Virus record (IMG/VR): IMGVR_UViG_3300029258_002750
Span: 124,001-188,000 of that record
Reading direction: 5' to 3' (one strand)
Length of the DNA: 64,000 bases
Shown: positions 1-64,000 of the stretch, piece by piece
How the letters are laid out: every line of letters starts with the position of its first letter
Position numbering within the stretch: position 1 is the first letter of the stretch
Notes under the pieces: model-generated
Database searches by the model: none
What the model saw: only the letters and a program-made list of their open reading frames with translations
What the model was told of the DNA's origin: nothing
Made by a program: the position numbers and the translations under genes

Positions 1-6
1 TCGGCC

Positions 7-402
7 TCAGAAGGGGAACTCACTCGGATCGATCCCTGGTTCAATGTCGTTCGCGACCTCGGCCAGTCCGACGACGGCGCCCTTGTGGTCGAGGATCTGC
101 TCCCGCATCTTGTCTCGGTAGACCTCTCCCGCGTACGCGCGAGCAGTGTTGTCGAGGCTCTCCCACGTGCTCCTGTGCTGGATCGAGCAGAAGATGAGCA
201 CGCGCTTCTTCGGTCCCTTTCGGAACATGCCGCCCATCTCCAGCACCGTCGAGACGTGGGAGGCGTTGTGTGCTACCCAGCCGGGCGGCAGGTCGCCCCG
301 GAAGTAGTCCTTGGCGTCCCGCGCCTGCTTGTGGATCGCAGCCTCGGCCTTCATCTTCGTTCCGCACAGTTCGCACGTGAAGGTGACATCGATGCCGCTC
401 AC
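7..402 (-). CDS. hypothetical protein, Cys/His metal-binding (CELC...CSIQH)
   Basis: GTG start re-called at 402, GTGA overlap with upstream stop. Confidence 0.75.
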   Translation of the reverse strand: MSGIDVTFTCELCGTKMKAEAAIHKQARDAKDYFRGDLPPGWVAHNASHVSTVLEMGGMFRKGPKKRVLIFCSIQHRSTWESLDNTARAYAGEVYRDKMREQILDHKGAVVGLAEVANDIEPGIDPSEFPF

Positions 403-680
403 GTGCTCTCTCCGACACTCGCCAGCCGATCGATCGCCGAGCACGAGTCGAGCGGGGCCTCGGCCCACTCGTACTGGCAGGTCCGACAGGAGCGGTGCAT
501 GTGCTCCTCGGCGGAGAGCCTGCCTTCCATCAGGCGATTGCCGATCGTCGCCGGTACTGACAGCCCGCTCTTCAGCCTCTTCTTCAAGAACGGCTGTGCC
601 TTGACCCACACCACGTGGATGTCGCGCTGGCCGCACTTGGGGCAGGAGCGATCGTGTCGGTAAGGCTTCAGCTCGCTCAC
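399..680 (-). CDS. Zn-ribbon protein with C-tag
   Basis: CPKC...CRTC; ends SAIDRLASV; GTGA-coupled start. Confidence 0.8.
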   Translation of the reverse strand: MSELKPYRHDRSCPKCGQRDIHVVWVKAQPFLKKRLKSGLSVPATIGNRLMEGRLSAEEHMHRSCRTCQYEWAEAPLDSCSAIDRLASVGEST

Positions 681-865
681 GCGTTCGCCTTGTAGTGCAG
701 GTCGCCGATCCACATCCCGCAGACACAGCAGCAGCCGACGTCACCGGCCCAGTGATCGGTGCGTAGGACGGTGGTGAGTTCCCCCTCCACCTCAGCCTGC
801 TTCGGCTCGTGGTCCTTGCACCAGACCGTGCTCTTCTCATCGAACCAGGCGATAACCTCGTCCAT
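677..865 (-). CDS. small Cys-rich hypothetical protein
   Basis: coupled ORF; WCKDH, CCCVC. Confidence 0.7.
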   Translation of the reverse strand: MDEVIAWFDEKSTVWCKDHEPKQAEVEGELTTVLRTDHWAGDVGCCCVCGMWIGDLHYKANA

Positions 866-1149
866 CAGTCCATCCCACTTGGAGCGGTCGATCTCTTCGC
901 CTGCTCCTCGGCGTAGATCCGATTCGCGTAGTCCGCGTAGGCGGAGAAGATCTCCCTGTCATCTCCCCAACTGGCGATCTCCTTTCGGCCCCTCTCGGTG
1001 CAGTGACCGGCCGAGATGAGACCGAGACGCGACAGGGAGATGACCAGCTCGCGGCCCTCTTGGGTATCGGTCACGCCGACGCTGAACCAGTGGTAGTAGT
1101 AGCGCAGGAGCATCAGCTTTTGCTCTTGCGTCAGGTCCGAACCGGCCAC
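865..1149 (-). CDS. hypothetical protein
   Basis: coupled ORF (TGATG overlap). Confidence 0.7.
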   Translation of the reverse strand: MAGSDLTQEQKLMLLRYYYHWFSVGVTDTQEGRELVISLSRLGLISAGHCTERGRKEIASWGDDREIFSAYADYANRIYAEEQAKRSTAPSGMD

Positions 1150-1152
1150 TTC

Positions 1153-1347
1153 TTACTCCTCTGGGATCGGTCCCAGTCGCAGCTTCTTGGAAACGGATAC
1201 CATTCGCTCGTGGGTGACCGATCCCGCGCACGTCTTGCAGAGAGGGCTACAGCTGTTACCCCACCAGTAGCAGGTGTGCTTGCCGCAGATCACGCAGACC
1301 TCGACGACTTCGTCGCACGGCTGTTCTCTGGTCACTGGTACGGGCAT
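1153..1347 (-). CDS. small Zn-finger protein
   Basis: CVIC...CKTC; ATG at 1347 overlaps upstream stop. Confidence 0.7.
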   Translation of the reverse strand: MPVPVTREQPCDEVVEVCVICGKHTCYWWGNSCSPLCKTCAGSVTHERMVSVSKKLRLGPIPEE

Positions 1348-1559
1348 CAGTCCAGCCACTTCTCGCACCCGCGTTTCATGTTCTCCAGCGCCTCGTACTG
1401 GGCTTCGGTCACGTGCCGCCGGTCCTCGATCCAGGCGCGGATGTCCCGCACTTTCTCCTCGACCGACCCGGCGAACTCCTCGGCCTTCTCGGGCAGCTCG
1501 TTGTCGATCATGTCGAGGATCTCATCGGCGATCTCGAGCGCGCTCTCCCAGTCAGCCAT
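1347..1559 (-). CDS. acidic helical hypothetical protein
   Basis: ATG at 1559 with GGAG upstream. Confidence 0.7.
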   Translation of the reverse strand: MADWESALEIADEILDMIDNELPEKAEEFAGSVEEKVRDIRAWIEDRRHVTEAQYEALENMKRGCEKWLD

Positions 1560-2208
1560 CTCGTCTCCCGCAGCAGCGCTTCCACTTCTTCCCGGAGCCA
1601 CAACCGCACGGTGCGTTGCGGCCTGTCTTCTTCCTCGGTCGGCGGTAGGTTCCGGCGTGCTTGAAGTAGCGGTGCAGGTGGCCATCGGACGTCATGGCCT
1701 CCTTGATGCCCAAGCCGGTGGTGAGCAGCCGCTCCAGCCAGTTGTCCGCGAACCACGACCACACGCCCCCGGGCAGCGGCGAGAACCGATCGTTGAGCAG
1801 CTCGGTCAGGTCGGTCAGGCCCTCGGGGGTCTCCTCCGACTCTTCGTTCACGTCCATCTGGTAGACCGCCCAGACGGCGATCTCGATGAGCGTGAGCACC
1901 TCGGTGACGCTGGCGTTGATGACCGATCCCTCGATGTGATCGGCCGCGCCGAACACGCGCAGGAGCAGCTTGGCGATGTCCTCGTCGTCCGGGTGGACGC
2001 CGTTCCGCTTCCGGGAGAGCCGGATACCCTCCTCGACGGCCTCGGGACACGTGGAGATGAGCCACTTGAAGATCAGGCCCGCGCCCTTCGGGGTCTCGAT
2101 CTCCCACGACGATCCCAGGCACGGGAATCCTTTACGGGCCGCGTGCTTGGTGGCGCGCGCCACGTCGGCCTGGATCTCGGCGATCATCTCGGGCGCGGGC
2201 TTCTCCAT
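1552..2208 (-). CDS. SEC-C motif protein
   Basis: C-terminal GRNAPCGCGSGKKWKRCCG; GGGTAGAAC-N6-ATG. Confidence 0.85.
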   Translation of the reverse strand: MEKPAPEMIAEIQADVARATKHAARKGFPCLGSSWEIETPKGAGLIFKWLISTCPEAVEEGIRLSRKRNGVHPDDEDIAKLLLRVFGAADHIEGSVINASVTEVLTLIEIAVWAVYQMDVNEESEETPEGLTDLTELLNDRFSPLPGGVWSWFADNWLERLLTTGLGIKEAMTSDGHLHRYFKHAGTYRRPRKKTGRNAPCGCGSGKKWKRCCGRRDG

Positions 2209-2214
2209 ACCGAT

Positions 2215-2223
2215 GTTCTACCC
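2215..2223 (-). promoter_or_regulatory. GGGTAGAAC putative promoter, leaderless
   Basis: 6 nt before ATG 2208; its TAG is the upstream stop. Confidence 0.75.
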
Positions 2224-2493
2224 GGGACTGGCGCCCATCCAGCCGAGTTGTGTCACAGCATCAGGGATCTTGCAGCGGTCGCGCCGGACCGAGATGACTA
2301 GGCCGCTTGGCAGCTTCACCAGGTAGCAGTCCGGCGGCGCAATCATGTAGACCTTGGTGTGCCAGACGCCCTGGTCCCGCTGGTGTTGGGTGTGGATTCC
2401 CAAGTTCAGGTCTACGACCGTCCCCCACGTGTATCGGCAGCGTGGGAACGGTGGCGAGAAGATCACCCGGGAGCCGACCGTGAGGAAGTTCAC
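2218..2493 (-). CDS. SH3/KOW-like protein with C-tag
   Basis: LTVGSRVIF; ends DAVTQLGWM. Confidence 0.75.
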   Translation of the reverse strand: MNFLTVGSRVIFSPPFPRCRYTWGTVVDLNLGIHTQHQRDQGVWHTKVYMIAPPDCYLVKLPSGLVISVRRDRCKIPDAVTQLGWMGASPG

Positions 2494-3071
2494 CGGACGA
2501 CGGCGGCCAGCTGATCGATCGCGCTCAGGGGTCCCAACTCGTCCAGCTCCACGTGCAGGGAGGCGATCTTGATTCCTTTGGCCTCGAAAACGACCAGGAG
2601 CACGTAGTCCTGGTCTCGGCTCGGCTCGGTGGCGCACTTCCAGTCCTTCGCGCGCCTGCGCCATCGCCGGTAACCCGCGCCGTCGCGCATCCCCTCGGGC
2701 GGGTCGGTGTTGTCCCAGTACGGGTAGTCCTCGACGTAGTCCGGCATTACCAGGTTGCCGCGCAGCTCGTGCTCGCCCCAGGGGGAAGCGAAGGTGAAGC
2801 GACCCTTCTCGGGGATCCAGATCTTCCAGCCGCACTCCAGGTCGAACCACGGTCGCCGGAACGACTCCTTGGCGATCTCGCGGAACATATCCATCGTCGC
2901 CATCACGCGGTGGCTCCAGGTATCGACCTCGACCCTCTCGGCCTTGAGCTGAGATGCGATCAGGCGCGCCCGGTCCCGGATGATCTGCCACTGAGCGTGA
3001 CGGACGTCTCGAATGAACGCCGCCAACTTGGCCTTCGGAAAGCGCTTGCCTTCGTAGATCTTGGTGCTCAC
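2490..3071 (-). CDS. hypothetical protein with C-tag
   Basis: GTG 3071; ends SAIDQLAAV. Confidence 0.8.
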   Translation of the reverse strand: MSTKIYEGKRFPKAKLAAFIRDVRHAQWQIIRDRARLIASQLKAERVEVDTWSHRVMATMDMFREIAKESFRRPWFDLECGWKIWIPEKGRFTFASPWGEHELRGNLVMPDYVEDYPYWDNTDPPEGMRDGAGYRRWRRRAKDWKCATEPSRDQDYVLLVVFEAKGIKIASLHVELDELGPLSAIDQLAAVVR

Positions 3072-3325
3072 TCGCCTTTGCCCTCCTCGCGCAGCAGCCG
3101 ATCGCCCAGGACGGATAGACGGGTGATCGCGTTGTCGGTGTAGGGCTCCCAGTCGTCGTATTCGTCCGCTCGCGACATCTGCATCCACTCATAGGCCACG
3201 TCGCAGACGTAGATGTCTTCCTCGAAGCCGGTCATTCTTTCGGCGTACGCTGGCTCGTTGTTGATCGCGGCCGGTCGCTTCGCCAGGCCGCTCTCGCTCA
3301 TCTCGATCGCGCGGCGGACCTTCAC
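3068..3325 (-). CDS. DUF2829-like-outline protein with C-tag
   Basis: RRAIEMSESGLAKR...DDWEP; NAITRLSVL. Confidence 0.7.
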   Translation of the reverse strand: MKVRRAIEMSESGLAKRPAAINNEPAYAERMTGFEEDIYVCDVAYEWMQMSRADEYDDWEPYTDNAITRLSVLGDRLLREEGKGE

Positions 3326-3573
3326 GTCAGCGCCGCCAGCCGCGAGATGGCGTCGGCCTGGATCAGCTCGTGAGTCCAGCGGTGGTAGGTGGCCCTCGAG
3401 TTGCCGAATCGCGGGCCGAGTTGGAAATCGACGACCCACAAGAGGCACTCGCCGATCCCATCAGGATCGTGACCCTCGGGGCACTCGCCGTGGATGCTGT
3501 CGCACACCCACTTGACGACCTCGCCCTCCCAGCCGTGGTCGCGATCGATCACTCGTAGCCCGGGGCGGATCAT
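3322..3573 (-). CDS. SH3/KOW-like protein with C-tag
   Basis: IRPGLRVID..WEGEVV; ends DAISRLAAL. Confidence 0.8.
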   Translation of the reverse strand: MIRPGLRVIDRDHGWEGEVVKWVCDSIHGECPEGHDPDGIGECLLWVVDFQLGPRFGNSRATYHRWTHELIQADAISRLAALT

Positions 3574-3579
3574 GGTGAC

Positions 3580-3588
3580 GTTCTACCC
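3580..3588 (-). promoter_or_regulatory. GGGTAGAAC putative promoter, leaderless
   Basis: 6 nt before ATG 3573. Confidence 0.75.
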
Positions 3589-3618
3589 CGGGTCAGCGCT
3601 CTACCCCGGGTCAGCGCT
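3583..3618. repeat. 18-bp tandem duplication CTACCCCGGGTCAGCGCT x2
   Basis: read directly; overlaps promoter and a GTCAGCGCTGAC palindrome. Confidence 0.9.
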
Positions 3619-3625
3619 GACTCGG

Positions 3626-4003
3626 CTATGGACTGACGGTAATGGCCGTCACGTGACCGGCCGTCGAGCTTCCATCTGCCGAGCGGACCTCGAACTGGAC
3701 TCGGAAGTTGCCCGCCAGTGTCGGTGTTCCGCTCACCACGCCGTCCGGTGATGTCGCCAGGCCGGTGGCCGAAAGCCCTCCGTCGTCCGAGAACGTGTAC
3801 GGCTGAACGCCGTACTGCGCAGTCAGGCGGTAGCTGTAAGCCTGACCGACCGTCCCATCTGGCGGGGAGATCGTCGCGAACTCGACGGCTCGAGTAGGCG
3901 TGGAGCTGGTTGTTGTCGTCTTGTCTCCATCGGAATCGCTACATCCGGCAGCGAACAAGCCGACGCACAGAACGAACGCGGCGGAGGAGATCAGGGCTCT
4001 CAT
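3626..4003 (-). CDS. lipoprotein with putative Ig (He_PIG-like) domain
   Basis: signal + lipobox FAAG-C; GTVGQAYSYRLTA...G.VSGTPT.AG.F pattern. Confidence 0.8.
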   Translation of the reverse strand: MRALISSAAFVLCVGLFAAGCSDSDGDKTTTTSSTPTRAVEFATISPPDGTVGQAYSYRLTAQYGVQPYTFSDDGGLSATGLATSPDGVVSGTPTLAGNFRVQFEVRSADGSSTAGHVTAITVSP

Positions 4004-4016
4004 CCCTCATGGCTCT

Positions 4017-4316
4017 CTACCACCTTCCCCGAACCACACCCTGTCTTGGTTCCGTGCGGATGTCCAGCTGATCGGCAATGTTCGCCAGGCGATCGACCAC
4101 ATCGAGCGGCCGGAGGAACATCTGCCACGTGTCGGCGGTGGTGTCCGGCTCGGGGCCATCGAGCACCGTGAACTCGTACATCGGGTCGCCGAACTCCTGG
4201 TCTATGAACTGCCGGGTGATGCGCACGCGCCAGGCGGGTGTGATAGTGTCTCCGCGCCACCAGACGACCTCGCCGATCTTGAACAGGAACGGGTAGATGG
4301 GCTCGGTGAATCTCAC
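4017..4316 (-). CDS. SH3/KOW-like protein with C-tag
   Basis: FKIGEVVWW; DVVDRLANI. Confidence 0.75.
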   Translation of the reverse strand: MRFTEPIYPFLFKIGEVVWWRGDTITPAWRVRITRQFIDQEFGDPMYEFTVLDGPEPDTTADTWQMFLRPLDVVDRLANIADQLDIRTEPRQGVVRGRW

Positions 4317-4495
4317 CCGCAGACCGGGCACTTGGCGAGCAGCCGCCGCGCGCCTGCGCCGCTCGCGACCTTCCATCCCTTCGGCAGCTCGAATGGACCG
4401 CCCTTCGCCTTCTTGTGGCAGCCGGGCTTCGCCGTGCCGCGCACGTGCGCCATGCAGGTCCAGTGGGTCTTCTTCGGTTTCTTCGGTCGGCTCAC
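4313..4495 (-). CDS. small basic Zn-binding protein
   Basis: Lys-rich; CPVCG terminus. Confidence 0.65.
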   Translation of the reverse strand: MSRPKKPKKTHWTCMAHVRGTAKPGCHKKAKGGPFELPKGWKVASGAGARRLLAKCPVCG

Positions 4496-4496
4496 G

Positions 4497-4817
4497 CTAG
4501 TATCCGTCGTCCATTTCGCCCGTGTAGTCGATGAACTTGGTACCGGGGGTCTTGGTCGGGTCGTGGCTCAGGTGGTTCGGGTCCACGATCTTGAAGTTCT
4601 CCAGGGGATCGCGCGGAGTGTTGCGCGGAACGTCGAACGACAGCGACACGATGTCGACGCCCTCGGAGTCGCCCGGCTCGATGTCGGCCGTGACGTTCTT
4701 GAGGATGAACTCCTTACCGTCGAGCGCCAGTCGGATCTCGGGTACGGGTTTCTGCTCCAGCACGCGGTTCAGCCACGCTTGGAAGTCGGTGATCACGCCG
4801 AACTCGGGATCGATCAT
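4497..4817 (-). CDS. hypothetical protein
   Basis: ATG 4817 overlaps upstream stop. Confidence 0.7.
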   Translation of the reverse strand: MIDPEFGVITDFQAWLNRVLEQKPVPEIRLALDGKEFILKNVTADIEPGDSEGVDIVSLSFDVPRNTPRDPLENFKIVDPNHLSHDPTKTPGTKFIDYTGEMDDGY

Positions 4818-5065
4818 GATGCGCGCTCGATTCGTGCGTCTGGTTGGAACAGCCCATCGCGGAGCCTCTCGGCCCACACCTTCTCGAAGTGTCTAGCTCG
4901 TCTCCGGTCGGGCGTGTAACGAGTCTCCTGCATTCCGCGTTCGATGCAGATCCGATCGATCCACATCTGCGAGATGCCATCGCCGTACGTGCAGGAGACG
5001 ATGTAGCCCTCGCCCGGCGCGGGGTGCGGGCTACCGATGATGTCAGCGAACTCGTTGTTGTTCAC
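4814..5065 (-). CDS. hypothetical protein
   Basis: coupled ORF. Confidence 0.7.
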   Translation of the reverse strand: MNNNEFADIIGSPHPAPGEGYIVSCTYGDGISQMWIDRICIERGMQETRYTPDRRRARHFEKVWAERLRDGLFQPDARIERAS

Positions 5066-5343
5066 AGGCCCAATACCTCCAGCACGGACGCGGTTTCGTT
5101 ACGCTCGATCTTCTCGCTTCGCACGAGGTGGGAGACGAACGCGACCAGCTCCGACTTCGGGAGCACGAACTTGGCTTCCGCCGACCAGGTGACGGTCTTG
5201 AGACCGTTGCGGTCCTCGGGCTCGCCTTGCATCAGCTGGACGATCTCAACCTCGCCGCCCTCGATGCCGGAATCGCAGCTGAACACGTACTTGGTCTTCG
5301 CCAGGCCGTCATGCTCCACCTCAGTTCGGAACGTGTGGCTCAC
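5062..5343 (-). CDS. hypothetical protein
   Basis: GTG 5343 coupled. Confidence 0.7.
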   Translation of the reverse strand: MSHTFRTEVEHDGLAKTKYVFSCDSGIEGGEVEIVQLMQGEPEDRNGLKTVTWSAEAKFVLPKSELVAFVSHLVRSEKIERNETASVLEVLGL

Positions 5344-5975
5344 GGCTCTCCCTCGGTCTCCCGAATGCGGACAACCTCGTACCAGTCGACCTCGCACCGA
5401 GTGTGAGTCCACGCGGCGTCCTCGTCGACCTCCGGGTTGTCGTCCTCCAGCACGAAGACGACGAACTTGTGACGCTCCTGCTTCGGCGGTACCAGGACGC
5501 GGGCCTTCGCCCACCGCACGCGTTTTCTCCATGCGGCGAGCGATTGATCTGCCGCCTCGCGTGGCGTGATCGGCTCGCTGAGTCGCTGCGTGAGCTGGAA
5601 GCAGCGGTCCACGCCTTCTACGAAGCCCTCGTCGGCGATACGGACGATCTCGCCTGCCTGGATCCACTCGTTCTCGCGGTCGCGCGCCTGTCTGAACGCT
5701 TCGGCCTCGGCCCGCAGGTCTGCGATGGTCTGCTTCCAGCCGATCCAGGCGAGGTGATCCACGACCTCCAGCCGGGCGGTTTCCTCGGGTGCAAACGGGA
5801 ACCGGGCACCACAGGCCGACTCGAGGATCAGCGTGTCGTTCTCGACCTCCGTCGTCGTCTGCTCGACCACCTTGGCCAGGACCCCGGCCCACGCATCGGG
5901 AACGTCCGAGCTGGCAGACACGCGCAGGACATCGCCCGGCTTGATCTCGTTCTTCGCGACCATGTGAGTCAGCAC
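5340..5975 (-). CDS. SH3-like N-terminus plus coiled region
   Basis: IKPGDVLRV; internal tag-like EVVDHLAWI. Confidence 0.7.
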   Translation of the reverse strand: MLTHMVAKNEIKPGDVLRVSASSDVPDAWAGVLAKVVEQTTTEVENDTLILESACGARFPFAPEETARLEVVDHLAWIGWKQTIADLRAEAEAFRQARDRENEWIQAGEIVRIADEGFVEGVDRCFQLTQRLSEPITPREAADQSLAAWRKRVRWAKARVLVPPKQERHKFVVFVLEDDNPEVDEDAAWTHTRCEVDWYEVVRIRETEGEP

Positions 5976-6014
5976 GATGGCCTCACTCGTTGGCGGCCCC
6001 CAGCTCTCGGTGGG

Positions 6015-6551
6015 TCACGACCACTCCTCCAGTCCGGTGATGAGCGCGCCGATCTCCGCCAGCTTGGTCTCGGCGACCGCAACCACGGCGCGGATCGCTT
6101 CTTCGGGCGTGTCTCCGTGCTCGGCCCATCTGCCGCCAGACGAGTCCGGGCTTCCCAGGAACGCGGTGTAGTGATCGGGCAGGATCGCGGCCAGCTGATC
6201 GATCGCCGATCCCTTCAGCGTGGTTTCGCCGGTCCGACAGTTGTACGTGCCGTGTCGCCAGTGCTCCTTGAGCTTGATCCTGCGGCACGGCGACCAGACC
6301 GTGTAGTGCCAGCCCATGTTCTCGTGCACCTCGGCGGTCCAGCCCTTGCCCATGTGCTTGGCCAGTGCGTGCGCACGGCGCCTCGCCACCTGGTAAGCCT
6401 TCCAGGTGCACTTCGTACCGCACCACGGCGCGCAGTAGAGGTCGCCTTTACGAACGGCGCGCTTCGAGTAGAGATCCTCGATCTCTTTCTCTCGCTCGGC
6501 GGCCGTCTTGATCTTCTTCCGCTTCCGCTTCCTCCTCGATCGCGTTGTCAT
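6015..6551 (-). CDS. hypothetical protein with internal C-tag
   Basis: internal SAIDQLAAI; leaderless start. Confidence 0.8.
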   Translation of the reverse strand: MTTRSRRKRKRKKIKTAAEREKEIEDLYSKRAVRKGDLYCAPWCGTKCTWKAYQVARRRAHALAKHMGKGWTAEVHENMGWHYTVWSPCRRIKLKEHWRHGTYNCRTGETTLKGSAIDQLAAILPDHYTAFLGSPDSSGGRWAEHGDTPEEAIRAVVAVAETKLAEIGALITGLEEWS

Positions 6552-6832
6552 GGTGTCGTTCTACCCAGCTCGGCGAGACGCTCGATCGCGCCGCCAGGTC
6601 GTAGCTCGTGCTCCATGAACCACTGACCATCCTCCGGTTGGTGGTTCTCCAAGAAGATGCGGTAGACCGGCGGGTGTAGCTTGGTGCCTCGATCGACGGC
6701 GACCACACGCCCGCGCCGCAGATCGAGCGAGACGACCTCCACCAACTCGCCCTTCTCGAAGCCGATCTTGGGCATGACGAGCGGCTCGACGGTGATCTCT
6801 TCCGATCGCGCGGTCAGGAAGTACTTGGGCAC
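6548..6832 (-). CDS. SH3/KOW-like protein with C-tag
   Basis: FEKGELVEV...WFMEHELRP; GAIERLAEL. Confidence 0.8.
   Translation of the reverse strand: MPKYFLTARSEEITVEPLVMPKIGFEKGELVEVVSLDLRRGRVVAVDRGTKLHPPVYRIFLENHQPEDGQWFMEHELRPGGAIERLAELGRTTP
6558..6566 (-). promoter_or_regulatory. GGGTAGAAC putative promoter, leaderless
   Basis: 6 nt before ATG 6551. Confidence 0.75.
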
Positions 6833-7026
6833 TCGTCCTCCTCGGCCAGCTGAAGCACGAAGAACGACAGCTCGCAGGCCGGACTGTTCTTGCTCTCGGC
6901 CTCGTCGAGCACACGTCGCGCGCACGCGAACATCCGCTCGCACTTGCCGCCGGTCACCGCGTCGATTGCTCGTCGTGCCTGAGCCCGCTTGCGCGCCTGC
7001 CTGTTGTCTGGCGCGCCGTACCTCAC
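6814..7026 (-). CDS. hypothetical protein
   Basis: coupled ORF. Confidence 0.6.
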   Translation of the reverse strand: MRYGAPDNRQARKRAQARRAIDAVTGGKCERMFACARRVLDEAESKNSPACELSFFVLQLAEEDECPSTS

Positions 7027-7361
7027 AGATCCTCGATGCTCCGTAGGCCCAGCCGGACCTCTTCCAGAGCCTTCTTCCTGGCGGTGAGCCGATCGGCTTC
7101 GGCGAGCATGGCGGCAGCCTGGTCTCTAGTGTGCCGGTCGTACTCTCCGTCGGTGTCCCCGGCCACATGCTCTAGTCCTCGGACGGTTGCGGCGAACATC
7201 GCGTTGAGCCTGCGGTCGAATCTCTCCCGGCGACGCCAGTATGCCCAGCTGTGAATGAGCCGATACCACCAGGAGCCGTGGGCGAGCCGGTCGCTCTCGG
7301 CCCTCAGCTTTTCCAGCTCGCGCCGCATCGATTCGTGGAGCTGCATCTCCTCGGGGGTCAT
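7023..7361 (-). CDS. helical hypothetical protein
   Basis: ATG 7361 coupled. Confidence 0.7.
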
Positions 7362-7966
7362 GCGATTCTCCGGCCGCAGCACCGCTTGTACTTCTTCCCG
7401 CTCCGGCATGGGCACGGATCGTTGCGCCTGAGCTTCTCCCCGGGTCGGCGGTAGGTGGACGCGGCCCGCGTGATCCGGCTGTGGTGCTCCCTGGAGGCGC
7501 TGGCTTCCATTGCGGCTCCTGCTGACATGGTGACTCGGTTCCAGAACATCGACCAGGAACCAAACGCCAGGCGATCTCCATCGGCCAGGCACTCGAACCA
7601 CTCGATGAGCCCGTCGCCGGTCTTTCTGTCAACACCGTGCTCCTCGGCCGCGCTCGACAGCGTACCGGCGAGGAGGATCAGCCCTCCCGATCCAGTAAGG
7701 AACCGGACGCCGTAGCCCTCGGGCGTGCCCCGGAGCGCCTCGGTGATGGAGAGCATCTCCTCCTTGTCTCGATCAACCCACGGCTGCGACAGCATGTAGC
7801 GCTGGGCAACGTCCCAGGCCGGGTCGTTGACGACCTTCAGCAGGATCGGGATCGCGGCCCAGTCGACCTCGACGTACCAGCCTTCGTCGACCCACAGGAA
7901 CGTGTCGCGCACGTGTACTACGCCGTCCGCCATGTGGACCTGCATTCCGGGGAACAACTCGCTCAT
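7358..7966 (-). CDS. SEC-C motif protein
   Basis: C-terminal [18 protein letters not shown]; leaderless start. Confidence 0.85.
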
Positions 7967-7972
7967 GCTGAC

Positions 7973-7981
7973 GTTCTACCC
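7973..7981 (-). promoter_or_regulatory. GGGTAGAAC putative promoter, leaderless
   Basis: 6 nt before ATG 7966; TAG is upstream stop. Confidence 0.75.
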
Positions 7982-8206
7982 AGGATCCAACTGAGCTAGC
8001 CGGTCGATCGCCGACGCTGGCCGCAGCTCGCTCTCGGCCATCAGGTAGGGCTTCGAGCGGTTCCCCAGCGCGAGCAGGTAGATCGAGCAGAAGCGATGGC
8101 CCTGTTCGTTGACGATGGAGCCCGCGATCTCAGCCAGGTGACCGTTGAGCACCGAGTTGAAGCCGGTGCTCGCGATGATCACGACGTCGCCCTCGTGGTA
8201 CCTCAC
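7976..8206 (-). CDS. SH3/KOW-like protein with C-tag
   Basis: YHEGDVVII...ESELRP; SAIDRLAQL. Confidence 0.8.
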   Translation of the reverse strand: MRYHEGDVVIIASTGFNSVLNGHLAEIAGSIVNEQGHRFCSIYLLALGNRSKPYLMAESELRPASAIDRLAQLDPG

Positions 8207-8679
8207 GGGTCGCCGGTCAGGCTCCGCAGGTCATCGGCCAGATTCCTCGCCTCCTCGGCCGTCAGCTCGAGTCGCCAATCGGCCGTCTCTCCTGCCTCGA
8301 TGACCACGCCGTTGCCCCACTCGTAGACGGCCAGGCCGTCCATCAGCTCGTGACCGTGGCCGCGCTTCGGCATTTCGGTTTCGGCTGTCGGCAGACGCAG
8401 CAACCGCGTGTCCTGCCGCCGCCGGATGCTCTCACTGGAGCCACGCCCAAGAAGCGTGAGCAATGCAAGAAGCCCGTCGTCGTCCTTATCCTCGCAGAAG
8501 ACGACGTAGCCGGAGCCGATCCCAACAGCGCCCTTCTCTCCTGGCCGCAGCCTCTCGGCCAGCTTGAAGAGACGACCGTCAGACATCACGCGCCAGAGGC
8601 GGGCGATGTCGGCTTCTTCGAGTCGCTCCTGCGCCTTCTGCAAGAAGTGCTCGGTGATCTTCACGTGTCGGACGCACAT
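8203..8679 (-). CDS. hypothetical protein
   Basis: ATG 8679 with GAGGAG; ITEHFLQKAQER motif. Confidence 0.65.
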   Translation of the reverse strand: MCVRHVKITEHFLQKAQERLEEADIARLWRVMSDGRLFKLAERLRPGEKGAVGIGSGYVVFCEDKDDDGLLALLTLLGRGSSESIRRRQDTRLLRLPTAETEMPKRGHGHELMDGLAVYEWGNGVVIEAGETADWRLELTAEEARNLADDLRSLTGDP

Positions 8680-8683
8680 CAGC

Positions 8684-8932
8684 TCATCTCCTCGGGCGCG
8701 CAGAGCGTTCACCCAACTCGGCCAGCGCGTCGATCGCCGACAACTGGACGATCGACGGGTTGTTCTCTACCCACCGTACGGGCTCGTTGCGGCCGTCGAA
8801 CTTGATCAGGTTGTAGCGACAGTAGTCGACGCCATAGTCGAGGTGATCGACGACGGTACCGCGCACTCCTTCCGGGGCCAGGACGACGCGAGAGCCGATT
8901 GGGAGCAGTCCGTTTCCTCCAGCGCGGATCAC
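8684..8932 (-). CDS. SH3-like protein with C-tag (paralog of 31894-32133)
   Basis: LPIGSRVV..GTVVDH..WVEN..IV; SAIDALAEL. Confidence 0.8.
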   Translation of the reverse strand: MIRAGGNGLLPIGSRVVLAPEGVRGTVVDHLDYGVDYCRYNLIKFDGRNEPVRWVENNPSIVQLSAIDALAELGERSARPRR

Positions 8933-9372
8933 CCCATTCCCTCCAGCGCGGCGGTCAGCGCCGACCTCGCGCGCTCGTAGCGCTTCCGCAGCCCGTGGTC
9001 CTCGGGAAGGTCCGAGAGGTTGTCCTCGATGTCGGCCAGCTTCAGCCGGATCGCTCGCCAGCTGTCGCTCGCGACGATGTCTCCGATGAACTCCATGTAC
9101 GTGCGGTCGTCCGGCCGCGAGACGAGCTGGACCGTGTCGGCGACCTCGATACCGAACCACTCCAGCAGCTCCCGGTAGGTCGTCTCGGTGTCCTCCAGTA
9201 CGTCGTGAAGGACGGCGGCCTTCTTGAGCGTCTCGTCGGCGTACAGCACGCCCAGTCGGTTCGCAACTCGGAGCGGGTGCAGCACGTAGGGCTCGCCGCC
9301 CCACCGTGTCTGCCCGTGGTGCGCCTTGACGGCCAGGATGATCGCGTCTTCGTAGGTCATGCGTGTGCCCAT
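8929..9372 (-). CDS. HD-domain hydrolase, RelA/SpoT HD / small alarmone hydrolase-like
   Basis: AHHGQTR.GGEPYVLHPLRVA, AAVLHDVLEDT, KLADIEDN. Confidence 0.85.
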   Translation of the reverse strand: MGTRMTYEDAIILAVKAHHGQTRWGGEPYVLHPLRVANRLGVLYADETLKKAAVLHDVLEDTETTYRELLEWFGIEVADTVQLVSRPDDRTYMEFIGDIVASDSWRAIRLKLADIEDNLSDLPEDHGLRKRYERARSALTAALEGMG

Positions 9373-9374
9373 GA

Positions 9375-9836
9375 TCAGGCGCCGTTGTCCAGCTTGGCCA
9401 AGGCGTCTTCGAGCCGGTGGACGCGGCGACGGACGCCGGGGATCCGGTTCTCGAAGGCGTAGTTGGTCCGGTTGTGCTTGGCCTTGTAGGCGTCGTTCTT
9501 CTTCTCCAGGTCGGCCAGCTTCGCGCGCTTCGCGGCCAGCTCGCGCTCGGCGCGCTCGCGGCTCTGCTCGGTCAGGGCGATCTCGCCCTTGGAGTTGGGG
9601 AAGGTCTCGAACGCGTAGGTCAGTCGCTCGACCGGCTCACCCGTCTTGGTGAAGCGGTTGTGGCGGCCGTTGAGCAGCGACAGGACGATGTAGCCCTTGG
9701 CGCAGCCGCGCCAGTCGATGCCCGACGTGATCGAGTTCGCGGCCCAGGCGGTCCGGTGCGCGCTCAGGTGGCGCGCGGCCTTCATGACTGCCTTGTAGGC
9801 GCCGCTCGTCTTGTCGTGCTTCGTGGTCTCGTTCAT
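9375..9836 (-). CDS. basic coiled-coil hypothetical protein
   Basis: ATG 9836 with AAGGAG; bipartite motif upstream. Confidence 0.75.
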   Translation of the reverse strand: MNETTKHDKTSGAYKAVMKAARHLSAHRTAWAANSITSGIDWRGCAKGYIVLSLLNGRHNRFTKTGEPVERLTYAFETFPNSKGEIALTEQSRERAERELAAKRAKLADLEKKNDAYKAKHNRTNYAFENRIPGVRRRVHRLEDALAKLDNGA

Positions 9837-9857
9837 CTGTGCGTTGCTCCTTCTGCT

Positions 9858-9888
9858 CCTCTCAACAATCTCGTTCTCGGTTCTCACA
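9858..9888 (-). promoter_or_regulatory. bipartite motif TGTGAGAAC-N11-TTGTTGAGAGG
   Basis: exact spacing shared by 5 copies. Confidence 0.7.
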
Positions 9889-9924
9889 GAGTTATTGTAA
9901 GTAGCGCTGACCGAGCGGTTTACG

Positions 9925-10197
9925 CTACACCCCTGCGGGGTGCGGCAGGGGACTGGTGTTCTCGGTCTTGACCTCGACGCCAGCGTGGCGGGCGACGTGG
10001 AGAGCGATCTCCTCCAAGGTCTTCCACTCGCGGTAGAGACGGGTGGAGTCGTCGTTGGTGGTGTTGTAGTGGCCGTAGACCTTGGCATCGGCGATCCGCT
10101 GCCACTCCATTCGGAGGCGACGGTGCGCGCGGCGCGCCTTCAGCGCGGCGTGCTCGGCGACGGCCTTCAGACTCGCGTTCGACCTCAGCTTGCTCAT
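9925..10197 (-). CDS. hypothetical protein
   Basis: AAGGAG RBS; bipartite motif upstream. Confidence 0.75.
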   Translation of the reverse strand: MSKLRSNASLKAVAEHAALKARRAHRRLRMEWQRIADAKVYGHYNTTNDDSTRLYREWKTLEEIALHVARHAGVEVKTENTSPLPHPAGV

Positions 10198-10214
10198 GGG
10201 GTTCTCCTTTCACC

Positions 10215-10245
10215 CCTCTCAACAACTCAAGCGTCGGTTCTCACA
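10215..10245 (-). promoter_or_regulatory. bipartite motif TGTGAGAAC-N11-TTGTTGAGAGG
   Basis: copy 2; also preceded by ACTTACA as in copy 1. Confidence 0.7.
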
Positions 10246-10263
10246 GGTATTCTGTAAGTGCAG

Positions 10264-10458
10264 TCAGCCGCCGCGCTTATCACATCCCCCGGTCTCGGGC
10301 TGGTAGGGAGGGCAGCCGCCGCAGGTGCAGTCGCGCTCCTGGGTGCAGTTGTCCTCGGGCACCGGGTAGTAGATGTTCGGGTAGGTCCGGGTGTCCGGCG
10401 CGGCCAGGAGTACGAGCGACGAAAAGACGACGACAAAGACGATCACGGTGTGTGTCAT
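10264..10458 (-). CDS. small exported Cys-rich protein
   Basis: hydrophobic N-terminus; CTQERDCTCGGC. Confidence 0.7.
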   Translation of the reverse strand: MTHTVIVFVVVFSSLVLLAAPDTRTYPNIYYPVPEDNCTQERDCTCGGCPPYQPETGGCDKRGG

Positions 10459-10464
10459 GCCTAC

Positions 10465-10500
10465 GTTCTACCCGGGAGTGTCGCCGACCCGGGGTAGAAC
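10465..10500. promoter_or_regulatory. divergent pair of GGGTAGAAC motifs
   Basis: minus copy 10465-10473 (N6-ATG), plus copy 10492-10500 (then AGGAGG). Confidence 0.75.
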
Positions 10501-10517
10501 TACCGCAGGAGGCAACA

Positions 10518-10880
10518 ATGAGAATCTGGGGTGAGAAGCCTGGTTTCTGGTTGTCAGGGCTCGTGATCGGCGCCTTCTTCGGGCTCGTGCTGCAAGGCTG
10601 TCCGCCCACGAGCGGACCCGCCAAGGGCACGCCCGCCGAGAAGATCAATGCGCTCTGGGAGTCGGTGCCGGTAGACACGATGCAGATGCATCCGGTTCGC
10701 CGGACTCCTACTCCCCACGGCTGGCTCGTCGTCAGCGGCAACGGTGGTTCGGTGAATTCGGTGACCTACGTTCCCGATCACGAGCACACCTGGCTCGCGG
10801 TGCCGAAGCCCAAGCCGACGCCGCCCACGGCGGCCGAGATCACCGCCGACGACTGGGGAGGAGCGAGTGATGGGCAGTAA
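10518..10880 (+). CDS. putative lipoprotein
   Basis: signal + LQG-C lipobox; AGGAGG RBS. Confidence 0.7.
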   Translation: MRIWGEKPGFWLSGLVIGAFFGLVLQGCPPTSGPAKGTPAEKINALWESVPVDTMQMHPVRRTPTPHGWLVVSGNGGSVNSVTYVPDHEHTWLAVPKPKPTPPTAAEITADDWGGASDGQ

Positions 10881-11103
10881 GCGGTCGGTCCGGGAGAAGG
10901 CGCTGAAGCCGATCTACACCGACCTCTGCCTGGAGGGCTACGGTCAGTGTGAGTTCCTACACGGCCTCGAAGACGCCTTCGACGAGCCGGGCGACTTCGA
11001 GATCGAGCACAGCGACGAGATGCTGATCCTGACCACGAAGAGCGGCACGCAGATTCGCGCGTTCGCGCGCGAGATCATCTACCTGAACCAGGAGCCCGTG
11101 TGA
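10870..11103 (+). CDS. hypothetical protein
   Basis: operon ORF. Confidence 0.7.
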   Translation: MGSKRSVREKALKPIYTDLCLEGYGQCEFLHGLEDAFDEPGDFEIEHSDEMLILTTKSGTQIRAFAREIIYLNQEPV

Positions 11104-11564
11104 CCGACAGGCCGAGCGACGCGTCCGACCTTCTCCGTGACCTGTGCGAGGACCAGCGGAAGGAGATCAAGCGACTCCGCCAGGAGATCGAGGAGTTCCA
11201 GGCCAGCGCTGACCTCCGATGGGACGCGGACATGCGCGCGATCAAGCGCTGGCAGGAGGCGACCGGCGCAACCGACACCTGGCCGGACCACGCCGACCTG
11301 TGCGTCTGGCTGCTGGAGCAGCTGGACACGCACAAGAAGGAGCAGGCGCGGGAGCTGCACGATCGCCTGAGCAAGCTGCGCTTCATGGCGCACGACGAGC
11401 ACTGCGAGATCTACGCGAAGATCATCAGCGATGCCCAGCATCGCCTCGACAACTGGGACCACGAGCCGACGCAGAAGGCCAAGATCGTTCCCGGGTGGTG
11501 GAAGCTGCCGCGCGATCCACAAGGCACGCCGCAGTGCCGCGCGTGCGGCACGTGGCTGGCATGA
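11100..11564 (+). CDS. coiled-coil protein with terminal Zn ribbon
   Basis: coupled; CRACGTW. Confidence 0.75.
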   Translation: MTDRPSDASDLLRDLCEDQRKEIKRLRQEIEEFQASADLRWDADMRAIKRWQEATGATDTWPDHADLCVWLLEQLDTHKKEQARELHDRLSKLRFMAHDEHCEIYAKIISDAQHRLDNWDHEPTQKAKIVPGWWKLPRDPQGTPQCRACGTWLA

Positions 11565-11896
11565 GCGAGCAGCCGAACTACGAACTGCTCTCCATGCTCT
11601 GTGAAGCGCCAGACAGTCAGATGGGCGAGACGCTCGTGGACATGCTCCGCAAGCTGCTTCCGTCGGCCGTCGAGCAGCTCGGCCGCGTGGCCGATCCCGA
11701 CGAAGACGAGGTGGCGCGCGTTCGTCGCGGACTTCACGAAGCGCTGGACCTCGCTGCCTACAGCTCGCTCGCATCTGGGTTCGTGATGCAGGTACTCGAC
11801 ATGGAGTGGAGACGGCTGGGCGGTTCGCCGGACGACCCGGCGCCGTGGCGCGAAGGACCGCCGTGGAATTGGGTCCAAGACGGAACGGAAGCCTGA
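11561..11896 (+). CDS. hypothetical protein with internal C-tag
   Basis: SAVEQLGRV. Confidence 0.7.
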   Translation: MSEQPNYELLSMLCEAPDSQMGETLVDMLRKLLPSAVEQLGRVADPDEDEVARVRRGLHEALDLAAYSSLASGFVMQVLDMEWRRLGGSPDDPAPWREGPPWNWVQDGTEA

Positions 11897-12174
11897 TGGA
11901 GGATCTTGAGGACCCTACCTGCGACGAGTGCGGGCGACCGACCCTGCCCGAGGACGGCATCGCCGTCCCCGGCGCAGGCGCCGATGGCGAGCCGGGCTAC
12001 TACTGCCGGTCCTGCGCAACCGAAGACGAAATCAAGGAGGACGAGCGTGAGAGATCGATACGGAAAGCGCTACGGAAGCCTGATGGACAACTGGCCCAGC
12101 CGATCGAGGGGCGAGTTGCAGCGGGAGGCGGCGGCGGAGCGGAAGAGGAAGGAGGCCAAGAAGAAGCGCCGTGA
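11896..12174 (+). CDS. Zn-finger hypothetical protein
   Basis: CDEC...CRSC; TGATG coupled. Confidence 0.6.
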   Translation: MEDLEDPTCDECGRPTLPEDGIAVPGAGADGEPGYYCRSCATEDEIKEDERERSIRKALRKPDGQLAQPIEGRVAAGGGGGAEEEGGQEEAP

Positions 12175-12310
12175 GAAGCAGCCGCTCATGGTCCGCGTGC
12201 GGGGCCTGGTCTGGTGCCGGGTCTGCGGCAAGGTGCACGAGCGGCGCTCGCAGATGGCCGAGTGCACGCGGTCGGAGTGGTACGCGCTGTGGAGGGAGAA
12301 GATCAGGTAG
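12083..12310 (+). CDS. basic Zn-finger protein
   Basis: WCRVCGKVH...C. Confidence 0.6.
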   Translation: MDNWPSRSRGELQREAAAERKRKEAKKKRREKQPLMVRVRGLVWCRVCGKVHERRSQMAECTRSEWYALWREKIR

Positions 12311-12592
12311 ATGGCCAGCAAGAACACAAGGGAGCTGGCCCTGATCATGCTGGAAGGGGAGCGGCTCACCGGCGGGGTAACCGTGGAGATGCTGCGGCAA
12401 CGCGCCCAGGTCTCGGACAGGGTGGCGCACCGGATCCTCGGCGACCTGTTCAAGAAGGGACAGGCCGCGCGAACGAAGCGGTGGTGCGCACGGGCCGGTC
12501 GGAACGTGTGGCACTACTACGATCCGAAGACGGGCGGCGGTGCCGAACAGCCGAAGCATCGGACACGGGCCGCGCGGAGGGCCGGTGGCTAG
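12311..12592 (+). CDS. putative winged-HTH protein
   Basis: VTVEMLRQRAQVSDRVAHRILGDLFKKG pattern. Confidence 0.55.
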   Translation: MASKNTRELALIMLEGERLTGGVTVEMLRQRAQVSDRVAHRILGDLFKKGQAARTKRWCARAGRNVWHYYDPKTGGGAEQPKHRTRAARRAGG

Positions 12593-12905
12593 CCAGCTGA
12601 CCGTTGCGCAACGGCTCGTGCTCGAGGCCGATCGGGAGCGCGGCCTGGAGGACGGTCCGCTCGACGAGCCTGCCCAGGAGGGTGAGTTCGACCGGCGGAC
12701 GCGCGCGCAGATGGTTGAGGCTCTCGCCACGTCGATCATCCGAAACGCGCGGGACATGCGGCCCTACCACAAGGAGGAGGCGGCCCTGCGGCGGGTGCTC
12801 GGTCACCCGGACTCGGCCGTCGATGAGCTGGCCGCGCTCTGGAAGGAGCCGACCATGCTGCACGGTCTGCGCGAGGCCCTCGACGAGCTGAGAAAGGAGG
12901 CGTGA
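12585..12905 (+). CDS. hypothetical protein with C-tag
   Basis: SAVDELAAL. Confidence 0.7.
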   Translation: MASQLTVAQRLVLEADRERGLEDGPLDEPAQEGEFDRRTRAQMVEALATSIIRNARDMRPYHKEEAALRRVLGHPDSAVDELAALWKEPTMLHGLREALDELRKEA

Positions 12906-13300
12906 TGGATCCGCTGGTGGACCTGCCGCGCGATCAGCAGGCGCGCCTTCGAGAGCTGAAGAAGCAGCGCGACAAGATCGACGAGGAGATCCTCGTGGTG
13001 CAAGCACGAGGCGATACCTGGTACCCACGACCACTATGCGACCTACTGCCGCCACTGCGGCCACATGATGGACTCGTGGCTCTGAGGTGGGAGCGGCTGG
13101 CTTGTGGCGCTCTGCGGTTCCACGGCAGGAAAGCCATGACGGAGATCGTCGAGCTGCTGCATGGGGATGACGACTACACCACGTCGATCCCAACCGGCTG
13201 GCCCGCGCCCTTCTGGATTGACGTCTACCCGAAGAACATCGAGGCCCAGAACGAACTACTCCGGCTGGTCGAGGAAGACGAGGGTAGAACGACAGCATGA
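12902..13300 (+). CDS. hypothetical protein
   Basis: coupled ORF. Confidence 0.7.
   Translation: MMDPLVDLPRDQQARLRELKKQRDKIDEEILVVQARGDTWYPRPLCDLLPPLRPHDGLVALRWERLACGALRFHGRKAMTEIVELLHGDDDYTTSIPTGWPAPFWIDVYPKNIEAQNELLRLVEEDEGRTTA
13282..13290 (+). promoter_or_regulatory. GGGTAGAAC putative promoter, leaderless
   Basis: 6 nt before ATG 13297. Confidence 0.75.
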
Positions 13301-13800
13301 AGATCAAGATCAGCTACGAGCGAGCGCGAACAGGTTTCCCCGAGGCGGTGAAGGAGGCTGTTGCCAAGCTACGCAAGGGCAGGAGCAAGCATCGCAACGC
13401 GGCCCCCGCCGACCTCCGGTGGAGCCTCTCGTGGGGTGTTCGTATCGAAGGCGGCGCGTTCTCGTTCAAGGATCTGCTGGACGGCACGGCGCGGGCCAGA
13501 GCGGCGGCCCGCCGCGCGATGACGGTTGAGGAGCGCATTGCCGACGAAGTGCGCCGGGTCTTCGCATCCGTCGAGGCGGCCATACCCACCGGGCACTGCT
13601 ACTACGGCGGCGCGCCTCTCACTCCCGTTCCCGACGAGATCGTTCGGTACATCACCGAACGCAAGACCGAGATCTACCGGGAGGAGCAGCGGGAGGAGCG
13701 GCGGGTCGCGGCGATGAGCGACGAGGAGCGCGCGGCCGAGGCCGAACAGTTGCTCAACAAGCTGCGCGGTACGCCCGGGTTCGTGGAGGTGAACCTGTGA
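13297..13800 (+). CDS. hypothetical protein
   Basis: leaderless start. Confidence 0.75.
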   Translation: MKIKISYERARTGFPEAVKEAVAKLRKGRSKHRNAAPADLRWSLSWGVRIEGGAFSFKDLLDGTARARAAARRAMTVEERIADEVRRVFASVEAAIPTGHCYYGGAPLTPVPDEIVRYITERKTEIYREEQREERRVAAMSDEERAAEAEQLLNKLRGTPGFVEVNL

Positions 13801-14063
13801 GTCTGCCGAAAGCCGTCGAGGAGCTGACCGATCGAGTTGGGGGACAGGAGGCGGCCCGGCTGCTGCGCGAGATCGCCGGGACGCTGGATGGGCTGCCGCC
13901 GCCGCCCGAGCCCGAGATCATCATCGCCTGCCTGCACTGCGGCTGCCGGTCGTTCGACTCCAACCTCATGCCGATCACTCACCTGAACGCGATCGTGGGG
14001 TACGTGTCTCGCGGCGTGCACTGCGCGAGGTGCGGCAAGCCGCTCGATTTGAGGCCCAGCTGA
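13797..14063 (+). CDS. Zn-ribbon protein
   Basis: CLHC...CARC. Confidence 0.75.
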   Translation: MSLPKAVEELTDRVGGQEAARLLREIAGTLDGLPPPPEPEIIIACLHCGCRSFDSNLMPITHLNAIVGYVSRGVHCARCGKPLDLRPS

Positions 14064-14299
14064 TGGACGGGGACCTCGGACTCCCACTGCGGCGGTGCAA
14101 GGCTGGCCGGTGTTGCGCTCACGCCGATCCCAGGTGGGTCAAGGAGGCGACGATCCGCCGCGCCGAAGACGGCTGGGAGATCGAGACGGTCGATGGTCAG
14201 GTGCTCACCGTGGGCCAGCTGACGTTCGAGGAAGATCCGAGACGTGAGCAGTTCGAGAAGCAGGCTCGCGCCGACATCCGAGCGATCTGGGGGCGATGA
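14063..14299 (+). CDS. hypothetical protein
   Basis: TGATG coupled. Confidence 0.65.
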   Translation: MDGDLGLPLRRCKAGRCCAHADPRWVKEATIRRAEDGWEIETVDGQVLTVGQLTFEEDPRREQFEKQARADIRAIWGR

Positions 14300-15129
14300 T
14301 GGCCGACTACGAGCGAGAGGACTGGATGCTTGAGGCGCTGAGGTGGGCATCCGCGTACGGATGGACGTGGGTCAGCGCTGACGAGGAGTTCGTGTTCGCC
14401 GACCGGCCCGAGCATCTGAAGGTCATCAAGAACCCGAACTCCGAGGCCAAAGGCGGCTGGTGTCCGTGGTTCTCCCCAATCGGTGCGGTCCAGATGGAGG
14501 CGCCGTTCGGACATCCGATCGCCGCGCTCAAGGCGGCGACCAAGGTCTATGAGATGTTCGTCGGCGAGGATGAGATCGCGCGGCTTGAGAAGGAGAAGGA
14601 GGAGGCAGTCGCGGTGGCGCATCTCCGAGATCGGATCGAGAAGATCAAGAGCCCGCCGCAGGCACCGGCGCCGATGATCGGACTGAACGAGCCGGTCACC
14701 GCCCACGTGCTCATCCAGCGCGTCCAGTGCGAGCGGTGCGGGCTGGCCTTTGACTCACCGGCCAGCAACGCCGGGAGGGTCGCGCTCTGCGGCGGCTGCG
14801 GGATCATGATCCGCTTCCCCGAGATCAACCAGACTGAGCCGTTCCGCGCCCCGTCCAAGGTGGCCAGTTTCCTCCACTGCCCCAGCTGCGGTGTCGCTGT
14901 TCCGTCGTGCAGGAGGGGGAAGCTGTGCCTCAAGTGCGAGGTAGATGGTGTCGACGAGAAGGAGTCGCCGGACGAACGACCGCTCGCGGCCCGCGTCGAG
15001 ATGCTGGAGAAGCGTCTGGACTGTATGCCCTGCCCCTCGAAGGGACCTGGCGGGCGCCCCTGCACCAAACCGTTCGGCCACCAGGCTGATGGCAACCTCG
15101 CGCACACGAACGGAGACTTCGGCTGGTGA
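14296..15129 (+). CDS. multi-Zn-finger hypothetical protein
   Basis: CERC, CGGC, CPSC, CLKC, C..C...H..H. Confidence 0.75.
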   Translation: MMADYEREDWMLEALRWASAYGWTWVSADEEFVFADRPEHLKVIKNPNSEAKGGWCPWFSPIGAVQMEAPFGHPIAALKAATKVYEMFVGEDEIARLEKEKEEAVAVAHLRDRIEKIKSPPQAPAPMIGLNEPVTAHVLIQRVQCERCGLAFDSPASNAGRVALCGGCGIMIRFPEINQTEPFRAPSKVASFLHCPSCGVAVPSCRRGKLCLKCEVDGVDEKESPDERPLAARVEMLEKRLDCMPCPSKGPGGRPCTKPFGHQADGNLAHTNGDFGW

Positions 15130-15338
15130 GCGGCGTCAACCGCGTCAAGCTGCTGTGTCCGGTCTGCGGGAAGACTCCGGTGTCCCGCGACTACCCGAGC
15201 GGCCTGCCGACTCTGGCGGACTTCATCTGCGAGGCGTGCGTCAAGGACGGCAAGACCAAGAAGGACATCCCGTCGCCGTCTCCCGAGGAGCAGGAGATGA
15301 TCGACTGGCTGATGGGAACCGTGGAGGAGCAGCGATGA
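15126..15338 (+). CDS. Zn-ribbon protein
   Basis: CPVC...CEAC. Confidence 0.7.
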   Translation: MSGVNRVKLLCPVCGKTPVSRDYPSGLPTLADFICEACVKDGKTKKDIPSPSPEEQEMIDWLMGTVEEQR

Positions 15339-15949
15339 CGACCGCAGGGTTCGTGCCTTTCTATCCGGTCGGCGACCCGGACAACGACTGGCGGATCGAC
15401 GAGGACGATTTCTACCGCTTCGTGGATGCGGCCTTCGACGAGTGGTACGACTCCGCGTTGGCCGACAGCCACCTCGGTGCGCGTATGCCATACGAGCTGA
15501 CGGCCCGGGAGCCCGAAGCCCGGCCAGTCAGCTGGCCCGACGATCGGACATCCCTGGGACGCCGCGAGTGGAGACGGCCGGTCCACCCCGAGGTGGCGGC
15601 CGAGGCCGAGCGACTCGACCAGATGCACCGGCCGAGCAAGGAGGATGTCGAGGACGTGCTGTTCAGCCCGAGCCCCCTGGCCTGCTACCGGCAAGGCTTC
15701 TCCACCGGGGCCGTGCGGGAGAAGGCCCGCGCCAACGAGGAGTGGAAGGAGCGGCTGGACCGCGACAAGGACGGCGGGTGGGCGGTCGGCTGCCTCCACC
15801 GGGCGATCCGCGCGCGCGGCGCGGACTACGCGCGAGCCCTACTGGAGCGGGCGATCGAGGATGTGACCCGTCAGGACGAGGCCGCAGAACCTCCGCCGCA
15901 GCTCCAGCTCGGCCGGTCCCGCCGCCTGCGCGGTCAGCTCGGACAGTAG
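15335..15949 (+). CDS. hypothetical protein
   Basis: ATG 15335 coupled. Confidence 0.7.
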   Translation: MTTAGFVPFYPVGDPDNDWRIDEDDFYRFVDAAFDEWYDSALADSHLGARMPYELTAREPEARPVSWPDDRTSLGRREWRRPVHPEVAAEAERLDQMHRPSKEDVEDVLFSPSPLACYRQGFSTGAVREKARANEEWKERLDRDKDGGWAVGCLHRAIRARGADYARALLERAIEDVTRQDEAAEPPPQLQLGRSRRLRGQLGQ

Positions 15950-15950
15950 C

Positions 15951-16184
15951 ATGGCCAACGAGAACCTGGTCGATGTCCTGTCTGCGGACTGCCCGACCTG
16001 CGGCGCCTACGCAGGCCAGGTCTGTACCGAGATGGAAGGCGAGAAGGGCTGCTGCCAGAACGTGCCCCAGGGCGTGGTCGAGCACTTCCCTTCCGAGGTG
16101 CATCGGGAGCGGTTCCTCGCGGTCGTGCGCGCGATCTCTGTGGTGGATCGGCTGGCGGCTGTTCCGACCGAGGTGATCGAGTGA
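15951..16184 (+). CDS. Zn-finger protein with C-tag
   Basis: CPTCGA..GQVC...H.ER; SVVDRLAAV. Confidence 0.75.
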   Translation: MANENLVDVLSADCPTCGAYAGQVCTEMEGEKGCCQNVPQGVVEHFPSEVHRERFLAVVRAISVVDRLAAVPTEVIE

Positions 16185-16342
16185 ATGCTGGCGAGCCGTT
16201 CCAGGCCAATGACCAGTTCGAGTTGTGGTGGCGAGCCTACTACGGGCGGCCAGAGGACTACGCTGATCCAGAGGAGTTCTGGGTGCGGAAGTACTTCGCC
16301 TGGGCCGGTTGGCAGGCTGGTCTCGGCGGCGTTCTGACCTGA
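16181..16342 (+). CDS. 53-aa Trp-rich hypothetical protein
   Basis: GTG 16181 and TGA 16342 both coupled; below ORF-track cutoff. Confidence 0.6.
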   Translation: MNAGEPFQANDQFELWWRAYYGRPEDYADPEEFWVRKYFAWAGWQAGLGGVLT

Positions 16343-16614
16343 TGGCTGCGCCCAGCGAGCTTCTCGCGGCGCGTGTCCAGAAGATCGACCCTCGGATGAA
16401 GTGCCGCTGCTGCCTCCGGTGGATGCGCTACAAGCCGACCGAGAAGACGCCAGCCCAACGACGACTCCCGCCGAGCGCGAATGTCTGTACAGACTGCCGA
16501 CCAGCTGATGGCGCGCCGGTTCGGCCGGACTTCATGTCGCTGTCGGTTCCGCTCTGCGCCCGGCGTCGGTGCCCCGACGCGGTGGAGCGGCTGGGGAACC
16601 TGGTGAGGCCGTGA
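16342..16614 (+). CDS. Cys-rich paralog family member with C-tag
   Basis: CRCC..W...CTDC.P...CARRRC; DAVERLGNL. Confidence 0.8.
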   Translation: MAAPSELLAARVQKIDPRMKCRCCLRWMRYKPTEKTPAQRRLPPSANVCTDCRPADGAPVRPDFMSLSVPLCARRRCPDAVERLGNLVRP

Positions 16615-16859
16615 AGTCATGGGATGAGCTTGGCCTCGGCCCGCGCGGCCGGATGCGGTGTGTCTGCTGCCGCCAGTGGATGAGCCACGAGCCGACTGAG
16701 GAGGAGCCTGTTCGCAGGCGGCCTGGCCCCAACGCCTCGGTCTGCATGGGCTGCAAGCCCGTCGGCTGGACCGAGCCCTACCCGAGAGAGAACGAGACCA
16801 ACTGCGCCAGGCGCGGCTGTCCGAGCGCGGTGGAACGCCTGGGGGACCTCGTGCGATGA
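16611..16859 (+). CDS. Cys-rich paralog family member with C-tag
   Basis: CVCC..W...CMGC.P...CARRGC; SAVERLGDL. Confidence 0.8.
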   Translation: MKSWDELGLGPRGRMRCVCCRQWMSHEPTEEEPVRRRPGPNASVCMGCKPVGWTEPYPRENETNCARRGCPSAVERLGDLVR

Positions 16860-17071
16860 ACTGGATGGCTGACTACGAGGTGGGCGACGTCTTCCGGTGG
16901 TGCCGAGAGCGAGACGACCTCTGCCGGATCACGCACATCCGCGACGACGAGATCAACTTCGTCCACATCACCGGCCCGCACAAGGGGATGCCCGGCTACA
17001 CGCTGCCGCCACAGGATGTGGAGTTGGTATCGGCCGTCGAACTGCTCGGACTACTGGCGAAGCCCGGGTAG
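16856..17071 (+). CDS. SH3/KOW-like protein with C-tag
   Basis: YEVGDVFRW; SAVELLGLL. Confidence 0.8.
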   Translation: MNWMADYEVGDVFRWCRERDDLCRITHIRDDEINFVHITGPHKGMPGYTLPPQDVELVSAVELLGLLAKPG

Positions 17072-17074
17072 AAC
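17066..17074 (+). promoter_or_regulatory. GGGTAGAAC putative promoter, leaderless
   Basis: 6 nt before ATG 17081 of a 9-aa mini-ORF. Confidence 0.7.
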
Positions 17075-17106
17075 GTTGGTATGAGCGACCAACCGATGTG
17101 CGGGCG

Positions 17107-17361
17107 ATGACACCATCGCCAGGAGAGCAGCTCTGGGTCCGTCTTCCCGAGTGGGAGATGGGGAGGGATTCGCTCGACCTCATGGGCTACACCTGGTGGC
17201 GCGCGACCTACCAGGGAACGGTGACGACCGGCGCCGACTGCGAGCTGTGGGACGTCGAGCTGCACGCGCCTGATGGGAAGGCCCGGCCGCGACAGCACGT
17301 ACACCCCGAGGACACGCTCCCCATCTCGGCGATCGACCTCCTGGCGGAGCTGTCCCCATGA
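17107..17361 (+). CDS. SH3-like protein with C-tag
   Basis: PSPGEQLWVR; SAIDLLAEL. Confidence 0.75.
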   Translation: MTPSPGEQLWVRLPEWEMGRDSLDLMGYTWWRATYQGTVTTGADCELWDVELHAPDGKARPRQHVHPEDTLPISAIDLLAELSP

Positions 17362-17561
17362 GCGGCTGCAACCACCTGCCCATGCTCTCGGAGCCCACGC
17401 TCACGCTCTACTGCGCGAAGTGCGGCGCGTGGCTACGCCAGGTCAGCGCTGACCAGCTGACGGTCGTTCCTCGAGCTGAGGCCACGCGAGGTATCCACGT
17501 CTGCGAGAAGTGCGGCCACGAATGGATCGGCGACTCCGAGTACTGCGAGGAGTGCGGGTGA
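17358..17561 (+). CDS. Zn-ribbon protein
   Basis: CAKC...CEKC. Confidence 0.7.
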   Translation: MSGCNHLPMLSEPTLTLYCAKCGAWLRQVSADQLTVVPRAEATRGIHVCEKCGHEWIGDSEYCEECG

Positions 17562-17785
17562 GGCGCGGCGATCCGGTCCTGATCATGGTGCCGAAGCACG
17601 AGCCCGAGGAGTGGGCGCGCGGCATCTTCGTCGGGGACACGCCCTACCGCACGCCGGGCGGTGGGCGCGGCGAGCGGCTGTACCACGTCACGCGGGAAGG
17701 CGAGGGCTGCTACCTGACCGCGTCCGAGTTCCGGCTGCTATCGGCAGTAGAGCGGCTCGCCGAGCTGGTCGAGGGGGGCAGATGA
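17558..17785 (+). CDS. SH3/KOW-like protein with C-tag
   Basis: RRGDPVLI; SAVERLAEL. Confidence 0.8.
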   Translation: MRRGDPVLIMVPKHEPEEWARGIFVGDTPYRTPGGGRGERLYHVTREGEGCYLTASEFRLLSAVERLAELVEGGR

Positions 17786-18042
17786 ACATCAACAGTGCAT
17801 TGCGCCTGAGCCGTAACAGGTCCGCCGTCCGGCGGCCCAATAACCAGTGGGAGCCGAGCCGGGTCGAGCTGCACGAGGACAAGGACACGCTCGCCTGGTA
17901 CCTCCGATGGCGGCGACAGTGCTGGAACCGGCTGGGCGAGCGCATCTCCCACCATCTGGCCAGCGATCACGATGACTGGGAGCCCGATCGACCGAAGTCG
18001 GCGGTCGATGCGCTTGGAGAGTTGTCCCGTCGGCCTGGGTAG
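17782..18042 (+). CDS. DUF2829-like-outline protein with C-tag
   Basis: MNINSALRLSRNRSAVRR...DDWEP; SAVDALGEL. Confidence 0.75.
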   Translation: MNINSALRLSRNRSAVRRPNNQWEPSRVELHEDKDTLAWYLRWRRQCWNRLGERISHHLASDHDDWEPDRPKSAVDALGELSRRPG

Positions 18043-18045
18043 AAC
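18037..18045 (+). promoter_or_regulatory. GGGTAGAAC putative promoter
   Basis: TAG is upstream stop; followed by AGGAGG and ATG 18066. Confidence 0.7.
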
Positions 18046-18065
18046 GAAGGACAGGAGGACGTTCC

Positions 18066-18416
18066 ATGCAGGACCCGATGGAAGTCGGCGACGGCAAGTA
18101 CACCTACTACCTCGACGATGACGACGGCCTGCTGAACTGCGACCGGCACGGCGAGCCCTGGCCAGCCTTCCGTGAGACCGGAAGCCACCACGAGGGCTGC
18201 ACGCTGGCGCTCTACCAGGCGCTCGTCGAGGCCCGCGCCGAGAACGACAAGCTGCGCCACCAATTGCTCGTGGCCAAGGTCGAGTGGGACCGTACCATCA
18301 CGCGGCTGAACAGTGCGGTCAACGCGGCCGAGAACGCGGCGACCGTCATTCGCGGCTACTACGAGCGCACGCTCAACGACAGGGAGCGGGAGCGAGGATC
18401 GGACGAGATCTGGTGA
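18066..18416 (+). CDS. hypothetical protein with coiled coil
   Basis: AGGAGG RBS. Confidence 0.75.
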   Translation: MQDPMEVGDGKYTYYLDDDDGLLNCDRHGEPWPAFRETGSHHEGCTLALYQALVEARAENDKLRHQLLVAKVEWDRTITRLNSAVNAAENAATVIRGYYERTLNDRERERGSDEIW

Positions 18417-18637
18417 ATCGCGGCGATGTTCGCGTCGGTATGATCGTCGAGATCGTGAGGCTCGCGCCCATCGGCTGGGGCGACTGTCCCCTGGCCAGGG
18501 TCGTCGATGTTCCTCAGGACGGCAGCGTCACCATCCGGGGGCTGGTCGATGACCGAGACCGGCACTACTACTTCGCCAGCGAGCTGGAGGAGGCGTCAGC
18601 GATCGATCAGCTTGCCGAGATCGTGAGAGATCGATGA
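18413..18637 (+). CDS. SH3/KOW-like protein with C-tag
   Basis: VRVGMIVEI...FASELE; SAIDQLAEI. Confidence 0.8.
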   Translation: MNRGDVRVGMIVEIVRLAPIGWGDCPLARVVDVPQDGSVTIRGLVDDRDRHYYFASELEEASAIDQLAEIVRDR

Positions 18638-18987
18638 TCAGGCGGCCGACAGAAGAGGACCGAGATCGGCTGGCCGATGTGCTAGTGCGCCTGTCATTCG
18701 CCGTGCGCATGGCCTCCGACACAGCGACGATCGCGCGATTCAGTGAGAAGAGCAAGATCCCGAAGGAGCTAGCGGACGAGGCCAGAGATCGCGCCAGCCT
18801 GAGCCGAGACGCGCTGGCCGAGATCCTCAGCTGGGTCGCGGCCCGACACCCCGAGGCGTACGCCCTCGCGCAGATGCGCCTCATGGAGCTGACCGCCGAG
18901 GAGATCACCAAGGAGCACGCCCGCCGGATCATCGACGAGCTGGCCGACATGCGCGACGTGGTGACCGACCTGGGAGAGCTGTCGTGA
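18634..18987 (+). CDS. helical hypothetical protein
   Basis: coupled ORF. Confidence 0.75.
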   Translation: MIRRPTEEDRDRLADVLVRLSFAVRMASDTATIARFSEKSKIPKELADEARDRASLSRDALAEILSWVAARHPEAYALAQMRLMELTAEEITKEHARRIIDELADMRDVVTDLGELS

Positions 18988-19298
18988 GACTGGAAGCCGC
19001 GCGGCGCAAGCCCCGGCCGAGGCGGCCACGGTGCTCCTGCTGCTGTCGGCTGATGGCGTTCGAGCCCTACAAGCGCGGCGACGCGATCCGCCGCCAGCCT
19101 CCCCTCGCGAGCATCTGCCTGGACTGCAAGCCGTTCAAGCGCGGCGAGCACGCGCTCGTCAACCAACGGGACCGGATCTACGGACGGCAGCGCGGCGATG
19201 CGCTGTGCGAGCAGCGCCGATGCGACGAGTACCGGCAGCAGCAGAATGCGGTCGATCAGCTGGCTCGGGTCGGCCGGAAGATGGAGCCTGGCCGGTGA
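18984..19298 (+). CDS. Cys-rich paralog family member with C-tag
   Basis: CSCCC...CLDCKP...CEQRRC; NAVDQLARV. Confidence 0.75.
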   Translation: MRLEAARRKPRPRRPRCSCCCRLMAFEPYKRGDAIRRQPPLASICLDCKPFKRGEHALVNQRDRIYGRQRGDALCEQRRCDEYRQQQNAVDQLARVGRKMEPGR

Positions 19299-19615
19299 GA
19301 GGCGCGAACGGTGGACTGAACGGTGGACTGATTATCTGGACGGTCCAGAACCAGGTGGGACAGACCGTGGAGCTGTGGTCAACCCCCGAGCTGGCCCACA
19401 CGGCGGCCAGGCGGCTGGCCGAGGATAACCTCGCGGCCTACCAGCAGAATCCGATGCTGAACGGCGTCCGCTTCACCCTCCGCGAGATCCCCTACTGCGG
19501 CGGCTGGGTGATCCAGAGGAGCGGCCGGGACGATGAGCCGTGGAAGGTACGGCGGCGGGAGATCTGGGGCCTGTCGGCGGTGGATCGGCTCGCGGCCCTG
19601 GCGAGGCCCCCATGA
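19295..19615 (+). CDS. hypothetical protein with C-tag
   Basis: SAVDRLAAL. Confidence 0.7.
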   Translation: MRGANGGLNGGLIIWTVQNQVGQTVELWSTPELAHTAARRLAEDNLAAYQQNPMLNGVRFTLREIPYCGGWVIQRSGRDDEPWKVRRREIWGLSAVDRLAALARPP

Positions 19616-19854
19616 AGCTCGAAGTCGGCAAGGTCTACCGAGTCATGCGTGGCGGCGCGTTGTGCGTCAGCGGCTTCGTCGGCTGCCTGGTGCGCGTCGA
19701 GAAGCTGGGCCACGAGCCTGAGGGCGAGAAGTGGGCCTGGGCGCGGCGGCTGAACAGCGGCGAGGCCCAGTGGTTCTACGAGAACGAGCTGCGGGAGGTG
19801 TCGGCGATCGATGCGCTGGCCGAGATCGTCCGGCCGGGTAGAACGAAGGCATGA
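19612..19854 (+). CDS. SH3/KOW-like protein with C-tag
   Basis: LEVGKVYRV...WFYENELRE; SAIDALAEI. Confidence 0.8.
   Translation: MKLEVGKVYRVMRGGALCVSGFVGCLVRVEKLGHEPEGEKWAWARRLNSGEAQWFYENELREVSAIDALAEIVRPGRTKA
19836..19844 (+). promoter_or_regulatory. GGGTAGAAC putative promoter, leaderless
   Basis: 6 nt before ATG 19851. Confidence 0.75.
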
Positions 19855-20117
19855 CCCTCCACCAGGCGATCGAGTGTTCCAGGTCCGGCCGGGCAGAGCG
19901 CGCGCCAGCCAACGGGCGGGAGCCCTACCGAGTGCGGAAGCTGTCGCAGCGGTGGATGTTTGGCTGTCGGACGCCACGCTACGCCACCGTCACGGTCGGC
20001 GGCGATGAGTTCGTCGATTGGCGCGAGGCGCTGAAGTTCGAGGACTGGCTGCCGCTGGACCCGAAGGATGCGGTGACGCGGCTCGGCGAGATCGCGCGGC
20101 CCGAGAGCGGTCCATGA
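19851..20117 (+). CDS. DUF2829-like-outline protein with C-tag
   Basis: MTLHQAIECSRSGRAER...EALKFEDWLP; DAVTRLGEI. Confidence 0.75.
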   Translation: MTLHQAIECSRSGRAERAPANGREPYRVRKLSQRWMFGCRTPRYATVTVGGDEFVDWREALKFEDWLPLDPKDAVTRLGEIARPESGP

Positions 20118-20344
20118 AGGTCGGCGACCGGATCGTCTACCGAGAGCTGTACGGCGACCGCATCCGCAGGCCGGGCCGGATCGAAGCAGACGGCTCGCGC
20201 GGCGGTGATGGACCTCCCTTCTGGATCATCCGGCTGGACGACGGCATCTCCTCCTTCCCAGTCGATGCCGACGCGCCCCAGCTCGAGCCCGAGCCCGCCG
20301 TGGATCAGCTCGCGCGGCTGGCCCCGGACCCCGACGGCCCATGA
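20114..20344 (+). CDS. SH3/KOW-like protein with C-tag
   Basis: MKVGDRIVY; PAVDQLARL. Confidence 0.8.
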   Translation: MKVGDRIVYRELYGDRIRRPGRIEADGSRGGDGPPFWIIRLDDGISSFPVDADAPQLEPEPAVDQLARLAPDPDGP

Positions 20345-20769
20345 AGCTAGAGACCGACCGCGTTTACCGAATCAAGGCGACTGTGTCACTTGCCTACGGG
20401 GGTCGGCTGGTTCGCATCGCGGCTCTCATCGGCGGCGGCGACGTGGGGGTCGGCTGGTTCCTCGACGCACCATCGGCGCAGACCGAGCGCTGGTTCTACG
20501 CGTCCGAGCTGGAGCCCGCGTCGGCCATCGATCTGCTGGCCGCCCTCGCCCCACGAGAGCCGAGTCAGCGCCGACCTCCCTCCTGTGAGGAGAATCGGGC
20601 CGCGCAGTCCGTGACCGAGCACCTGGTCAGGCAGCGGTACCAGTCTCCGTCGGCGATCGAGCGGCTGGCGGCGGTTACGGATGCGGCGGCTCGAGAGCGA
20701 GTGCGGGTCTACGATGATCGTGTGCGGGAGCTGGAGGAGTTCTTCAGGCTGACGCTGCCGGGGAGCTAG
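20341..20769 (+). CDS. SH3-like protein with two C-tag copies
   Basis: WFYASELEP SAIDLLAAL ... SAIERLAAV. Confidence 0.8.
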   Translation: MKLETDRVYRIKATVSLAYGGRLVRIAALIGGGDVGVGWFLDAPSAQTERWFYASELEPASAIDLLAALAPREPSQRRPPSCEENRAAQSVTEHLVRQRYQSPSAIERLAAVTDAAARERVRVYDDRVRELEEFFRLTLPGS

Positions 20770-21062
20770 CTCGCGGCGGCCAGCGCTTCGAGATCGGCCA
20801 GCAGCGAGACCAGCCGAGCCTTCTTGACGCGGCGCTCGGCGGCCATCGAGCCGATGACGCTCGCGAGCGTCTGGGTGAAGGGGACCCGCTCCAGCCGCTT
20901 GGTGGTGGGGTTCCAGTCGAGCCCGTAGGTGGTCCGGCCAACGAGCCCGAGCCGGGCGCGGATGTGGGCGACGGCCCACTGGCTGTCGGCGGCGACCTCG
21001 TCGCCGTGGTCGGGCAGCAGGGGAACGATCGCAGTCAGCAGCTCGGTCTTCGTCTTCCTCAT
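20766..21062 (-). CDS. hypothetical protein
   Basis: ATG 21062, GGGAG RBS, bipartite motif upstream. Confidence 0.7.
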   Translation of the reverse strand: MRKTKTELLTAIVPLLPDHGDEVAADSQWAVAHIRARLGLVGRTTYGLDWNPTTKRLERVPFTQTLASVIGSMAAERRVKKARLVSLLADLEALAAAS

Positions 21063-21081
21063 GGCGGCTCCCTTCTCTGCC

Positions 21082-21112
21082 CCTCTCAACAACCGAGCGG
21101 CGCGTTCTCACA
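21082..21112 (-). promoter_or_regulatory. bipartite motif TGTGAGAAC-N11-TTGTTGAGAGG
   Basis: copy 3. Confidence 0.7.
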
Positions 21113-21387
21113 CGCGATGACCGCCGGACATCGCCCCCCGACGTAAGTGCTTGAAAAAGGGGCGCGGCCGAGATGGCAACCTGAGCCCCCATATGAGGAA
21201 GAACCTGACGACCTCGACGACCCTGGCTGCCGCAGGCCCGATCGACGACGCCCGATCGACGACGGACAGCTTGGGCTGCACCCTGGTCGATGCAGTGCCT
21301 CTAAGCCCCCCAACCGAGGCCCCGTCCGACACACATAACGACGCCAAAGGACATACGTCGCTCCATCCTCAATAAAGGACTTAGGGT

Positions 21388-22413
21388 TGCCCCCAGGATG
21401 GGGGCACCGGACGCTTGTGTAAGCCCAGCTGGTGCCCCCATGATGGGGGCAGACCCACGGTCGGATTATGGGTTACGGCGGGGTCCCCGCCTGTGACCCG
21501 TCTAAAATTGGCTCTCCTCGGTCCTAGCGGGCACTCTGGCGAGCCCATTTTCAAAACTCGACCCTAGCTACCTGCCATCGAGAGTTGCCCCTCAGAGGCC
21601 CGTAGAGGCCCGTGGTGAAGAGCGGCTTCCGGCCGCCGATGAGGCCCGATCCCAGGAGGGCGCCTGGTCACACTGGTCTGTCACACACCTCGGGCGCGGG
21701 CCGCCGCCAGGCCGCCAGCCGCCAGGCCGCCAGCCGCCTGGGCTCCAGGCGGTCGGTCACGCCGGGTGTCACATCTCTGCCTGGTGCCCCCATCGTGGGG
21801 GCACGTAGCTCGGCTTCGGCCGCGCGCGTTTCCGAGCTGTGCTCGAGCGCACGGCCGGTGCCCCCATCGTGGGGGCACCGGACAGCGAGTGGCGTTCACG
21901 GTGGTGCTAACGAGTAAGGCGCGATCACGATGAAGGCGACCGGCCGAAGGCCGCCTGGCTACTGGGCTCCAGGCCGGGCATTACAGCAGCATCGTGGCGA
22001 GTGAGTATTCACGGCGAGGTCAACTGGGTGCGCGGGATTGAGGAAGGGGGTACCGTGTCCGTCCCCTACTAACAGCTACCGACAAGTAGGACACGGTCGC
22101 GGCCGGTGCCCCCGCCATGGGGGCACCTGACACCGAGCCTGAAGAACTTGTGGAGATCCCCTAGCGGGCAGCCCGCCCCCCAAGCGAACTGACCCGGGGG
22201 TGGCCCTCGACTCTTGGTCGAGGCCCGGCCGCCGGTGCCCCCGTGGCGGGGGCACTCGAGGCCGAGGGTGATACCCCTTTCGATTGGGGGTCGTGATCGA
22301 TTGCGCCGGTCAACGATGGAATAGTTGCTCAGAACCGGCTGCCAGCTCGATGTTTGTGGCGATTCGTCTTCGAGGCGGCAGAAACGCGGCCGGTGCCCCC
22401 ATGACGGGGGCGC
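21388..22413. repeat. array of 7 palindromes GTGCCCCC-N5-GGGGGCAC in a non-coding region
   Basis: copies at about 21388, 21431, 21783, 21855, 22105, 22234, 22392. Confidence 0.85.
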
Positions 22414-22414
22414 G

Positions 22415-22423
22415 GGGTAGAAC
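22415..22423 (+). promoter_or_regulatory. GGGTAGAAC putative promoter
   Basis: abuts last palindrome, upstream of HTH gene. Confidence 0.65.
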
Positions 22424-22442
22424 GAGGGTACTCGGGGGTCCG

Positions 22443-22673
22443 GTGAACCTGGCGCAGAGAGCCCGTATAGCCACAGGACTTAGCCAGCGCGAGCTGGCCA
22501 GGCGGCTTGGGGTCAGCCACTCGAGCTTCGAGCGCTGGGAGGCCGGAACAGTACCATCGTCGATGGCGCGCAACTTGTTGAGGCTGATCGAGTTGCACCC
22601 GCAGTTTGTTCTCGACGAGTTGGAGAAGAACGGGCCAGCGGTGTCCAACGGCCCATCCCGGGGCGCCACTTGA
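22443..22673 (+). CDS. XRE-family HTH regulator (HigA/MqsA-like)
   Basis: RARIATGLSQRELARRLGVSHSSFERWEAG...P. Confidence 0.85.
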   Translation: MNLAQRARIATGLSQRELARRLGVSHSSFERWEAGTVPSSMARNLLRLIELHPQFVLDELEKNGPAVSNGPSRGAT

Positions 22674-22737
22674 TGTCCAGTGGTCCATTTTCTATGCTGT
22701 CGGCGTTGTCCAGTAGACCATCGGAGGTGCAAGCGCG

Positions 22738-23358
22738 ATGACCCTTGTGTCGGAAGCCCGTGCTGCGACGGGGCTTACGCAGCGTGAGTTCGCGGCCATC
22801 GTTGGCGTCGATCCGTCCCAGATCGGCCACTGGGCGAGCGGCCGGAAGCGCGTAGCTAAAGCCGTGTCCTCACTGATGGTTGTGATCAAGGCCATGCCCG
22901 CCGAGGCCGTTGCTATTCTGGCCGAGCACCACGGGGTGAAACTCAAGGGCGAGGTCAGCGCTGCCCTCAACCGTGCGGGTTCCAGCCCAGCTGTTGTGCA
23001 GCGACCCGTTGAAGAAGTCGACCTCGAGGAGGCCGACCTCGGGGAGGCGGAGGACGGGTTCCGGCAGCTCGACTCGGGCTACCTGGTCTTCCCCGACCGG
23101 GGCATCGTGGCCGAGTTCGATGAGGACGACCCCCATGGGGGCGTCGAGCCGTCGCCCGAGCCCGACGATGCGGGCTTTGCGGGCGATGGCGGCCCGCCGC
23201 CCGGCCGCGCGCGGCCGGGTACCGAGGAGGACCGGGCCTACGGCCCGAATCGGCGGGGCGACACCGGCAAGCGCCGGGCAGTCGATGAGCAGGTCCCCGA
23301 CTACACGCCCGAGTTCGGCTACACGGGCGGCCAGGAGCCGCCCGGCGGCGGCCCTTGA
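22738..23358 (+). CDS. XRE-family HTH regulator with acidic disordered tail
   Basis: ARAATGLTQREFAAIVGVDPSQIGHWASG. Confidence 0.85.
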   Translation: MTLVSEARAATGLTQREFAAIVGVDPSQIGHWASGRKRVAKAVSSLMVVIKAMPAEAVAILAEHHGVKLKGEVSAALNRAGSSPAVVQRPVEEVDLEEADLGEAEDGFRQLDSGYLVFPDRGIVAEFDEDDPHGGVEPSPEPDDAGFAGDGGPPPGRARPGTEEDRAYGPNRRGDTGKRRAVDEQVPDYTPEFGYTGGQEPPGGGP

Positions 23359-23641
23359 CGCCGGGCATGACTCTGGGGTAGCCTACGGCTACCCCAGGTG
23401 AACTGGGGAACCCAGTCCAGTCTCGAGCCCGGCCCCATGCTGGTCGGGCTCGCGGTCCGTACAGGCCGCGACCCCGCTCGTGGGGATGGGGCGAGCGGGG
23501 CCGGGCGCAGAAGAAGCCTGACCAAGAGCCAGGAGGTAACGCCCAGCATCGTAGCCGAGCCCGGCCCGGCGGGCCACCAGATACCCCCTAGCGGGCAAGT
23601 CCTTATTTCTCGGTGCCGGGCCGCGCCGTAGACTGGGCCGG

Positions 23642-24037
23642 ATGAACGTGCTCGTGATCGAGGAGAGGGCCGAGGCCCGCGACCGGCTGCTCGACGCCCT
23701 GGTCGATGAGCACGCCGCGTGGCCAGCCGCGAGCTGGGAGGATGTTGCCCTCGTGGTGAACGAGGGCCGATGGTGGCCGCAGGCGGTCGTGCTTGGGCAG
23801 GCCGCCAGCCGGGGCGAGCTGGTTCGGGTGCTTCGGCACACCTACGGGGAGCATCTCCGGGTCGTGCTCTACATCGAGGAGCCCACGGTCGCGGCCGTGC
23901 TCGCGAAGGCCCTCGTGAGCGTGGCCCACGCCAACGCCTGGGTCACCGATGCAGAGCTACCCCTTCTGCACGAGGTCGTGGCCGGGCGCGTCGCGCCGGA
24001 CGCCGATACTCCACGCGGCGGGTTTCCCCTGCCGTAG
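23642..24037 (+). CDS. degenerate receiver-domain-like protein
   Basis: MNVLVIEE..EARDRLLDAL; PQAVVLG in place of PDLVLLD. Confidence 0.5.
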   Translation: MNVLVIEERAEARDRLLDALVDEHAAWPAASWEDVALVVNEGRWWPQAVVLGQAASRGELVRVLRHTYGEHLRVVLYIEEPTVAAVLAKALVSVAHANAWVTDAELPLLHEVVAGRVAPDADTPRGGFPLP

Positions 24038-24204
24038 GTCCGGCCCGCCGCGCGGGCACACCACGTCGCCGTTGCTGAAGCCGCCGTGGCAGCAGCGGCC
24101 GTGCACGCGGTAGTAGCAGCCAGCGCCAGCGGCGCCCAGGGGGCAGCAGTCTCGCTCGGCAACGGACATCCCAGACCGCCACCAGCGTAGCGCGCGCGGC
24201 CGAC

Positions 24205-24528
24205 CTAGTCCTCGTCGTTCTTGAAGCGCTCCCAGTCCTCTTCCCAGGCGAGGTCCGACTCCGGCTCCGGCCGCTCCGCAGGGAGCAGCGGATCGTCTTG
24301 GAGGATCGGCCGGGCGGGCGGCGGATCGGTCAGCCACGCGTTCGAGAGCGCGTGCAGATGGGCGTGCAGCTCGTCGGTCATGCAGTCCACGTGTACGAGC
24401 TGGCCGGAGTCGTGGTGCCACCAGTAGCGGTCGCCGAGCCCGATGTGGGCGCGGCGGCAGCCGTCGCAGTGGCGGGGAACGGGAGAGTAGCACCGCACGA
24501 GGCGGAGACCGGGGTGGGAGAGCGACAT
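24205..24528 (-). CDS. Zn-finger hypothetical protein
   Basis: CDGC...HVDC. Confidence 0.6.
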   Translation of the reverse strand: MSLSHPGLRLVRCYSPVPRHCDGCRRAHIGLGDRYWWHHDSGQLVHVDCMTDELHAHLHALSNAWLTDPPPARPILQDDPLLPAERPEPESDLAWEEDWERFKNDED

Positions 24529-24618
24529 AGTAGGGAGCCCCGTCCTTTCTGCCCACACCGTAGCGCAGACCCCCGACAACTGAGCGCGCGGTCAGCGCTG
24601 CCCCCGTAGACTGGGAGG

Positions 24619-24807
24619 GTGAGCCCGGCCCGCGCCCTCCTGTGCCCCATCTGCAAGCGGCCGATCGACGTGCACCACCGCGCGGCGATCGACACCAAGC
24701 GCGACCGCATCTACCACGTCTCCTGCTGGTGCAAGCTGCAAGGCTGGCCGCTACCAAGGTGGCTCGACGAGCGGTATCATCGGCGGCCAGGAGGCACACG
24801 ACCATGA
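24619..24807 (+). CDS. Zn-finger hypothetical protein
   Basis: CPIC...YHVSC. Confidence 0.65.
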   Translation: MSPARALLCPICKRPIDVHHRAAIDTKRDRIYHVSCWCKLQGWPLPRWLDERYHRRPGGTRP

Positions 24808-25220
24808 GCTTGTTCGAGCGATGCGCGACGCCTGGGATGAAGATCCGCAGCAAGGGCAAGGGCATGGCGCGCGGCCAGGGCAAGGGTCCCATCGGAGAGC
24901 CGACTGGTGAGGTCGAGGAGGACAAGACGAGCCTGCTCGGCCGCGCGATGACGGCCTACTACGTGGACCTGGGCGATCTCTCGACCGAGGAAGCCGAGGA
25001 AGCGCTGGCTGCCGCGAAGGACGAGCTGGCCGAGGACAAGGACGTGACCCAGGCGCAGAAGGAGCTGGACCATCTGCTCCAGATGCTCCGCACGCTGGCG
25101 AAGAAGCACACCAAGCGGCTGGAGTGGGCTGGCTCGCACCACCAGGACTACCAGAGCGCGGCCCAGGAGGCGAAGCGCGGCCTCCTGGGGATGGTGGCGG
25201 CACTCGCCAACCTGCACTAG
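24804..25220 (+). CDS. coiled-coil hypothetical protein
   Basis: AGGAGG RBS; starts MSLFER. Confidence 0.75.
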   Translation: MSLFERCATPGMKIRSKGKGMARGQGKGPIGEPTGEVEEDKTSLLGRAMTAYYVDLGDLSTEEAEEALAAAKDELAEDKDVTQAQKELDHLLQMLRTLAKKHTKRLEWAGSHHQDYQSAAQEAKRGLLGMVAALANLH

Positions 25221-25223
25221 CTG

Positions 25224-25586
25224 CTACGGAACGAGCAGGTCAGCGTCGACCCCGGCCCAGAACGCTTCGCGAGCGCGGGCACCATCGACGCAGCCCTCCG
25301 CGCCGGGGATCGCGGGACGCGGGCAGCAGGGCGCACCGGCCCACCAGTCTGGTACCTCCCCGAGCCCCAGCCGGGCACCGCACTCGAAGCAGCGGCGGCC
25401 CTCCCCGCCGCCGCCGACCCCGGCCCAGTCAGCGCTGACCTCGAGCGGCGACCGGTCCAGCGGCCGAGCGTGCAGCTCACGCGGCTTGCTCCCGGCGCGG
25501 CGACGCTCCACCAGCAGCCGCAGCCCGGCCTCGATGTCACCCGTGGCCGCCGCCCGCTCCAGCTCCCGTAGTCGTTGGTCGCTCAT
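25224..25586 (-). CDS. hypothetical protein with MSDQRLRELER leader
   Basis: clean ORF; CFEC...CC. Confidence 0.65.
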   Translation of the reverse strand: MSDQRLRELERAAATGDIEAGLRLLVERRRAGSKPRELHARPLDRSPLEVSADWAGVGGGGEGRRCFECGARLGLGEVPDWWAGAPCCPRPAIPGAEGCVDGARAREAFWAGVDADLLVP

Positions 25587-26224
25587 ACCTGCCTGACGGG
25601 CGAGCCGCAGCCGACTGACACGGCCCCCGGTGCGGGCGACCCACAGGCCCCCTAGCGGGCAGTGCCCCCTCGAGTCGGCGATGACCCCCTCCCCCTAGCG
25701 GGCAGTGGGGTCTCGCCGAGCGGTTCCTGCGTTTTGTAGAGGGTCTCAACGCCCAGAACGGGCGGAACGTAAGGGGAGTCTCCAGCTCACCTTTCCGAAA
25801 CCGACCCTAACAGTAGCCGAACCCGGCCCTGCCCCACACCTGCGCACTGGACCCCGGCCCCCTGGCCATCTGCTTGGTTCCTGCGTTACCGAGGCCCCCC
25901 ATCGAAGGATGGGCGACGGAACCGGGTGGGACTATGGACCCACCCTCTTGGAAACTCACCCTGTAGGGGTGCAGCCCGCGCCCCCAGAGGGCTTCTGCGA
26001 CACGGGCACGCCATGATGCACAGCTCCCCAGCCCGAACACGACACCCGAACCTGCCATGACAGCTCACCGGCCGCGATCCGGTGGACGAGGAGTCGTTCG
26101 GGGGATAATCCAGGTCCCCAAAATCGCGCGGGAAGTGGTTGGTAGAGAGAAGAGCGCGCGCTCTCCCTCTCCGACTACCTCCGCTTACCCCCACAGCATC
26201 CCTTGGCGTCTTCGCCGCGTGTTT

Positions 26225-26233
26225 GGGTAGAAT
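26225..26233 (+). promoter_or_regulatory. GGGTAGAAT promoter variant
   Basis: upstream of ATG 26256. Confidence 0.55.
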
Positions 26234-26255
26234 CGTCGGCTGTGTGGAGATCTGG

Positions 26256-26588
26256 ATGAGCCTGCGCGATCGTCTGCTCGATGAAGCTGCGGCTCCCAAG
26301 GCGGACGTGGGGTGGGCGAACTCGCAGGCGAAGGCCGCGAAGAAGGCCGCGCAGTCTCGCTGGGGAGCCGGATGGAACCTGCTGTCGGTGGAGCAGCAGA
26401 AGGGCGCGGTCGCGCTGGTGCGATCGGCTGGCGGTGTGGAGGAGTCTGAACCGCACCCGGACTCACCTGCTGGGATCACGGCGCACTTTCGCCGCGAGCG
26501 GGAGATGAAGCTCAAGGTCGCGCGCGCGAAGAAGGAGCGCGCGAAGGCCGAGCGCGAGTGGAACAAGAAGAGGAAGGCGGGACGATGA
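26256..26588 (+). CDS. basic protein, possible internal head protein
   Basis: MSLRDRLLDE-A; Lys/Arg-rich. Confidence 0.7.
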   Translation: MSLRDRLLDEAAAPKADVGWANSQAKAAKKAAQSRWGAGWNLLSVEQQKGAVALVRSAGGVEESEPHPDSPAGITAHFRREREMKLKVARAKKERAKAEREWNKKRKAGR

Positions 26589-27199
26589 GCCTGTTTGATC
26601 GCGTGACCGTTCGCCGCGTGGACCTGGGCGAGATGGACGACGGTGGCTACGGTCCGCGCAAGACCTACTCGTACGACTACGACCAGTACGGTGTCCACAA
26701 GACCACCCACTACGGCGAGCCGGAGGTTTCGCCGTCCAAGTTTCCACCGTCCAAGCCGTCCAAGCCCAAGCCCAAGAGGAAGCCCAAGAAGAAGGGCTCG
26801 CTCAGGCAGCTCAAGACCAAGGTCTGGATGCGCCCGCCGAACGGCGACTACGAGCTGGTGGCCGCGTTCAAGGCGAAGGGCGACGGGCACCTGTTCGCTG
26901 ACAGCAAGAAGAGCAGCCCGCTCGTGAGAGGCGGCGGCAAGTTCGTGGTCGAGGACAAGGACGAGGCCAGCGAGCTGACCGAGAGCTTCTACAAGCGGAC
27001 ATCCGGCTTCCAGGTGGACGACATCGACGTGAGCTTCGGTCCGTACAACATCGGCACGCCCGACCACTTCGGCCTGGTCTTCAAGCAGGGGATGAGCGAG
27101 CACTCCGTCACGCTCATGCCGATCCAGCTCAAGCCGATGGCCGATGGGCTGCGGAAGCTGGCCCGCCACATCGAGAAGGCCAAGCTGCCGAGGAAGTAG
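26585..27199 (+). CDS. Lys-rich protein
   Basis: MSLFDRV; ATGA coupled. Confidence 0.8.
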   Translation: MSLFDRVTVRRVDLGEMDDGGYGPRKTYSYDYDQYGVHKTTHYGEPEVSPSKFPPSKPSKPKPKRKPKKKGSLRQLKTKVWMRPPNGDYELVAAFKAKGDGHLFADSKKSSPLVRGGGKFVVEDKDEASELTESFYKRTSGFQVDDIDVSFGPYNIGTPDHFGLVFKQGMSEHSVTLMPIQLKPMADGLRKLARHIEKAKLPRK

Positions 27200-27203
27200 C
27201 GAT

Positions 27204-27554
27204 TCAGGCGTCGTCGTTCGGGTTGTAATGCCAGCTCACCTTGAGCGGTACGCACACCAGCGGATCGTGCGTCTCGATGACGCCGGTCTTGTAGTTGATC
27301 TCGCCGACCGTGTTCCCCTGGCAGCGGAGCTTGCCCATCCCGTCGTCCGTCATCGGGTACGGATCGGTGACCAGCACCGAGCCGGGTCCCACGGGGAAGT
27401 AGGGCAGACGATAGCGGGTGGGTCGGCGCTGACCCGTCGCTACGTCGCCTAGCCGCTCGACTGCTGAGGGCTCCTCTGGCTCGATGGTGCTGCCGTCGAT
27501 GCGGTTGGAGGAGTAGTACTTGTTGGGCGGCGCGATGTCGTTGTAGTTGGTCAC
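27204..27554 (-). CDS. hypothetical protein with internal C-tag
   Basis: SAVERLGDV. Confidence 0.7.
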   Translation of the reverse strand: MTNYNDIAPPNKYYSSNRIDGSTIEPEEPSAVERLGDVATGQRRPTRYRLPYFPVGPGSVLVTDPYPMTDDGMGKLRCQGNTVGEINYKTGVIETHDPLVCVPLKVSWHYNPNDDA

Positions 27555-27841
27555 GGCCGGGCCAGGTCGGCCAGATAGTCGATGACCATCTTGGGTGACA
27601 CCGGCTCCCAGTTGTTGGTCTTCTCGGCGTCGAGCATGGGGACGAGCTGGATGCGGATCTTGCCGGGCTCGTGCTCGCCGAGATGCTTGAGTGCGCGAGC
27701 GCGGGCGACCTGGCCGACGTTGCAGAGCTGGCGGCGCACGTAGGACATGGACCCGAGCGAGCAGTAGAAGACGAGCGGCTCGTAGCTCTCATCGACGGCG
27801 ATCTTGACGCGGCTGGCCGCGATGGCGTCGGTCGGGCTCAT
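27551..27841 (-). CDS. hypothetical protein with C-tag
   Basis: MVIDYLADL. Confidence 0.7.
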   Translation of the reverse strand: MSPTDAIAASRVKIAVDESYEPLVFYCSLGSMSYVRRQLCNVGQVARARALKHLGEHEPGKIRIQLVPMLDAEKTNNWEPVSPKMVIDYLADLARP

Positions 27842-28062
27842 TCGACCGGGTCTCCGAGCTTCCAGCGCGCGAGGTCACCGAGCTGCTCGACGGCCGAGAT
27901 CACGCGGACCTGCTCGGTCGGGATGCCGACCAACGGCCGGTCCCACTGGTCCGGCTGGATGTTCACAAACGTGCCCATGGGGCCGACTCCGAAGACCGTT
28001 CCGCGCAGGCCGCGAGTGCCGGGGAGGCCCTCGAAGATCTCCACCCGGTCGCCGGGCTTCAT
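27838..28062 (-). CDS. SH3/KOW-like protein with C-tag
   Basis: MKPGDRVEI; SAVEQLGDL. Confidence 0.8.
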   Translation of the reverse strand: MKPGDRVEIFEGLPGTRGLRGTVFGVGPMGTFVNIQPDQWDRPLVGIPTEQVRVISAVEQLGDLARWKLGDPVE

Positions 28063-28280
28063 CCGCCGCCGCCGATCCAGAGATCGTCGCCGCGCAGGAA
28101 CACGTCATGGGCGATATTCCAACCCTTCTTGGACTCGGCCTTTAGGGTGCCCATGAAGTGCCCCTTGTCCACGCGAATGTAGGCTCCCATCTCGCCGAAC
28201 AGGTCGTCGATCCAGATGTAGACGTCATCGCACTCCGCGAGGGCCTCATCGATCTGATCGGGCTTGAGCTTGAGCTGCAC
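28059..28280 (-). CDS. hypothetical protein
   Basis: GTG 28280 with GGAGG 8 nt upstream. Confidence 0.65.
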   Translation of the reverse strand: MQLKLKPDQIDEALAECDDVYIWIDDLFGEMGAYIRVDKGHFMGTLKAESKKGWNIAHDVFLRGDDLWIGGGG

Positions 28281-28299
28281 GGTTCTCGCCTCCGCCACC

Positions 28300-28318
28300 G
28301 TTCTACCCGGGGTAGAAC
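28300..28318. promoter_or_regulatory. back-to-back promoter pair GTTCTACCCGGGGTAGAAC
   Basis: 19-bp inverted repeat at strand switch; plus copy N6-ATG 28325. Confidence 0.75.
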
Positions 28319-28324
28319 GAGGGC

Positions 28325-28702
28325 ATGACCTACTTGCTCCTGGGAATCGCGGCCGTGGCTCTTCTGTCCGTCTTGTCCTACGCGGCTACGCCAGCCGAGG
28401 TCGGGCGCGCGTGTTCGTGTGAGCACTGCTCGTGGTACCTGAACAAGCGGCCGGGGTGCTCGGGGCCGATGGTGCGGGCGCCCTACATCCCGATCTCGAT
28501 CATCGAGGGTCTTCTCCTCAAACCGATTACCGAGCCCGGCCCGGTCACCTTCCTCCGCTACAAGTACCCGCTCATTCGCCGCGTCAACGCGCGCACGGTG
28601 GCTGAGAAGCTGGTGCGGGTCGAGCCGATGCCGAAGGACTGGCTGCCTGCCGAGCTACGCGTCTTTGAGGGTATGCCTCCTCCGATGAGGAATCGCGTGT
28701 GA
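28325..28702 (+). CDS. exported/membrane-anchored hypothetical protein
   Basis: hydrophobic N-terminus; CSCEHC. Confidence 0.7.
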   Translation: MTYLLLGIAAVALLSVLSYAATPAEVGRACSCEHCSWYLNKRPGCSGPMVRAPYIPISIIEGLLLKPITEPGPVTFLRYKYPLIRRVNARTVAEKLVRVEPMPKDWLPAELRVFEGMPPPMRNRV

Positions 28703-29064
28703 CCGACGCCGAGGCCATCAAGTGGCTCCGCAAGCACGGGTGTGTGGTGATCTTCCACGAGGACCGGATCATCGCGTTCCGGCCGCGAGGTCTGGTCAAC
28801 CTGTCCGCCGCCGGTAACAGCGACTCGCCGTCGCCGATGATCTCGTTCCCGCACGGCTCGACGTTCGGCTACACGGAGCACGCTGGCGAGACCGTCGCCG
28901 AGCTGGTCGAGCACGTTCGATCATGCTGGCTGGACAACGACGCTGGGGTAATCGATGGCCTGGCAGACTGCTGTGAGGAGAGCAGTCCGCCCGGCGTTGA
29001 GTTGTACGTCGGCACATCGATGCGGGAGAGATACCCAGGGCTCGTGGAGGAGGGTAAGGAATGA
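28699..29064 (+). CDS. hypothetical protein
   Basis: coupled ORF. Confidence 0.7.
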   Translation: MTDAEAIKWLRKHGCVVIFHEDRIIAFRPRGLVNLSAAGNSDSPSPMISFPHGSTFGYTEHAGETVAELVEHVRSCWLDNDAGVIDGLADCCEESSPPGVELYVGTSMRERYPGLVEEGKE

Positions 29065-29378
29065 GCTACGAGGACTACGAGGCCCACAAGGCGGAGATGG
29101 AGCGAGTTGTTCCGCAGATCGCCACCGAGCTTGGAGAGGCGCTGGAGTCCGCGCCGCCGGAGGTGAAGGGAGCCTTCTTCATCGTCGCCGGGTCGCTCGG
29201 CAACGGGATGATGGGCCTGTTCGGAGGGCGTCGAGCCGTCGCCCGAGCCCGACGACGCGGGCTTTGCGGGCTAACGTCGTTGTTCAACTCGACGGCGCGG
29301 GACGCGGCCTTCGGGATTCTGCGCAAGTGGATGGTCGAGACGTTCGACTGGTACTCCGCGCACGAAGGACTGTCGTGA
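29061..29378 (+). CDS. hypothetical protein
   Basis: coupled ORF. Confidence 0.7.
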   Translation: MSYEDYEAHKAEMERVVPQIATELGEALESAPPEVKGAFFIVAGSLGNGMMGLFGGRRAVARARRRGLCGLTSLFNSTARDAAFGILRKWMVETFDWYSAHEGLS

Positions 29379-29641
29379 ACGATCGCGGCTTCCGACCCGG
29401 TGACCGCGTGTGGATCGATCCCTCTCAGGAGGAGGTCTGGAGGGAGACTCGTCGGCCGATCTACGTGATCTCCTACTTCGGCCAGCGCGAGATCGGCGGT
29501 CGCGAGCGGCCGTGCGCGAGGCTTGCTGTAGCACCGGGGCCGAGCACCTGGGCGTCCAGGCAGAATCCGCCGTCGTGGGTCCCAATCGAATGGCTGCGGC
29601 ACGCCGATGATCTGGTGACGCGCCTCGGGAGGCTCGCGTGA
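29375..29641 (+). CDS. SH3/KOW-like protein with C-tag
   Basis: FRPGDRVWI; DLVTRLGRL. Confidence 0.8.
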   Translation: MNDRGFRPGDRVWIDPSQEEVWRETRRPIYVISYFGQREIGGRERPCARLAVAPGPSTWASRQNPPSWVPIEWLRHADDLVTRLGRLA

Positions 29642-29877
29642 GCGAGTTCCGCGTTCGCGATCGGGTGAGGATCGCCGAGGATCGTCGGCGTCCCGGCAAG
29701 TTCATGATTCTGGGACTCGAGCCCAAGCGGGCACGCGGGGCCGACCTGGCGGTTCCGTGTGCGCTCGTGCAGCGGCTCAGGGAGGGTCTGGGAGAGATCA
29801 ATCAGGTCTTCTGGATCGAGGAGAGCGCGCTGGAGCACGCCGAGGATGCTGTGTCGCGGCTCGGGAGGCTCGCGTGA
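29638..29877 (+). CDS. SH3/KOW-like protein with C-tag
   Basis: FRVRDRVRI; DAVSRLGRL. Confidence 0.8.
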   Translation: MSEFRVRDRVRIAEDRRRPGKFMILGLEPKRARGADLAVPCALVQRLREGLGEINQVFWIEESALEHAEDAVSRLGRLA

Positions 29878-30278
29878 GGGGCAACACGACGACCTGTCCG
29901 ATGTGCCGTGGGGAGGCCAAGCGTACCGGGGCTTCCGAGGTTGATCTGGTCCTTCAGCTCCGCCAGCTGTTCGCCTGTCAGTTTTGCGACTGGTCGGGAT
30001 GGTTACCCGGCGAGGAGCTGGACAACATGCGCGCGCTCGGCGGTGTCTCGCCCGAGTTCCGCGTTGGGGATCGCGTGCGAGTCAACGAGCACTACGGCCT
30101 CCAGCCTGGCATCTACGTGGTGATGGAGACGGGCCTGCGCGTCGATCCCGAGACTCACGGACTGAGGATGTCGGCTCTCATCTCGCTCGAACGGGTCGGC
30201 GTTGACGCCGTCACGATCTCTGTCGAGTACCTTGACCATGTGGACGACGCTGTGACCAGGCTGGGTAGGCTCTCGTGA
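29874..30278 (+). CDS. Zn ribbon + SH3-like protein with C-tag
   Basis: CPMC...CQFC; FRVGDRVRV; DAVTRLGRL. Confidence 0.8.
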   Translation: MRGNTTTCPMCRGEAKRTGASEVDLVLQLRQLFACQFCDWSGWLPGEELDNMRALGGVSPEFRVGDRVRVNEHYGLQPGIYVVMETGLRVDPETHGLRMSALISLERVGVDAVTISVEYLDHVDDAVTRLGRLS

Positions 30279-30511
30279 GCTTCGCGACACTGTTCTGCGG
30301 CGGCTTCCGCGCGGGTGACCGTGTGCGTGTGAAGGGCGTCGAGATCATCGGCCGGATCAGGAAGTTTGAGATGCGCGCGGAGGAAGTGAAGGGCCTCGTG
30401 ATGTGGGCGATGGTGGTGTCGGAGACCCCTCGCATCGGCGCCGTCTGGTCGAAGATCGCCGAGCTGGAGCACGCGAGCGATGCCGTCACACGGCTGGGTC
30501 GGTTGGTGTGA
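30275..30511 (+). CDS. SH3/KOW-like protein with C-tag
   Basis: FRAGDRVRV; DAVTRLGRL. Confidence 0.8.
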   Translation: MSFATLFCGGFRAGDRVRVKGVEIIGRIRKFEMRAEEVKGLVMWAMVVSETPRIGAVWSKIAELEHASDAVTRLGRLV

Positions 30512-30604
30512 AGGTCTACCTGATCTATCTTCGTCGTCGCGCTCGTGCGCGAGAGGGAGGTCCGGGGATCGGTCGTCGATGCACTGGCGGAGGTGGTGCG
30601 ATGA
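30508..30604 (+). pseudogene. frameshifted C-tagged mini-gene
   Basis: GTG 30508 frame VKVYLIY; +1 frame FVVALVREREVRGSVVDALAEVVR* ends in ATGA overlap. Confidence 0.5.
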
Positions 30605-30840
30605 GGGAGACGGCCTTCGCCGTTGGCGACCGCGTGCGGTGGGCGGTTGGTGTCGAGCATGTTGCGCATCTCGCAGCGTCTCGTATGCGGGGAAGGGTCA
30701 CGAATATCGTAAGAGGTGGTCGTCTGCACGTGGTCTGGGACGGATCGTGCTACGAGTGTCCTCCGGTCTTCGTGTGGCCCAAAGACCTGGAGACGGTAGA
30801 CGCCGTCTCTCAGCTTGGGGAACTGGCCGATGGAGTATGA
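30601..30840 (+). CDS. SH3/KOW-like protein with C-tag
   Basis: FAVGDRVRW; DAVSQLGEL. Confidence 0.8.
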   Translation: MRETAFAVGDRVRWAVGVEHVAHLAASRMRGRVTNIVRGGRLHVVWDGSCYECPPVFVWPKDLETVDAVSQLGELADGV

Positions 30841-31099
30841 AGGCCCTGCGTTCCGGCCTGGTGATCGTGTCCGCTGGCTCTCGTGGAAGAACAACCGCGC
30901 TGGCTTCCCGTCTGTTCGACACGGATGGGTCCGCCGAATCGTCGAGCCAGCGCGCTCCGCTCACGGGCCGCGTCTGCTGATCGATGTCGATCCGTTCTGG
31001 GGCGAGGTACCGACGGCGATTGAGCTTCTGCCGCACCTGCACGGGGTCCGCAAGCTCTCGGCCATCGACGCGCTCGCCCAGCTGATGAGGAACCCGTGA
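30830..31099 (+). CDS. SH3/KOW-like protein with C-tag
   Basis: FRPGDRVRW; SAIDALAQL. Confidence 0.8.
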   Translation: MEYEGPAFRPGDRVRWLSWKNNRAGFPSVRHGWVRRIVEPARSAHGPRLLIDVDPFWGEVPTAIELLPHLHGVRKLSAIDALAQLMRNP

Positions 31100-31144
31100 T
31101 CGACGGCGATCGAGTGCGCTATCGCGGCCCGAAGGAGAAGTAGC

Positions 31145-31897
31145 GTGGGAATGCAGGGTCGCGCTGTTCCGCCAGGGCCGCCGCGTCGGCCTATGCGCTC
31201 ATTCCACACGAAGCCGCCCGAGCCGCCGATGTTTAGCCTTCGGCCGAGCGAGCGTCGTGAGGACGAGCGGTGCGCGCTCTGTCATGACGGGCCGACCGGC
31301 CTGGTCATCTGCCGGGGATGCGGCGCGCTGACGCACGCCCAGTGCCTCCTCCACCACGGCTCGTGCCCGACCCCGGGCTGCGACGAGCGCGATCCCATGC
31401 AGGAGCCGCCGCCGAGCGTGCGCGGCCAGCTCAAGGAGTGGCGCAACTTCTTCCGGGGCGAGAAAGGTCCGAGAGAGGAGCCTCGCTGTCGTCACAAGTT
31501 CGGCAAGGACCAGCGGTGCGTCTACTGCCACAGGGACGTGGACGACATCTGGCAGGACGGTCCGCCGGTCTACGAGGATCCTGACGCTCGCGGGCCGTGC
31601 AAGAAGTGCGGCAAGGAGGTCTTCGCCGGGCTGAACTGCCTAGCAGAGCAGGACCAGTACGGCGAGGATGCCGCCTACTACCACATGAGCTGCTGGCGGA
31701 AGCTCAAGGACCAGGAGCGAGAGAAGCGCAGGCCGCGCTGGTGGGCGAGTGCAGAGCTGTGGGTAGCCGCGCTCTTCGTGATGTTCCTGATTGCTGGTAT
31801 AGGCGAGTTGATCGTCACCGGGGAGCCCACGTTGATGCTCACCGCCATCTTGGCATTGGTGCTCTGGCTCATGGACCAGAAGCGGCGGCGGCGATGA
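31145..31897 (+). CDS. multi-Zn-finger protein with C-terminal membrane anchor
   Basis: several CxxC/HxxC; two C-terminal hydrophobic segments. Confidence 0.75.
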   Translation: MGMQGRAVPPGPPRRPMRSFHTKPPEPPMFSLRPSERREDERCALCHDGPTGLVICRGCGALTHAQCLLHHGSCPTPGCDERDPMQEPPPSVRGQLKEWRNFFRGEKGPREEPRCRHKFGKDQRCVYCHRDVDDIWQDGPPVYEDPDARGPCKKCGKEVFAGLNCLAEQDQYGEDAAYYHMSCWRKLKDQEREKRRPRWWASAELWVAALFVMFLIAGIGELIVTGEPTLMLTAILALVLWLMDQKRRRR

Positions 31898-32133
31898 GCC
31901 TGATCCCTGTTGGCACCAGAGTCCGGCGCTGCGGCTGGCCGACCGATCCTCACCACGACTACGTGGGGACCGTCATCGACCACAACCACAACACCGAGAA
32001 TCCGCAGAGCCGCCTGCGCTACGACGTGATCGAGTGGGACCATCTTCCGGGCACGCGCTCCCAGTGGGTCGAGAACCACGCTGGCATCGTGCCGCTGAAC
32101 GCGATCGAGCTGATGGGAGAGCTGGTCGAATGA
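31894..32133 (+). CDS. SH3-like protein with C-tag (paralog of 8684-8932)
   Basis: IPVGTRVR..GTVIDH..WVEN..IV; NAIELMGEL. Confidence 0.8.
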   Translation: MSLIPVGTRVRRCGWPTDPHHDYVGTVIDHNHNTENPQSRLRYDVIEWDHLPGTRSQWVENHAGIVPLNAIELMGELVE

Positions 32134-32507
32134 CCGAGGTCATCTGCCCCTACTGCGGCCAGCCCGCCCAGCTGACCGACTCGGCCGAGGTCTACGGCGG
32201 CCGGTCCTACGGCAACATCTGGCTCTGCCGACCGTGCGGTGCGCGCGTGGGTACCCACAAGCGCGACGGCAAGACCCCGCTTGGGACGCTTGCTGACGCC
32301 CCGCTGCGAGCGCTCAGGATGCGCGTGCACGGAGACTTCGATCCGCTCTGGAAGCAGGACCCCGAGCCGAGAGGCGCGCGCCTCCGCTGGTACCGGCGGC
32401 TCGCCGAGGCGATGGGGATCGAGCTGAAGGACTGCCATATGGCCATGTTCGACGAGGAGTCGTGTCGTCGGGCGTTGGAGGCGATCGAGATCATCCGACC
32501 CGGGTAG
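32130..32507 (+). CDS. DUF3268-like zinc-finger protein
   Basis: CPYCG..A.L....VYG......WLC..C.A.VG.H.....PLGTLA...LR..R...H..FDPLW. Confidence 0.8.
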   Translation: MTEVICPYCGQPAQLTDSAEVYGGRSYGNIWLCRPCGARVGTHKRDGKTPLGTLADAPLRALRMRVHGDFDPLWKQDPEPRGARLRWYRRLAEAMGIELKDCHMAMFDEESCRRALEAIEIIRPG

Positions 32508-32510
32508 AAC
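32502..32510 (+). promoter_or_regulatory. GGGTAGAAC putative promoter, leaderless
   Basis: 6 nt before ATG 32517; TAG is upstream stop. Confidence 0.75.
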
Positions 32511-32516
32511 GTCAGT

Positions 32517-32756
32517 ATGGTGCGAGCCGGGCTAAGAGAGGGCGAGAGGGTCTGGGTGCGGGCGATCGGGGGGTCGCTCGAGCGCGCGCCCCGCCGGGCC
32601 ACGGTCACCTGCACCGGGTCTTCGGCTCTGCCGACCCCGGCTCGCTACTACGACGTCGAGTTCGACGCGGGCGATGAGCGGCGGCTCTGGCTCGGCGACC
32701 ACAACTACGACGTGTGGAAGCGATCCGCGATCGATCGGCTAGGAGAGCTGGCATGA
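32517..32756 (+). CDS. SH3/KOW-like protein with C-tag
   Basis: LREGERVWVR; SAIDRLGEL. Confidence 0.8.
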   Translation: MVRAGLREGERVWVRAIGGSLERAPRRATVTCTGSSALPTPARYYDVEFDAGDERRLWLGDHNYDVWKRSAIDRLGELA

Positions 32757-33331
32757 CTCCCGACCAGAAGGTGAAGGCGGCCGAGGCCGCGCTCAAGAAG
32801 GCGCAGGACGAGGCGAAGCAGGCGAAGCTCGAACAACTCGCGCTCGCGGCCGACAAGAAGCTCGCCGAGGCGGCCCGCGCCGTCTGGGACATCGCCGATG
32901 CGGCCGATCATCCTGAGTGGCTCCACGACATGGAGAAGCAGGTCCACCTGGTGCGCGACAGGATCGCCCTCTCGCTCCTCGGGGCCGGGCCGCGCGTCGA
33001 GGGCCTGGAGAAGCTCGACCCGCATCGGTGGGGGCCGGGCGAGTTCGCAACCAACGAGCCGCACACCTACACGACCGACGAGGATGTGCACCACGCCATC
33101 GCGACCTGGATCTTCGATACGCTCGGTGTGCGCGGCTACGAGCGAGGCCGTCAGGAGAAGTGGGAAGAGCAGTGGTCCAAGGAGGAGATGGACGGGCACG
33201 AGGAGGCGCTGGCCCGGATCCGCGAGCTGATCTTCAACGCCTTCAAGGCGGCCTACGGCAACGAGTCGCGCGCCCGCGAGTTCGCCAACGAGAGCACCCG
33301 GGCCTGGCGCGAGGGCAGACACGACACGTGA
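32753..33331 (+). CDS. hypothetical protein
   Basis: ATG 32753 coupled. Confidence 0.75.
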   Translation: MTPDQKVKAAEAALKKAQDEAKQAKLEQLALAADKKLAEAARAVWDIADAADHPEWLHDMEKQVHLVRDRIALSLLGAGPRVEGLEKLDPHRWGPGEFATNEPHTYTTDEDVHHAIATWIFDTLGVRGYERGRQEKWEEQWSKEEMDGHEEALARIRELIFNAFKAAYGNESRAREFANESTRAWREGRHDT

Positions 33332-33621
33332 CTACCGTCTTCGTCGTCCTGCGCGACTACATGGGCGATCATCACGCCCACCCCGAGTTCGAGTCGGTCT
33401 GGTGGAACAGGGAAGAGGCCCGGGAGGAGTGTTTGCGGCTCGCGGAGGAGGAGATGACAAGGAGCACCGGCTACATCCTCCGCCTTCGGGTCACCGACAG
33501 CGTAGTACGTATTGAGCACAAGCTCACTGGTGGCACCTGGGCGGATCGGACGCTCTTCTTCACGAAGCCCGTCGGGATTCGCGGGTCAGCTGTCATGGCG
33601 CTAGCGAGTCTGGTGCGATGA
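33328..33621 (+). CDS. hypothetical protein with C-tag
   Basis: SAVMALASL. Confidence 0.7.
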   Translation: MTTVFVVLRDYMGDHHAHPEFESVWWNREEAREECLRLAEEEMTRSTGYILRLRVTDSVVRIEHKLTGGTWADRTLFFTKPVGIRGSAVMALASLVR

Positions 33622-33851
33622 GAGCGCGGCCGACGGACGACTTCTGGTACCGCTTCGACCCCGGCGACCGGGTGGAGGGCATTCCCGGCTCGGCGACGCT
33701 TCGCGGCCGACGCGGCACCTTTCTCGGCTACCACGACCGCAACGACACGCTGGTCGTCGTCCAGTTCGACGACGAGGTCGACCCGGAATCCGAGCCGATC
33801 TCGCTGCTCCAGAAGCTCGGGGCGGTGGAGAGTCTGGGAGAACTGGCGTGA
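33618..33851 (+). CDS. SH3/KOW-like protein with C-tag
   Basis: FDPGDRVEG; GAVESLGEL. Confidence 0.8.
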   Translation: MRARPTDDFWYRFDPGDRVEGIPGSATLRGRRGTFLGYHDRNDTLVVVQFDDEVDPESEPISLLQKLGAVESLGELA

Positions 33852-34261
33852 ACCGGCTCGAGGCAGCGGAGCAGCTCGGCCCGGCCGACGACACGGTCTT
33901 CATCGTGTTCGAGTGGCGCGAGGAGGGCTACACGGCCAACGTCGGCCGCCGCGAGCTGAGGAAGACGAGGGACAAGCTCATCATCCTCGGCCTCTACTGG
34001 ACCGAGGGCCTCGCGCGGCGGCGAATCCACGAGGAGATGGCGAAGCCATCAGGCGAGGACTGGGGAAGCGCGGGCGCGCACGAGGTCCCCAGCCCGCCGC
34101 TCCCGATCGACATCTCCTCGCCGGTGGCGATGTGGCGACTCCGGCGGCGGCGAAAGGACTCCTACCGCAAGTTCCTTGCGATCTGGAAGGTCCAGGTCTT
34201 CGGCTGCGCGATCGACCGCCTGGCGGCCATGGTCGAGGAGCACAACGAGCGAGCAACGTGA
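33848..34261 (+). CDS. hypothetical protein with C-tag
   Basis: CAIDRLAAM. Confidence 0.75.
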   Translation: MNRLEAAEQLGPADDTVFIVFEWREEGYTANVGRRELRKTRDKLIILGLYWTEGLARRRIHEEMAKPSGEDWGSAGAHEVPSPPLPIDISSPVAMWRLRRRRKDSYRKFLAIWKVQVFGCAIDRLAAMVEEHNERAT

Positions 34262-34533
34262 ACATGAAGACGCACATCACCCAGGCCGGTGAGGAGATCT
34301 CCCAGCACCTCGATCTCGGCCAGCGCGAGTTTCCGCCCGGCTGCTCCGGCGAGGGGATCGTGGTGTGCGCGACCTCGTCGTGCGATGCGTCGTTCCTCTA
34401 CGGTCCTGTCCCGGCATTCTGGGAGTACGTCGAGGCGGCCGGGATCGGCTCCTACCACTGCCCGAAGCACGCGCTCCATCCGGCGTCGGCCGTGGACCAG
34501 CTCGGCGGCCTCGCCGACGAGGAAGACGAGTGA
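34258..34533 (+). CDS. Zn-binding protein with C-tag
   Basis: CATSSC...HCPKH; SAVDQLGGL. Confidence 0.75.
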   Translation: MNMKTHITQAGEEISQHLDLGQREFPPGCSGEGIVVCATSSCDASFLYGPVPAFWEYVEAAGIGSYHCPKHALHPASAVDQLGGLADEEDE

Positions 34534-34784
34534 ACCGCTACGACGACTATGCGGAGATGGACCAGTACGGCGAGTCGATTCTCAGCAAGGCGATGCGCAT
34601 CTACCGGCCGCCCGAGGCATCCGCGATCGACCGCCTGGCAGCTGTGACCGACAAGGAGGCGGCCCGCCGCGTTCGGGAGTGGGACGAGCACGTCGAGCGG
34701 ATGCGGGAGAACCTCGAGATCGTCAAGAGGCTCTCGCTTACGCCCGCCCGGTTCGAGTTCAAGATCGACGTGGGAGAGCTGTGA
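34530..34784 (+). CDS. helical protein containing C-tag
   Basis: SAIDRLAAVTD...; similar to 20341 second half. Confidence 0.75.
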   Translation: MNRYDDYAEMDQYGESILSKAMRIYRPPEASAIDRLAAVTDKEAARRVREWDEHVERMRENLEIVKRLSLTPARFEFKIDVGEL

Positions 34785-35107
34785 TGCTGAGTGCCAAGAA
34801 TCTGCTGCGGAACATCCTCGGCCCGAACGTCGAGCTGGTGAAGGTCGATGCGCCGATCTTCAAGGCCGGGATCGGTGAACCGTTGGTGGCCGCCCTCCGA
34901 CGTTTCGAGGACGAGGACCACCTGATCGACTCGGCCTTCGCCGAGGGGTGGGAGAAGCTCTACGTCTACGAGATTCGCGGGTGGCTGCGCGGTCCCTACT
35001 TCATTCGTGGGGCCGTCGAGCCCGGCCCATGGCTCTGCGGACACCACGGACGGTGCTCGTGCCTCTGGCATCACCAGACGCAGCGGCGGCGACGGAGGTG
35101 GATGTGA
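34781..35107 (+). CDS. hypothetical protein
   Basis: coupled ORF. Confidence 0.65.
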   Translation: MMLSAKNLLRNILGPNVELVKVDAPIFKAGIGEPLVAALRRFEDEDHLIDSAFAEGWEKLYVYEIRGWLRGPYFIRGAVEPGPWLCGHHGRCSCLWHHQTQRRRRRWM

Positions 35108-35664
35108 GCGAGTTCGATCCCGGCCACGGCTACAACGACGGCTACGGAGACTTCGGCCGCGATCCGGCTCCATACGATCCCCAGACTGCGCTGTGGGTGA
35201 TGGGGGCGATCGACGAGCTGCGCGGCCTCGGGATCATCGAGGAGATCGCGGGCGAGAATCCCCTTGGCGGCCGTGAAGACAGGAAGCGCTACCGCGAGCT
35301 GAAGAAGTCCGGCTTTGTTCCCCAGCTGACCGAAGCGATGAAGGTCGTCAAGGCCCACGTGCTCGCCGAAGATCAGCCTCTCTTCGAGCGCCTGTTCCGA
35401 GGGATCATCGAAGAAGGGTGGGAGTCGATCCGACGCGAGCGTGATCTCATGCTCGAAGAAGAACGACAGTCGCAGGTCAGCGCTGACGACGACGATGATC
35501 CCTACGCGCCGTTCCGCGAGTTCTACAAGCGGCACGGGATCTATCTGCCCAAGGATTCGACTGCCGAGGGGCGCCCAGATGCGCAAAAAAAGGTGCCATC
35601 GGAAGAAGAGCCGCGCCCGCGCCCCGAGGACTACGGCTTCCCGAGCGACTGGGTGCTGCTATGA
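35104..35664 (+). CDS. acidic hypothetical protein
   Basis: GTG 35104 coupled. Confidence 0.7.
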   Translation: MSEFDPGHGYNDGYGDFGRDPAPYDPQTALWVMGAIDELRGLGIIEEIAGENPLGGREDRKRYRELKKSGFVPQLTEAMKVVKAHVLAEDQPLFERLFRGIIEEGWESIRRERDLMLEEERQSQVSADDDDDPYAPFREFYKRHGIYLPKDSTAEGRPDAQKKVPSEEEPRPRPEDYGFPSDWVLL

Positions 35665-36008
35665 CGAGTGTTCCGCCGATCGACCCACCATGCGCTGAGT
35701 GCGGGGCTGGCGAAGGTGAGCCGTGCGTAGGGCCGCACAGCGCGGACGTCGAGGGCGAGGAGCACGTCTACGCGATCGGCGACCGGGTCCAGTGGACCTC
35801 CTCCAGCGACGGCGGAATGAGCCGACGCCAGGTCGGCCCGATCGAGGGGACCGTTGCTGAGATCATGGACTCCGGCCGCGTTTGCGTGGACTGGGACAAG
35901 CCGTTCGACAGGAAGTATCGGTCGATCCCGATCGTCGTCTGGCCCGCTGACATCGAGCCGGTTGATGCTGTCTCGCGACTGGGGGATCTGCTCGATGACG
36001 GCGCCTGA
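35661..36008 (+). CDS. Zn finger + SH3-like protein with C-tag
   Basis: CAECGA..GEPC; YAIGDRVQW; DAVSRLGDL. Confidence 0.8.
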   Translation: MTSVPPIDPPCAECGAGEGEPCVGPHSADVEGEEHVYAIGDRVQWTSSSDGGMSRRQVGPIEGTVAEIMDSGRVCVDWDKPFDRKYRSIPIVVWPADIEPVDAVSRLGDLLDDGA

Positions 36009-36240
36009 GCCGGAGTTCAGCGTCGGCGACCACGTCGTTCACTATGTGCCTGAGGTCGGCATCCGCGAGCGCGGCGAGGTCAACTGGGTGCGCACGAGCA
36101 AAACACGCGTCAGCTACGATGTGATCTTCAGGCACGGGGACGGCCGTCTCAAGGGCCTGCTCAAGGAGGTCGATCCGGCGTGGCTGCTGCCGCTCTCAGC
36201 CGTCGAGCGGCTCGGAGACCTGGGAGACCTGGCAGGATGA
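35995..36240 (+). CDS. SH3/KOW-like protein with C-tag
   Basis: FSVGDHVVH; SAVERLGDL. Confidence 0.8.
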   Translation: MTAPEPEFSVGDHVVHYVPEVGIRERGEVNWVRTSKTRVSYDVIFRHGDGRLKGLLKEVDPAWLLPLSAVERLGDLGDLAG

Positions 36241-36605
36241 GCGGGCTGGCCGCGCTTGATCAGGCCGTGGTCGACCCGCGCGAGGGGTGGAAGCGCGTCT
36301 CCCAGTTCATCTGTCGGAGACAGTTCGACCGCGCGAAGGTCAAGTACTCGTCCGAGCGCGGTGGTCGTGTGCTGATTCGGCTGGTGGACGATGTCCCCGA
36401 GCGCACGATCACAACGCTGACCGCGCCCGGCTACCCCAACGAGATCGTGGTGGCAACGATGGCCCTCCTGGCGGACAGGATGCCGGAGGACCAGGCGATC
36501 TGCTCGTTGTGGGTGTGCTCACTGGCCGGACAGGTCACGGTCTACAGCCTGGAGCTTCATCCAGAGCCGTCTGCTGTTGATCAGCTCGGAGACCTGACGC
36601 GATGA
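36237..36605 (+). CDS. hypothetical protein with C-tag
   Basis: SAVDQLGDL. Confidence 0.75.
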   Translation: MSGLAALDQAVVDPREGWKRVSQFICRRQFDRAKVKYSSERGGRVLIRLVDDVPERTITTLTAPGYPNEIVVATMALLADRMPEDQAICSLWVCSLAGQVTVYSLELHPEPSAVDQLGDLTR

Positions 36606-37108
36606 GCAACCCCTTCATCGTCCCTGTTCCGCGCGGCGCGACCCAGATCGACCTGCGGCCCTACCTGGCGCCGATCCTGCGGGAGCTACTGCTGATCGCG
36701 CAGCGCGGTCAACCGTGGGGCGAGGCGCATACCGAGATCGAGCTGGAGGACTGGATTGGTCGCGTCTACGGGCGCGACCGACTCGCTCGCGCGATCGAGC
36801 TGGTGCAGCGGGAGTGGTTCTCGGAGTACATGCTCTCGAGGAAGTGGCGCCGGAGCGGCGGCCTCGACGGCGGATTCGCCCAGTACTATCCTCCCGAGCC
36901 GGAGATGAAGCGGCGGGGGCACTTGTGCATCCGGCTGAAGGAGGAGTTCATTCCCGAGAGCCTGCCTCTGATCAGCCAGCACTGGAGGGCGATCCACGAG
37001 ATCGCAAACTGGGAGAAGCGCGCGCCAGCCGAGGTTGCTCGCGACATCCTGGCGATTGGTGGACTGGCTGTGGATGCGCTTGCGCTCCTCGGCGCGGAGA
37101 CCGAGTGA
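36602..37108 (+). CDS. hypothetical protein with C-tag
   Basis: LAVDALALL. Confidence 0.75.
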   Translation: MSNPFIVPVPRGATQIDLRPYLAPILRELLLIAQRGQPWGEAHTEIELEDWIGRVYGRDRLARAIELVQREWFSEYMLSRKWRRSGGLDGGFAQYYPPEPEMKRRGHLCIRLKEEFIPESLPLISQHWRAIHEIANWEKRAPAEVARDILAIGGLAVDALALLGAETE

Positions 37109-37458
37109 GCCTGCTGATCTACCCGGTTGAGGTTTACATCGATCATCGGCTGCGCGAGCGGTTCCCGGATGCCGTAGTCGCGGTTCGCCGCCACTGTGGG
37201 ATGCCGCACTGGTACATCGGCGGCGAGCCAAAGCGCGGCGGGTGGATCCGCTGCCCCGGAGCCGACGGCTGGATGCAGGCACCGTTCCGGCTTTGGCTCA
37301 CCAGAGGATCTGGCAGCCGATCGATTGGTTACACGAGTAGGGGCGAGCTGAATCCGACCTTCGTGCGAGTCGACGACGACAAGCGGTCGTGGGAGTCAGC
37401 GGTGGGGCGGGTGATGCGCGCCGCCGACGATGCGCTTGTTGGGTGGTCTCTTGTATGA
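37105..37458 (+). CDS. hypothetical protein
   Basis: GTG 37105 coupled. Confidence 0.7.
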   Translation: MSLLIYPVEVYIDHRLRERFPDAVVAVRRHCGMPHWYIGGEPKRGGWIRCPGADGWMQAPFRLWLTRGSGSRSIGYTSRGELNPTFVRVDDDKRSWESAVGRVMRAADDALVGWSLV

Positions 37459-37790
37459 GCCTGTCCATCGGCGTCTACACGAGCAACAACGGCAATCGGC
37501 GGATTCATCTCGGCGACACCGACCAGTGGAGCGAAGGTCTCCGGCCGAGTCTGTGCGGTCTTCACTTTCTTGTGTGGTCGCCGGTTCGGGTGATCGAGGA
37601 CGACAACACGGTCCAGTCACCGGCGACGCGCGGCAAGCGCTCAAGAGACGCGGATGTCGAAGAGGTGCTGCGCTACTACCAGGAGTACAAGAAGGCCCCG
37701 CACTGCCAACGATGCCTGAGACTAGCGCAGAGATTCCGTGACGCTGTTTCTCAGCTCGGCGCCATCGCCCCTCGATCTGGTGGGGCGTAG
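37455..37790 (+). CDS. Zn-binding protein with C-tag
   Basis: H....SLCG...CQRC; DAVSQLGAI. Confidence 0.75.
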   Translation: MSLSIGVYTSNNGNRRIHLGDTDQWSEGLRPSLCGLHFLVWSPVRVIEDDNTVQSPATRGKRSRDADVEEVLRYYQEYKKAPHCQRCLRLAQRFRDAVSQLGAIAPRSGGA

Positions 37791-38092
37791 GGGCAAGCCT
37801 CAACGGCGTCGGCGATCTCGTCGCGCGGATTAGTCACCCGCGCGAGTCGGTCCACGGCCGACAACTCGTAGACGGTTACTTTGCCGCGCGGGCGTTCTGG
37901 ATTGCCCGGCCGCCAGTACCACTTCACGCGGACGCCGTGACTCTCGGCCAGGTTCGGGAACCTCTCCTTGAACGTCTCCCGCAGGGCGTGCAGGACGATC
38001 GGCCGGTAAGGCTCGCGGCGGAGGTAGTTCTCGAGCAGCGTGGTCAGTCTCTCCTCGGCCATCTCGGGCGTGTGGTAGTCGGGGTCGATCAT
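37751..38092 (-). CDS. hypothetical protein with C-tag
   Basis: SAVDRLARV. Confidence 0.7.
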   Translation of the reverse strand: MIDPDYHTPEMAEERLTTLLENYLRREPYRPIVLHALRETFKERFPNLAESHGVRVKWYWRPGNPERPRGKVTVYELSAVDRLARVTNPRDEIADAVEACPYAPPDRGAMAPS

Positions 38093-38340
38093 GCGAGCTT
38101 GCCCAGCTGATCGACGATGTTGCGCAGCTCGACCTGGCAGGGCCAGACGAGTTTGCCCTCGAATGGGGAGCTTTCGGGCACGAAGATCCACGGCTGGTGG
38201 CACCGCTGGCACCCGCACAGGAACCGGCCGCGCACGATCGACTCCACGACAGCTTGGTCGGCCGACATGACAGCGCCCTCCTGGCCGGTCTTGATGAGTG
38301 TCACCAGTGCGCATTCCCACAGCTCGCCTTCACTCGCCAT
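38089..38340 (-). CDS. Zn-binding protein with C-tag
   Basis: CGCQRC; NIVDQLGKL. Confidence 0.7.
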   Translation of the reverse strand: MASEGELWECALVTLIKTGQEGAVMSADQAVVESIVRGRFLCGCQRCHQPWIFVPESSPFEGKLVWPCQVELRNIVDQLGKLA

Positions 38341-38842
38341 CGGCCAGCGCTCCGAGCAGATCCACGGCCGGGATCAGGGTGTAGATCGATTCGAGAAGGA
38401 ACTGGAGGACCCGCTTCGCGTCCTCGCCGTCCAGGTCGGCCGGATCGTCTGGGGCCTTCCCTTCTCGGTTGACCGAGCACAGCATCAAGACGGTGGCGTG
38501 GATGTTGATCTTCGCGGCCAGCATTCCACTGGGCTGCTCGTCGTAACGCTGCTTGATCAGTTCGGATAAGGTCACGCCGGTCGCGAGCGCGTCAAATCCG
38601 GCGTCGGGAACCTCGGTGCTGAGGTCAAACTCGGCCACGTCGGTGTAGAGCGGCCGGGCGATGGAGTGCCATTCCATGGCGAGCTGGAACGGCTCCCGGC
38701 CTACGTGCCGATTCCAGTCTCCCGCGTTGGACAGGATCTCGGCGAACTTCCTGAGCATGTGACTGGCGAGAGCGTGGGCCGAGATCGTTTTGCCGTCTTG
38801 CTGCTCCAACAGCTTGAAGATGTCCTCGATCGAGACGGTCAC
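38330..38842 (-). CDS. helical protein with C-tag
   Basis: PAVDLLGAL. Confidence 0.8.
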   Translation of the reverse strand: MTVSIEDIFKLLEQQDGKTISAHALASHMLRKFAEILSNAGDWNRHVGREPFQLAMEWHSIARPLYTDVAEFDLSTEVPDAGFDALATGVTLSELIKQRYDEQPSGMLAAKINIHATVLMLCSVNREGKAPDDPADLDGEDAKRVLQFLLESIYTLIPAVDLLGALADGE

Positions 38843-39177
38843 GGCCTGTCCTCGGCCACCTCGGCCAGCGCAACCACAGCTCCGCGCGCGCGTAGGATCG
38901 CGGCCCGCATTTCGCTCTGGAAGATCTCCCGGGCGATGCGCTGTCCCTCTCTCTGGGCCTTCTTGGCGATGTCATCCTCAGCCTTCAGCAGCTCCATCCT
39001 GCACTCCTTGGAGCAGAAGATGAGCGTCGGGTCCATGCCTTCGGTGAGGAAGCGCACAGGGCGCATACTCGGACGATCGACCCAGTTCTCAGGGAGCTTG
39101 ATCTGGGTATTCGGCCTGTGCTTCCGCTCGTTGCGCTTCCCGCACCAGCAGCAGACCGTGGTCACCTTCATCGTCAT
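38839..39177 (-). CDS. Zn-finger protein (CxxC...FCSxxC)
   Basis: CCWCG...FCSKEC; leaderless start. Confidence 0.75.
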   Translation of the reverse strand: MTMKVTTVCCWCGKRNERKHRPNTQIKLPENWVDRPSMRPVRFLTEGMDPTLIFCSKECRMELLKAEDDIAKKAQREGQRIAREIFQSEMRAAILRARGAVVALAEVAEDRP

Positions 39178-39183
39178 GCCTTC

Positions 39184-39202
39184 GTTCTACCCCGGGTAGA
39201 AC
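39184..39202. promoter_or_regulatory. back-to-back promoter pair GTTCTACCCCGGGTAGAAC
   Basis: each copy 6 nt from a start codon (39177 minus, 39209 plus). Confidence 0.8.
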
Positions 39203-39208
39203 GAGGTC

Positions 39209-39445
39209 GTGAGCCAGATCCCCATCCGCGCCCGGGTCATGCTGCGGCGAGCTATCGACTGCTGGCAGGAGCACGTCGAGGATCACAGTGGAAATCAAGC
39301 ACGCCTACGGGCGGCCGTAGCCGATCCCACGCGACTCCTCCAGGGCGGCCTTGTAGAATGCCCCCTGCGGAGGAGGCGCTACGCATGGCTATTCGTACGT
39401 CGGTCCGGGCTTCGATCGGGGGGAACACCGAGGGAGGGGCGCTAG
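39209..39445 (+). CDS. hypothetical protein
   Basis: leaderless GTG; overlaps next gene by 61 nt. Confidence 0.5.
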   Translation: MSQIPIRARVMLRRAIDCWQEHVEDHSGNQARLRAAVADPTRLLQGGLVECPLRRRRYAWLFVRRSGLRSGGTPREGR

Positions 39446-40020
39446 CCGCAGCGGCCTACGACTTCTACCTCGACGACCAGGACCAGCACAACCAGCTGAC
39501 GGTGACGGTCGAGCCCGGCGATGTCCTCAAGCCGGTGACCCTGCCGACCCAGCCAGCCGAGGCCGGGGCGAAGCAGACGTTCTTCATGCTGCGCACCGAT
39601 GGCGACATCCAGGTGCGGCTGAACGACAACACGACGCTGACCTTCAGCATCGCCGCGAACGGGCTGATGGTCTTCTCGGGCCTGCCCGAGATCAGCCGGA
39701 TGGAGTTCAGCTACGTTGGAGCTGGGACCGAGGAGGTCAAGGTCCACATCACCAAGATCATCGGTGACCAGCTCCTCCCCGACCCGGGCGGGCCGGGCGG
39801 TGCGATCGGCCGCGTCGAGGACAAGTGGGCCGCGACCATCGGTCAGACGGTCTTCACGCTCACGCGCGCGCCGGAGGAGCCCGACTCGTGGCCGCTCTTC
39901 ATCGAGGGCGTCCAGTACTCCTCGCCGGACTTCTTCACGGTCTCGGGAACCACGCTCACCTGGCTCGATGTGCCGTTCACGCTGCCTGCCGGTGCGCGGG
40001 TCGAGTTCTACTACGAGTAG
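39385..40020 (+). CDS. beta-rich putative virion structural protein
   Basis: AGGAGG RBS; ATIGQTVFTL...LFIEGVQY...DFFTVSGTTLTW. Confidence 0.65.
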   Translation: MAIRTSVRASIGGNTEGGALAAAAYDFYLDDQDQHNQLTVTVEPGDVLKPVTLPTQPAEAGAKQTFFMLRTDGDIQVRLNDNTTLTFSIAANGLMVFSGLPEISRMEFSYVGAGTEEVKVHITKIIGDQLLPDPGGPGGAIGRVEDKWAATIGQTVFTLTRAPEEPDSWPLFIEGVQYSSPDFFTVSGTTLTWLDVPFTLPAGARVEFYYE

Positions 40021-40029
40021 GAGGACGCT

Positions 40030-40902
40030 ATGGGAATCTTCGGTGCACAACTGGACGATGACGCCATCCCGCAGGCGAAGCTCTCCCCGGATGTCCAGGC
40101 GAAGCTCCCCACCTGGGAGACCAAGACCGAGAACTTCGCGATCACAACCGCCGACAACGGCAAGGGCTACATCAACACGGGTGCGACCGGGCCGGTCAAG
40201 GGCACGTGCGCTGTGGGCCTGCCAGACGGCTTCGAGGTCTCCTTCCTCCGGGTCACGGCTCAGGACTTCTGGTTCCAGCCAGCGCCGGGCGAGGAGTGCT
40301 ACCGCACCGACCTCGGTACCTTGACCGGCTGGGGCACCAACCTTGCGGTCTCGATCAACGCCCTGGTCAATCGCATCACCTGGAAGCTCGTGGTCGACGG
40401 CGCCAATCGGATGTGGGTTCCGCTCGTCGGCACCGTGAACCTGAAGGCGCAGTACCCGCTCCAGGGTCTCGACCTCAAGGACAAGACCCCAGACGGAGCG
40501 GCCTTCAACGTCAATCCGCCGACATGCGCGGCCGGGCGCTGGGAGATCCGCATCCGGGCCGAGCCATCGGCCACGCTCCTGGGATCGCTCGAGTGGGACG
40601 GCGGGTTCACCTGGACAGATGGCGCCGTCGCTGGCGTGTCTGACCTGCTCTATCTGGAGATCGACGCTTCCCTGACGCACGCGGGCGACGATGTGGTCTG
40701 GTCCGACGATCCGGCCGACGACCAGTTCCTCACCCTTTCCTACAGCACCGGCGGCGGCTTCCTCACGCTCTCCACGATCAAGCCCTACGAGGGGCCGCTG
40801 ACCATCGGCCGGGGACAGCTGCTCGACTACTGGATCGGCCAGGACGGACGGCTCTACGCGCGCAACGGCGGTGCGACCCCGTTCCCCTACGAGGCGGTCT
40901 AG
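40030..40902 (+). CDS. putative tail fibre / structural protein
   Basis: AIPQAKLS repeat-like motif; Thr/Gly/Trp beta-rich. Confidence 0.55.
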   Translation: MGIFGAQLDDDAIPQAKLSPDVQAKLPTWETKTENFAITTADNGKGYINTGATGPVKGTCAVGLPDGFEVSFLRVTAQDFWFQPAPGEECYRTDLGTLTGWGTNLAVSINALVNRITWKLVVDGANRMWVPLVGTVNLKAQYPLQGLDLKDKTPDGAAFNVNPPTCAAGRWEIRIRAEPSATLLGSLEWDGGFTWTDGAVAGVSDLLYLEIDASLTHAGDDVVWSDDPADDQFLTLSYSTGGGFLTLSTIKPYEGPLTIGRGQLLDYWIGQDGRLYARNGGATPFPYEAV

Positions 40903-41135
40903 CTCTCCGGCAAGCTACCCAGCTGACTGACCGCGTCCTTCGGTTTGACCGGCTCCCAGTCGGCGAACAGCTCTGCGTTGGCCCAGCGCTCGTCCTGCGT
41001 CTCCGGCCCAATCCCGTGGTACATCACGTAGACGCCTAGTTCGGTCCAGGTAACCGAGTACGGTTCCTCGCTGTTCGCCGGTTTGCGGCGGGCTGCGGGT
41101 ACCTCGCTGCGTCGTAGCGCCGTGTAGAGCTGCAT
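40899..41135 (-). CDS. DUF2829-like-outline protein with C-tag
   Basis: MQLYTALRRSEVPAARR...AELFADWEP; DAVSQLGSL. Confidence 0.75.
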   Translation of the reverse strand: MQLYTALRRSEVPAARRKPANSEEPYSVTWTELGVYVMYHGIGPETQDERWANAELFADWEPVKPKDAVSQLGSLPES

Positions 41136-41141
41136 GTCGGT

Positions 41142-41150
41142 GTTCTACCC
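41142..41150 (-). promoter_or_regulatory. GGGTAGAAC putative promoter, leaderless
   Basis: 6 nt before ATG 41135. Confidence 0.75.
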
Positions 41151-41662
41151 TACGCGGCCGAGAGGGAGAACACCTCCGCGTTCGCGTCGAGCAGGGCGCC
41201 GAGTGAGGTAACGACGTCATCGTTCGGTGCGCCCTCCGGCCACCACCGGACCACGATCGGCTCGAGGTTCCGCTCCAGCAGGGCGCGCACGTCATCCCAG
41301 TGGCACGGGTGGCGGTGCTCGTGGAACAACTCGGTCGCCCACAGCGCGGCGAGCAGGATCCTCTCCAGCTTGTCGCGGCCCGATGGTGTGATCTGCTCAC
41401 GGAGCTGCGGACCCTCGTCCTCGTAGAAGGCGAAACAGCTCGGCCGGAACTGCGGGAAGACCTGGCAGATGAGGTAGTCGATGTAGGACTGGTAGTGGTC
41501 GGGATCGTCGCCCCCGGCCACGGTTTCCACTGCCGCCTTCAGCTTGCTCCGGTCGTGGAGCGTCTTCTCGATGAGCGGAAAGATGGTCGTAGTGGTGCCG
41601 CCGTCAATCTCCAGCCCGAGCACGAGTTGGAGCTGAACGGTCTGGGTGAGTTGCAAAAGCAT
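41150..41662 (-). CDS. hypothetical protein with C-tag
   Basis: GGAGG RBS; DVVTSLGAL. Confidence 0.75.
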   Translation of the reverse strand: MLLQLTQTVQLQLVLGLEIDGGTTTTIFPLIEKTLHDRSKLKAAVETVAGGDDPDHYQSYIDYLICQVFPQFRPSCFAFYEDEGPQLREQITPSGRDKLERILLAALWATELFHEHRHPCHWDDVRALLERNLEPIVVRWWPEGAPNDDVVTSLGALLDANAEVFSLSAA

Positions 41663-41741
41663 GGCTGCCTTCCTCCGGGTTGGTTGAGCAGCAGTTCCTT
41701 TCGCATGAGGCGTGCCGAGGAAACCCCGACCAACCTCTACT

Positions 41742-41772
41742 CCTCCCAACAGCTCACCGGCCCGTTCTCACG
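41742..41772 (-). promoter_or_regulatory. degenerate bipartite motif CGTGAGAAC-N11-CTGTTGGGAGG
   Basis: same N11 spacing as the other copies. Confidence 0.5.
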
Positions 41773-42125
41773 GCTGGAGTTCCGGCAGAAGATTCTTTGT
41801 GCGTTCGGAAGATCCCTTGTGCCTCGATCCGGCCTGGAGCGGATTCCGATCCGGCCAGGGCCGGATTGGGGTGAGCGGCGGGATCGTCGGCTATCCCCTG
41901 GGATAGCTCCGGGGCGCCCCGGGGCTCGCCAGAGAGCCCGACATAAACGCTTGGGGGACGAGGTTGCCCCCGACTATCGATGTAAGTCCTTTAGAATCAA
42001 CGCAGCGCTTCCAGAGCCCGCGTGTGGTTCGATCATCAGGCCGAGGGCTCGTGGCCCCTGTGCGCCGAGATCGTGTCTCCTGATCAAGGACGTGGCGCCA
42101 GGGAGCCTGCCAGGACGTCTGCCCG

Positions 42126-42134
42126 GGGTAGAAC
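42126..42134 (+). promoter_or_regulatory. GGGTAGAAC putative promoter, leaderless
   Basis: 6 nt before ATG 42141. Confidence 0.75.
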
Positions 42135-42140
42135 GTCAGC

Positions 42141-42560
42141 ATGGCGCGTAAGAAGACTCCGGGCATCCCGCTCGCGATGACCACGAATATGTGGATCGGC
42201 TTGCGACTGATCGGCTCCCACTACCTGTGGGAGCGCGCCTGGCCCGACCCGGATCACGAGCCGAAGGAGTACGAGAAGGTCTGCGCTGTGGAGAAGCTCT
42301 ACGAGGAGCTGCCCGGCGACTGGCCAGCGACCGAGGGGCCGAATCGACGCCGCGCCTATGGCGGTCGGCGGGGGCGCGCTCTGAAGAGGCGCCAGAAGAT
42401 GCACCTTCGGCCCGAGCAGGTCGAGCCGATGCTGGACCTGCTGCGCTATGCGGTGTCGGTGCCCGGCGGCTTCATGGACAACCTGGTCTCGGGCTACCAC
42501 ATGCGGATCGCGCAGTTGGAGAAGCTCGACCTGATCACGATCATGGGCTCGCTCGCGTGA
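42141..42560 (+). CDS. hypothetical protein, paralog of 43510-43860, degenerate C-tag
   Basis: RKK.PGIP...LR..G.H.L.E; DLITIMGSL. Confidence 0.8.
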   Translation: MARKKTPGIPLAMTTNMWIGLRLIGSHYLWERAWPDPDHEPKEYEKVCAVEKLYEELPGDWPATEGPNRRRAYGGRRGRALKRRQKMHLRPEQVEPMLDLLRYAVSVPGGFMDNLVSGYHMRIAQLEKLDLITIMGSLA

Positions 42561-42811
42561 AGCGTCGGCTTCCAGTCGGAACCCCGGTAGTGATCACCGG
42601 CGGCGGCCACGAAGGGGCACTCGGCTACATCACCTGGGACGAGGCTCTCAGCGCGCTGCCGGGCTTCGTTACGGTCCAGCCGGACGACTACAGGGGATTT
42701 GCCGTTCGAGTGCGGATCGAGGACGTGGAGCCCCGCAGCGCGGTCGATGCCCTGGCATCGGTCGTGAGGGAGGAAGAACGTGGAGCGGACGCTGGTACTG
42801 ATCAAGCCTGA
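42557..42811 (+). CDS. SH3/KOW-like protein with C-tag
   Basis: LPVGTPVVITGGGHEGALG; SAVDALASV. Confidence 0.8.
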   Translation: MKRRLPVGTPVVITGGGHEGALGYITWDEALSALPGFVTVQPDDYRGFAVRVRIEDVEPRSAVDALASVVREEERGADAGTDQA

Positions 42812-43229
42812 CGCGGTCTCGCGCGGGCTCGTCGGAGAGATCATCTCCCGCTTCGAGCGGAAGAAGCTGAAGCTCCTCGGTCTGAAGATGCTGCGCGCCG
42901 ACGGGGAGCTTGTCGCACAGCACTATGCCGAGCACGTTGACAAGCCGTTCTACGCGGAGCTGGCCCTCTTCACGATGAGCGGGCCGATCGTGGCGATGGT
43001 TCTGGCGGGTCACCAGGCCGTTCACGTCGTGCGCACCTTGATGGGACCGACCGATGGGGTAGGCGCGCCGCTCGGAACGATCCGGGGTGACTTCGCGTCC
43101 GGCGATCCGATCCGCGAGAACCTCGTCCACGGCTCCGACTCAGCTGAGTCGGCTGCGCGGGAACTCGAGTTGTTCTTCGGCGGCGACTTCGATGTGGACG
43201 ACCATCGGGTCAGCGCTGACGGGCCGTGA
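42780..43229 (+). CDS. ndk: nucleoside-diphosphate kinase
   Basis: ERTLVLIKPDAV.RGLVGEIISRFE, GTIRGDF, NLVHGSDS. Confidence 0.95.
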   Translation: MERTLVLIKPDAVSRGLVGEIISRFERKKLKLLGLKMLRADGELVAQHYAEHVDKPFYAELALFTMSGPIVAMVLAGHQAVHVVRTLMGPTDGVGAPLGTIRGDFASGDPIRENLVHGSDSAESAARELELFFGGDFDVDDHRVSADGP

Positions 43230-43513
43230 CCGAGAACGAGTTCATACGAGAGATCACGGCTCTCGGGTTCTACCCGCTCACCGGCCACGGCACGCGGCCA
43301 GCGAGCGACCTCGTCCACGATCGCCTGAGCATGATGGTCGATCTTCGCGGGCTGAGGCGGCGAGCAACCTACCGCCGTGGCAATCCCTACCTCAGCGCTC
43401 TTGCGGCAATAGCGCGTGAGATCAGCAAGCTCGATGCGATTGATCAGCTCGCCCTGCTGGGAGATACGCTGCCGACCGAGGTAGAACAGGGGTTAGAGGA
43501 ACATGATCTATGA
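43226..43513 (+). CDS. hypothetical protein with C-tag
   Basis: DAIDQLALL. Confidence 0.7.
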   Translation: MTENEFIREITALGFYPLTGHGTRPASDLVHDRLSMMVDLRGLRRRATYRRGNPYLSALAAIAREISKLDAIDQLALLGDTLPTEVEQGLEEHDL

Positions 43514-43860
43514 GCAGGAAGAAGCCCGGAATCCCGATGAGAATCACGGGGCCGGTCCTGTTGGCCTTGCGAATGGCTGGGGCGCATCATCTTTACGAGA
43601 ACGAGAACGATGACGAGGTCCGGTGGTGGCTGGACCGGCTGCCTCGACCGGACTGGGAAGAGGCGGCTCGTAGCTACACAGGTGTTGGCTCGAAGACTAT
43701 TCGGATTCCGGCCGCCAAGGTGGACTCGTTCATCCGCTTCTTGAAGATTGCTGCCACGAATCCGCACCAGGGGCCTGGGGTCGGTGGTGCGATCGAGAGC
43801 CGGATCGAGAAGCTCGAGTCGATGAGCAGCATCGAGCGGCTCGGTGCGATCGAGCCGTGA
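43510..43860 (+). CDS. hypothetical protein, paralog of 42141-42560, with C-tag
   Basis: SSIERLGAI. Confidence 0.8.
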   Translation: MSRKKPGIPMRITGPVLLALRMAGAHHLYENENDDEVRWWLDRLPRPDWEEAARSYTGVGSKTIRIPAAKVDSFIRFLKIAATNPHQGPGVGGAIESRIEKLESMSSIERLGAIEP

Positions 43861-44216
43861 GGTTCTGGGAGGCGGTCCGCTGGAGCAAGAGCGGTGTTGC
43901 GTCCTACGTGGTGAAGGAGCCAGGCTGTCCAGAAAACCCGATGACTGAGGAGGAGATCGAGGAGGCGTTCTGCCTCTCCAGCCGCCTGAACGTGAAGATC
44001 GCGCAGGGTCAGCCGGTTCTCATCAACGACAACCACTACGCAGCCGATCGCGTGCCGGATCTGATCGAGAACAGCGTCGAGTGGGAGCCATTTCCGCCCG
44101 TCCGCGACGCGATTTCTGAGCTGGGGAGTCTGACCCCCGAGGTAGAACTGGGGCATGACCCTGGACGAGGCCCTGGGATGGAGCGATCGGCGCGCGGCGG
44201 TCCGTACACCAGCTGA
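43857..44216 (+). CDS. DUF2829-like-outline protein with C-tag
   Basis: MRFWEAVRWSKSGVA...VEWEP; DAISELGSL. Confidence 0.7.
   Translation: MRFWEAVRWSKSGVASYVVKEPGCPENPMTEEEIEEAFCLSSRLNVKIAQGQPVLINDNHYAADRVPDLIENSVEWEPFPPVRDAISELGSLTPEVELGHDPGRGPGMERSARGGPYTS
44140..44148 (+). promoter_or_regulatory. AGGTAGAAC promoter variant, leaderless
   Basis: 6 nt before ATG 44155. Confidence 0.65.
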
Positions 44217-44385
44217 TCCGATCGAACCGTGCGCGGTCATAGATCCACCGTGCACGTGTTGTCCGACGGTTGCGCTCACGGCCACGCGCGAGCCGACTGA
44301 CGTCGCTTGGGCCTACACCTTCGAGAACTGGGAGCCGGTCAGCGCCGACCTGGGCGCGCTGGCGATGAGCGGGACGCGCCGGTGA
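44155..44385 (+). CDS. DUF2829-like-outline protein
   Basis: MTLDEALGWSDRRAAVR...FENWEP. Confidence 0.7.
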   Translation: MTLDEALGWSDRRAAVRTPADPIEPCAVIDPPCTCCPTVALTATREPTDVAWAYTFENWEPVSADLGALAMSGTRR

Positions 44386-44600
44386 AGTTCCGTGTGGGGC
44401 AGGAGGTAGTGGTTACGGCAGGCGATGCCCAGGTCAACCGAGGGGCGGTCGCCAAGGTGACTCAGATCGAACATGCGTCTGTGAACCCCCACCGGGTGCG
44501 GATCAGCCACCACGGATGGAGCACGTGGGTCACGCCCGATCAGATCGAACATGCGAACGCGATCGAGGGCCTCGGTGGCCTGGCGGATGTCGTCCGATGA
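44382..44600 (+). CDS. SH3/KOW-like protein with C-tag
   Basis: KFRVGQEVVV; NAIEGLGGL. Confidence 0.8.
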   Translation: MKFRVGQEVVVTAGDAQVNRGAVAKVTQIEHASVNPHRVRISHHGWSTWVTPDQIEHANAIEGLGGLADVVR

Positions 44601-44950
44601 GCCTCTCGGATGTTCCCCTGTCCGACCTGGCCGACGAGGTGTTGTTCCACGGGGTAGAGCAAACGCTGCTCAACAAGGTCCGTGAGCGCTCTCGCTCGGT
44701 CTACAAGGTCGCCCGCGACCTCATCGATCATGCGGAAGGTCCCAAGACCATCGGACGGTTCATCGACGCGCGTGATCAGGCAGAGCACGGCATGGACTCG
44801 AACAGACTCTCCTCGGCGCTCATGGCGCTCTGTCGAGCCGAGGCCAAGCTCGCCAACACCGACGATGTGAAGCACCGCGCCCGGCGCTACTTGGTCTCAG
44901 TTCTGCCTGCCGTCGATGCGCTTGCCATCCTGGGTAGGGAGGAATCGTGA
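44597..44950 (+). CDS. helical protein with C-tag
   Basis: PAVDALAIL. Confidence 0.75.
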   Translation: MSLSDVPLSDLADEVLFHGVEQTLLNKVRERSRSVYKVARDLIDHAEGPKTIGRFIDARDQAEHGMDSNRLSSALMALCRAEAKLANTDDVKHRARRYLVSVLPAVDALAILGREES

Positions 44951-45225
44951 CCTACCAGCAGGCGTGCAAGCTCAGTGAGGTTGGGATCGCTGTCCGATGC
45001 AGCGGTGACCTCGCGATCTACTGGACGTGGGACCCAGACGCGCAGGCGGTGCCGAATCCTCGAGCGCCAGCTCGCGCGGTGTGCCCACGCGCGGCCCGCA
45101 TGGTGGACCACCGCTATGCCGGTCTCAACGACGACTGGCAGCCGTGGATGCCGCGCGACGTGATCACAATGCTCGGTGACCTCGTCCGCGAGAAGGAGGA
45201 ACGAGCGTGGCTGTCGGTAGCGTAG
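44947..45225 (+). CDS. DUF2829-like-outline protein with C-tag
   Basis: MTYQQACKLSEVGIAVR...NDDWQP; DVITMLGDL. Confidence 0.75.
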   Translation: MTYQQACKLSEVGIAVRCSGDLAIYWTWDPDAQAVPNPRAPARAVCPRAARMVDHRYAGLNDDWQPWMPRDVITMLGDLVREKEERAWLSVA

Positions 45226-45241
45226 AGGGGAGAGGGGCGCT

Positions 45242-45751
45242 GTGAACTTGGATTCGGCGATACGGTCTAGTGGCATTCGCGTTGCGGTTCGCGAGAGCCT
45301 CGTACCGCTGGTCACGGGCCGGGGCCGGTACCGTACCCGTGAGGAGTGGCGGAAGATCCGCATCTGGGAACTGCCCTACATTGCTACGAAGAACCTGGTC
45401 AAGTTCGACGACAGGACAGGGGAGCCGGTCTACGAGACGAGGGTCTACACCAACCAAGGGCAGCCGGTTGCGCTCGCGCTCGCGAAGCGTCGGGACGACG
45501 ATGACTGGGTTCCGGTCGACCGTGTGGACCCGATCACGCTCATGGGCAACCTGCTCGATCGCGAGGAGATCGTGGCCCGGCAGCGTCGGATCACGACCAG
45601 GAAGCGCGAGCTGGGGGTTCCCGAGGGACAGGAGTGGACCTGTACCTGGATCCACGACCTGATCGACGATGGCGAAGACGAGCGCGACCTGATGGACCGG
45701 ATCTTCGGCGGTCCTCCTGCCGCCATCAAGCCGCCGATTCCGCCGGTATGA
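45242..45751 (+). CDS. DUF2829-like-outline protein with C-tag
   Basis: MNLDSAIRSSGIRVAVR...DDDWVP; DPITLMGNL. Confidence 0.75.
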   Translation: MNLDSAIRSSGIRVAVRESLVPLVTGRGRYRTREEWRKIRIWELPYIATKNLVKFDDRTGEPVYETRVYTNQGQPVALALAKRRDDDDWVPVDRVDPITLMGNLLDREEIVARQRRITTRKRELGVPEGQEWTCTWIHDLIDDGEDERDLMDRIFGGPPAAIKPPIPPV

Positions 45752-45758
45752 TGCCGGT

Positions 45759-46124
45759 ATGAGCAAGACGACCTCGATCCGCCTTACTCACCGCATCTGC
45801 AACGACCTGCGGATCGTCCTTCGGAAGAAGAGCGACGAGGTGCTCGTGACCAACCGGAACGAGTACGTCCACTACAAGAAGGTCGCCGAGCAGCTCGATC
45901 GGGAGAAGGCCAGCGTGAAGGGTGGTGTCACCGTCCACATGAGCTACTGGTCGAGGTCGGCGCTTCTCGTCCTCCGCGAGCTGCTCTTCGCTCTGCTCGA
46001 GGACTGCACCCAGGTCCAGATCCGCCGCGCGGTCCTCAAGCGGATCGCGACGATCGAGGACTATGCCGAGGTCTCGGCCGTCGAGCGGCTCGGCAACATC
46101 GTCCAGCTGAAAGTAGCTTCGTGA
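45759..46124 (+). CDS. hypothetical protein with C-tag
   Basis: SAVERLGNI. Confidence 0.8.
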   Translation: MSKTTSIRLTHRICNDLRIVLRKKSDEVLVTNRNEYVHYKKVAEQLDREKASVKGGVTVHMSYWSRSALLVLRELLFALLEDCTQVQIRRAVLKRIATIEDYAEVSAVERLGNIVQLKVAS

Positions 46125-46468
46125 GTTTCGTGCGTCCCGTGTTCAATGCCCGGGGAACCTGGACGGGTAGGTTTTCGGCGGGTAGGCGGCAGACGCACCC
46201 GAAGTTCAAGATGCGGCCGTTCTCGTATCGCTCGCGGCAAGTGATCAAGCGGCACGTGGATCGGTGGGAAGCCTGGAGGGCCGCTCCCAACAACCAGGCG
46301 AATGCAGAGCACCTCATCTTCCTGGTCGATGCCTGTACGCCATCGGCGCTCAAGGCGCGAGGCATGGGCCGAGCCGCACGGCTGGCACGAGACGAGATCT
46401 TGGACCGGCTGTACGAGCTTCAGCAGATGAGTGCTGTGGAGCTGATGACGCTGCTCATCGAGTTCTAA
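46121..46468 (+). CDS. hypothetical protein with degenerate C-tag
   Basis: SAVELMTLL. Confidence 0.75.
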   Translation: MSFVRPVFNARGTWTGRFSAGRRQTHPKFKMRPFSYRSRQVIKRHVDRWEAWRAAPNNQANAEHLIFLVDACTPSALKARGMGRAARLARDEILDRLYELQQMSAVELMTLLIEF

Positions 46469-46536
46469 CCCCAGGCGGAAGCTCTCCTTGCCTCCGGCCC
46501 CCTTGGACGAGATCATAGGGGTTCCCCGGAGGCTCC

Positions 46537-49500
46537 ATGAACCTGACCGAGCTTAGGGACTCCTGCATCCAGTGCGTGTGCAAGCATCTTGCCCAGGCCG
46601 AGGTGCTGATGGGCGAATCGGTCCAGGGTTACCCCGAGCACAGGTGGCTGGCGATTGGTCATATGGGCGAGGCGGCTGACGAGTGCTGCAAGGACTTCCC
46701 GAAGCTCGCGGCCGAGATCCGCAAGCACCGGACGCGTTACATGGCCGATCCCTCCTACTCCGTTCCGGTCATGGAGCTGATCGAGAAGGCGAATCGCATG
46801 GCGACCAAGACCGAGAACATCCAACCGGCGCGTACCCTCGATGAGGCCCTGGCCTTTCTGGATGAGGGGCGGCGGCGGAAGCACCGGGAGACGGAGCTAC
46901 TCACGCCCGCGCAACTGCACGCTCTGGTGAATCACGAGGCCGACCAGGACTACCTCAAGTGGGCGCACGGCTTCGCCAGCCGCTACAACGAGCGCGCCGG
47001 TCTCGATCTGCACGGGCCGGGCGGCGACGCCAAGGGCGCCGCCGAGGTTGCCGAGCAGGCCGAGGCGCTCGACGACGAGCGAGTCGACGGCCGGTTGGAC
47101 GAGGGCTCGTGGAAGGACAAGTTCTCCGAGCAGTGGCCCGGTGGTCCAGTCTCGCAGGACGAGAAGCTGTTCAAGGACCACGGCCACAAGCTCGGCGACT
47201 GGCTCCGCAAGTTCATGGACGACAACATCCCGAAGAAGGCCAAGGGGTGGCTCGCCAGCAAGAGTCAGGCGAAGTGGTACAAGAAGGGCCTGGAGGAGCT
47301 TGAGAAGGCGGCGAAGGCCGGTGGCGAGCCCCCGCCACCTCCGAAGAAGAAGAAGAAGTTCAAGCCCAGCCACTACCAGCAGGCGATCTTCGACTGGGTC
47401 GCCGATGCGTCGAAGAAGGACAAGGCCGCGCTCGTCGTGGACGCGAAGGCGGGCGCGGGAAAAAGCACCACCATGGAGCAGGCGCTCGAGTTCGTGCCGC
47501 CCGGCCAGAAGGTCGTGTTCCTGGCCTTCAACACCGACATTGCCAACGCGCTGGCCGAGCGCGTCAAGGACATGAAGAACGTCGAGGCCGCGACGATCAA
47601 CGCCTACGGGCGCGCGTCGGTGGTCAAGGCGTTCAAGAAGGGCGGCAAGCCGCCTGAGCTGGTGAAGAACAAGAACCGGCTCATCTGCGACGAGCTGGTG
47701 AAGAAGCTCGCCCCCGACAAGAAGACAGCCGAGAAGTACGAGTCGACCTACGGCTACGACATGGGCGAGGCCATCACCAAGCGCAAGATGATGGGCACGC
47801 TCGACGAGAAGGGCGAGATGCAGTTCCCGCCCTGGAAGGAGGTCTTGGCCAGGTTCGAGATCGACCTTCCGACGTCTGGGACCCAAGGCGAGTACCTCAC
47901 GCCGCAGCAGGTCACGGACACGCTGGAGGAGGCGTTCCAGCGGAGTGTCGATGACAAGGTGACGATGGAGTACGCCGACCAGGTGCTCTGGCCGGTGATG
48001 CACAACCTGCCGATCATCAGCCGGGCGACTGGGAAGAAGGCCAACCTCGACTGGGCGATGGTTGACGAGGTCCAAGACCTCTGCCCGCTCGAGCGCGAGT
48101 TCGCCAAGCGACTCGCCCCGCGCCACATGCTGGTGGGCGACCCGAACCAGTCGATCTACGCCTTCAAGGGCTCAGATCCCGACTCGATGTCGAAGATGCA
48201 GGAGCAGCTCGGCGCGGAGGAGAAGCCGCTCTCGATCTGCTATCGCTGCCCGAAGAAGGTCATCACCGAGGCGCAGACGCTCGTTCCCACGATCGAGGCG
48301 GCCCCGAACGCACCTGACGGCGACGTCCAGACCATCAAGCACGCGCAGTTCTACGAGACCCTCAAGCCGGGGGACTTCGTGCTCTGCCGCACCAACGCGC
48401 CGAACGTGGCCGCCGCGCTGGGGCTGATCGCTCAGGGCAAGAAGGCGAACGTCGTCGGCCGTGACATCGGGAAGTCCCTGAGCAGGCTGATCGAGAGGAT
48501 CGGCGGCAAGAAGGGCCACAAGGACATGCCCATCGACGAGTTCGCTGGGAAGGTGCAGAGCTGGCACGCGAAGGAGACCAAGCGGCTGACGGCCGAGAAG
48601 AAGGAGCACTTGCTCCAGGGTCTCGACGACAAGCGCGACTGCCTCCAGGCTCTCATGTCGAAGGGCGACGTGAAGGTCGCCGGTGACCTGATCAAGGTGG
48701 TCAACCAGCTGTTCGTGCAGGACCCGACACCGGCCATCAACTTCTCCTCGGTGCACAAGGCGAAGGGTCTGGAGGCGGACAACGTCTACATCCAGCGGCC
48801 CGACCTCCTGCCGCTACCGAAGGCGCTGAAGTCCGAGGATCCGGTCCAGATCCAGCAGGAAGACAACCTCAAGTACGTGGCGATCACGCGCGCGAAGAAG
48901 GCGCTGACGTGGGTCCTGCCGCCGCCGAAGGAGGGCGAGGACGAGGGGCCGACCGCTCCGCTGCCGTCACCGCCTCCGCCTCCCAAGCCCTCGCCCGCGC
49001 CTCCCCCGCCACCCGCGCCGGAGGCGAAGAAGCCCAAGGCGAAGAAGAAGGTCACCAAGAAGAAGAAGGTCACCAAGAAGAAGGTCAAGAAGAAGAAGGT
49101 CACCAAGAAGAAGGTCAAGAAGAAGGGTGTCACGAAGGCCGACATCGCCAAGCTGATGTCGATGATCCCGGACGACGCCACAATGGCCGACTGGGGCGAG
49201 TCAATTGACCCGAACGGCGCGACGCTGTTCGAGCGTGTTGTCGGGGTCCTCGATGAGGGTGCCGACTTCACCAAGGGCCGACGGAAGGTCTCCAAGAAGA
49301 AGCTGGTCGCGAAGAAGAAGGCTGCGGCCAGCGTCAAGATGCCCAAGAACGCGGCCCAGGCGGCCGAGCAGATCAAGGCCGCGCTGGCGAAGGGCGATCA
49401 GGCGACGGCGAACCGCGTCTGGGAGCTGTACGTGCACGGCGGCGGGCTGGGCGAGCCGGGGATGTGGGGCTACCAGTCGCGCAAGGCCGACATTCGCCAG

Positions 49501-51789
49501 ACCAAGCTCGCCAAGCTCGGCGTCTCGTGGAAGGGGTCTGGGCCGGTCGTCGAGGGGAAGGAGACGACTGCGGATCTGGTGCTGGCCGAGGTGAACGCGC
49601 TGACCGGAGGGAACACCATCAGCGCGACCGCGCTGGCCAGGAAGATCGGTCGAGCGCGAGGAACCGTCGTCAAGGCGGCCAGTAGGCTGGCCATGCGCGG
49701 CAAGATCGAGCGGTTGTCTGGTCTGGACGTCTACGCGCCTCTTCGAGAGGGGCGCGAGGTCAACAAGGACGGCACGATGTCCTGCGGCGTCTTCCTGCCG
49801 GTGCCGTCGAACCTGGCTCGCTACTTCCCGGACAAGAGCGAGGAGGACGACTCGGTCCCGCACTTCACGGTGCTCTACGCCGGTGATCTCTCGCCAGCTG
49901 ACTACGGGAAGCTGGTCGATGTGGTCGGCAAGGTCGCTCGGAAGCACGAGCCCTTCCTGATGCGGATGGGCGGCTACGGCGAGTTCACGAACAACAACGG
50001 CCAGACGATCCCGCACATGATCGGCAACGCCTGGCCCGAGAAGGCGAGCCTCAACGATCTGCACGCGGCTATCCGCAAGGCGGCCGAGCAGGCCGGTGTT
50101 CCGATCGCGCACACGTATGGACCAAACGAAGACAAGAAGAAGGGCTACGCCGAACAGTTCAAGGCGCACGCGACGCTGGCCTACATCAACCCGGGCGAAC
50201 CGGCCTACAAGGGCCACAGGCCCGAAGGGAGCTGGAAGGTGACCGACCTGGAGCTGTGGGGCCACGAGAAGTATCGGGTGCCGCTCGGTGCGACCGTGAC
50301 CGAGGACTACAAGGCGACCAAGAAGAAGGCGAAGAAGAAGGCGAAGAAGCCCAAGGGGTCCAAGGCATTCCTCAAGGACGTGGAGGAAGCCGCCAGCAAG
50401 CTCGCTGGCAAGCCGCTCAAGGTCGACAAGCACTCGACGACGCTTGGGAAGGGATTCGACTACTCGTTCAAGAGCGGTGGCCGGTTCAAGATCCGGCTTC
50501 GCCCGGATGGCTCGTTCACGGTCAAGCTCCAGGGACAACCGAAGCCGCACTATCGCTACCGGGGCGACGGCGCGACCCTCGCTGGCGCGCTGGCTTCGAT
50601 GAAGTCGGAGAAGACCAAGGGTAAGAAGCCTCCCGAGCACCACGTGCAGATCGCGAAGGCCGGGAAGAAGCCCAAGATGAAGCCGTGGGCAGTCGGCGAG
50701 CCTGGCCCCAAGCAGGCGAAGGTGAATGGCATCATGCTGTTCAACGACCTGGGCGTGGACCAGGAGACCTGGGACCGCTACGCGACGGCCTGCAAGGACT
50801 CGATGGACCTGCTCAAGAAGCGCGGCTTCGGCTTCATGCTGCCGAACGTGACGATGCACCTCCGCACCGGCACGGCGCTGGGAAACTACGACATGAAGAC
50901 GAAGATCGTCGAGATCTTCGTGAACACGATCGGCGCGAAGCAGACTCCGGCCAAGATCATGACCACGATGGTCCACGAGATGGGACACCACTACTACTAT
51001 CGGGAGATCCCTCGCGCGCGCAGGAAGACCTACGCCTGGTACTTCGGGCTCGCGAAGAAGCCAACCGAGAAGGGGAAGAAGCACGGCGACTTCCCCAGCT
51101 CCTACGGGGCGACGAAGCGCTACGAGGACTTCGCCGAGATCTTCGCGGCCTACATCGGCAAGGGGCACAAGATCCAGAGTCGCTACAAGCTCACGAAGGA
51201 CATCATGGACCGCTTCCGTACGTTCATGGCGCCCGACAAGCGCGTGGACCTGCGCGAGGACGAGGAGCTGTTCGGCGATGGCCTCTCGTCGGTGCTCGAG
51301 CGGCGCGAGGTGGTGACCCTGGGCGTCTGCTGCGCGCTCTGCGAGGCCGAGGGCAGCAAGACCGGAGGGGGCAGCAAATGGGTGCATCCGCTGGCGCTGC
51401 TCGCCAGGAGGCGCGCCAGGATCGATGCCAGGGACGGTCACGACGACGCGGCCGAGTATTGGCGCGGGTGGGCTGTCGGTTCGTTCCTGACGGCCAAGAA
51501 GGGCAAGGGCGACGACCCGGGCAGCAAGAGCACTCATCGTCTCGCGCTCCGCGCGCGCGACTGGGCCGAGAAGGATGACGAGGAGGGGCACAGCGACGCG
51601 GCCGAGTACTGGCGCGGGTGGGCAGCCGGGGCGTTCCTGACGGCCGAGGCTGTGGACTTCCCTCACCGCTACAGCTCGCCTGCCCAGGGCTCCTCGCGCA
51701 CGGGCGTGGGGACTGCTCCCGTCGAAGACCCGGGGGAAGCGCTGCCGCCGCCCGCGAAGCGGCGGAAGCTGAAGACGCCGCGCCCGTAA
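46537..51789 (+). CDS. 1750-aa polyvalent protein: UvrD/SF1 helicase + 2H phosphoesterase + zincin metallopeptidase-like
   Basis: AKAGAGKST, DEVQD, VGDPNQSIYAF, YRCP, SVHKAKGLE, YVAITRAK; PHFT (49858) and HATL (50167); HEMGH (50974) ...EDFAE. Confidence 0.9.
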   Translation: MNLTELRDSCIQCVCKHLAQAEVLMGESVQGYPEHRWLAIGHMGEAADECCKDFPKLAAEIRKHRTRYMADPSYSVPVMELIEKANRMATKTENIQPARTLDEALAFLDEGRRRKHRETELLTPAQLHALVNHEADQDYLKWAHGFASRYNERAGLDLHGPGGDAKGAAEVAEQAEALDDERVDGRLDEGSWKDKFSEQWPGGPVSQDEKLFKDHGHKLGDWLRKFMDDNIPKKAKGWLASKSQAKWYKKGLEELEKAAKAGGEPPPPPKKKKKFKPSHYQQAIFDWVADASKKDKAALVVDAKAGAGKSTTMEQALEFVPPGQKVVFLAFNTDIANALAERVKDMKNVEAATINAYGRASVVKAFKKGGKPPELVKNKNRLICDELVKKLAPDKKTAEKYESTYGYDMGEAITKRKMMGTLDEKGEMQFPPWKEVLARFEIDLPTSGTQGEYLTPQQVTDTLEEAFQRSVDDKVTMEYADQVLWPVMHNLPIISRATGKKANLDWAMVDEVQDLCPLEREFAKRLAPRHMLVGDPNQSIYAFKGSDPDSMSKMQEQLGAEEKPLSICYRCPKKVITEAQTLVPTIEAAPNAPDGDVQTIKHAQFYETLKPGDFVLCRTNAPNVAAALGLIAQGKKANVVGRDIGKSLSRLIERIGGKKGHKDMPIDEFAGKVQSWHAKETKRLTAEKKEHLLQGLDDKRDCLQALMSKGDVKVAGDLIKVVNQLFVQDPTPAINFSSVHKAKGLEADNVYIQRPDLLPLPKALKSEDPVQIQQEDNLKYVAITRAKKALTWVLPPPKEGEDEGPTAPLPSPPPPPKPSPAPPPPPAPEAKKPKAKKKVTKKKKVTKKKVKKKKVTKKKVKKKGVTKADIAKLMSMIPDDATMADWGESIDPNGATLFERVVGVLDEGADFTKGRRKVSKKKLVAKKKAAASVKMPKNAAQAAEQIKAALAKGDQATANRVWELYVHGGGLGEPGMWGYQSRKADIRQTKLAKLGVSWKGSGPVVEGKETTADLVLAEVNALTGGNTISATALARKIGRARGTVVKAASRLAMRGKIERLSGLDVYAPLREGREVNKDGTMSCGVFLPVPSNLARYFPDKSEEDDSVPHFTVLYAGDLSPADYGKLVDVVGKVARKHEPFLMRMGGYGEFTNNNGQTIPHMIGNAWPEKASLNDLHAAIRKAAEQAGVPIAHTYGPNEDKKKGYAEQFKAHATLAYINPGEPAYKGHRPEGSWKVTDLELWGHEKYRVPLGATVTEDYKATKKKAKKKAKKPKGSKAFLKDVEEAASKLAGKPLKVDKHSTTLGKGFDYSFKSGGRFKIRLRPDGSFTVKLQGQPKPHYRYRGDGATLAGALASMKSEKTKGKKPPEHHVQIAKAGKKPKMKPWAVGEPGPKQAKVNGIMLFNDLGVDQETWDRYATACKDSMDLLKKRGFGFMLPNVTMHLRTGTALGNYDMKTKIVEIFVNTIGAKQTPAKIMTTMVHEMGHHYYYREIPRARRKTYAWYFGLAKKPTEKGKKHGDFPSSYGATKRYEDFAEIFAAYIGKGHKIQSRYKLTKDIMDRFRTFMAPDKRVDLREDEELFGDGLSSVLERREVVTLGVCCALCEAEGSKTGGGSKWVHPLALLARRRARIDARDGHDDAAEYWRGWAVGSFLTAKKGKGDDPGSKSTHRLALRARDWAEKDDEEGHSDAAEYWRGWAAGAFLTAEAVDFPHRYSSPAQGSSRTGVGTAPVEDPGEALPPPAKRRKLKTPRP
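49041..49130 (+). repeat. AAGAAG(AAG)GTC(ACC) microrepeats encoding a KKKVT linker
   Basis: read directly. Confidence 0.8.
51445..51645 (+). repeat. 150-nt-period repeat encoding DAAEYWRGWAxGxFLTA twice
   Basis: copies 51445-51495 and 51595-51645. Confidence 0.85.
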
Positions 51790-51850
51790 GTCGTTTAGAA
51801 CTCACCAACCGCGTCGAGATGCTCGACGTGGCTCGGGTGTCTGGCGAGCT

Positions 51851-51859
51851 GGGTAGAAC
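51851..51859 (+). promoter_or_regulatory. GGGTAGAAC putative promoter, leaderless
   Basis: 6 nt before GTG 51866. Confidence 0.75.
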
Positions 51860-51865
51860 CTCGGT

Positions 51866-52330
51866 GTGGAAGACCGTATCGTCGGCCTACAGGGACTCTT
51901 CGACAAGTGTGTCGCACGCGGCGTGAGCTGGAAGAAGCTCGCGGCCGTGTTCGATGGCATCGGCGGCTACCTCGGCGTGCGCGGCCGGGAGCTGGGCTAC
52001 GACGATGTCCAGTGGAACGCGGCCACGGTGCGAACAGCTCTCCACACGATGAGGCTCGCGGCCGAGCCGAAGACCCATCGTGTGCGCGGCGGCTACCACC
52101 CGACGAGGCCGCGCTACGCGCACGTGGATCTCAGTGTGGAGGAGATCCAGAGGCGGTCGATCCCGCACCTACAGCGGTGCATGGAGGCTACGCTCGACGC
52201 TTTCCGCTTCTTCGCCAGGCGGTACCGTGACGAGTTCGCGGACGAGCTGGAGCGCATTCTCAAGATCGGACTCACCGAGCACCTGGACGCGATCGACGCG
52301 CTGGGTGCGCTGACACCAGTAGAGGACTGA
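51866..52330 (+). CDS. hypothetical protein with C-tag
   Basis: DAIDALGAL. Confidence 0.8.
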   Translation: MEDRIVGLQGLFDKCVARGVSWKKLAAVFDGIGGYLGVRGRELGYDDVQWNAATVRTALHTMRLAAEPKTHRVRGGYHPTRPRYAHVDLSVEEIQRRSIPHLQRCMEATLDAFRFFARRYRDEFADELERILKIGLTEHLDAIDALGALTPVED

Positions 52331-52332
52331 GT

Positions 52333-52683
52333 ATGGACGGCAACGCCTATCAGGAGAAGACCAGGACGACCGCGATCTACGTGGAAACGGTCCAGCCGAT
52401 CTCGCAGGAGGAGGCCAGGATCGTCTACACGATGTTCGGCATGATGGGCGAGCTGGGCGAGCTGGCCGAGAAGGTCAAGAAGACCCTGCGCGGCGGGAAG
52501 ACGCTCGCCTCGATCAAGGGTGACCAGCGGTTCGCGAAGGAGCTGGGCGACATCGCCTGGTATTTCTCGGAGACCTGCACCGAGCTGGGCTTCAAGGTCA
52601 ACGACGTGCTCGAGGGCAACGTCGCCAAGCTGGCATCCCGGAAGGAGCGCGGCGTCCTGCACGGGGAGGGAGACGATCGCTGA
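52333..52683 (+). CDS. mazG: MazG-like nucleotide pyrophosphohydrolase
   Basis: GMMGELGELAEKVKK...KELGDIAWY...N..KL.SR..RG.L.G.GD.R. Confidence 0.9.
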   Translation: MDGNAYQEKTRTTAIYVETVQPISQEEARIVYTMFGMMGELGELAEKVKKTLRGGKTLASIKGDQRFAKELGDIAWYFSETCTELGFKVNDVLEGNVAKLASRKERGVLHGEGDDR

Positions 52684-53075
52684 ACGATCCTCTTGTTCCG
52701 CTCACGCCCGGCCCGCCGTGCCCGTCCTGTGGCTCGCGCGTGTCCATGCGCGCGCTCATGATGCTGCGCGACTCGCTGGAGGAGCGGAAGAAGAGGATCG
52801 AGCAACGTCGTCGGGAGGCCGCAGCTCCGCCCGGCTCTCTACTCGCTGGCAACAGCGCGGTCATCGGGGCGATGAACGTGATTCAGCAGCACGTGATCGT
52901 CACCGGGCCTGGAGGAGTCAGTAGTGAGGACGAGGTCTGTGCCGACTGCGGCACCCACTGGAAGCCGACAGCGAAGGTCGAAAGCGACGAACTGCGCGCG
53001 GAGATACGCAGGCTCCGTACGGAGATCGACTCGGCCGTAGATCTGCTCGGAGAGCTGGGTAGAACGTCACCATGA
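52680..53075 (+). CDS. double Zn-ribbon protein with C-tag
   Basis: possible CTG start at 52680 (CTGA overlap) restores CPSC...CADC; SAVDLLGEL. Confidence 0.65.
   Translation: MNDPLVPLTPGPPCPSCGSRVSMRALMMLRDSLEERKKRIEQRRREAAAPPGSLLAGNSAVIGAMNVIQQHVIVTGPGGVSSEDEVCADCGTHWKPTAKVESDELRAEIRRLRTEIDSAVDLLGELGRTSP
53057..53065 (+). promoter_or_regulatory. GGGTAGAAC putative promoter, leaderless
   Basis: 6 nt before ATG 53072 of a 29-aa mini-ORF. Confidence 0.7.
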
Positions 53076-53099
53076 GCGAGCGTCAGATCAGGAGGTCCG

Positions 53100-53768
53100 A
53101 TGTCTGGGGGCGAGATGCGTACCTGTGCGAGCGAGGGATGCGAGGAGCCGACGAAGGATGAGCGGTGTCCTCTGTGCCAAGCGGAGGACGAGGTCTTCTC
53201 CGAGGAGAAGCTCTCGCCGCGCGAGCTGCTGAAGGCTAGCCTCGCCCGACTACGACAAGTCGAGGAGGAGCACCGTGCGCTCTGCGAGAGGCTGGCGGAC
53301 AGCGAGGGCCTCGACGGCATGGCCGAGGATCTGATCGAGATCGGCCGTCTGCCGCCGTCCAAGCTCAAGTACCCGATCGAGATCACCGACGTCCGTGGAT
53401 CGGGCCTGCTCGAGTGGCTCGAAGAGAACAGGCTCAACTGGCGCAAGCCGGGCACGTTCGTCAGCGTCCGGCCATGCGGCGACGAGTACGAGGGCAAGAC
53501 CTACTTCGGCATCCTCATCGGCGATCTGCCGATCAGCGTCGGCATCAGCTATGACGACGAGACGGGTCAGCTTCACGTGTGCGCTGGGCACGGCAACCCG
53601 GCGATCTTCGTGCCCGCTCTCGGCAAGCTCATCTTCGGCTGCGGCTCGTTCTGGGGGCCGATCAAGGACCCGGAGCAGGTCCGAAAGATCACCGACGACG
53701 AGATCCAGAATCTCTGGTACATGAAGGCGATCAAGGCCCAGCTGGCTGGGCTGGAAGGCGACGCGTGA
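53100..53768 (+). CDS. hypothetical protein with N-terminal Zn finger
   Basis: CASEGC...CPLC; GGAGG RBS. Confidence 0.8.
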   Translation: MSGGEMRTCASEGCEEPTKDERCPLCQAEDEVFSEEKLSPRELLKASLARLRQVEEEHRALCERLADSEGLDGMAEDLIEIGRLPPSKLKYPIEITDVRGSGLLEWLEENRLNWRKPGTFVSVRPCGDEYEGKTYFGILIGDLPISVGISYDDETGQLHVCAGHGNPAIFVPALGKLIFGCGSFWGPIKDPEQVRKITDDEIQNLWYMKAIKAQLAGLEGDA

Positions 53769-54217
53769 CCGCCGAGGCTGTCACGATCGGGCTACCGCTG
53801 ATCACCTGGGAGAGGCTGCTGCTCGTCTTCCAAAACGCATATCAGCTTGATGCCGAGCCGCCGATGGGATGGAGCGAGGAGGAGCGCAAGCGGGAGAAGC
53901 GCGCCATGTTCTCCGCGATGGCGGCTGTAGGTCGGCAGCAGGAGGAAGCGAGGGAGCTGCCGCCTGGCGACTGGATGGTTGTCTGGGACGAGGTCGATCG
54001 TCTAACCAGGTGGAAGAACCTCAGCCAGGGAGATCGAGCGGCCATCCGCGAATTCCGGTCAGCCGTTGAGCGAGCGCCTGCGCTGCGCCCCACCTTCCGC
54101 ATCCTCGGGCTCGTGAAGCGGGCGCAGGGGTCGGTCCTCGCGGCGCAGCAGCAGGTCAGCGCTGCCCAGGAAGACGTGGGCAAGGCCCTGAAGGCGATCT
54201 TCCTTGATGGCTCGTAG
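53765..54217 (+). CDS. helical hypothetical protein
   Basis: GTG 53765 coupled. Confidence 0.7.
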   Translation: MTAEAVTIGLPLITWERLLLVFQNAYQLDAEPPMGWSEEERKREKRAMFSAMAAVGRQQEEARELPPGDWMVVWDEVDRLTRWKNLSQGDRAAIREFRSAVERAPALRPTFRILGLVKRAQGSVLAAQQQVSAAQEDVGKALKAIFLDGS

Positions 54218-54560
54218 GAAGAAGGCGAAGCGCAGGCACCTAGTTCCGACGCGACCGGAGCCAAGGCTAAAGCCGAAGTCGTTCTCGCCGAGCGCCACCA
54301 TCCGCGAGCTGGTGCGAATGCTGTTCGGTTCGGAGGTCAAGCCGGAGGGCGAGGTCTACTTGCAGTGCGGATCGGCTGACGAGCGGAGTGGCGAGATCTA
54401 CCTCCAGATTGGCCTCACCATCATCCCGGACCCCGATGCGAGCGTCGTGGATCGTCTTGGCGATCTCCTCAGGCGCGAGGAGCGAGAGGCGCTCACGCGC
54501 GGAAGCGACGGGTTCGTCGGCACACGCTTCGGCGAGGTCGGGATCGACCCCCTGGGATGA
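54207..54560 (+). CDS. hypothetical protein with C-tag
   Basis: SVVDRLGDL. Confidence 0.75.
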   Translation: MARRKKAKRRHLVPTRPEPRLKPKSFSPSATIRELVRMLFGSEVKPEGEVYLQCGSADERSGEIYLQIGLTIIPDPDASVVDRLGDLLRREEREALTRGSDGFVGTRFGEVGIDPLG

Positions 54561-54901
54561 CAGATCGGGAGAAGGAACTCATCGCGCGGCGGGCCTACGG
54601 CGAGTACGCCGTCAACGAGCAGTGCACGCGCATCTGGGAGAAGTACAGGAAGAAGCGGCGGGGGTCGATCTACATCGAGTTCTTACGCGTGATCCACCAG
54701 AGAAGCTACACGTGGGAGGAGTACGAGGCCGCAGCTCGGCCAATCCACAAGGAGCATCCCAGGGAGCCGTCTCCAGCCTTCGGGCCGGAACCCGGGCCGG
54801 AGCCGGAGCACGAGGGTCTCCTGGCTGACCGGGATTCGATCCTCGAAGCGCTCCGGCGACCGTGGCCGCGTCGTGGATTATCTGACGAGGAGAAGTCGTA
54901 A
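54557..54901 (+). CDS. hypothetical protein
   Basis: coupled ORF. Confidence 0.7.
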   Translation: MTDREKELIARRAYGEYAVNEQCTRIWEKYRKKRRGSIYIEFLRVIHQRSYTWEEYEAAARPIHKEHPREPSPAFGPEPGPEPEHEGLLADRDSILEALRRPWPRRGLSDEEKS

Positions 54902-54979
54902 GCTCCCATTGTAGCCCAACTTGCGATCGTGCGACGAGCGTACTAGATGTCGGACGTCTAGGGTAGGAACAGGAGAGCC

Positions 54980-55189
54980 ATGCTGCCGGACTACCTGATC
55001 GCCCTGACGGACCTTCACGAGAAGACGCCCCAGTTCTTCCGGGACGAGGTCTTCGCTCACGGGGATGCCAAGACCAGGATCGTCGCGCTCAGGATCCTAC
55101 GCGATGGCCTGGACCCCGTGCGGCGCTCCTCGCCTGTTCTCCGGGCGATGATGCAGATCGAGTCCAAGGAGCACGGAAACGCTGGGTAG
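54980..55189 (+). CDS. hypothetical protein
   Basis: AGGAG RBS. Confidence 0.7.
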   Translation: MLPDYLIALTDLHEKTPQFFRDEVFAHGDAKTRIVALRILRDGLDPVRRSSPVLRAMMQIESKEHGNAG

Positions 55190-55192
55190 AAC
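55184..55192 (+). promoter_or_regulatory. GGGTAGAAC putative promoter
   Basis: TAG is upstream stop; followed by AGGAGG. Confidence 0.7.
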
Positions 55193-55213
55193 CACATCAG
55201 GAGGTGGTTACCC

Positions 55214-55735
55214 ATGCCTTTCGTGAGGCTCGACGCAGACGAGATGGAGTTGATCCTGCTCCACCTGCCGGACGACACCGTGTGCCACGATCTCCGCTTG
55301 CGCCTTGGCACGATCCTGCCGATGGTCCCCCATCTACCTGAGAACTTCGTGGTTGCTGGGTCGGACGAGCACCACGTGGCGAGCAGCGAGGGCGTACCCG
55401 AGGAGCCCAAGGCCGAGGAGACCTGTTCGCCTCCCACTCAGGCCCACGCCGAGAAGCCCTGGCCCGAGGGCGTCGTGCCCTTCGGAACCCTGCCCTTCGG
55501 TTGGCGTCGACACGGCGAGCGCGTCGTGCGCGCCAAGGAGGAGCAGGACGTCATGAAGTGGATCCTGAAGGGGAAGAAGAAGGGGTGGACTCACGCCCAG
55601 ATCGCTGCCGATCTGAACGGCCGTCTCCTTCGCACCCGTCGTGGCTCCAAGTGGGAAGGGAGCGGCGTGGGACGTCTGCTGAAGACGTCAATCGAGCACG
55701 AGATGAACAAGCACCTCAAGAAGCGCTGGGGCTAG
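55214..55735 (+). CDS. serine-recombinase DNA-binding (Recombinase) domain protein lacking catalytic domain
   Basis: PFGW...EQDVMKWI...G.T.AQIAADLN.....TRRGSKW....V.RLL. Confidence 0.7.
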   Translation: MPFVRLDADEMELILLHLPDDTVCHDLRLRLGTILPMVPHLPENFVVAGSDEHHVASSEGVPEEPKAEETCSPPTQAHAEKPWPEGVVPFGTLPFGWRRHGERVVRAKEEQDVMKWILKGKKKGWTHAQIAADLNGRLLRTRRGSKWEGSGVGRLLKTSIEHEMNKHLKKRWG

Positions 55736-55775
55736 ACGATCGCACGCGCGCCCGCTGATCGTTAGAATCGCGGTC

Positions 55776-57239
55776 ATGACCACGCTGACCGCACTGCTGC
55801 TCGAGGCCCGTCGAGGCAGGATGGGCCGCTCCGGCCGCCGCCGTCCGCTCAAGACGGCTCCGCGTCACAAGACATCGGCCAGGCGCGAGAAGAAGTCCGC
55901 CAAGCCCATCAAGATCACCAAGGAGATGCTCAAGAAGGGCGTCAAGCCCGAGGGCGTCACCTGGAAGGACTGGATGCAGGCAGGCGGCAAGTTCGGTGGC
56001 GGTACAGGCAAGCCCAGGCCGAAGAAGCTCCGCGTCCCGAGCCATGTGGAGGTTGAGATCGGCCGCTGGGCGCTCGATCGGGTCTACATCAGCGACTCGA
56101 ATCTCGAGCACCACCTCCAGCGATCTGGCCGCAAGGGAGATCTCCCGCACACGGCCGCATGGGTCGGTACGGACAAGGAGCGGATGAAGCTCCTGCTCAA
56201 GTTAGGCGTTCGTCACTACCGCAAGAAGGGCCGGAAGTCGAAGGAGAAGGAGAAGGCGAAGTCGGTCTCGAAGTCGATGGGGAAGGCGCTCTCGGCCGAC
56301 CCGTTCGCGGGAGCCAGCTGGGGAGACGAGGACAAACTCCAGCAGACCGGCTGGTGGGGCGTGGGCGGCGGCAAGAAGGCATCGAAGCGGCTCCCGAAGC
56401 CGAAGCCGAAGCTCACGCCCGAGCAGCAGAAGCTCCGAGATCTGGTGAGCGGCTTCAAGAAGAAGATGTCGCACATCCCGCGTACGGCGGCCGGTGGCAT
56501 CGTCTTCAAGACGTTCGAGGGTCCCGATCTCTGGGATCTGCCGGTGCTGGCCTGCCAGGTCGCGCCCAAGTACGGCACCTACTGGGTGTTCCCGAAGGGT
56601 GGTCTCGACATTGGCGAGAGCCTGCACAAGGGGGCGGCTCGCGAGGTCAAGGAGGAGAGCGGTGTTCGTGCGAAGGTCGCGAACAACCAGGCGCACGTTA
56701 CCAAGAGCAAGTTCGGTGACCGTGGCAAGTACGACCTTCCGCTCATCCTGAAGCTGATGAAGGAGCAGTACCCCAAGGAGGCCAAGTTCATCGAGTCCCA
56801 GGCTGAGGAGATCAAGGGGATGTTCTTCTCCTGGGAGAATGAGACCCACTACTACGTGATGAAGCACACCGGCGGCTCGCCGGGGTCTGGCACCGATCAC
56901 GAGATGGCCCGCTCCGAGTGGGTATCGCTGCGCGACGCGTTCAAGCGCAGCTATCGGATGGAGGAGGTCGTCACGAAGCTCTTCCCGGTGATCAGGCGGA
57001 TGTGGAAGCCGACCGGCGAGGCGAAGAAGCCGCTGCCGATCTCGGCGCTGCGGACGCCCAAGCCGAAGACGATGCCGGTCGGCAAGCCATCGGGCAAACC
57101 GATCGGCCCGAGCCGGATCGTGATTACACCGGCCACGAAGCAGTCGCAGAAGCACACGCCGCTGAAGCAGTGGCCGCCGCCGAAGAAGCAGACCAGCTAC
57201 AAGAGCTACCCGATCTGGAAGCTCTACGGCGGCAGCTAG
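55776..57239 (+). CDS. Lys-rich protein with Nudix hydrolase domain
   Basis: WVFPKG + Nudix box GGLDIGESLHKGAAREVKEESGV. Confidence 0.9.
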   Translation: MTTLTALLLEARRGRMGRSGRRRPLKTAPRHKTSARREKKSAKPIKITKEMLKKGVKPEGVTWKDWMQAGGKFGGGTGKPRPKKLRVPSHVEVEIGRWALDRVYISDSNLEHHLQRSGRKGDLPHTAAWVGTDKERMKLLLKLGVRHYRKKGRKSKEKEKAKSVSKSMGKALSADPFAGASWGDEDKLQQTGWWGVGGGKKASKRLPKPKPKLTPEQQKLRDLVSGFKKKMSHIPRTAAGGIVFKTFEGPDLWDLPVLACQVAPKYGTYWVFPKGGLDIGESLHKGAAREVKEESGVRAKVANNQAHVTKSKFGDRGKYDLPLILKLMKEQYPKEAKFIESQAEEIKGMFFSWENETHYYVMKHTGGSPGSGTDHEMARSEWVSLRDAFKRSYRMEEVVTKLFPVIRRMWKPTGEAKKPLPISALRTPKPKTMPVGKPSGKPIGPSRIVITPATKQSQKHTPLKQWPPPKKQTSYKSYPIWKLYGGS

Positions 57240-57628
57240 CTCTCGCTCGGATCAGGGTGCGTCGCGGCCAGCACATCGATCGTGCTGGTCGAGTCGCCGA
57301 CGATCGCCTGGATCTCGGCTGCGCTGACGCCCTTCAGGATGAGCGCTCGCATGAGGCGCAGGATCGCCTCGCTCTTGGCGCTCTCCCGCGTGTCCTTCGA
57401 TCGCCAGCCGCAGCTCGGACAGAACGGCTGGGCCAGCTCCCAGGAGGCGGCCACGATCTGCACGCGGGAGGTCTTGATCGAGGACTTCGTGAAGCCGACG
57501 CCCTCCCAGGGGTAGGGCGCCGACATGGTGACGTTGTAGAGCGCGACCAGCTTGCCGTCACAGCCTGGCGCCGGGCAGGGGCACGCCTCGAACTCGTTGG
57601 CCTTGCTCCAGTTCTTGTCCTTCGCCAT
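57236..57628 (-). CDS. Zn-ribbon protein with degenerate C-tag
   Basis: CP.PGC...CPSC; STIDVLAAT. Confidence 0.75.
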   Translation of the reverse strand: MAKDKNWSKANEFEACPCPAPGCDGKLVALYNVTMSAPYPWEGVGFTKSSIKTSRVQIVAASWELAQPFCPSCGWRSKDTRESAKSEAILRLMRALILKGVSAAEIQAIVGDSTSTIDVLAATHPDPSES

Positions 57629-57634
57629 GCGATC

Positions 57635-57643
57635 GTTCTACCC
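57635..57643 (-). promoter_or_regulatory. GGGTAGAAC putative promoter, leaderless
   Basis: 6 nt before ATG 57628. Confidence 0.75.
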
Positions 57644-57648
57644 CGGCC

Positions 57649-58467
57649 TCAGCTGATCTTGCCGGTCTTCTCGGTGATCTTGGTGGCCAGCACATGGAGC
57701 TTGCGATCTGCGATCTTCTTCTTGGCCTCCTCCCAGGCCGTCCACGACTTGATCCACTCGGTGAGCTTGTTCTTCCACTGGACTAGGGCGTCGCCCTTGG
57801 CTCGCGCGATGGCGTGTTCGACCTCGTTCGCGTTCCAGCTCGTGTCTCCCTTGGTCTTGCCGTTGAGCAGTTCCCTCTTGGCCTCGGTTCGCGCGGTCCG
57901 AATGTGGCCGATCAGAGCGCCCTCCCTTTCGGCCAGCCCCTCGGCCCACTCGCGTTGGAAGTCGACGATGGCCGCACGTCGGATGTCCTTGTGCTTCGCT
58001 GTGTAGACGATCCCGTTCTTGGTGATCGAGCGCGCGATCCCCTCCTGGTGCTCCTTGCAGCGCTGGGCGAAGGCTTCCACCGAGTCCCGGATTTCCTTCA
58101 CGAGGTCGCGGGCCGCGTGCTCGCGAAGCGCCTTCTCAGCTTGCGCCTCCTTCTTCAGCTCCTCGAGAATCTCCTCGGCCTTCACCTTGTTTCGGCCGAG
58201 GTCCACGACCTCGAACTGGGCGTCGTAGCGCTGCCAGTCCTGGTAGGGCGCGCGCGGCTCGGCCCCGAGCATCGTCACGATGTCGACCTCACTTCCCCAG
58301 GCCCCGCGCATCGCGGCGACGAGGTCGCGGGTCTTACTGGAGAGCCTCCACTCCCACCTGTGGCGCAGGCCATAGTACTGGAACGTGCGCAGGCCGCGCG
58401 TGCGGGTGGCCAGAGTGATCTCCGGCTTCTCGTCAGCCTTGGTGGTCTCGGTGGTCTCTTCGGTCAC
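57649..58467 (-). CDS. coiled-coil hypothetical protein
   Basis: long clean ORF, coupled. Confidence 0.8.
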   Translation of the reverse strand: MTEETTETTKADEKPEITLATRTRGLRTFQYYGLRHRWEWRLSSKTRDLVAAMRGAWGSEVDIVTMLGAEPRAPYQDWQRYDAQFEVVDLGRNKVKAEEILEELKKEAQAEKALREHAARDLVKEIRDSVEAFAQRCKEHQEGIARSITKNGIVYTAKHKDIRRAAIVDFQREWAEGLAEREGALIGHIRTARTEAKRELLNGKTKGDTSWNANEVEHAIARAKGDALVQWKNKLTEWIKSWTAWEEAKKKIADRKLHVLATKITEKTGKIS

Positions 58468-59297
58468 GCTGCCTTCTCTTCGGCCTCGGGCGTCTTGAAC
58501 CAGTCCGGCTCGCGCCAGCCGTCTTCCTTCGCTTCCTCGATTGAGTCGTAGCCGGAGGCGATGGCCTCGTCTTCGGGTGTCCAGGTCTCACCCCTGTTGA
58601 TCGCCTGGCGGCCCTCGTATGTCAGGTCGATCTCGTCGCCGTCGTGCGAGCTGTCGTAGTCGGTGTCGGCATTGGCGAGCACGTAGCCCCATCCACCGCA
58701 CAGCTTGCACACGTCCTTCGCGTAGGGCCTGCCGCCCATGTGCCCCTCGCCCTCGCATCGGGGGCACGCCCAGACGGGCGCGTCGTGCGGCGAGGCGTAG
58801 TGATGGCTCTCCTCGCGCGCCTTGTGCAGCAGCTTCAGGATGGGCAGTACTTGCTCTTCGCACCCCGCGTACTCCAGCAACGCCATGGCGAGCCGGACGA
58901 CTTCGTGCGCAGGCTGCTCTCGCGCGAACTTGCCGACTGGTGAGGAGTAGCCCTCGATGATCTTGTCCACGGCCAGGGAGAAGACGACCTCGCGCTCGGC
59001 GTCGGCCTTTGCCTCGGCCTCGGTCTTCTTCGCAACCTCGGCCAGCTTCTCGACCGCGCTCATGTCGTGGCGGTCGCACAACTTCTTCGCCGACTCGTGT
59101 GCCAGCTGCCAGAGCCTTTCCTCCTCTTCGTCGAGGCAATTCCTGGGCTCCAGCCCTTCGCAGATGGTGTGCTCGTAGCGATACCGCGCGAGGGACAGGT
59201 CGGTGCCGAGACTCGCGACGTGGGACAGGAACTCCTCCTTGGTGAGCGGGGTGTTGTGCCCGTCCGGGACCGGAACGTATCGCCGCTGGTAGGTCAC
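58464..59297 (-). CDS. hypothetical protein with DnaJ-like CxxCxGxG Zn finger
   Basis: CPRCEGEG...CKLCGGWG. Confidence 0.75.
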   Translation of the reverse strand: MTYQRRYVPVPDGHNTPLTKEEFLSHVASLGTDLSLARYRYEHTICEGLEPRNCLDEEEERLWQLAHESAKKLCDRHDMSAVEKLAEVAKKTEAEAKADAEREVVFSLAVDKIIEGYSSPVGKFAREQPAHEVVRLAMALLEYAGCEEQVLPILKLLHKAREESHHYASPHDAPVWACPRCEGEGHMGGRPYAKDVCKLCGGWGYVLANADTDYDSSHDGDEIDLTYEGRQAINRGETWTPEDEAIASGYDSIEEAKEDGWREPDWFKTPEAEEKAA

Positions 59298-59467
59298 TTC
59301 TTCTCCGTGCACCGCTTGCAGCGTCGCCGTCTCGCGATCGGTTTGCTCGCGTCGACCAGCGTGTAGTGACCGCACTCCAGGTACTCGACGCGGAACTGGC
59401 TCATGACCGACTCGCCGTTCGGCTTGTCGTTCGACTGTCGCACGACCCTGCGGAGCGGAGCGGCCAT
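59294..59467 (-). CDS. small Zn-finger protein
   Basis: LECGH...RRCKRC; both ends coupled. Confidence 0.7.
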   Translation of the reverse strand: MAAPLRRVVRQSNDKPNGESVMSQFRVEYLECGHYTLVDASKPIARRRRCKRCTEKK

Positions 59468-60483
59468 TAGTAGCGCGCCCCAGAGATTCCGCTCGCGCTC
59501 ACGTAGTCCGGGTCGCCGGGGATGGCCGAGGCGCCGACCGTCGCGGGCTCCTCGGTGGTCCCGTTTGCGGCCTTCTCCAGCTTGTTGACGAGCTTCTCGA
59601 AGAAGCCGCGCTGCTTGCCGCCCGGCGCGAACGAGCCGAACTTGACGACCTTCGCGGCGATGTCCTTGATCGCGTTGCGCTCGTAGTCGTCGAGCTTGCT
59701 CGCGCCAGCGTCCCACGCCTTCCGGGAGCGGTTGATCAGTTCGGCGTCGTCGGCCGCCAGCTCGGCCAGGTCGTCGTCGGGGACCGGCTGGGTGGGCTCG
59801 CCCATCTTGACCGTCTCGGGCTCCGGCTCGCTGGCCTTCTGGGCGTCCAGCTCGGCCTGCTTGTCGAGCACCGGCTCGAGCCGCTTGATCCACTCCTGCG
59901 CGGTCTTCCGCACGCAGGTGCCGTCGAGCACCTTGTAGGCGTTCTTCGAGAGTGCCTTGCGGTCGTACCAGGAGAGGACCGACCGTGCCTTGTAGCCGGT
60001 CTTGTGGAAGAGCGCGTAGACCGTCTGGCGCGCCGTCTTGTCCTCCTCGACCGAGAGACCGCGCGTCTCCAGCAGCTCCAGGCAGAGGTCTTCGCAGACC
60101 TTCACCTTCATCGCGGCCTTGCACTTGGACATCTCCTTGTCCCAGCGCTTGAGGGCCTCGAGCTTCTCGGCCGACTCCGGCACCGCGTCCAGCCAGTCGG
60201 TGATGCACTTGGACCCGACCGGGGAGAGGGTGACCTCCTCGGTTCGCACGAGGCCGGTCGCGACCTTGCCGAGCGCGGTCGGCGTGTCGGGCGCCTCGAA
60301 GTGGATCGCGAAGAGCCACTTGATGTTCTTGTGCTCGCAGAGGATGCAGTCGTCGCCGTCGTCCTCGTAGCCGATGAACTCGGGGTGTGCGAAGGCGACG
60401 TCGTGGTCGCCGAGGCCGTGCTTCGCGAACACCTCGGCGCGCTTCAGGTTGTGCTTGTTGATCGTCTTCTTGCTGAGTGCCAC
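59467..60483 (-). CDS. hypothetical protein with Zn finger
   Basis: CILCEH...VGSKCI; AAGGAG RBS. Confidence 0.8.
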   Translation of the reverse strand: MALSKKTINKHNLKRAEVFAKHGLGDHDVAFAHPEFIGYEDDGDDCILCEHKNIKWLFAIHFEAPDTPTALGKVATGLVRTEEVTLSPVGSKCITDWLDAVPESAEKLEALKRWDKEMSKCKAAMKVKVCEDLCLELLETRGLSVEEDKTARQTVYALFHKTGYKARSVLSWYDRKALSKNAYKVLDGTCVRKTAQEWIKRLEPVLDKQAELDAQKASEPEPETVKMGEPTQPVPDDDLAELAADDAELINRSRKAWDAGASKLDDYERNAIKDIAAKVVKFGSFAPGGKQRGFFEKLVNKLEKAANGTTEEPATVGASAIPGDPDYVSASGISGARY

Positions 60484-60501
60484 TGTGTGACTCCTTCCAC
60501 C

Positions 60502-60532
60502 CCTCTCAACAACCAGGCGTCTGGTTCTCACA
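60502..60532 (-). promoter_or_regulatory. bipartite motif TGTGAGAAC-N11-TTGTTGAGAGG
   Basis: copy 4. Confidence 0.7.
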
Positions 60533-60545
60533 CCTCTCTTTGAAG

Positions 60546-60554
60546 GTTCTACCC
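60546..60554 (-). promoter_or_regulatory. GGGTAGAAC putative promoter
   Basis: upstream of bipartite motif. Confidence 0.6.
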
Positions 60555-60565
60555 AGCTCGCGCGA

Positions 60566-61126
60566 ATGGACTTGTGCTCGCCAGGAATGCCCTCTAGCCG
60601 TAGGATGTCTGGGTCCTACGAGGCCATGGGGGTTACGACAATGCTGGACTTACGTCTGTCCGACTCACGGCTGTGGCACTATCGGGCGGTGGTCACCCGA
60701 GTGATCGACGGTGACACCGTCGAAGCGCACATCGACTGCGGGTTCGGTAACTACCGGGTCGAGCGGCTCCGGCTCGCGAGGGTGGACGCGCCCGAGATGA
60801 GGCCGCGTCGGGGCACGCCCGAGCAGAAGGAGGCCGAGCGAGCTGTCGCGGCAGAGTCCAAGGACCGTGTGATCGAGTTGGTCCAGGGCCGCGAGTGCAT
60901 GATCCGCACCTACAAGACCGGCAACTTCGGCAGGTGGATCGCCGACGTCCACCTCCCTGACGATGCGGTCTCCGCGCTAGGCCGTGTCGCATCGGACGAG
61001 CCGTTGAAGACCGTCAACGAGGTGCTCATCGAGGAGAAGCTGGCGATCCAGTACGGAGGGAAGAAGCCGGACAACTGGGAGGAGTACCGCAACCAGCCCC
61101 GGCCCGAGGAGGCCGGAGAGGCGTAG
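60566..61126 (+). CDS. thermonuclease (SNase-fold) with inserted C-tag
   Basis: RVIDGDT, RLARVDAPE, NFGRWIADV, VNEVLIEEKLA; start may be later (60605-60641). Confidence 0.85.
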   Translation: MDLCSPGMPSSRRMSGSYEAMGVTTMLDLRLSDSRLWHYRAVVTRVIDGDTVEAHIDCGFGNYRVERLRLARVDAPEMRPRRGTPEQKEAERAVAAESKDRVIELVQGRECMIRTYKTGNFGRWIADVHLPDDAVSALGRVASDEPLKTVNEVLIEEKLAIQYGGKKPDNWEEYRNQPRPEEAGEA

Positions 61127-61169
61127 CGATCGGGCCAATCTGCTATCCTCGCTGCTTGGAGATGATCTG

Positions 61170-61694
61170 GTGACGACGACCGTGGTGCTGAAGCGTCGGC
61201 CGCTGAAGACACTCCCGTGGGAGAAGATGTCCCAGCAGCTCAAGGACGCGATGCAGGCGTGGATCGATTCGGGCGGCGATCCAGCGCTCTTGGACAAGGT
61301 CGAGGCGCTCACCAAGAAGGTCCAGCAGGCGTCGAAGAAGGAGCTGCCGCCGCGCAAGCGGGTGAAGTCGAAGAAGGGCCTGGGCGGACGCCACTTCCGG
61401 GAGGAGCTACTCAGCTGGCTCAGGGAGGCGATGCCGAACCCGCGCTTTCCAATGCTCCCTGGGGAGCGCGACAAGTTCTCCTACACTGAGCTGGGGATGC
61501 GCTCGCGCGTGCAGCGCGCTGCGCGCACGGGCGAGTGGACCGTGGTCTTCACCAACGGATTCGTGAAGAAGCCGGTGAAGGTGAAGGCGAGCGCCGAGCG
61601 AATGGCGGAGCGGGCTGCCTGGAAGAAGACCGGCTACAGCAAGAGGCTCTGGAAGATCGTCCGTACCGTGCCACCCGTCAAGAAGGTGAAGTGA
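61170..61694 (+). CDS. basic hypothetical protein
   Basis: Lys-rich; GGAG RBS. Confidence 0.75.
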   Translation: MTTTVVLKRRPLKTLPWEKMSQQLKDAMQAWIDSGGDPALLDKVEALTKKVQQASKKELPPRKRVKSKKGLGGRHFREELLSWLREAMPNPRFPMLPGERDKFSYTELGMRSRVQRAARTGEWTVVFTNGFVKKPVKVKASAERMAERAAWKKTGYSKRLWKIVRTVPPVKKVK

Positions 61695-62056
61695 TGGGGG
61701 AGCCGCTCGACGAGACGATGGCCCGGCGGCCAGAGATCAGGAAGCGGATGGTCTACATTCGCCGCAAGGCGATGGGGCCGCCGCCGCCGGAGACGCCCGA
61801 GGCCGAGCTGGTCGACGAGATGATCCGCGAGGCCGCGATCGACTTCGATCTCTCGCCGGTCCTCTCAGGCGACAAGCTCCTGGCCCAGCGAGTGGCCGAT
61901 GACTTCGTGAGGGACCTCAGGAAGAAGGTCAGCGCCGACACGGAGATATCGGATGAGGATCTCGAGAAACGGCTTGAGATGCTGTGGCCGTGGTTCTACC
62001 GCTCGCTGAACATCTTCCGCAACCGGCTCAAGACCGCAATTGGAGGACAGTCGTGA
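61694..62056 (+). CDS. hypothetical protein
   Basis: TGATG coupled. Confidence 0.75.
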   Translation: MGEPLDETMARRPEIRKRMVYIRRKAMGPPPPETPEAELVDEMIREAAIDFDLSPVLSGDKLLAQRVADDFVRDLRKKVSADTEISDEDLEKRLEMLWPWFYRSLNIFRNRLKTAIGGQS

Positions 62057-62607
62057 GTTTCTACGATCGCATCGTCGAAGGCGGCGGCTACGACGACCCG
62101 CCCGACCTTTCCGAGTTCCAGCGCCAGGTGCTCAGGGCTGCGCGGGCGACGCCCAGCGTGAGTGGCACGGGCCGGTTTATCGGCGGAAAGGCGGCGGGTT
62201 CAGTCATCAAGACCATGCGCAAGCAGGGCGTCACCGTGAAGGCGGCGGAGGGCAAGAAGAAGGTAGAGAAGGCGCTCGCCCAGCTCCACAAGCGCGGCCT
62301 AGTCTGGACCCGGCGCGAGGGTACCTGGTCCGGCAAGGCAGGTGGCGAGGTCTTCCACACGCGCGTCTCCACGCCATCCGCAACCTCGATCAAGAGGGGC
62401 GGCTACGTCGACCTGTTGCTCAAGAAGCTGAAGAAGGCTGGCATCAAGACGGCGACGACGTGCCAGCTCGACTACAGCAAGACCCTGAACCGGCGCGAGG
62501 GGATCGGTATGTCCATCGCCGATGTCGTGAAGCTCGCCGCACTTCCGTCCTTCAAGCTCCCGACGAAGGACGAAGCCCGCGCCCACAGGCACGCGAAGGG
62601 GAAGTAG
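62053..62607 (+). CDS. basic protein, possible internal head protein
   Basis: starts MSFYDRIVE-G; Lys-rich. Confidence 0.7.
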   Translation: MSFYDRIVEGGGYDDPPDLSEFQRQVLRAARATPSVSGTGRFIGGKAAGSVIKTMRKQGVTVKAAEGKKKVEKALAQLHKRGLVWTRREGTWSGKAGGEVFHTRVSTPSATSIKRGGYVDLLLKKLKKAGIKTATTCQLDYSKTLNRREGIGMSIADVVKLAALPSFKLPTKDEARAHRHAKGK

Positions 62608-63092
62608 TGGTCCCGTACGGTCTGGCAGAAGGAGCGCTCATCTACGCGGCCGATGGTTCGATCATCATGCCAACGTCGATCGAGAAGCTCGCCAAGACCG
62701 GGGAGCAGCCCGAGGTTCTCGCCTACCACAAGAAGAAGGACAGGATCGTCAAGGTTGTGGCGCAGTACCCACGGATGGCCAGTACCGAGGCCGAGATCGT
62801 GGAGGTGACCCTCTTCAACATGCACAAGCTCCGATGCACGCCGAACCACAAGGTGCTCACGACGGTTGGCCTCATCGAAGCCAGGGACCTGAGGACGGGC
62901 GACAAGCTCGTTAGTCCGTCTGCCGGAGCGGGCATTCCCGGCCAGTTCATGTTCACCGCCAACAGGGCCAATCGCGTGGCGGTCGCGGGCGACCCTGTCC
63001 CAGCTGGAAAAGCGCGTGTGTTCGACATCACCACCACGACGGGCAACTTCGTTTGCGAGGGTATCGTCGTCTGCGGCAAGGATGCGAAGTGA
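62607..63092 (+). CDS. stand-alone Hint (intein-like) domain, predicted splicing-inactive
   Basis: block A GLAEGALIYAADG, block B LRCTPNHKVL, block F VFDITT..GNFVCEGIVVC. Confidence 0.8.
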   Translation: MVPYGLAEGALIYAADGSIIMPTSIEKLAKTGEQPEVLAYHKKKDRIVKVVAQYPRMASTEAEIVEVTLFNMHKLRCTPNHKVLTTVGLIEARDLRTGDKLVSPSAGAGIPGQFMFTANRANRVAVAGDPVPAGKARVFDITTTTGNFVCEGIVVCGKDAK

Positions 63093-63826
63093 GCATTGCG
63101 GGCGACACGGTTATCCACACCCTCACCGGCCCGCAAACCGTCACTCGCATCGCCAACACCGACAAGGCTGTTCACGTCTTCGCCTGGAACGGGGCGAAGA
63201 TCGCGGGCGGCCGGATCTACATTCCGCCGACACCGTGCCGCGCTCAGACGTATCGCGTCGTCCTCGACAACGGCCGCAGCTTGCGGGTCAGCGCCGACCA
63301 GCGCTTCCTGGTATTCACCAAGAGCGAACCGAAGGGCGTTGAGACCGTTCAGGCGATAGACCTCAAGCCGGGCACGAGCCTGCTCCCCCTCTACCTCGGT
63401 CGTATCAAGCAAGGTGGCTATCCGACCTTCAAGCAGGTGGGCGATCATTGGAAGCGATCGGCGTGCGCCAGCGACCGGAAAAGATGGCGGAGCGTCGCTC
63501 GAATGGTGTATGAATGGGCCTCTGGCGACGCTCTCGTTCCTGGGCTTCGGGTGAAGCACAAGGACGGCAATCCTGACAACTGCCACCCCAAGAATCTCTA
63601 CATCGACGGGACCCCACGGCCGGGGAACCGCAGCAAGCTCAATCGTCTTCTCGATCTCCAGAGGAAGATCATGCCAGGCAACCACAAGGTCGCCGGTTGC
63701 GAACCCTGGATCGAAGAGGAAGATGTATACGACGTCCTTCCACAAGACTGCTCGAGCGTTGCGGCGACCGAGGTCTTCTTGGGGGTCGGCGAGGAGACTG
63801 GAGGACTAGATGGCCCTCCGCGATAG
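63089..63826 (+). CDS. stand-alone Hint domain with HNH endonuclease insertion
   Basis: SIAGDTVIHT..G, LRVSADQRFL, RMVYE...KHKDGNPDNCHPKNL, NHKV...DVYDV. Confidence 0.8.
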   Translation: MSIAGDTVIHTLTGPQTVTRIANTDKAVHVFAWNGAKIAGGRIYIPPTPCRAQTYRVVLDNGRSLRVSADQRFLVFTKSEPKGVETVQAIDLKPGTSLLPLYLGRIKQGGYPTFKQVGDHWKRSACASDRKRWRSVARMVYEWASGDALVPGLRVKHKDGNPDNCHPKNLYIDGTPRPGNRSKLNRLLDLQRKIMPGNHKVAGCEPWIEEEDVYDVLPQDCSSVAATEVFLGVGEETGGLDGPPR

Positions 63827-64000
63827 GGCGGTCAAGGCGCTCCGAAACGTGTTCGGCGCTCCTCAAGCGGAGCGCGCCAAAGCCGACTCGCCCTCGGTCG
63901 CGGCGATGCGGCATCACGTGCCCAGCATGTTCACGGTCTGGGGACGCGAGGACATCGGCGGCCTGCTCACCGTCTCCCAGTCCCTCATGGATCGGTTCGC
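63810..64000 (+). CDS. partial CDS running off the window, function unknown (portal-like N-terminus is only a guess)
   Basis: GGAGG RBS, ATG 63810, MALRDRAVKALRNVFG...SLMDRF, open to end. Confidence 0.55.
   Translation, partial: MALRDRAVKALRNVFGAPQAERAKADSPSVAAMRHHVPSMFTVWGREDIGGLLTVSQSLMDRF

Follow-up and report, generated by a model that had tools for sequence, protein, structure and literature searches.

The cargo-loading peptides of encapsulins are C-terminal segments of about 10 residues that dock diverse cargo to the inner face of an HK97-fold shell; they are G/S-rich, with a consensus of the L-x-I-G-S-L type, have a long flexible linker and occur on few cargo proteins per system. The LPXTG, PEP-CTERM and T9SS C-terminal domain signals, which function in export, comprise either a transmembrane segment or an entire domain. 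The capsid targeting sequence of phage T4 is N-terminal, helix-prone and about 10 residues long; the prohead protease cleaves it off at L/I-x-E, and only a few proteins in a genome carry it. The T-even internal proteins are described as diverse, with only the capsid targeting sequence in common (PMC3012670).

The DNA studied here, a stretch of 64,000 nucleotides termed the window, comes from a 275-kb IMG/VR contig of an uncultivated phage, with 65% GC and a T4-type portal gene. This gene starts at window position 63810, and the portal orthologue matches T4 gp20 (3JA7) with E = 3e-18 as well as the Pfam family Portal_T4. Like the T4 targeting sequence, the nine-residue tag described below is a short helix-prone peptide that forms the sole common feature of diverse small phage proteins, and like T4 the phage clade has a gp20-type portal. 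Unlike the T4 sequence, however, the tag is mostly C-terminal, unrelated in sequence and present on about 45% of the window genes; the analogy fails on position because the T4 sequence is N-terminal and cleaved. We detected no consistent or conserved L/I-x-E prohead-protease site flanking the tag; its positions L+5, A/G+6 and +7 could mimic such a site, but +7 is E in only 26–33% of cases, with D or A being nearly as frequent. The tag resembles the encapsulin peptides in its C-terminal placement and similar length, but is set apart from that class by a different consensus and a linker of 2–4 residues. Similarly, it parallels the LPXTG, PEP-CTERM and T9SS signals as a genome-wide C-terminal label common to dozens of unrelated proteins, but lacks a hydrophobic span and is neutral or acidic overall. 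We know of no other phage case with a linear peptide on so large a share of the proteome. We came across no description of such a motif in the literature searched, in agreement with the earlier note on this DNA, which knew of no described system like this.

Occurrence and distribution of the tag

The strict regular expression [SDN]A[IV][DETS][RQAL]L[GA].[LIV], applied to the six-frame translation of the window, yielded 42 matches against 0.03 expected, this being the mean for both first-order Markov sequences and within-ORF residue shuffles (maximum 1 in each), and 32 of the 42 finish at most 10 residues before the stop. All but one of the matches (41/42) lie inside genes called independently from codon statistics, and a degenerate DNA pattern for the tag gave 17 matches against 0.01 expected. 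An iterated profile recovered 50 instances in 49 of the approximately 140 window genes and one further instance in ORF 30508-30840, which is absent from the codon-based gene calls, while a loose-pattern scan found weaker variants near the C-terminus of about 21 additional genes. Strong and weak forms together are thus present in about 70 of the approximately 140 genes. The tag is real and far above chance, and both the earlier estimate of about 65–70 tagged small proteins and the proposed enrichment at C-termini over shuffled sequence hold. All nine peptides quoted as examples in the earlier note were located in the window; the coordinates given with them mark where ORFs start or end and not where the motifs lie. 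In the following list each motif start is the first position of a 27-nt motif, as obtained from the profile, the regular expression, the loose pattern and the codon-based gene calls.

399..8932, minus strand: small-gene array with the tag; motifs 414, 2236, 2499, 3328, 4077, 6183, 6566, 7988 and 8714; profile scores 10–19 bits; tails of 1–19 aa, except for the copy at 6183, which is internal, 55 aa from the end
11534..12905, plus strand: two genes, each with its tag away from the terminus; motifs 11663 and 12813, at 68 and 21 aa from the end, respectively
15951..20769, plus strand: densest array, 14 consecutive tagged genes; motifs 16137, 16576, 16824, 17030, 17326, 17741, 17998, 18596, 19245, 19574, 19801, 20067, 20294, 20521 and 20650
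27204..28062, minus strand: gene pair; 27204-27554 with motif 27441 near the N-terminus, and 27838-28062, a KOW-like barrel, with motif 27871
29638..32756, plus strand: tagged genes; motifs 29845, 30246, 30479, 30799 (ORF 30508-30840), 31058 and 32724
34258..37790, plus strand: tagged genes; motifs 34486, 34620 (internal, 45 aa from the end), 35964, 36196, 36570 and 37740
37751..41135, minus strand: tagged genes; motifs 37835, 38345 and 40911; 40899-41135 is the modelled alpha/beta family member
42590..46124, plus strand: tagged genes; motifs 42737, 43433, 45157 and 46074
51866..54560, plus strand: tagged genes downstream of the helicase gene; motifs 52286, 53031 and 54441 (30 aa from the end)
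60962..60988, plus strand: tag-like insertion in the SNase-like nuclease gene 60605-61126, found with the strict regular expression
55..57286, no strand assigned: weaker variants in about 21 genes, at most 40 aa from the C-terminus, from the loose-pattern scan; motifs 55, 3107, 18955, 20790, 27563, 29609, 32098, 33586, 33819, 34205, 37064, 38095, 38857, 41192, 42528, 43825, 44106, 44556, 44906, 46430 and 57260

The densest array includes Cys-rich proteins (16342-16859 and 19053-19298), KOW-like barrels (17558-17785, 19612-19854 and 20114-20344), members of an alpha/beta family (17782-18042 and 19851-20117) and a two-module gene (20341-20769) that holds both motifs 20521 and 20650. A D-A-V-[ST]-R-L-G-R-L variant is common to three adjoining genes in 29638..32756, where the gene 29874-30278 encodes a Zn ribbon and a barrel along with the tag. 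Several genes with weaker variants have orthologues that score as tagged; each variant is weak alone, and some may be of chance origin.

Searches of Pfam and PHROGs with 10 tagged proteins returned almost no matches, the exception being the Zn-ribbon protein 399-680, whose match to PHROG_15307 stops at the start of the tag. Tagged proteins are short (median 90 aa): just 3 of 169 are longer than 200 aa, as against 72 of 333 untagged ones; charge, pI, Cys content and hydropathy did not separate tagged from untagged small proteins. The claim that enzymes lack the tag stands for most of those recognisable with Pfam in the window, but not for the SNase-like protein (60605-61126, whose SNase match came from the Pfam scan of untagged proteins), which has an internal copy. 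No Rfam match and no tRNA was found in the window. The 1750-aa ORF was ruled out as encoding a tape measure protein, as it is a helicase, and the idea that the 338-aa protein 59467-60483 is the capsid protein was without support.

In diverged relatives the same tag is found on 30–60% of small genes, and its consensus is unchanged in phage lineages down to 58% identity in a conserved protein, whereas unrelated high-GC contigs have no tags at their C-termini. A scan of all IMG/VR for the tag gave 32 stretches; the contigs with several matches are all either the source contig or tag-rich, and 4/5 of them also share proteins with the source. When genomes and metagenomes were scanned for the DNA pattern, the matches listed comprised single, mostly non-terminal chance matches and six short clade-like contigs. 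Megablast and tblastn with four window queries found no match among 50,697 cultured phage records, and in single-sequence protein and locus searches the source contig was the sole match. All tagged families are clade-specific ORFans and, as judged from these searches, the tag itself is clade-wide and clade-specific.

Selection on the peptide

Individual orthologues illustrate how closely the tag is kept. The gene 34530-34784 retains 9/9 tag residues in its orthologue, the tags of 51866..54560 are 9/9 identical in a 78%-relative, and the gene 27204-27554, with its tag at residues 30–38 of 116, has an orthologue that keeps 8/9; the gene 45759-46124 and its orthologue are 29% identical outside the tag and share 6/9 residues inside it. 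Over 19 pairs of orthologues, identity is 80% in the tag compared with 48% in the remainder of the protein, while synonymous differences at identical residues amount to 38% in the tag and 35% outside.

These figures bear on whether the tag simply reflects some nucleotide-level element, be it a promoter, a recombination site, an RNA structure or the Shine-Dalgarno sequence of the gene that follows. Tags do lie directly upstream of the next gene, some tails overlap a GGTAGAAC promoter-like motif, and Gly at +6 favours GGA/GGG, with a weak trend with a close next start (p = 0.08). However, codon use at the invariant Leu and Ala is at background (p = 0.54 and 0.38, respectively), all synonymous families are present, including both TCN and AGY for Ser and both CGN and AGR for Arg, and Ala is as frequent as Gly at +6. 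Furthermore, synonymous divergence is equal inside and outside the tag, but amino-acid divergence between orthologues is 2.6-fold lower inside. The spacing of the tag to GGTAGAAC varies from 0 to 13 nt or more, and the tag was rejected as part of that promoter; it was likewise rejected as a Shine-Dalgarno by-product, the weak Gly-codon trend being all that pointed to one. A nucleotide-level origin is hardly credible and, on these sequence comparisons, effectively refuted already. Background codon use, taken with higher tag identity at equal synonymous change, indicates that selection on the amino-acid sequence maintains the tag. This bears out the synonymous codon variation noticed earlier and the proposal that conservation is at the level of peptide rather than DNA.

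Structure, carriers and position of the helix

The extended consensus reads hydrophobic, x, P, x, S, A, V/I, D/E, R/Q, L, A/G, E/D, L, A/V, R, and is nearly identical on barrel and non-barrel proteins and in both lineages. Its near-invariant face (L 100%, A/V, V/I, A/G) recurs on non-barrel folds. AF2 models of two tagged proteins, each as a single chain, place a helix at the tag, as the earlier claim of an amphipathic helix would have it, and the tag is accordingly predicted to be a short, self-capping amphipathic alpha-helix.

When the tag is masked, the 49 window proteins fall into 47 BLASTP clusters, and the 169 tagged proteins of the clade, stripped of it, group into 124 jackhmmer families. 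The tag is therefore on many sequence-unrelated proteins, and their folds number at least two: the KOW/SH3-like barrel and an alpha/beta type. The barrel protein 27838-28062 was modelled with a pLDDT of 91.6 as five strands followed by a helix at 57–69, which starts 2–4 residues past the last strand with a pLDDT of 91–95. In Foldseek its best matches are NusG/Spt5 KOW domains (E = 3e-4, TM 0.66), the alignments spanning about 56 residues, that is the barrel only with the helix left out, and a sequence profile matches Spt5 with E = 6e-4. The KOW relationship applies to the barrel subset only, 39–51 of the 169 tagged proteins or about a quarter by profile. Like the KOW domains of NusG/Spt5, the modelled protein has a five-stranded barrel, here followed by one helix, but unlike in those domains the helix lies outside the match, is far more conserved than the barrel and is present on non-barrel proteins too. 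An SH3-like barrel with a C-terminal helix is also the architecture of the Sso7d type.

A barrel is detectable in 39/169 tagged as against 8/350 untagged proteins, nearly all detectable barrels in the clade have the tag helix, and the barrel-plus-helix module also occurs in tandem, with 4–12 repeats, in polyproteins of an unrelated contig. Sequence comparison adds a new finding: the helix of the barrel family belongs ancestrally to a barrel-plus-helix module. As the helix is inherited with the barrel, the tag is not purely a portable add-on; the earlier view that it is not one domain family is upheld by the 124 families and at least two folds, but not for the barrel family, in which it is an inherited part of the module.

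The alpha/beta protein 40899-41135 was modelled with a pLDDT of 89.4 as a mixed alpha/beta fold in which a short helix at 68–73 is the tag. Foldseek gave no PDB fold match for this model (best E = 2.2), and a profile search with the family drew in clade members only, all of them tagged and lacking Pfam domains. The label 'DUF2829-like' given earlier to some carriers is not supported (DUF2829 is PF11195, which we take to be the Tad2 family): there was no Pfam match at E up to 1, no Foldseek support and no support from PDB sequences, a PDB profile search giving a spurious repeat match only.

The ancestral module gives weight to a cis-acting structural cap, in which the tag, as the last secondary-structure element, would pack on and stabilise its own domain or shield the C-terminus from tail-specific proteolysis with no shared partner, having spread through common descent from a barrel-plus-helix ancestor and occasional exchange of 3' ends. 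The association with barrels, the tandem modules and the predicted helix directly past the last strand (pLDDT >90) are all consistent with this, as is the pattern of a textbook capped helix, with N-cap Ser/Asp, capping-box Asp/Glu, an R-E salt bridge and a Gly/Ala C-cap. Indeed, the short linker, the high-confidence helix and the ancestral module together fit a cis structural role at least as well as docking. A cis-packed helix, however, would be expected to co-vary with its domain, yet the near-invariant face is retained on non-barrel folds, and the helix is still 72–80% identical where the bodies have diverged past recognition. Copies near the N-terminus, in the nuclease loop and after enzyme domains are also poorly explained as fold elements, and we regard the cap as possible but not probable.

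With regard to position, 122 of 168 copies across the clade lie within 10 residues of the C-terminus; the proposed C-terminal location is right for these, but 23 of the 168 lie more than 30 residues from the end. In the clade, the N-terminal extension of a DNA polymerase contains two copies and one copy follows a DNA methyltransferase domain. In the window, the copy at 11663 precedes a recurrent 'DPDxE..RVR' second helix, as in the internal-tag family, and the SNase-like protein has a tag-like 11-residue insertion in a surface loop, which is missing from its otherwise 78% identical orthologue. Fused modules make the tag internal, and loop insertion occurred once. The copies in the polymerase, methyltransferase and nuclease, along with the conserved N-terminal one of 27204-27554, favour a portable tag.

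That the tag is not strictly C-terminal argues against a degron acting at a free C-terminus, by which a host or phage protease or adaptor would recognise the tag and clear accessory proteins at a set time. Classical C-terminal degrons of the ssrA/ClpX type require a free, defined C-terminus, and the tag has no such defined residues at a free C-terminus. The mostly C-terminal placement, the frequent endings ...E-L-A or ...L-V-R in relatives and the confinement to small non-enzymatic proteins would suit a degron. Nevertheless, the tails vary in sequence and in length, from 1 to more than 30 residues, conserved copies exist at internal and N-terminal positions, and the tag is modelled as a stable capped helix and not as an unstructured tail, making a degron very unlikely.

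Oligomerisation or mutual association could instead be the role of the tag, with the helix contacting another helix or the barrel of another tagged protein to form homo-oligomers, a network or a condensate. The small residues at +1 and +6 permit close helix packing, the modules tolerate tandem stringing and many small phage proteins act as dimers. A helix of 9–12 residues, however, is short for a stable coiled coil, and a universal interface would make about 70 or more proteins hetero-associate promiscuously; we consider this reading quite unlikely.

A proposed common docking helix and its implications

The reading that we favour, with a probability of about 0.45 and hence somewhat short of even odds, is that the tag closes off the folded module in roughly half of the small proteins and serves as a common docking helix for a shared partner. 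It would have originated as the C-terminal helix of the KOW/SH3-like barrel module and, in this clade, would have become an addressing or recruitment tag. Its face of small residues and Leu (A+1, V/I+2, L+5, A/G+6, L+8) would be suited to a groove on a single common partner, and numerous small accessory proteins without mutual relationship would in this way be brought to the same place or machine. A role in the prohead core or in virion loading is the most concrete candidate destination, although this is only an analogy. Rather doubtful is a proteome-scale address code, in which 100 or more unrelated small effectors would be loaded by one uncleaved C-terminal helix onto a single phage-built structure. 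This might be the prohead core, from which they would be injected together with the DNA, or some other compartment or hub of the phage; such a code would correspond to the T4 capsid targeting sequence, but at the C-terminus and on a scale at least ten times larger. If true, it would offer a ready-made portable tag to load foreign proteins.

Should the helix be a cis-acting cap, a single secondary-structure element would be conserved over more than 100 families whose bodies have diverged past recognition, which would still be unusual, and the link to the tandem barrel-plus-helix polyproteins would be of interest in itself. If it is a docking tag, it would provide a portable engineering handle of 9–12 residues and point to a single partner, whose identity would reveal the destination of the proteins. 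Small unknown genes are the hardest part of phage genomes to annotate, and about half of those in this jumbo-phage lineage would then form one functional class.

Recurrence and conservation of the tag peptide

Six-frame translation of the window yielded 42 copies of the tag, a 9-residue helix-forming peptide, in the strict form [SDN]A[IV][DETS][RQAL]L[GA].[LIV] of the earlier note. First-order Markov sequences and within-ORF residue shuffles each gave a mean of 0.03 copies and at most 1, which rules out that the motif is no commoner than in shuffled sequence. Genes called by codon statistics alone number 144 and take up 90% of the window; they enclose 41 of the 42 strict copies, and 32 of the 42 finish 10 or fewer residues before a stop codon. 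An iterated profile derived from the window and related loci detected 50 copies in 49 window genes, with one extra copy in an ORF absent from the gene calls (30508-30840), and weaker variants lie close to the ends of about 21 additional genes. The earlier estimate of 65-70 tagged genes is hence a fair one for a window of about 140 genes.

The consensus comprises a hydrophobic residue (-4), R/E (-3), P (-2) and a variable residue, followed by S-A-[VI]-[DE]-[RQ]-L-[AG]-[ED]-L-[AV]-[R]. In the profile copies the leucine at +5 is invariant, and only A/V are found at +1, V/I at +2 and A/G at +6, though these figures are partly circular as the copies were picked with the profile. Such a sequence resembles a capped helix complete in itself: Ser/Asp occupies the N-cap, +3 holds a capping-box Asp/Glu, Arg/Gln at +4 pairs with Glu/Asp at +7, +6 is Gly/Ala, and positions +1, +2, +5, +6, +8 and +9 make up a hydrophobic face.

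Across 19 orthologous pairs, amino-acid identity is 80% in the tag and 48% in the remainder of the protein, and identical residues use different codons at comparable rates within the tag (38%) and outside it (35%). Codon choice is that of the genome as a whole at both the invariant Leu (p = 0.54) and the near-invariant Ala (p = 0.38), and the tag serines are encoded by TCN in 88 copies and AGY in 21. This freedom of synonymous change coupled with suppressed non-synonymous change points to purifying selection acting on the peptide; conservation at the DNA level, the alternative that the earlier note had raised against itself, is not what we observe. A modest codon skew is seen at a few positions (Ser TCG, Val GTA, Asp GAT, Arg CGG, Gly GGA/GGG), and the Gly skew shows a weak, non-significant association with a nearby downstream start codon, a trend by which some copies may also serve in ribosome binding. 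That the tag as a whole is a nucleotide-level by-product is hardly credible.

Placement at the C-terminus, as originally proposed, holds for most copies but not for 23 of 168 in the clade (the source phage and its tag-bearing relatives), which lie more than 30 residues from the protein end. Several tagged proteins depart from the simple terminal arrangement:

Tag copies in internal, fused or loop positions
27204-27554: gene with an N-terminal-side copy (tag at residues 30-38), 8 of 9 tag residues kept in its orthologue
20341-20769: two modules and two tags in one gene
L017:7847-10639 (contig positions 40847-43639): family A DNA polymerase on the window's source contig, two tags (residues 161-169 and 277-285)
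Contig of a relative: DNA methyltransferase, one tag downstream of the catalytic domain
60605-61126 (+): SNase-like nuclease, 11-residue tag-like loop insertion, missing in a 78%-identical orthologue

Both polymerase tags fall within an N-terminal extension of about 300 residues, as though two small modules, each with its tag, had been joined to the polymerase. In another recurrent family the tag is followed by a second conserved helix, and the loop insertion of the SNase-like protein is the only clear gain or loss observed between orthologues. Given these non-terminal, fused and loop copies, the tag is a mark of the module end that tolerates an internal position and can appear in new places.

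Carrier proteins and the barrel-plus-helix module

When the tag was masked, the 49 tagged window proteins formed 47 BLASTP clusters, and iterated jackhmmer placed the 169 tagged clade proteins in 124 families. The largest is a small KOW/SH3-like beta-barrel (modelled member 27838-28062), for which single-chain AF2 with a 23-sequence alignment predicted five strands and then a helix corresponding to the tag (residues 57-69; pLDDT 91.6). Foldseek aligns this model best with NusG/Spt5 KOW domains, over some 56 residues that leave out the helix, and a barrel sequence profile likewise reaches Spt5 KOW. A second family (modelled member 40899-41135) is predicted to adopt a mixed alpha/beta fold with the tag as a short terminal helix (residues 68-73; pLDDT 89.4). 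It found no match in Pfam, PDB sequences or PDB folds, leaving its earlier label of 'DUF2829-like' unsupported, though its distinctness from the barrel stands, as does the wider contention that the tag is not one domain family. Other carriers have paired CxxC motifs, one of them matching PHROG_15307 as far as the start of the tag, or are longer and lack a recognisable barrel or Cys motif. The tag consensus is nearly identical between barrel and non-barrel proteins and between two phage lineages.

Tagged proteins are small (median 90 residues), with 3 of 169 exceeding 200 residues as against 72 of 333 untagged ones. The NDK, MazG, HD, Nudix and helicase enzymes of the window are untagged, as are its HTH and SEC-C proteins, all as previously listed; so too are the HNH enzymes. 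The helicase is a 1750-residue ORF (46537-51789, +) matching PHROG_1967 over residues 268-876 (E = 1.5e-79), with large extra regions besides; this DNA helicase match ruled out its being a tail tape measure protein. The untagged SEC-C paralogues (1552-2208, -, and 7358-7966, -) are about 210 residues long and end in the SEC-C metal-binding motif (PF02810, best E = 5e-9).

With the barrel-plus-tag profile, a full HMMER search over 1.84 billion representative proteins recovered 1867 matches, many of them generic Tudor/KOW/SH3 repeat proteins. Four (P0008, P0015, P0026 and P0035) form a distinct group of polyproteins built of tandem units, in each of which a roughly 55-residue barrel leads into a helix S/T-P-L/I-E-E/D-L-A-x-L-G and this into a basic linker with K-K-N-P at its end. 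One 16.5-kb contig of 58% GC (L280, Ga0393277_0001030) has three adjacent polyprotein genes (8859-14997) of about 4, 11 and 12 units, and shows no enrichment of the clade's promoter motif. The polyprotein helix and the tag align column for column, which makes the tag of the barrel family a component inherited with a barrel-plus-helix module rather than an add-on. Proteins neighbouring the L280 polyproteins repeat the same N-P-ending motif; this could be a processing site, in which case the polyproteins may be cut into many small helix-ended proteins.

The main rival to an external role holds that the tag is a cis-acting structural cap handed down from a barrel-plus-helix ancestor. For the barrel subset it draws on the short linker between barrel and helix, the high model confidence and the tandem polyproteins. 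Of the 169 tagged proteins, 39 score with a barrel-only profile (E <= 0.01), as do 8 of the 350 untagged ones, most of these 8 having degenerate tags; although barrel and helix thus co-occur, no barrel is detected in about 70% of the tagged set. Overall, we consider the cap rather unlikely.

Phage lineage and associated DNA elements

The source contig, IMGVR_UViG_3300029258_002750, spans 275,101 bp, of which the window occupies positions 124001-188000, and window queries matched none of 50,697 cultured phage records at either the nucleotide or the protein level. A conserved 338-residue window protein has counterparts of 78% and 58% identity on other IMG/VR contigs. The portal gene (63810-63998, +) is represented by its N-terminus only, as it runs on past the window's right edge; its 1080-residue orthologue matches the T4 gp20 portal (3JA7, E = 3e-18) and Pfam Portal_T4, indicating a lineage of jumbo phages whose portal is of the T4 type. 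The orthologues (L003:3279-6521, 1080 residues; L005:2577-7289, 1570 residues) are about 2-3 times the length of the matched gp20 chains (455-533 residues). An intein within the portal gene is likely, Intein_splicing matches having been found in 3 of 55 large clade proteins scanned as a pooled set in which the portal is not singled out.

A degenerate DNA pattern for S-A-[IV]-[DE]-[RQ]-L-[GA]-[DE]-L matched just 32 stretches in all IMG/VR contigs. The contigs with multiple matches are the source contig, its relatives (13 matches in the 58%-identity one) or a single tag-rich contig without a detected shared protein; unrelated high-GC viral contigs from the scan had no C-terminal copies. By profile, 30-60% of genes in the relatives' fetched loci are tagged (for example 14/35, 16/26 and 13/24), and a 120-kb relative has at least 77 tagged genes within the roughly 83 kb sampled. 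In 185,579 species genomes and JGI metagenomes, the matches listed are scattered singles, mostly non-C-terminal, apart from six short contigs from metagenomes, each having 3-6 tags at C-termini, which are probably additional clade members.

The promoter-like motif GGTAGAAC, mostly in the form CCGGGTAGAAC, occurs at 27 window sites against 0.54 expected:

Example sites and site pairs of GGTAGAAC
2215-2222 (-): single site
19837-19844 (+): single site
57635-57642 (-): single site
10465-10472 (-) and 10493-10500 (+): pair
28300-28307 (-) and 28311-28318 (+): pair
39184-39191 (-) and 39195-39202 (+): pair

At 14 sites an ATG stands exactly 14 nt past the first G, a spacing that fits a putative -10-like element for leaderless transcripts; the sites show no evident -35 element. 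Three pairs stand back to back where divergent genes start, and each SEC-C paralogue gene has a site upstream. The motif is kept in relatives and missing from the 11-kb replication module (L017), and so may label genes of a single temporal class. In a gene-poor 1.5-kb stretch, a GC-rich hairpin, GGTGCCCCC-N4-GGGGGCACC, is present in seven copies (21376-22424) at spacings of 45-350 nt, the last copy abutting a GGTAGAAC site. These could be terminators, a replication origin or small RNAs; Rfam gave no match in the window.

A putative address peptide

The helix face stays constant across folds and across both lineages, the tag persists while the protein bodies diverge past recognition, its positions include N-terminal, internal and loop ones, and it is biased to small non-enzymatic proteins. 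Taken together, these features favor one shared external constraint, most simply a common binding partner, to which we give a probability of about 45%: the helix would bind this partner from many unrelated small proteins. Among other uses of such a helix, an oligomerisation element appears improbable and a degron very improbable.

Among known systems, the T4 capsid targeting sequence, encapsulin cargo-loading peptides and bacterial C-terminal sorting signals come nearest, and the tag belongs to none of them. The T4 sequence is N-terminal and cleaved, the tag differing from it in position and cleavage site; the encapsulin peptides differ in consensus and linker, and the sorting signals include a transmembrane segment that the tag lacks. 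Our literature search found no description of such a motif. By analogy, the tag may work in the manner of these address peptides. The T-even internal proteins are described as diverse, with the capsid targeting sequence as their sole common feature (PMC3012670), and with this precedent and the clade's T4-type portal, the most concrete of the possible destinations is the prohead, into which tagged proteins would be loaded. The tag would be a putative shared address peptide of unusually large coverage of a phage proteome.

What the first reader, a model, noticed from the sequence alone, without database searches (positions are those of the whole stretch)
2218..44600. Large expansion (~27) of diverged SH3/KOW/Tudor-like mini-proteins, each ending in the tag
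Many 70-90 aa ORFs start with [FY]-x-x-G-[DE]-x-V (FRVGDRVRV, FSVGDHVVH, MKVGDRIVY, YEVGDVFRW, FEKGELVEV, KFRVGQEVVV). They end with a W/Y-x-x-x-x-E/D-L-E/R turn immediately before the tag (WFYENELREVSAIDAL, WFYASELEPASAIDLL, VWPADIEPVDAVSRL). Loops are highly variable, but 8684 and 31894 are clear paralogs (GTV.DH...RY..I..D...WVEN...IV.L.AI). The fold call is pattern-based. Inference: a library of variable binding domains on a constant docking handle, i.e. an adaptor repertoire, possibly targeting host defence proteins.
Basis: partly seen in the sequence, partly recalled or inferred. Interest (0 to 1): 0.72.

Follow-up and report, generated by a model that had tools for sequence, protein, structure and literature searches.

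The report
KOW-like mini-proteins sharing a helix tag
An uncultured 275-kb phage from sediment and seawater carries about 25 tiny, fast-evolving SH3/KOW-type barrel proteins that all end in one conserved short helix, and over 100 other proteins of the same phage carry that helix too, which points to a phage-wide docking or targeting code not described before.

Summary
Between window 2218 and 44600 I count about 25 genes of 66-142 aa with a 'GDRV' start, a 'W..EL[ER]P' turn and the tag [SD]-A-[IV]-[DETS]-x-L-[AG]-x-[LIV].

Two members fold in AlphaFold2 as five strands plus a C-terminal helix, and that helix is the tag (pLDDT 87.8 and 74.6). Their best structural matches are KOW domains (Spt5, NusG, uL24, eS4), NdhS, PetP, PsaE and PWWP, so the SH3-like call holds.

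'Paralog expansion' holds only loosely. With the tag removed, pairwise similarity survives in three small groups. A tag-free profile built from outside sequences recognises about 18 window members.

The tag is not specific to the barrels. It sits near the C-terminus of 70 (strict pattern) to 104 (broad pattern) of my 410 called genes, against 0.1 expected. It also lies inside larger proteins such as DNA polymerase A and helicases, and it ends the RNase H. Synonymous codons vary freely, so selection acts on the protein.

Related metagenomic phages carry the same arrays. The phage has T4-type head genes, and the minis lie in early-type 'hyperplastic' gene blocks.

My best reading is a variable barrel joined to a shared docking helix. 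The partner and the targets are unknown, and the host-defence idea is untested.

The parts
2218..2493 (-). mini, 91 aa, starts ..LTVGSRVIF, tag DAVTQLGWM
   Evidence: tag-free external barrel HMM E=0.008; sequence; 63%-identical relative P0037 elsewhere
3322..3552 (-). borderline mini, 76 aa, tag DAISRLAAL
   Evidence: barrel HMM E=0.08; weak N-terminal motif
4017..4316 (-). mini, 99 aa, FKIGEVVWW, tag VVDRLANI followed by a 19-aa tail
   Evidence: barrel HMM E=0.014
6548..6832 (-). mini, 94 aa, FEKGELVEV ... WFMEHELRPGGAIERLAEL
   Evidence: barrel HMM E=3.9e-7; rows in A2 and A3
7976..8206 (-). mini, 76 aa, YHEGDVVII ... ESELRPASAIDRLAQL
   Evidence: barrel HMM E=0.009
8684..8932 (-). mini, 82 aa, paralog of 31894
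   Evidence: phmmer and jackhmmer pair; barrel HMM E=8.9e-8
16856..17071 (+). mini by pattern, 71 aa, YEVGDVFRW ... VELVSAVELLGLL
   Evidence: pattern and alignment A3 only; no barrel-HMM hit
17558..17785 (+). mini by pattern, 75 aa, RRGDPVLIM ... SEFRLLSAVERLAEL
   Evidence: pattern and A3 only; barrel HMM E=2.5, not significant
18413..18637 (+). mini by pattern, 74 aa, VRVGMIVEIV ... YYFASELEEASAIDQLAEI
   Evidence: pattern and A3 only; barrel HMM E=1.1, not significant
19612..19854 (+). mini, 80 aa; second modelled member
   Evidence: AF2 pLDDT 74.6, strands 8-11, 23-30, 41-46, 52-56, 60-62 and helix 65-73, which is the tag; Foldseek matches eS4 KOW, PWWP, PetP, NusG; barrel HMM E=0.04
20114..20344 (+). 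mini, 76 aa, MKVGDRIVY ... QLEPEPAVDQLARL
   Evidence: weak Pfam DUF1918 hit, E=0.065; barrel HMM E=0.22; ortholog in G001 with tag 90% and barrel 58% identical
20341..20769 (+). 142 aa: N-terminal barrel (paralog of 19612), an internal tag SAIDLLAAL, then a second tag SAIERLAAV and a helical tail
   Evidence: phmmer pair with 19612; sequences
27838..28062 (-). mini, 74 aa; first modelled member
   Evidence: AF2 pLDDT 87.8, five strands and helix 57-69, which is the tag; Foldseek, VIA and Atlas match KOW, NdhS, uL24, NusG; barrel HMM E=3.3e-7
29375..29641 (+). mini, 88 aa, FRPGDRVWI ... tag LVTRLGRLA
   Evidence: barrel HMM E=1.5e-4
29638..29877 (+). mini, 79 aa, FRVRDRVRI ... WIEESALEHAEDAVSRLGRLA
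   Evidence: barrel HMM E=0.11; rows in A2 and A3
29874..30278 (+). 134 aa: Cys-rich N-terminus, then barrel (FRVGDRV) and tag DAVTRLGRLS
   Evidence: barrel HMM E=5e-4
30275..30511 (+). mini, 78 aa, FRAGDRVRV ... AELEHASDAVTRLGRLV
   Evidence: barrel HMM E=0.004
30601..30840 (+). mini, 79 aa, missed by my gene caller: FAVGDRVRW ... VWPKDLETVDAVSQLGEL
   Evidence: ATG preceded by GGAGGTGG; not scored with the HMM
30830..31099 (+). mini, 89 aa, FRPGDRVRW ... tag SAIDALAQL
   Evidence: barrel HMM E=8.2e-6
31894..32133 (+). mini, 79 aa, paralog of 8684
   Evidence: barrel HMM E=2.4e-7
32556..32756 (+). mini, about 66-79 aa (start uncertain), tag SAIDRLGELA
   Evidence: barrel HMM E=1.3e-6
33618..33851 (+). 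mini, 77 aa, paralog of 27838
   Evidence: phmmer pair; best barrel-HMM hit, E=9e-9
35661..36008 (+). 115 aa with barrel (YAIGDRV) ... VVWPADIEPVDAVSRLGDL
   Evidence: barrel HMM E=1.8e-5
35995..36240 (+). mini, 81 aa, missed by my gene caller: FSVGDHVVH ... LLPLSAVERLGDL
   Evidence: not scored with the HMM
44382..44600 (+). mini, 72 aa, KFRVGQEVVV ... WVTPDQIEHANAIEGLGGL
   Evidence: barrel HMM E=9.2e-5; 58%-identical relative P0069 elsewhere

Best explanation
SHOWN. The window belongs to a complete 275,101-bp phage record from sediment and seawater metagenomes. The phage has a contractile tail and T4-type head genes.

About 25 genes in window 2218-44600 encode 66-142 aa proteins built from two parts. 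The first part is a five-stranded SH3-like small beta-barrel of the KOW kind. Its strands keep a pattern (beta1 'phi-x-x-G-D-R-V-x-V', beta2 'G-x-V', beta4 'W-phi', then 'E-L-[ER]-P'), while its loops differ freely in length and sequence. The second part is a 10-12-residue amphipathic helix with an N-cap, consensus [SD]-A-[IV]-[DE]-x-L-[AG]-x-[LIV]-[AV]. This helix is the most conserved part of each protein.

The same helix ends, or sits inside, roughly 100 further proteins of the phage with unrelated bodies: Zn-ribbon proteins, helical proteins, RNase H, DNA polymerase A and helicases. It is conserved at the protein level, not at the DNA level. The same gene arrays exist in relatives down to 56% sheath identity and in several other metagenomic contigs.

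The genes lie in densely packed blocks in which many genes are preceded by a phage-specific promoter-like 11-mer that is missing from the tail module.

INFERRED. Each mini works as a two-part adaptor. The variable barrel recognises its own target, a protein or a nucleic acid. The shared helix lays its hydrophobic face (A0, I/V1, L4, G/A5, L7, A/V8) into a groove of one common, abundant partner. That brings a large, quickly changing set of early phage proteins, and some replication enzymes, to the same place or machine in the infected cell.

The partner is not identified, and neither are the targets, host defence included.
For: Fold:
- AF2 models give pLDDT 87.8 and 74.6, each with five strands and a terminal helix.
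- Foldseek on PDB, AFDB and BFVD, VIA-align and the Atlas all match KOW, NusG, Spt5, uL24, eS4, NdhS, PetP, PsaE and PWWP.
- The A3 profile reaches Tsr0524 at 2.2e-5, Spt5 KOW at 4e-4 and PSHCP at 9e-4 by sequence.
- The A2 profile finds tandem SH3/Tudor/KOW arrays in the 1.84-billion-protein library.

Family beyond the tag:
- A tag-free HMM built from 33 outside sequences finds 28 own proteins against 1 reversed decoy at E<0.1.

Tag:
- 70 genes carry the strict pattern against 0.1 expected.
- Synonymous codons are free at the conserved positions: Ala GCG41/GCC29/GCT11, Leu CTG48/CTC40, Gly with all four codons.
- The tag is the most informative block of A3.
- It is 80-100% identical between orthologs whose barrels are 58-84% identical.
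- It occurs on unrelated bodies and internally in larger proteins.

Clade-wide spread:
- G001 has 43 tag matches and G002 has 6 by HMM, with many more visible by eye.
- Contigs L055, L064, L065 and L066 are arrays of tagged minis.
- 57 of 64 small library hits carry the tag, and some are tandem barrel-tag-barrel-tag proteins.

Fast evolution:
- dN/dS is 0.49-0.61 for the minis against 0.28 for the sheath.

Gene context:
- The CnGGGTAGAAC motif occurs 62-63 times, with about 2 expected by my base-composition estimate. It sits back to back at divergent junctions and is absent from the tail module.
Against: - No partner was found. The only complex prediction, a SEC-C paralog with a mini, gave no answer.
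- The helix is confidently modelled next to the barrel, and small KOW proteins with a similar terminal helix exist in AFDB (rank 1: TM 0.71 by query / 0.75 by hit over 67 aligned positions, query residues 1-65). For the minis it could therefore be an ordinary part of the fold.
- About a hundred proteins competing for one site need a very abundant partner.
- No member has a known ligand, and no Pfam or PHROG family passes its threshold.
- Both AF2 jobs used alignments made of the candidate family itself, which may favour a common fold.
- Seven of the 25 members rest on the pattern, on a paralog, or on both.
Confidence: 0.45

Rival explanations
1. The tag is a prohead-packaging signal. Tagged proteins, the barrels included, would be loaded into the T4-type capsid and injected with the DNA as a ready-made arsenal, like T4 internal proteins.
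For: The phage has a T4-type portal, a Gp23-type capsid protein and a prohead protease of family S77. The tagged proteins are small, numerous and fast-evolving. The start of the tag, S-phi-phi-[DE]-R-phi, resembles the N-terminal motif M-S-L-[FY]-[DE]-R-[VL] carried by eight larger proteins, which looks like a T4-type capsid-targeting sequence (the T4 comparison is from my own knowledge). About a quarter of tags contain L-[GA]-E, which fits the T4 protease's L/I-x-E rule.
Against: A separate N-terminal motif already fits the capsid-targeting role and sits on other proteins. Tagged genes lie behind the CnGGGTAGAAC motif, which is absent from the tail module, so they do not look co-regulated with those structural genes. 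Tags occur inside DNA polymerase A and helicases. The two motifs differ at the bulky positions (L-F/Y against A-I/V).
Confidence: 0.15
2. There is no common partner. The helix is a structural cap that closes small domains. It is shared because the genes descend from one barrel-plus-helix ancestor and because 3' gene ends are exchanged by recombination in these cassette-like blocks.
For: The helix has high pLDDT beside the barrel. AFDB holds about-70-aa KOW proteins with a matching terminal helix. N-cap Ser/Asp and an acidic residue at N3 are generic helix-start features. Tandem barrel-tag-barrel-tag proteins exist. Repeated 11-mers flank many genes, as the PeSL cassettes do in T4-type phages (PMC2839356, PMC4122927).
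Against: A peripheral cap is rarely the most conserved part of a domain, yet here it outranks every strand. The same nine residues recur on bodies with no detectable similarity and inside large enzymes. It is kept across relatives with only 56% sheath identity.
Confidence: 0.15
3. The tag is a self-associating 'sticker'. Tagged proteins would bundle through their helices into mixed oligomers or a condensate-like factory, with multi-tag proteins acting as cross-linkers.
For: The helix has a wide hydrophobic face with a small central residue. Proteins with two tags exist, such as 20341-20769, P0012, P0051, P0082, P0101 and DNA polymerase A. Replication enzymes carry it.
Against: Ten to twelve residues are short for a stable bundle. 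No test was run. The net charge of the tag and its tail is negative, which disfavours homotypic packing.
Confidence: 0.1
4. The tag controls protein lifetime. It could be a degron read by a protease or adaptor, which would clear early proteins on a timer. Or it could be an anti-degron that hides the C-termini of small proteins.
For: It lies near the C-terminus in most carriers, with a median of about 5 residues after it. It marks early-type genes. Bacterial adaptors and degrons are short C-terminal peptides (my own knowledge: ssrA, the SspB XB tail).
Against: The tag is not at the extreme end and is internal in about 20 proteins. In the roughly 20 largest and Walker-A proteins I scanned, the only AAA+ ATPases were MoxR-type, with VWA partners, and the only protease was the prohead protease. 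The genome was not scanned in full.
Confidence: 0.08
5. The conservation lies in the DNA: a promoter part, a terminator or a recombination site at gene ends, and the peptide is a by-product.
For: Gene 3' ends overlap the CnGGGTAGAAC element of the next gene. This explains recurrent endings such as ...PG* and ...LGRT...
Against: Third codon positions vary freely at the conserved residues, and substitutions keep chemical class (I/V, L/I/V, G/A, D/E). The distance from tag to stop and to the 11-mer is variable. No base upstream of the 11-mer is conserved.
Confidence: 0.03

Closest known systems
KOW domains (Pfam PF00467; NusG/Spt5 C-terminal domains, ribosomal uL24 and eS4)
   Same: The same five-stranded SH3-like barrel (Foldseek probability 1.0, TM about 0.6; VIA Z 6.9-7.4). 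The same sequence motif, 'G-D-x-V-x-V ... G-x-x-G-x-V'. The profile reaches Spt5 KOW2-3 at 4e-4, uL24 at 6e-3 and NusG at 7e-3.
   Different: The minis are stand-alone 66-95 aa proteins with no NGN domain or ribosomal context. None passes a Pfam KOW threshold; the best is KOW2_Spt5 at 15.7 bits against a cut-off of 28.9. They carry a conserved C-terminal helix and occur in dozens of copies per genome.
Small stand-alone SH3-like subunits of cyanobacterial complexes (Tsr0524/PetP-type, NdhS/Ssl0352, PsaE, PSHCP)
   Same: Single about 55-80 aa SH3-like barrels, several of which sit in solved structures as small subunits of photosynthetic complexes. They give the best sequence-profile hit (Tsr0524, 2.2e-5; PSHCP, 9e-4) and top structural hits.
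   Different: They are cellular, single-copy and conserved, and they have no shared tag. There is no evidence that the phage proteins touch photosynthetic complexes.
Uncharacterised small KOW/SH3-like phage proteins (BFVD, e.g. 'KOW domain-containing protein' of Streptomyces phage Yaboi; DUF1918, DUF4314)
   Same: The same fold and size, and common among phage accessory genes. There are weak hits to DUF1918 and a language-model lead to DUF4314.
   Different: No tag and no large per-genome expansion. tblastn of a tandem member against 50,697 phage records found nothing.
T4-type hyperplastic regions with PeSL promoter cassettes (PMC2839356, PMC4122927)
   Same: Blocks of small, variable, mostly unknown genes between conserved modules. 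Many are individually preceded by a repeated promoter-like motif that could also drive modular shuffling.
   Different: The motif is different (CnGGGTAGAAC, often exactly 6 nt before the start codon). Stem-loops were not examined. T4-type regions are not known to share a protein tag.
Variable domain plus constant docking peptide adaptors (poxvirus ankyrin/PRANC F-box proteins; the bacterial SspB ClpX-binding tail). Analogy from my own knowledge.
   Same: The architecture: a diversified recognition module joined to a short constant C-terminal element that plugs into one host machine. In poxviruses these form multigene families.
   Different: No sequence or structural relation. The partner here is unknown, and the tag is also present on enzymes.
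Capsid-loading peptides (T4 N-terminal capsid-targeting sequence; encapsulin C-terminal cargo-loading peptide). From my own knowledge.
   Same: Short terminal peptides shared by unrelated cargo proteins of an HK97-fold or T4-type shell. This phage has a T4-type head module.
   Different: The T4 signal is N-terminal and is cleaved off, and a motif of that kind exists here on other proteins. The encapsulin consensus is different. Packaging was not tested.

Membership tests
SH3-like small beta-barrel fold | Five antiparallel strands forming a closed or partly open barrel of about 55-65 residues, with a 3-10 turn before the last strand | tested here: met
   DSSP on two AF2 models shows 5 strands. 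Model 2 has a short helix at 57-59 between strands 4 and 5. The matched chains are consistently SH3-like barrels. Only 2 of 25 members were modelled.
KOW (PF00467) | KOW sequence motif: conserved Gly with alternating hydrophobic residues (G-D-x-V-x-V ... G-x-x-G-x-V) | tested here: met
   The A3 consensus has G34/36, D27, R26, V27, then G27 and V/I30. The profile reaches Spt5, uL24 and NusG KOW chains at 4e-4 to 7e-3.
KOW (PF00467) | Scores above Pfam's gathering threshold | tested here: not met
   Ten members were scanned and none hit PF00467. The best related hit is PF23284 KOW2_Spt5 at 15.7 bits against 28.9.
KOW (PF00467) | Context: fused to an NGN domain or part of a ribosomal protein; binds the ribosome, RNA polymerase or nucleic acid | tested here: not met
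   The minis are stand-alone genes of 66-95 aa. Binding was not testable.
Tudor / PWWP 'royal' domains | Aromatic cage that reads methylated Lys or Arg | tested here: inconclusive
   PWWP and Tudor chains are among the structural matches. Only one aromatic position (W/F/Y in beta4) is semi-conserved in A3, so no cage is evident.
Canonical SH3 (PF00018), proline-peptide binding | ALYDY and WW motifs, with a PxxP-binding groove | tested here: not met
   No Pfam SH3 hit, and these motifs are absent from A3.
One paralogous gene family (recent duplications) | Pairwise or iterative sequence similarity outside the shared tag | tested here: inconclusive
   With the tag stripped, only {27838, 33618}, {19612, 20341} and {31894, 8684, -18548} connect. 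An external tag-free profile links about 18 window members, with 28 genome hits against 1 decoy at E<0.1.
T4-type internal proteins (capsid-targeted) | N-terminal capsid-targeting sequence followed by an L/I-x-E protease site | tested here: not met
   The minis start directly with the barrel. The M-S-L-[FY]-[DE]-R-[VL]...[LI]-x-E motif is on eight other, larger proteins.
PeSL-type cassette genes of T4-type hyperplastic regions | A repeated promoter (and stem-loop) motif flanking small variable ORFs | tested here: inconclusive
   There are 62-63 copies of CnGGGTAGAAC upstream of genes, 25 of them exactly 6 nt before the start. Promoter activity and stem-loops were not tested.

The most novel reading that the evidence does not exclude
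A clade of environmental jumbo phages uses a protein 'address code'. One 10-12-residue amphipathic helix, present on a quarter or more of all phage proteins, would route them to a single hub or compartment. The carriers include arrays of hypervariable KOW-like barrels, Zn-ribbon proteins and replication enzymes. The barrel arrays would then be an evolvable library of target binders working from that hub. This would be a phage counterpart of F-box or PRANC-type adaptor families, or of cargo-loading peptides, on a scale not described for any phage.
Probability: 0.35. Interest if true: 0.85.

Novelty: new variant of a known kind. Interest (0 to 1): 0.66.

Why it matters
Small SH3/KOW-like accessory proteins are common in phages and almost all are unexplained.

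Here they come as a large, fast-evolving array joined to a motif that also marks about a hundred other proteins. That gives an experimental handle: a single peptide whose partner can be fished out. Finding the partner would assign a place of action to a quarter of the proteome of an uncultured phage lineage at once.

It would also test whether phages use short linear 'address' motifs as eukaryotic viruses do. If the barrels are target binders, the arrays are a natural library of minimal binding scaffolds.

Tried and rejected
- Cultured-phage relatives: megablast and blastn of two window stretches, and tblastn of a 338-aa protein and of a tandem mini, against 50,697 phage records found nothing. 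The capsid protein has only distant T4-superfamily relatives, at 32% identity or less.
- Family libraries: Pfam and PHROGs on ten minis, and Pfam on ten other tagged proteins, gave nothing above threshold.
- Word-based homolog search of one mini found only itself and one ortholog.
- Pairwise and jackhmmer similarity among tag-stripped minis is largely absent.
- Sliding-clamp idea (the tag as a T4-type clamp-binding tail): no gp45-type family was found in the genome. The polymerase is family A. The tag does not fit the bacterial clamp-binding consensus that I recall. I set the idea aside.
- Complex prediction of a SEC-C-motif paralog with a mini gave 'no answer', score 0.01. This is evidence neither for nor against binding.
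- T4 late promoter TATAAATA: zero copies, so gene timing could not be read that way.
- No tRNA or Rfam match in the window.
- Two literature searches for a shared C-terminal motif in phage proteins found nothing relevant.
I therefore could not measure whether the tag's hydrophobic face is buried.

Full report
**Where the window lies.** The window is bases 124,001-188,000 of a 275,101-bp virus record with direct terminal repeats, rated complete. G+C is about 65%. The same DNA is held by sediment and seawater metagenome runs. The phage encodes a contractile-tail sheath and a baseplate hub. It also has a T4-type portal and a Gp23-type capsid protein, and a prohead protease of family S77 interrupted by an intein. 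Other genes include DNA polymerase A (also with an intein), DnaB-like helicases, RecA, a class II ribonucleotide reductase and MoxR/VWA pairs. No cultured phage is close: nucleotide searches were empty, and the capsid protein is at most 32% identical to T4-superfamily proteins. The 1750-aa ORF at 46537-51789 is a UvrD-type helicase fused to a 2'-5' RNA-ligase-like domain.

**The tag.** I called genes with a codon-usage score, which gave 410 genes. The strict pattern A[IV][DETS].L[AG].[LIV] lies within 35 residues of the stop in 70 genes. Shuffling each protein gives 0.1 on average. A broader pattern finds 104 genes, 86 of them among the 193 genes between genome positions 96 and 179 kb. About ten more tagged ORFs had been missed by the caller. 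Twenty-two further strict matches are internal, against 0.6 expected. They are often followed by x-[DE]-P-[DE], and they occur in DNA polymerase A (twice), a DnaB-type fragment and a ResIII helicase, while the RNase H carries the tag at its C-terminus.

At the conserved positions the synonymous codons vary freely (Ala GCG41/GCC29/GCT11, Leu CTG48/CTC40, Gly in all four codons), and replacements keep chemical class. The constraint is therefore on the peptide. Its features are a Ser/Asp N-cap, an acidic residue three positions on, and hydrophobic or small residues at 0, 1, 4, 5, 7 and 8. These describe a short amphipathic helix, and both structure models place a helix exactly there.

**The mini-proteins.** In the range 2218-44600 I count 25 members, listed under 'parts'. 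Two of them (30601-30840 and 35995-36240) had been missed by my caller.

With the tag cut off, all-against-all phmmer and jackhmmer link only {27838, 33618}, {19612, 20341} and {31894, 8684, and -18548 outside the window}.

A profile of 22 members (A2) was searched against 1.84 billion representative proteins and gave 210 hits at E<=0.001. The hits are of two kinds. One kind is 65-150-aa proteins from elsewhere with the same start, the same turn and the tag; 57 of the 64 small hits carry the tag, and some are tandem barrel-tag-barrel-tag proteins. The other kind is long proteins made of repeated SH3-, Tudor- or KOW-type domains such as SH3_15, DUF1918 and KOW5_SPT5.

From 33 of the small outside sequences I built an HMM of the barrel alone, with the tag removed. 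I scored it against the phage's tag-stripped proteome plus reversed decoys. Fourteen real proteins came before the first decoy (E=6e-4), and there were 28 real hits against 1 decoy at E<0.1. Eighteen of the 25 window members are in that set. The caveat is that the outside sequences were themselves found with a profile of window members.

**Fold.** AlphaFold2 on 27838-28062 with alignment A2 gave mean pLDDT 87.8, five strands, and a helix at residues 57-69, which is the tag. AlphaFold2 on 19612-19854 with the 36-row alignment A3 gave 74.6 with the same topology, including a short helix before the last strand and the tag helix at 65-73.

Foldseek against the PDB returns the following for the two models:
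- Spt5 KOW2-3;
- NusG;
- uL24 and eS4;
- NdhS/Ssl0352;
- PetP;
- PWWP.

VIA-align, run without Foldseek, gives Spt5 KOW6-7 at Z 7.4, Ssl0352 at 7.3, NdhS at 7.2 and NusG at 7.1. These Z values are middling, but the top rows agree. AlphaFold DB clusters, BFVD and the Atlas agree as well: KOW-domain proteins, uL24, NusG, NdhS and many unnamed small phage proteins. By sequence alone, the A3 profile reaches Tsr0524 (2.2e-5), Spt5 KOW (4e-4), PSHCP (9e-4), PsaE, uL24 and NusG.

The SH3-like call stands, with KOW as the nearest named family. Pfam's own KOW threshold is not reached. Both models used alignments of the candidate family itself, and the three most peripheral members (16856, 17558, 18413) were not modelled.

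**What varies and what does not.** In A3 the most informative columns are the Gly of beta1, the Gly of beta2, and tag positions A, V/I, L, A/G and L. The loop columns are near the floor, and loop lengths differ by up to about 15 residues. Between this phage and its relative G001 (sheath 88% identical, dN/dS 0.28), three mini orthologs have dN/dS of 0.49-0.61 at similar or higher dS (0.29-0.61). Their barrels are 58-84% identical and their tags 80-100% identical, with loop indels. Many minis have no ortholog in the available part of G001.

**Spread.** G001 (159 kb, 58% complete) has 43 tag matches. G002 (sheath 56% identical) has 6 by HMM, and by eye many more with a shifted consensus ([DS]-[PAV]-[IV]-[DE]-x-L-[AG]-x-L), again on 'GDRV' barrels. 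Four unrelated short metagenomic contigs are arrays in which most genes are tagged minis: 12 of the 13 translated genes in L065 and 6 of 7 in L066. The architecture is therefore a trait of a phage lineage, not of one genome.

**Gene context.** An 11-mer, CnGGGTAGAAC, occurs 62-63 times, where I estimate about 2 from base composition. It is nearly always oriented toward a downstream gene. In 25 cases the start codon lies exactly 6 nt after it. At divergent junctions it appears back to back (10472/10493, 28307/28311, 39191/39195). It is absent from the tail module, at window coordinates 77-142 kb. It looks like a phage-specific promoter element that would give leaderless or short-leader transcripts, but this is an inference. 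It often overlaps the 3' end of the preceding tagged gene, which explains endings such as ...PG* and ...LGRT... No base upstream of it is conserved, and its distance to the tag varies, so the tag is not part of it. The layout recalls the PeSL promoter cassettes of T4-type hyperplastic regions (PMC2839356, PMC4122927).

**Interpretation.** What is shown is a set of two-part proteins: a variable KOW-like barrel plus a conserved amphipathic helix that about a hundred unrelated proteins share. The mechanism is inferred.

I judge a docking or targeting helix for one common partner most likely (0.45). It is the simplest account of a peptide that is more conserved than the domains it is attached to, that occurs on unrelated bodies, in tandem and internally, and that persists across a lineage.

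The rivals are:
- prohead packaging (0.15);
- a structural cap spread by descent and recombination (0.15);
- self-association (0.10);
- control of protein lifetime (0.08);
- a DNA-level element (0.03, largely excluded).

Nothing here tests it.

**Limits.** The host is unknown. There are no expression or proteomic data. Only two structure jobs and one complex job were available. I could not inspect the model coordinates. My gene calls are home-made.

Noticed in passing
window 24804-25220, 26256-26588, 26585-27199, 62053-62607 (+); outside the window at -44526..-43423, -16163..-15369, -15359..-14436, 84921-85751; portal at 63810 onward: Eight larger proteins start M/V-S-[LF]-[FYR]-[DE]-R-[VLIC] and have an [LI]-x-E within the next 5-26 residues, for example MSLRDRLLDE|AAA and VSFYDRIVE|GGG. 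The portal starts MALRDRAV. With a T4-type prohead protease, portal and capsid protein in the genome, this looks like a T4-style N-terminal capsid-targeting sequence with a protease site. The T4 comparison is from my own knowledge.
   Followed up: partly
62-63 sites genome-wide, e.g. window 2222(-), 6565(-), 7980(-), 10472(-)/10493(+), 13283(+), 28307(-)/28311(+), 39191(-)/39195(+), 42127(+), 51852(+), 57642(-): A conserved 11-mer, CnGGGTAGAAC, lies upstream of genes. In 25 cases the start codon is exactly 6 nt after it. It is back to back at divergent junctions and absent from the tail module. It is probably a phage-specific promoter giving leaderless or short-leader mRNAs, and a possible site of cassette shuffling. 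It is also present in related contigs L064 and L065.
   Followed up: partly
window 9888(-), 10245(-), 21112(-), 60532(-) and five more sites outside the window: A second composite motif: ..ACTTAC..N..TGTGAGAAC-N12-TTGTTGAGAGG, then about 20 nt to the start codon. It has 9 copies, in front of 9375-9836, 9925-10197, 20766-21062 and 59467-60483 among others. It looks like a different, stronger promoter class with a conserved leader.
   Followed up: no
window 1552-2208(-), 7358-7945(-); outside at -3333..-2686(-), -979..-476(-); also L052 at about 3030(-) in relative G002: Four paralogs of 167-218 aa end in a SEC-C zinc motif (GRNxxCxCxSGKKxKRCCGR; Pfam PF02810). They sit inside the tag-rich blocks, and one is in the tag-rich block of a distant relative. 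A complex prediction with a mini gave no answer.
   Followed up: partly
outside the window: -98914..-98507(+) and -28526..-28074(-): Fragments of structural proteins carry the tag. One is a 135-aa protein with a copy of the capsid protein's N-terminal segment (IVSVQPMTQPVGGITFYRPRYGS against IASVQPMTGPIGGIAFYRPRYAS), followed by WEPSAVDRLAAL. The other is a 150-aa protein with an internal tag that clusters with the tail sheath.
   Followed up: no
window 17782-18042, 19932-20117, 27551-27841(-), 3068-3325(-), 40899-41024(-), 43857-44216, 44947-45225; outside at -1239..-958: A second recurrent class of tagged small proteins has '[DN]-W-[EQL]-P-x-x-P-[KR]-[DN]' directly before the tag and no barrel pattern. 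Its fold is unknown.
   Followed up: no
window 16267-16614(+) and 16509-16859(+): Two overlapping-frame neighbours, missed by my gene caller, encode paralogous Cys-rich (Zn-ribbon-like) proteins that end ...RRCP[DS]AVERLG[ND]LVR.
   Followed up: no
window 46537-51789(+): A 1750-aa protein combines a UvrD-type helicase with a 2'-5' RNA-ligase-superfamily domain. At first sight I took it for a tape measure.
   Followed up: partly
outside the window: genome 40880-43639 (DNA polymerase A) and 191916-194747 (prohead protease): Both genes carry inteins. The protease carries Hint plus a LAGLIDADG homing endonuclease, and the polymerase carries an intein splicing domain.
   Followed up: no
window 21063-22737 and 25587-26255: Two stretches of 1.7 kb and 0.7 kb have no confident gene call, no tRNA and no Rfam match. 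They lie in the middle of the small-gene region.
   Followed up: no
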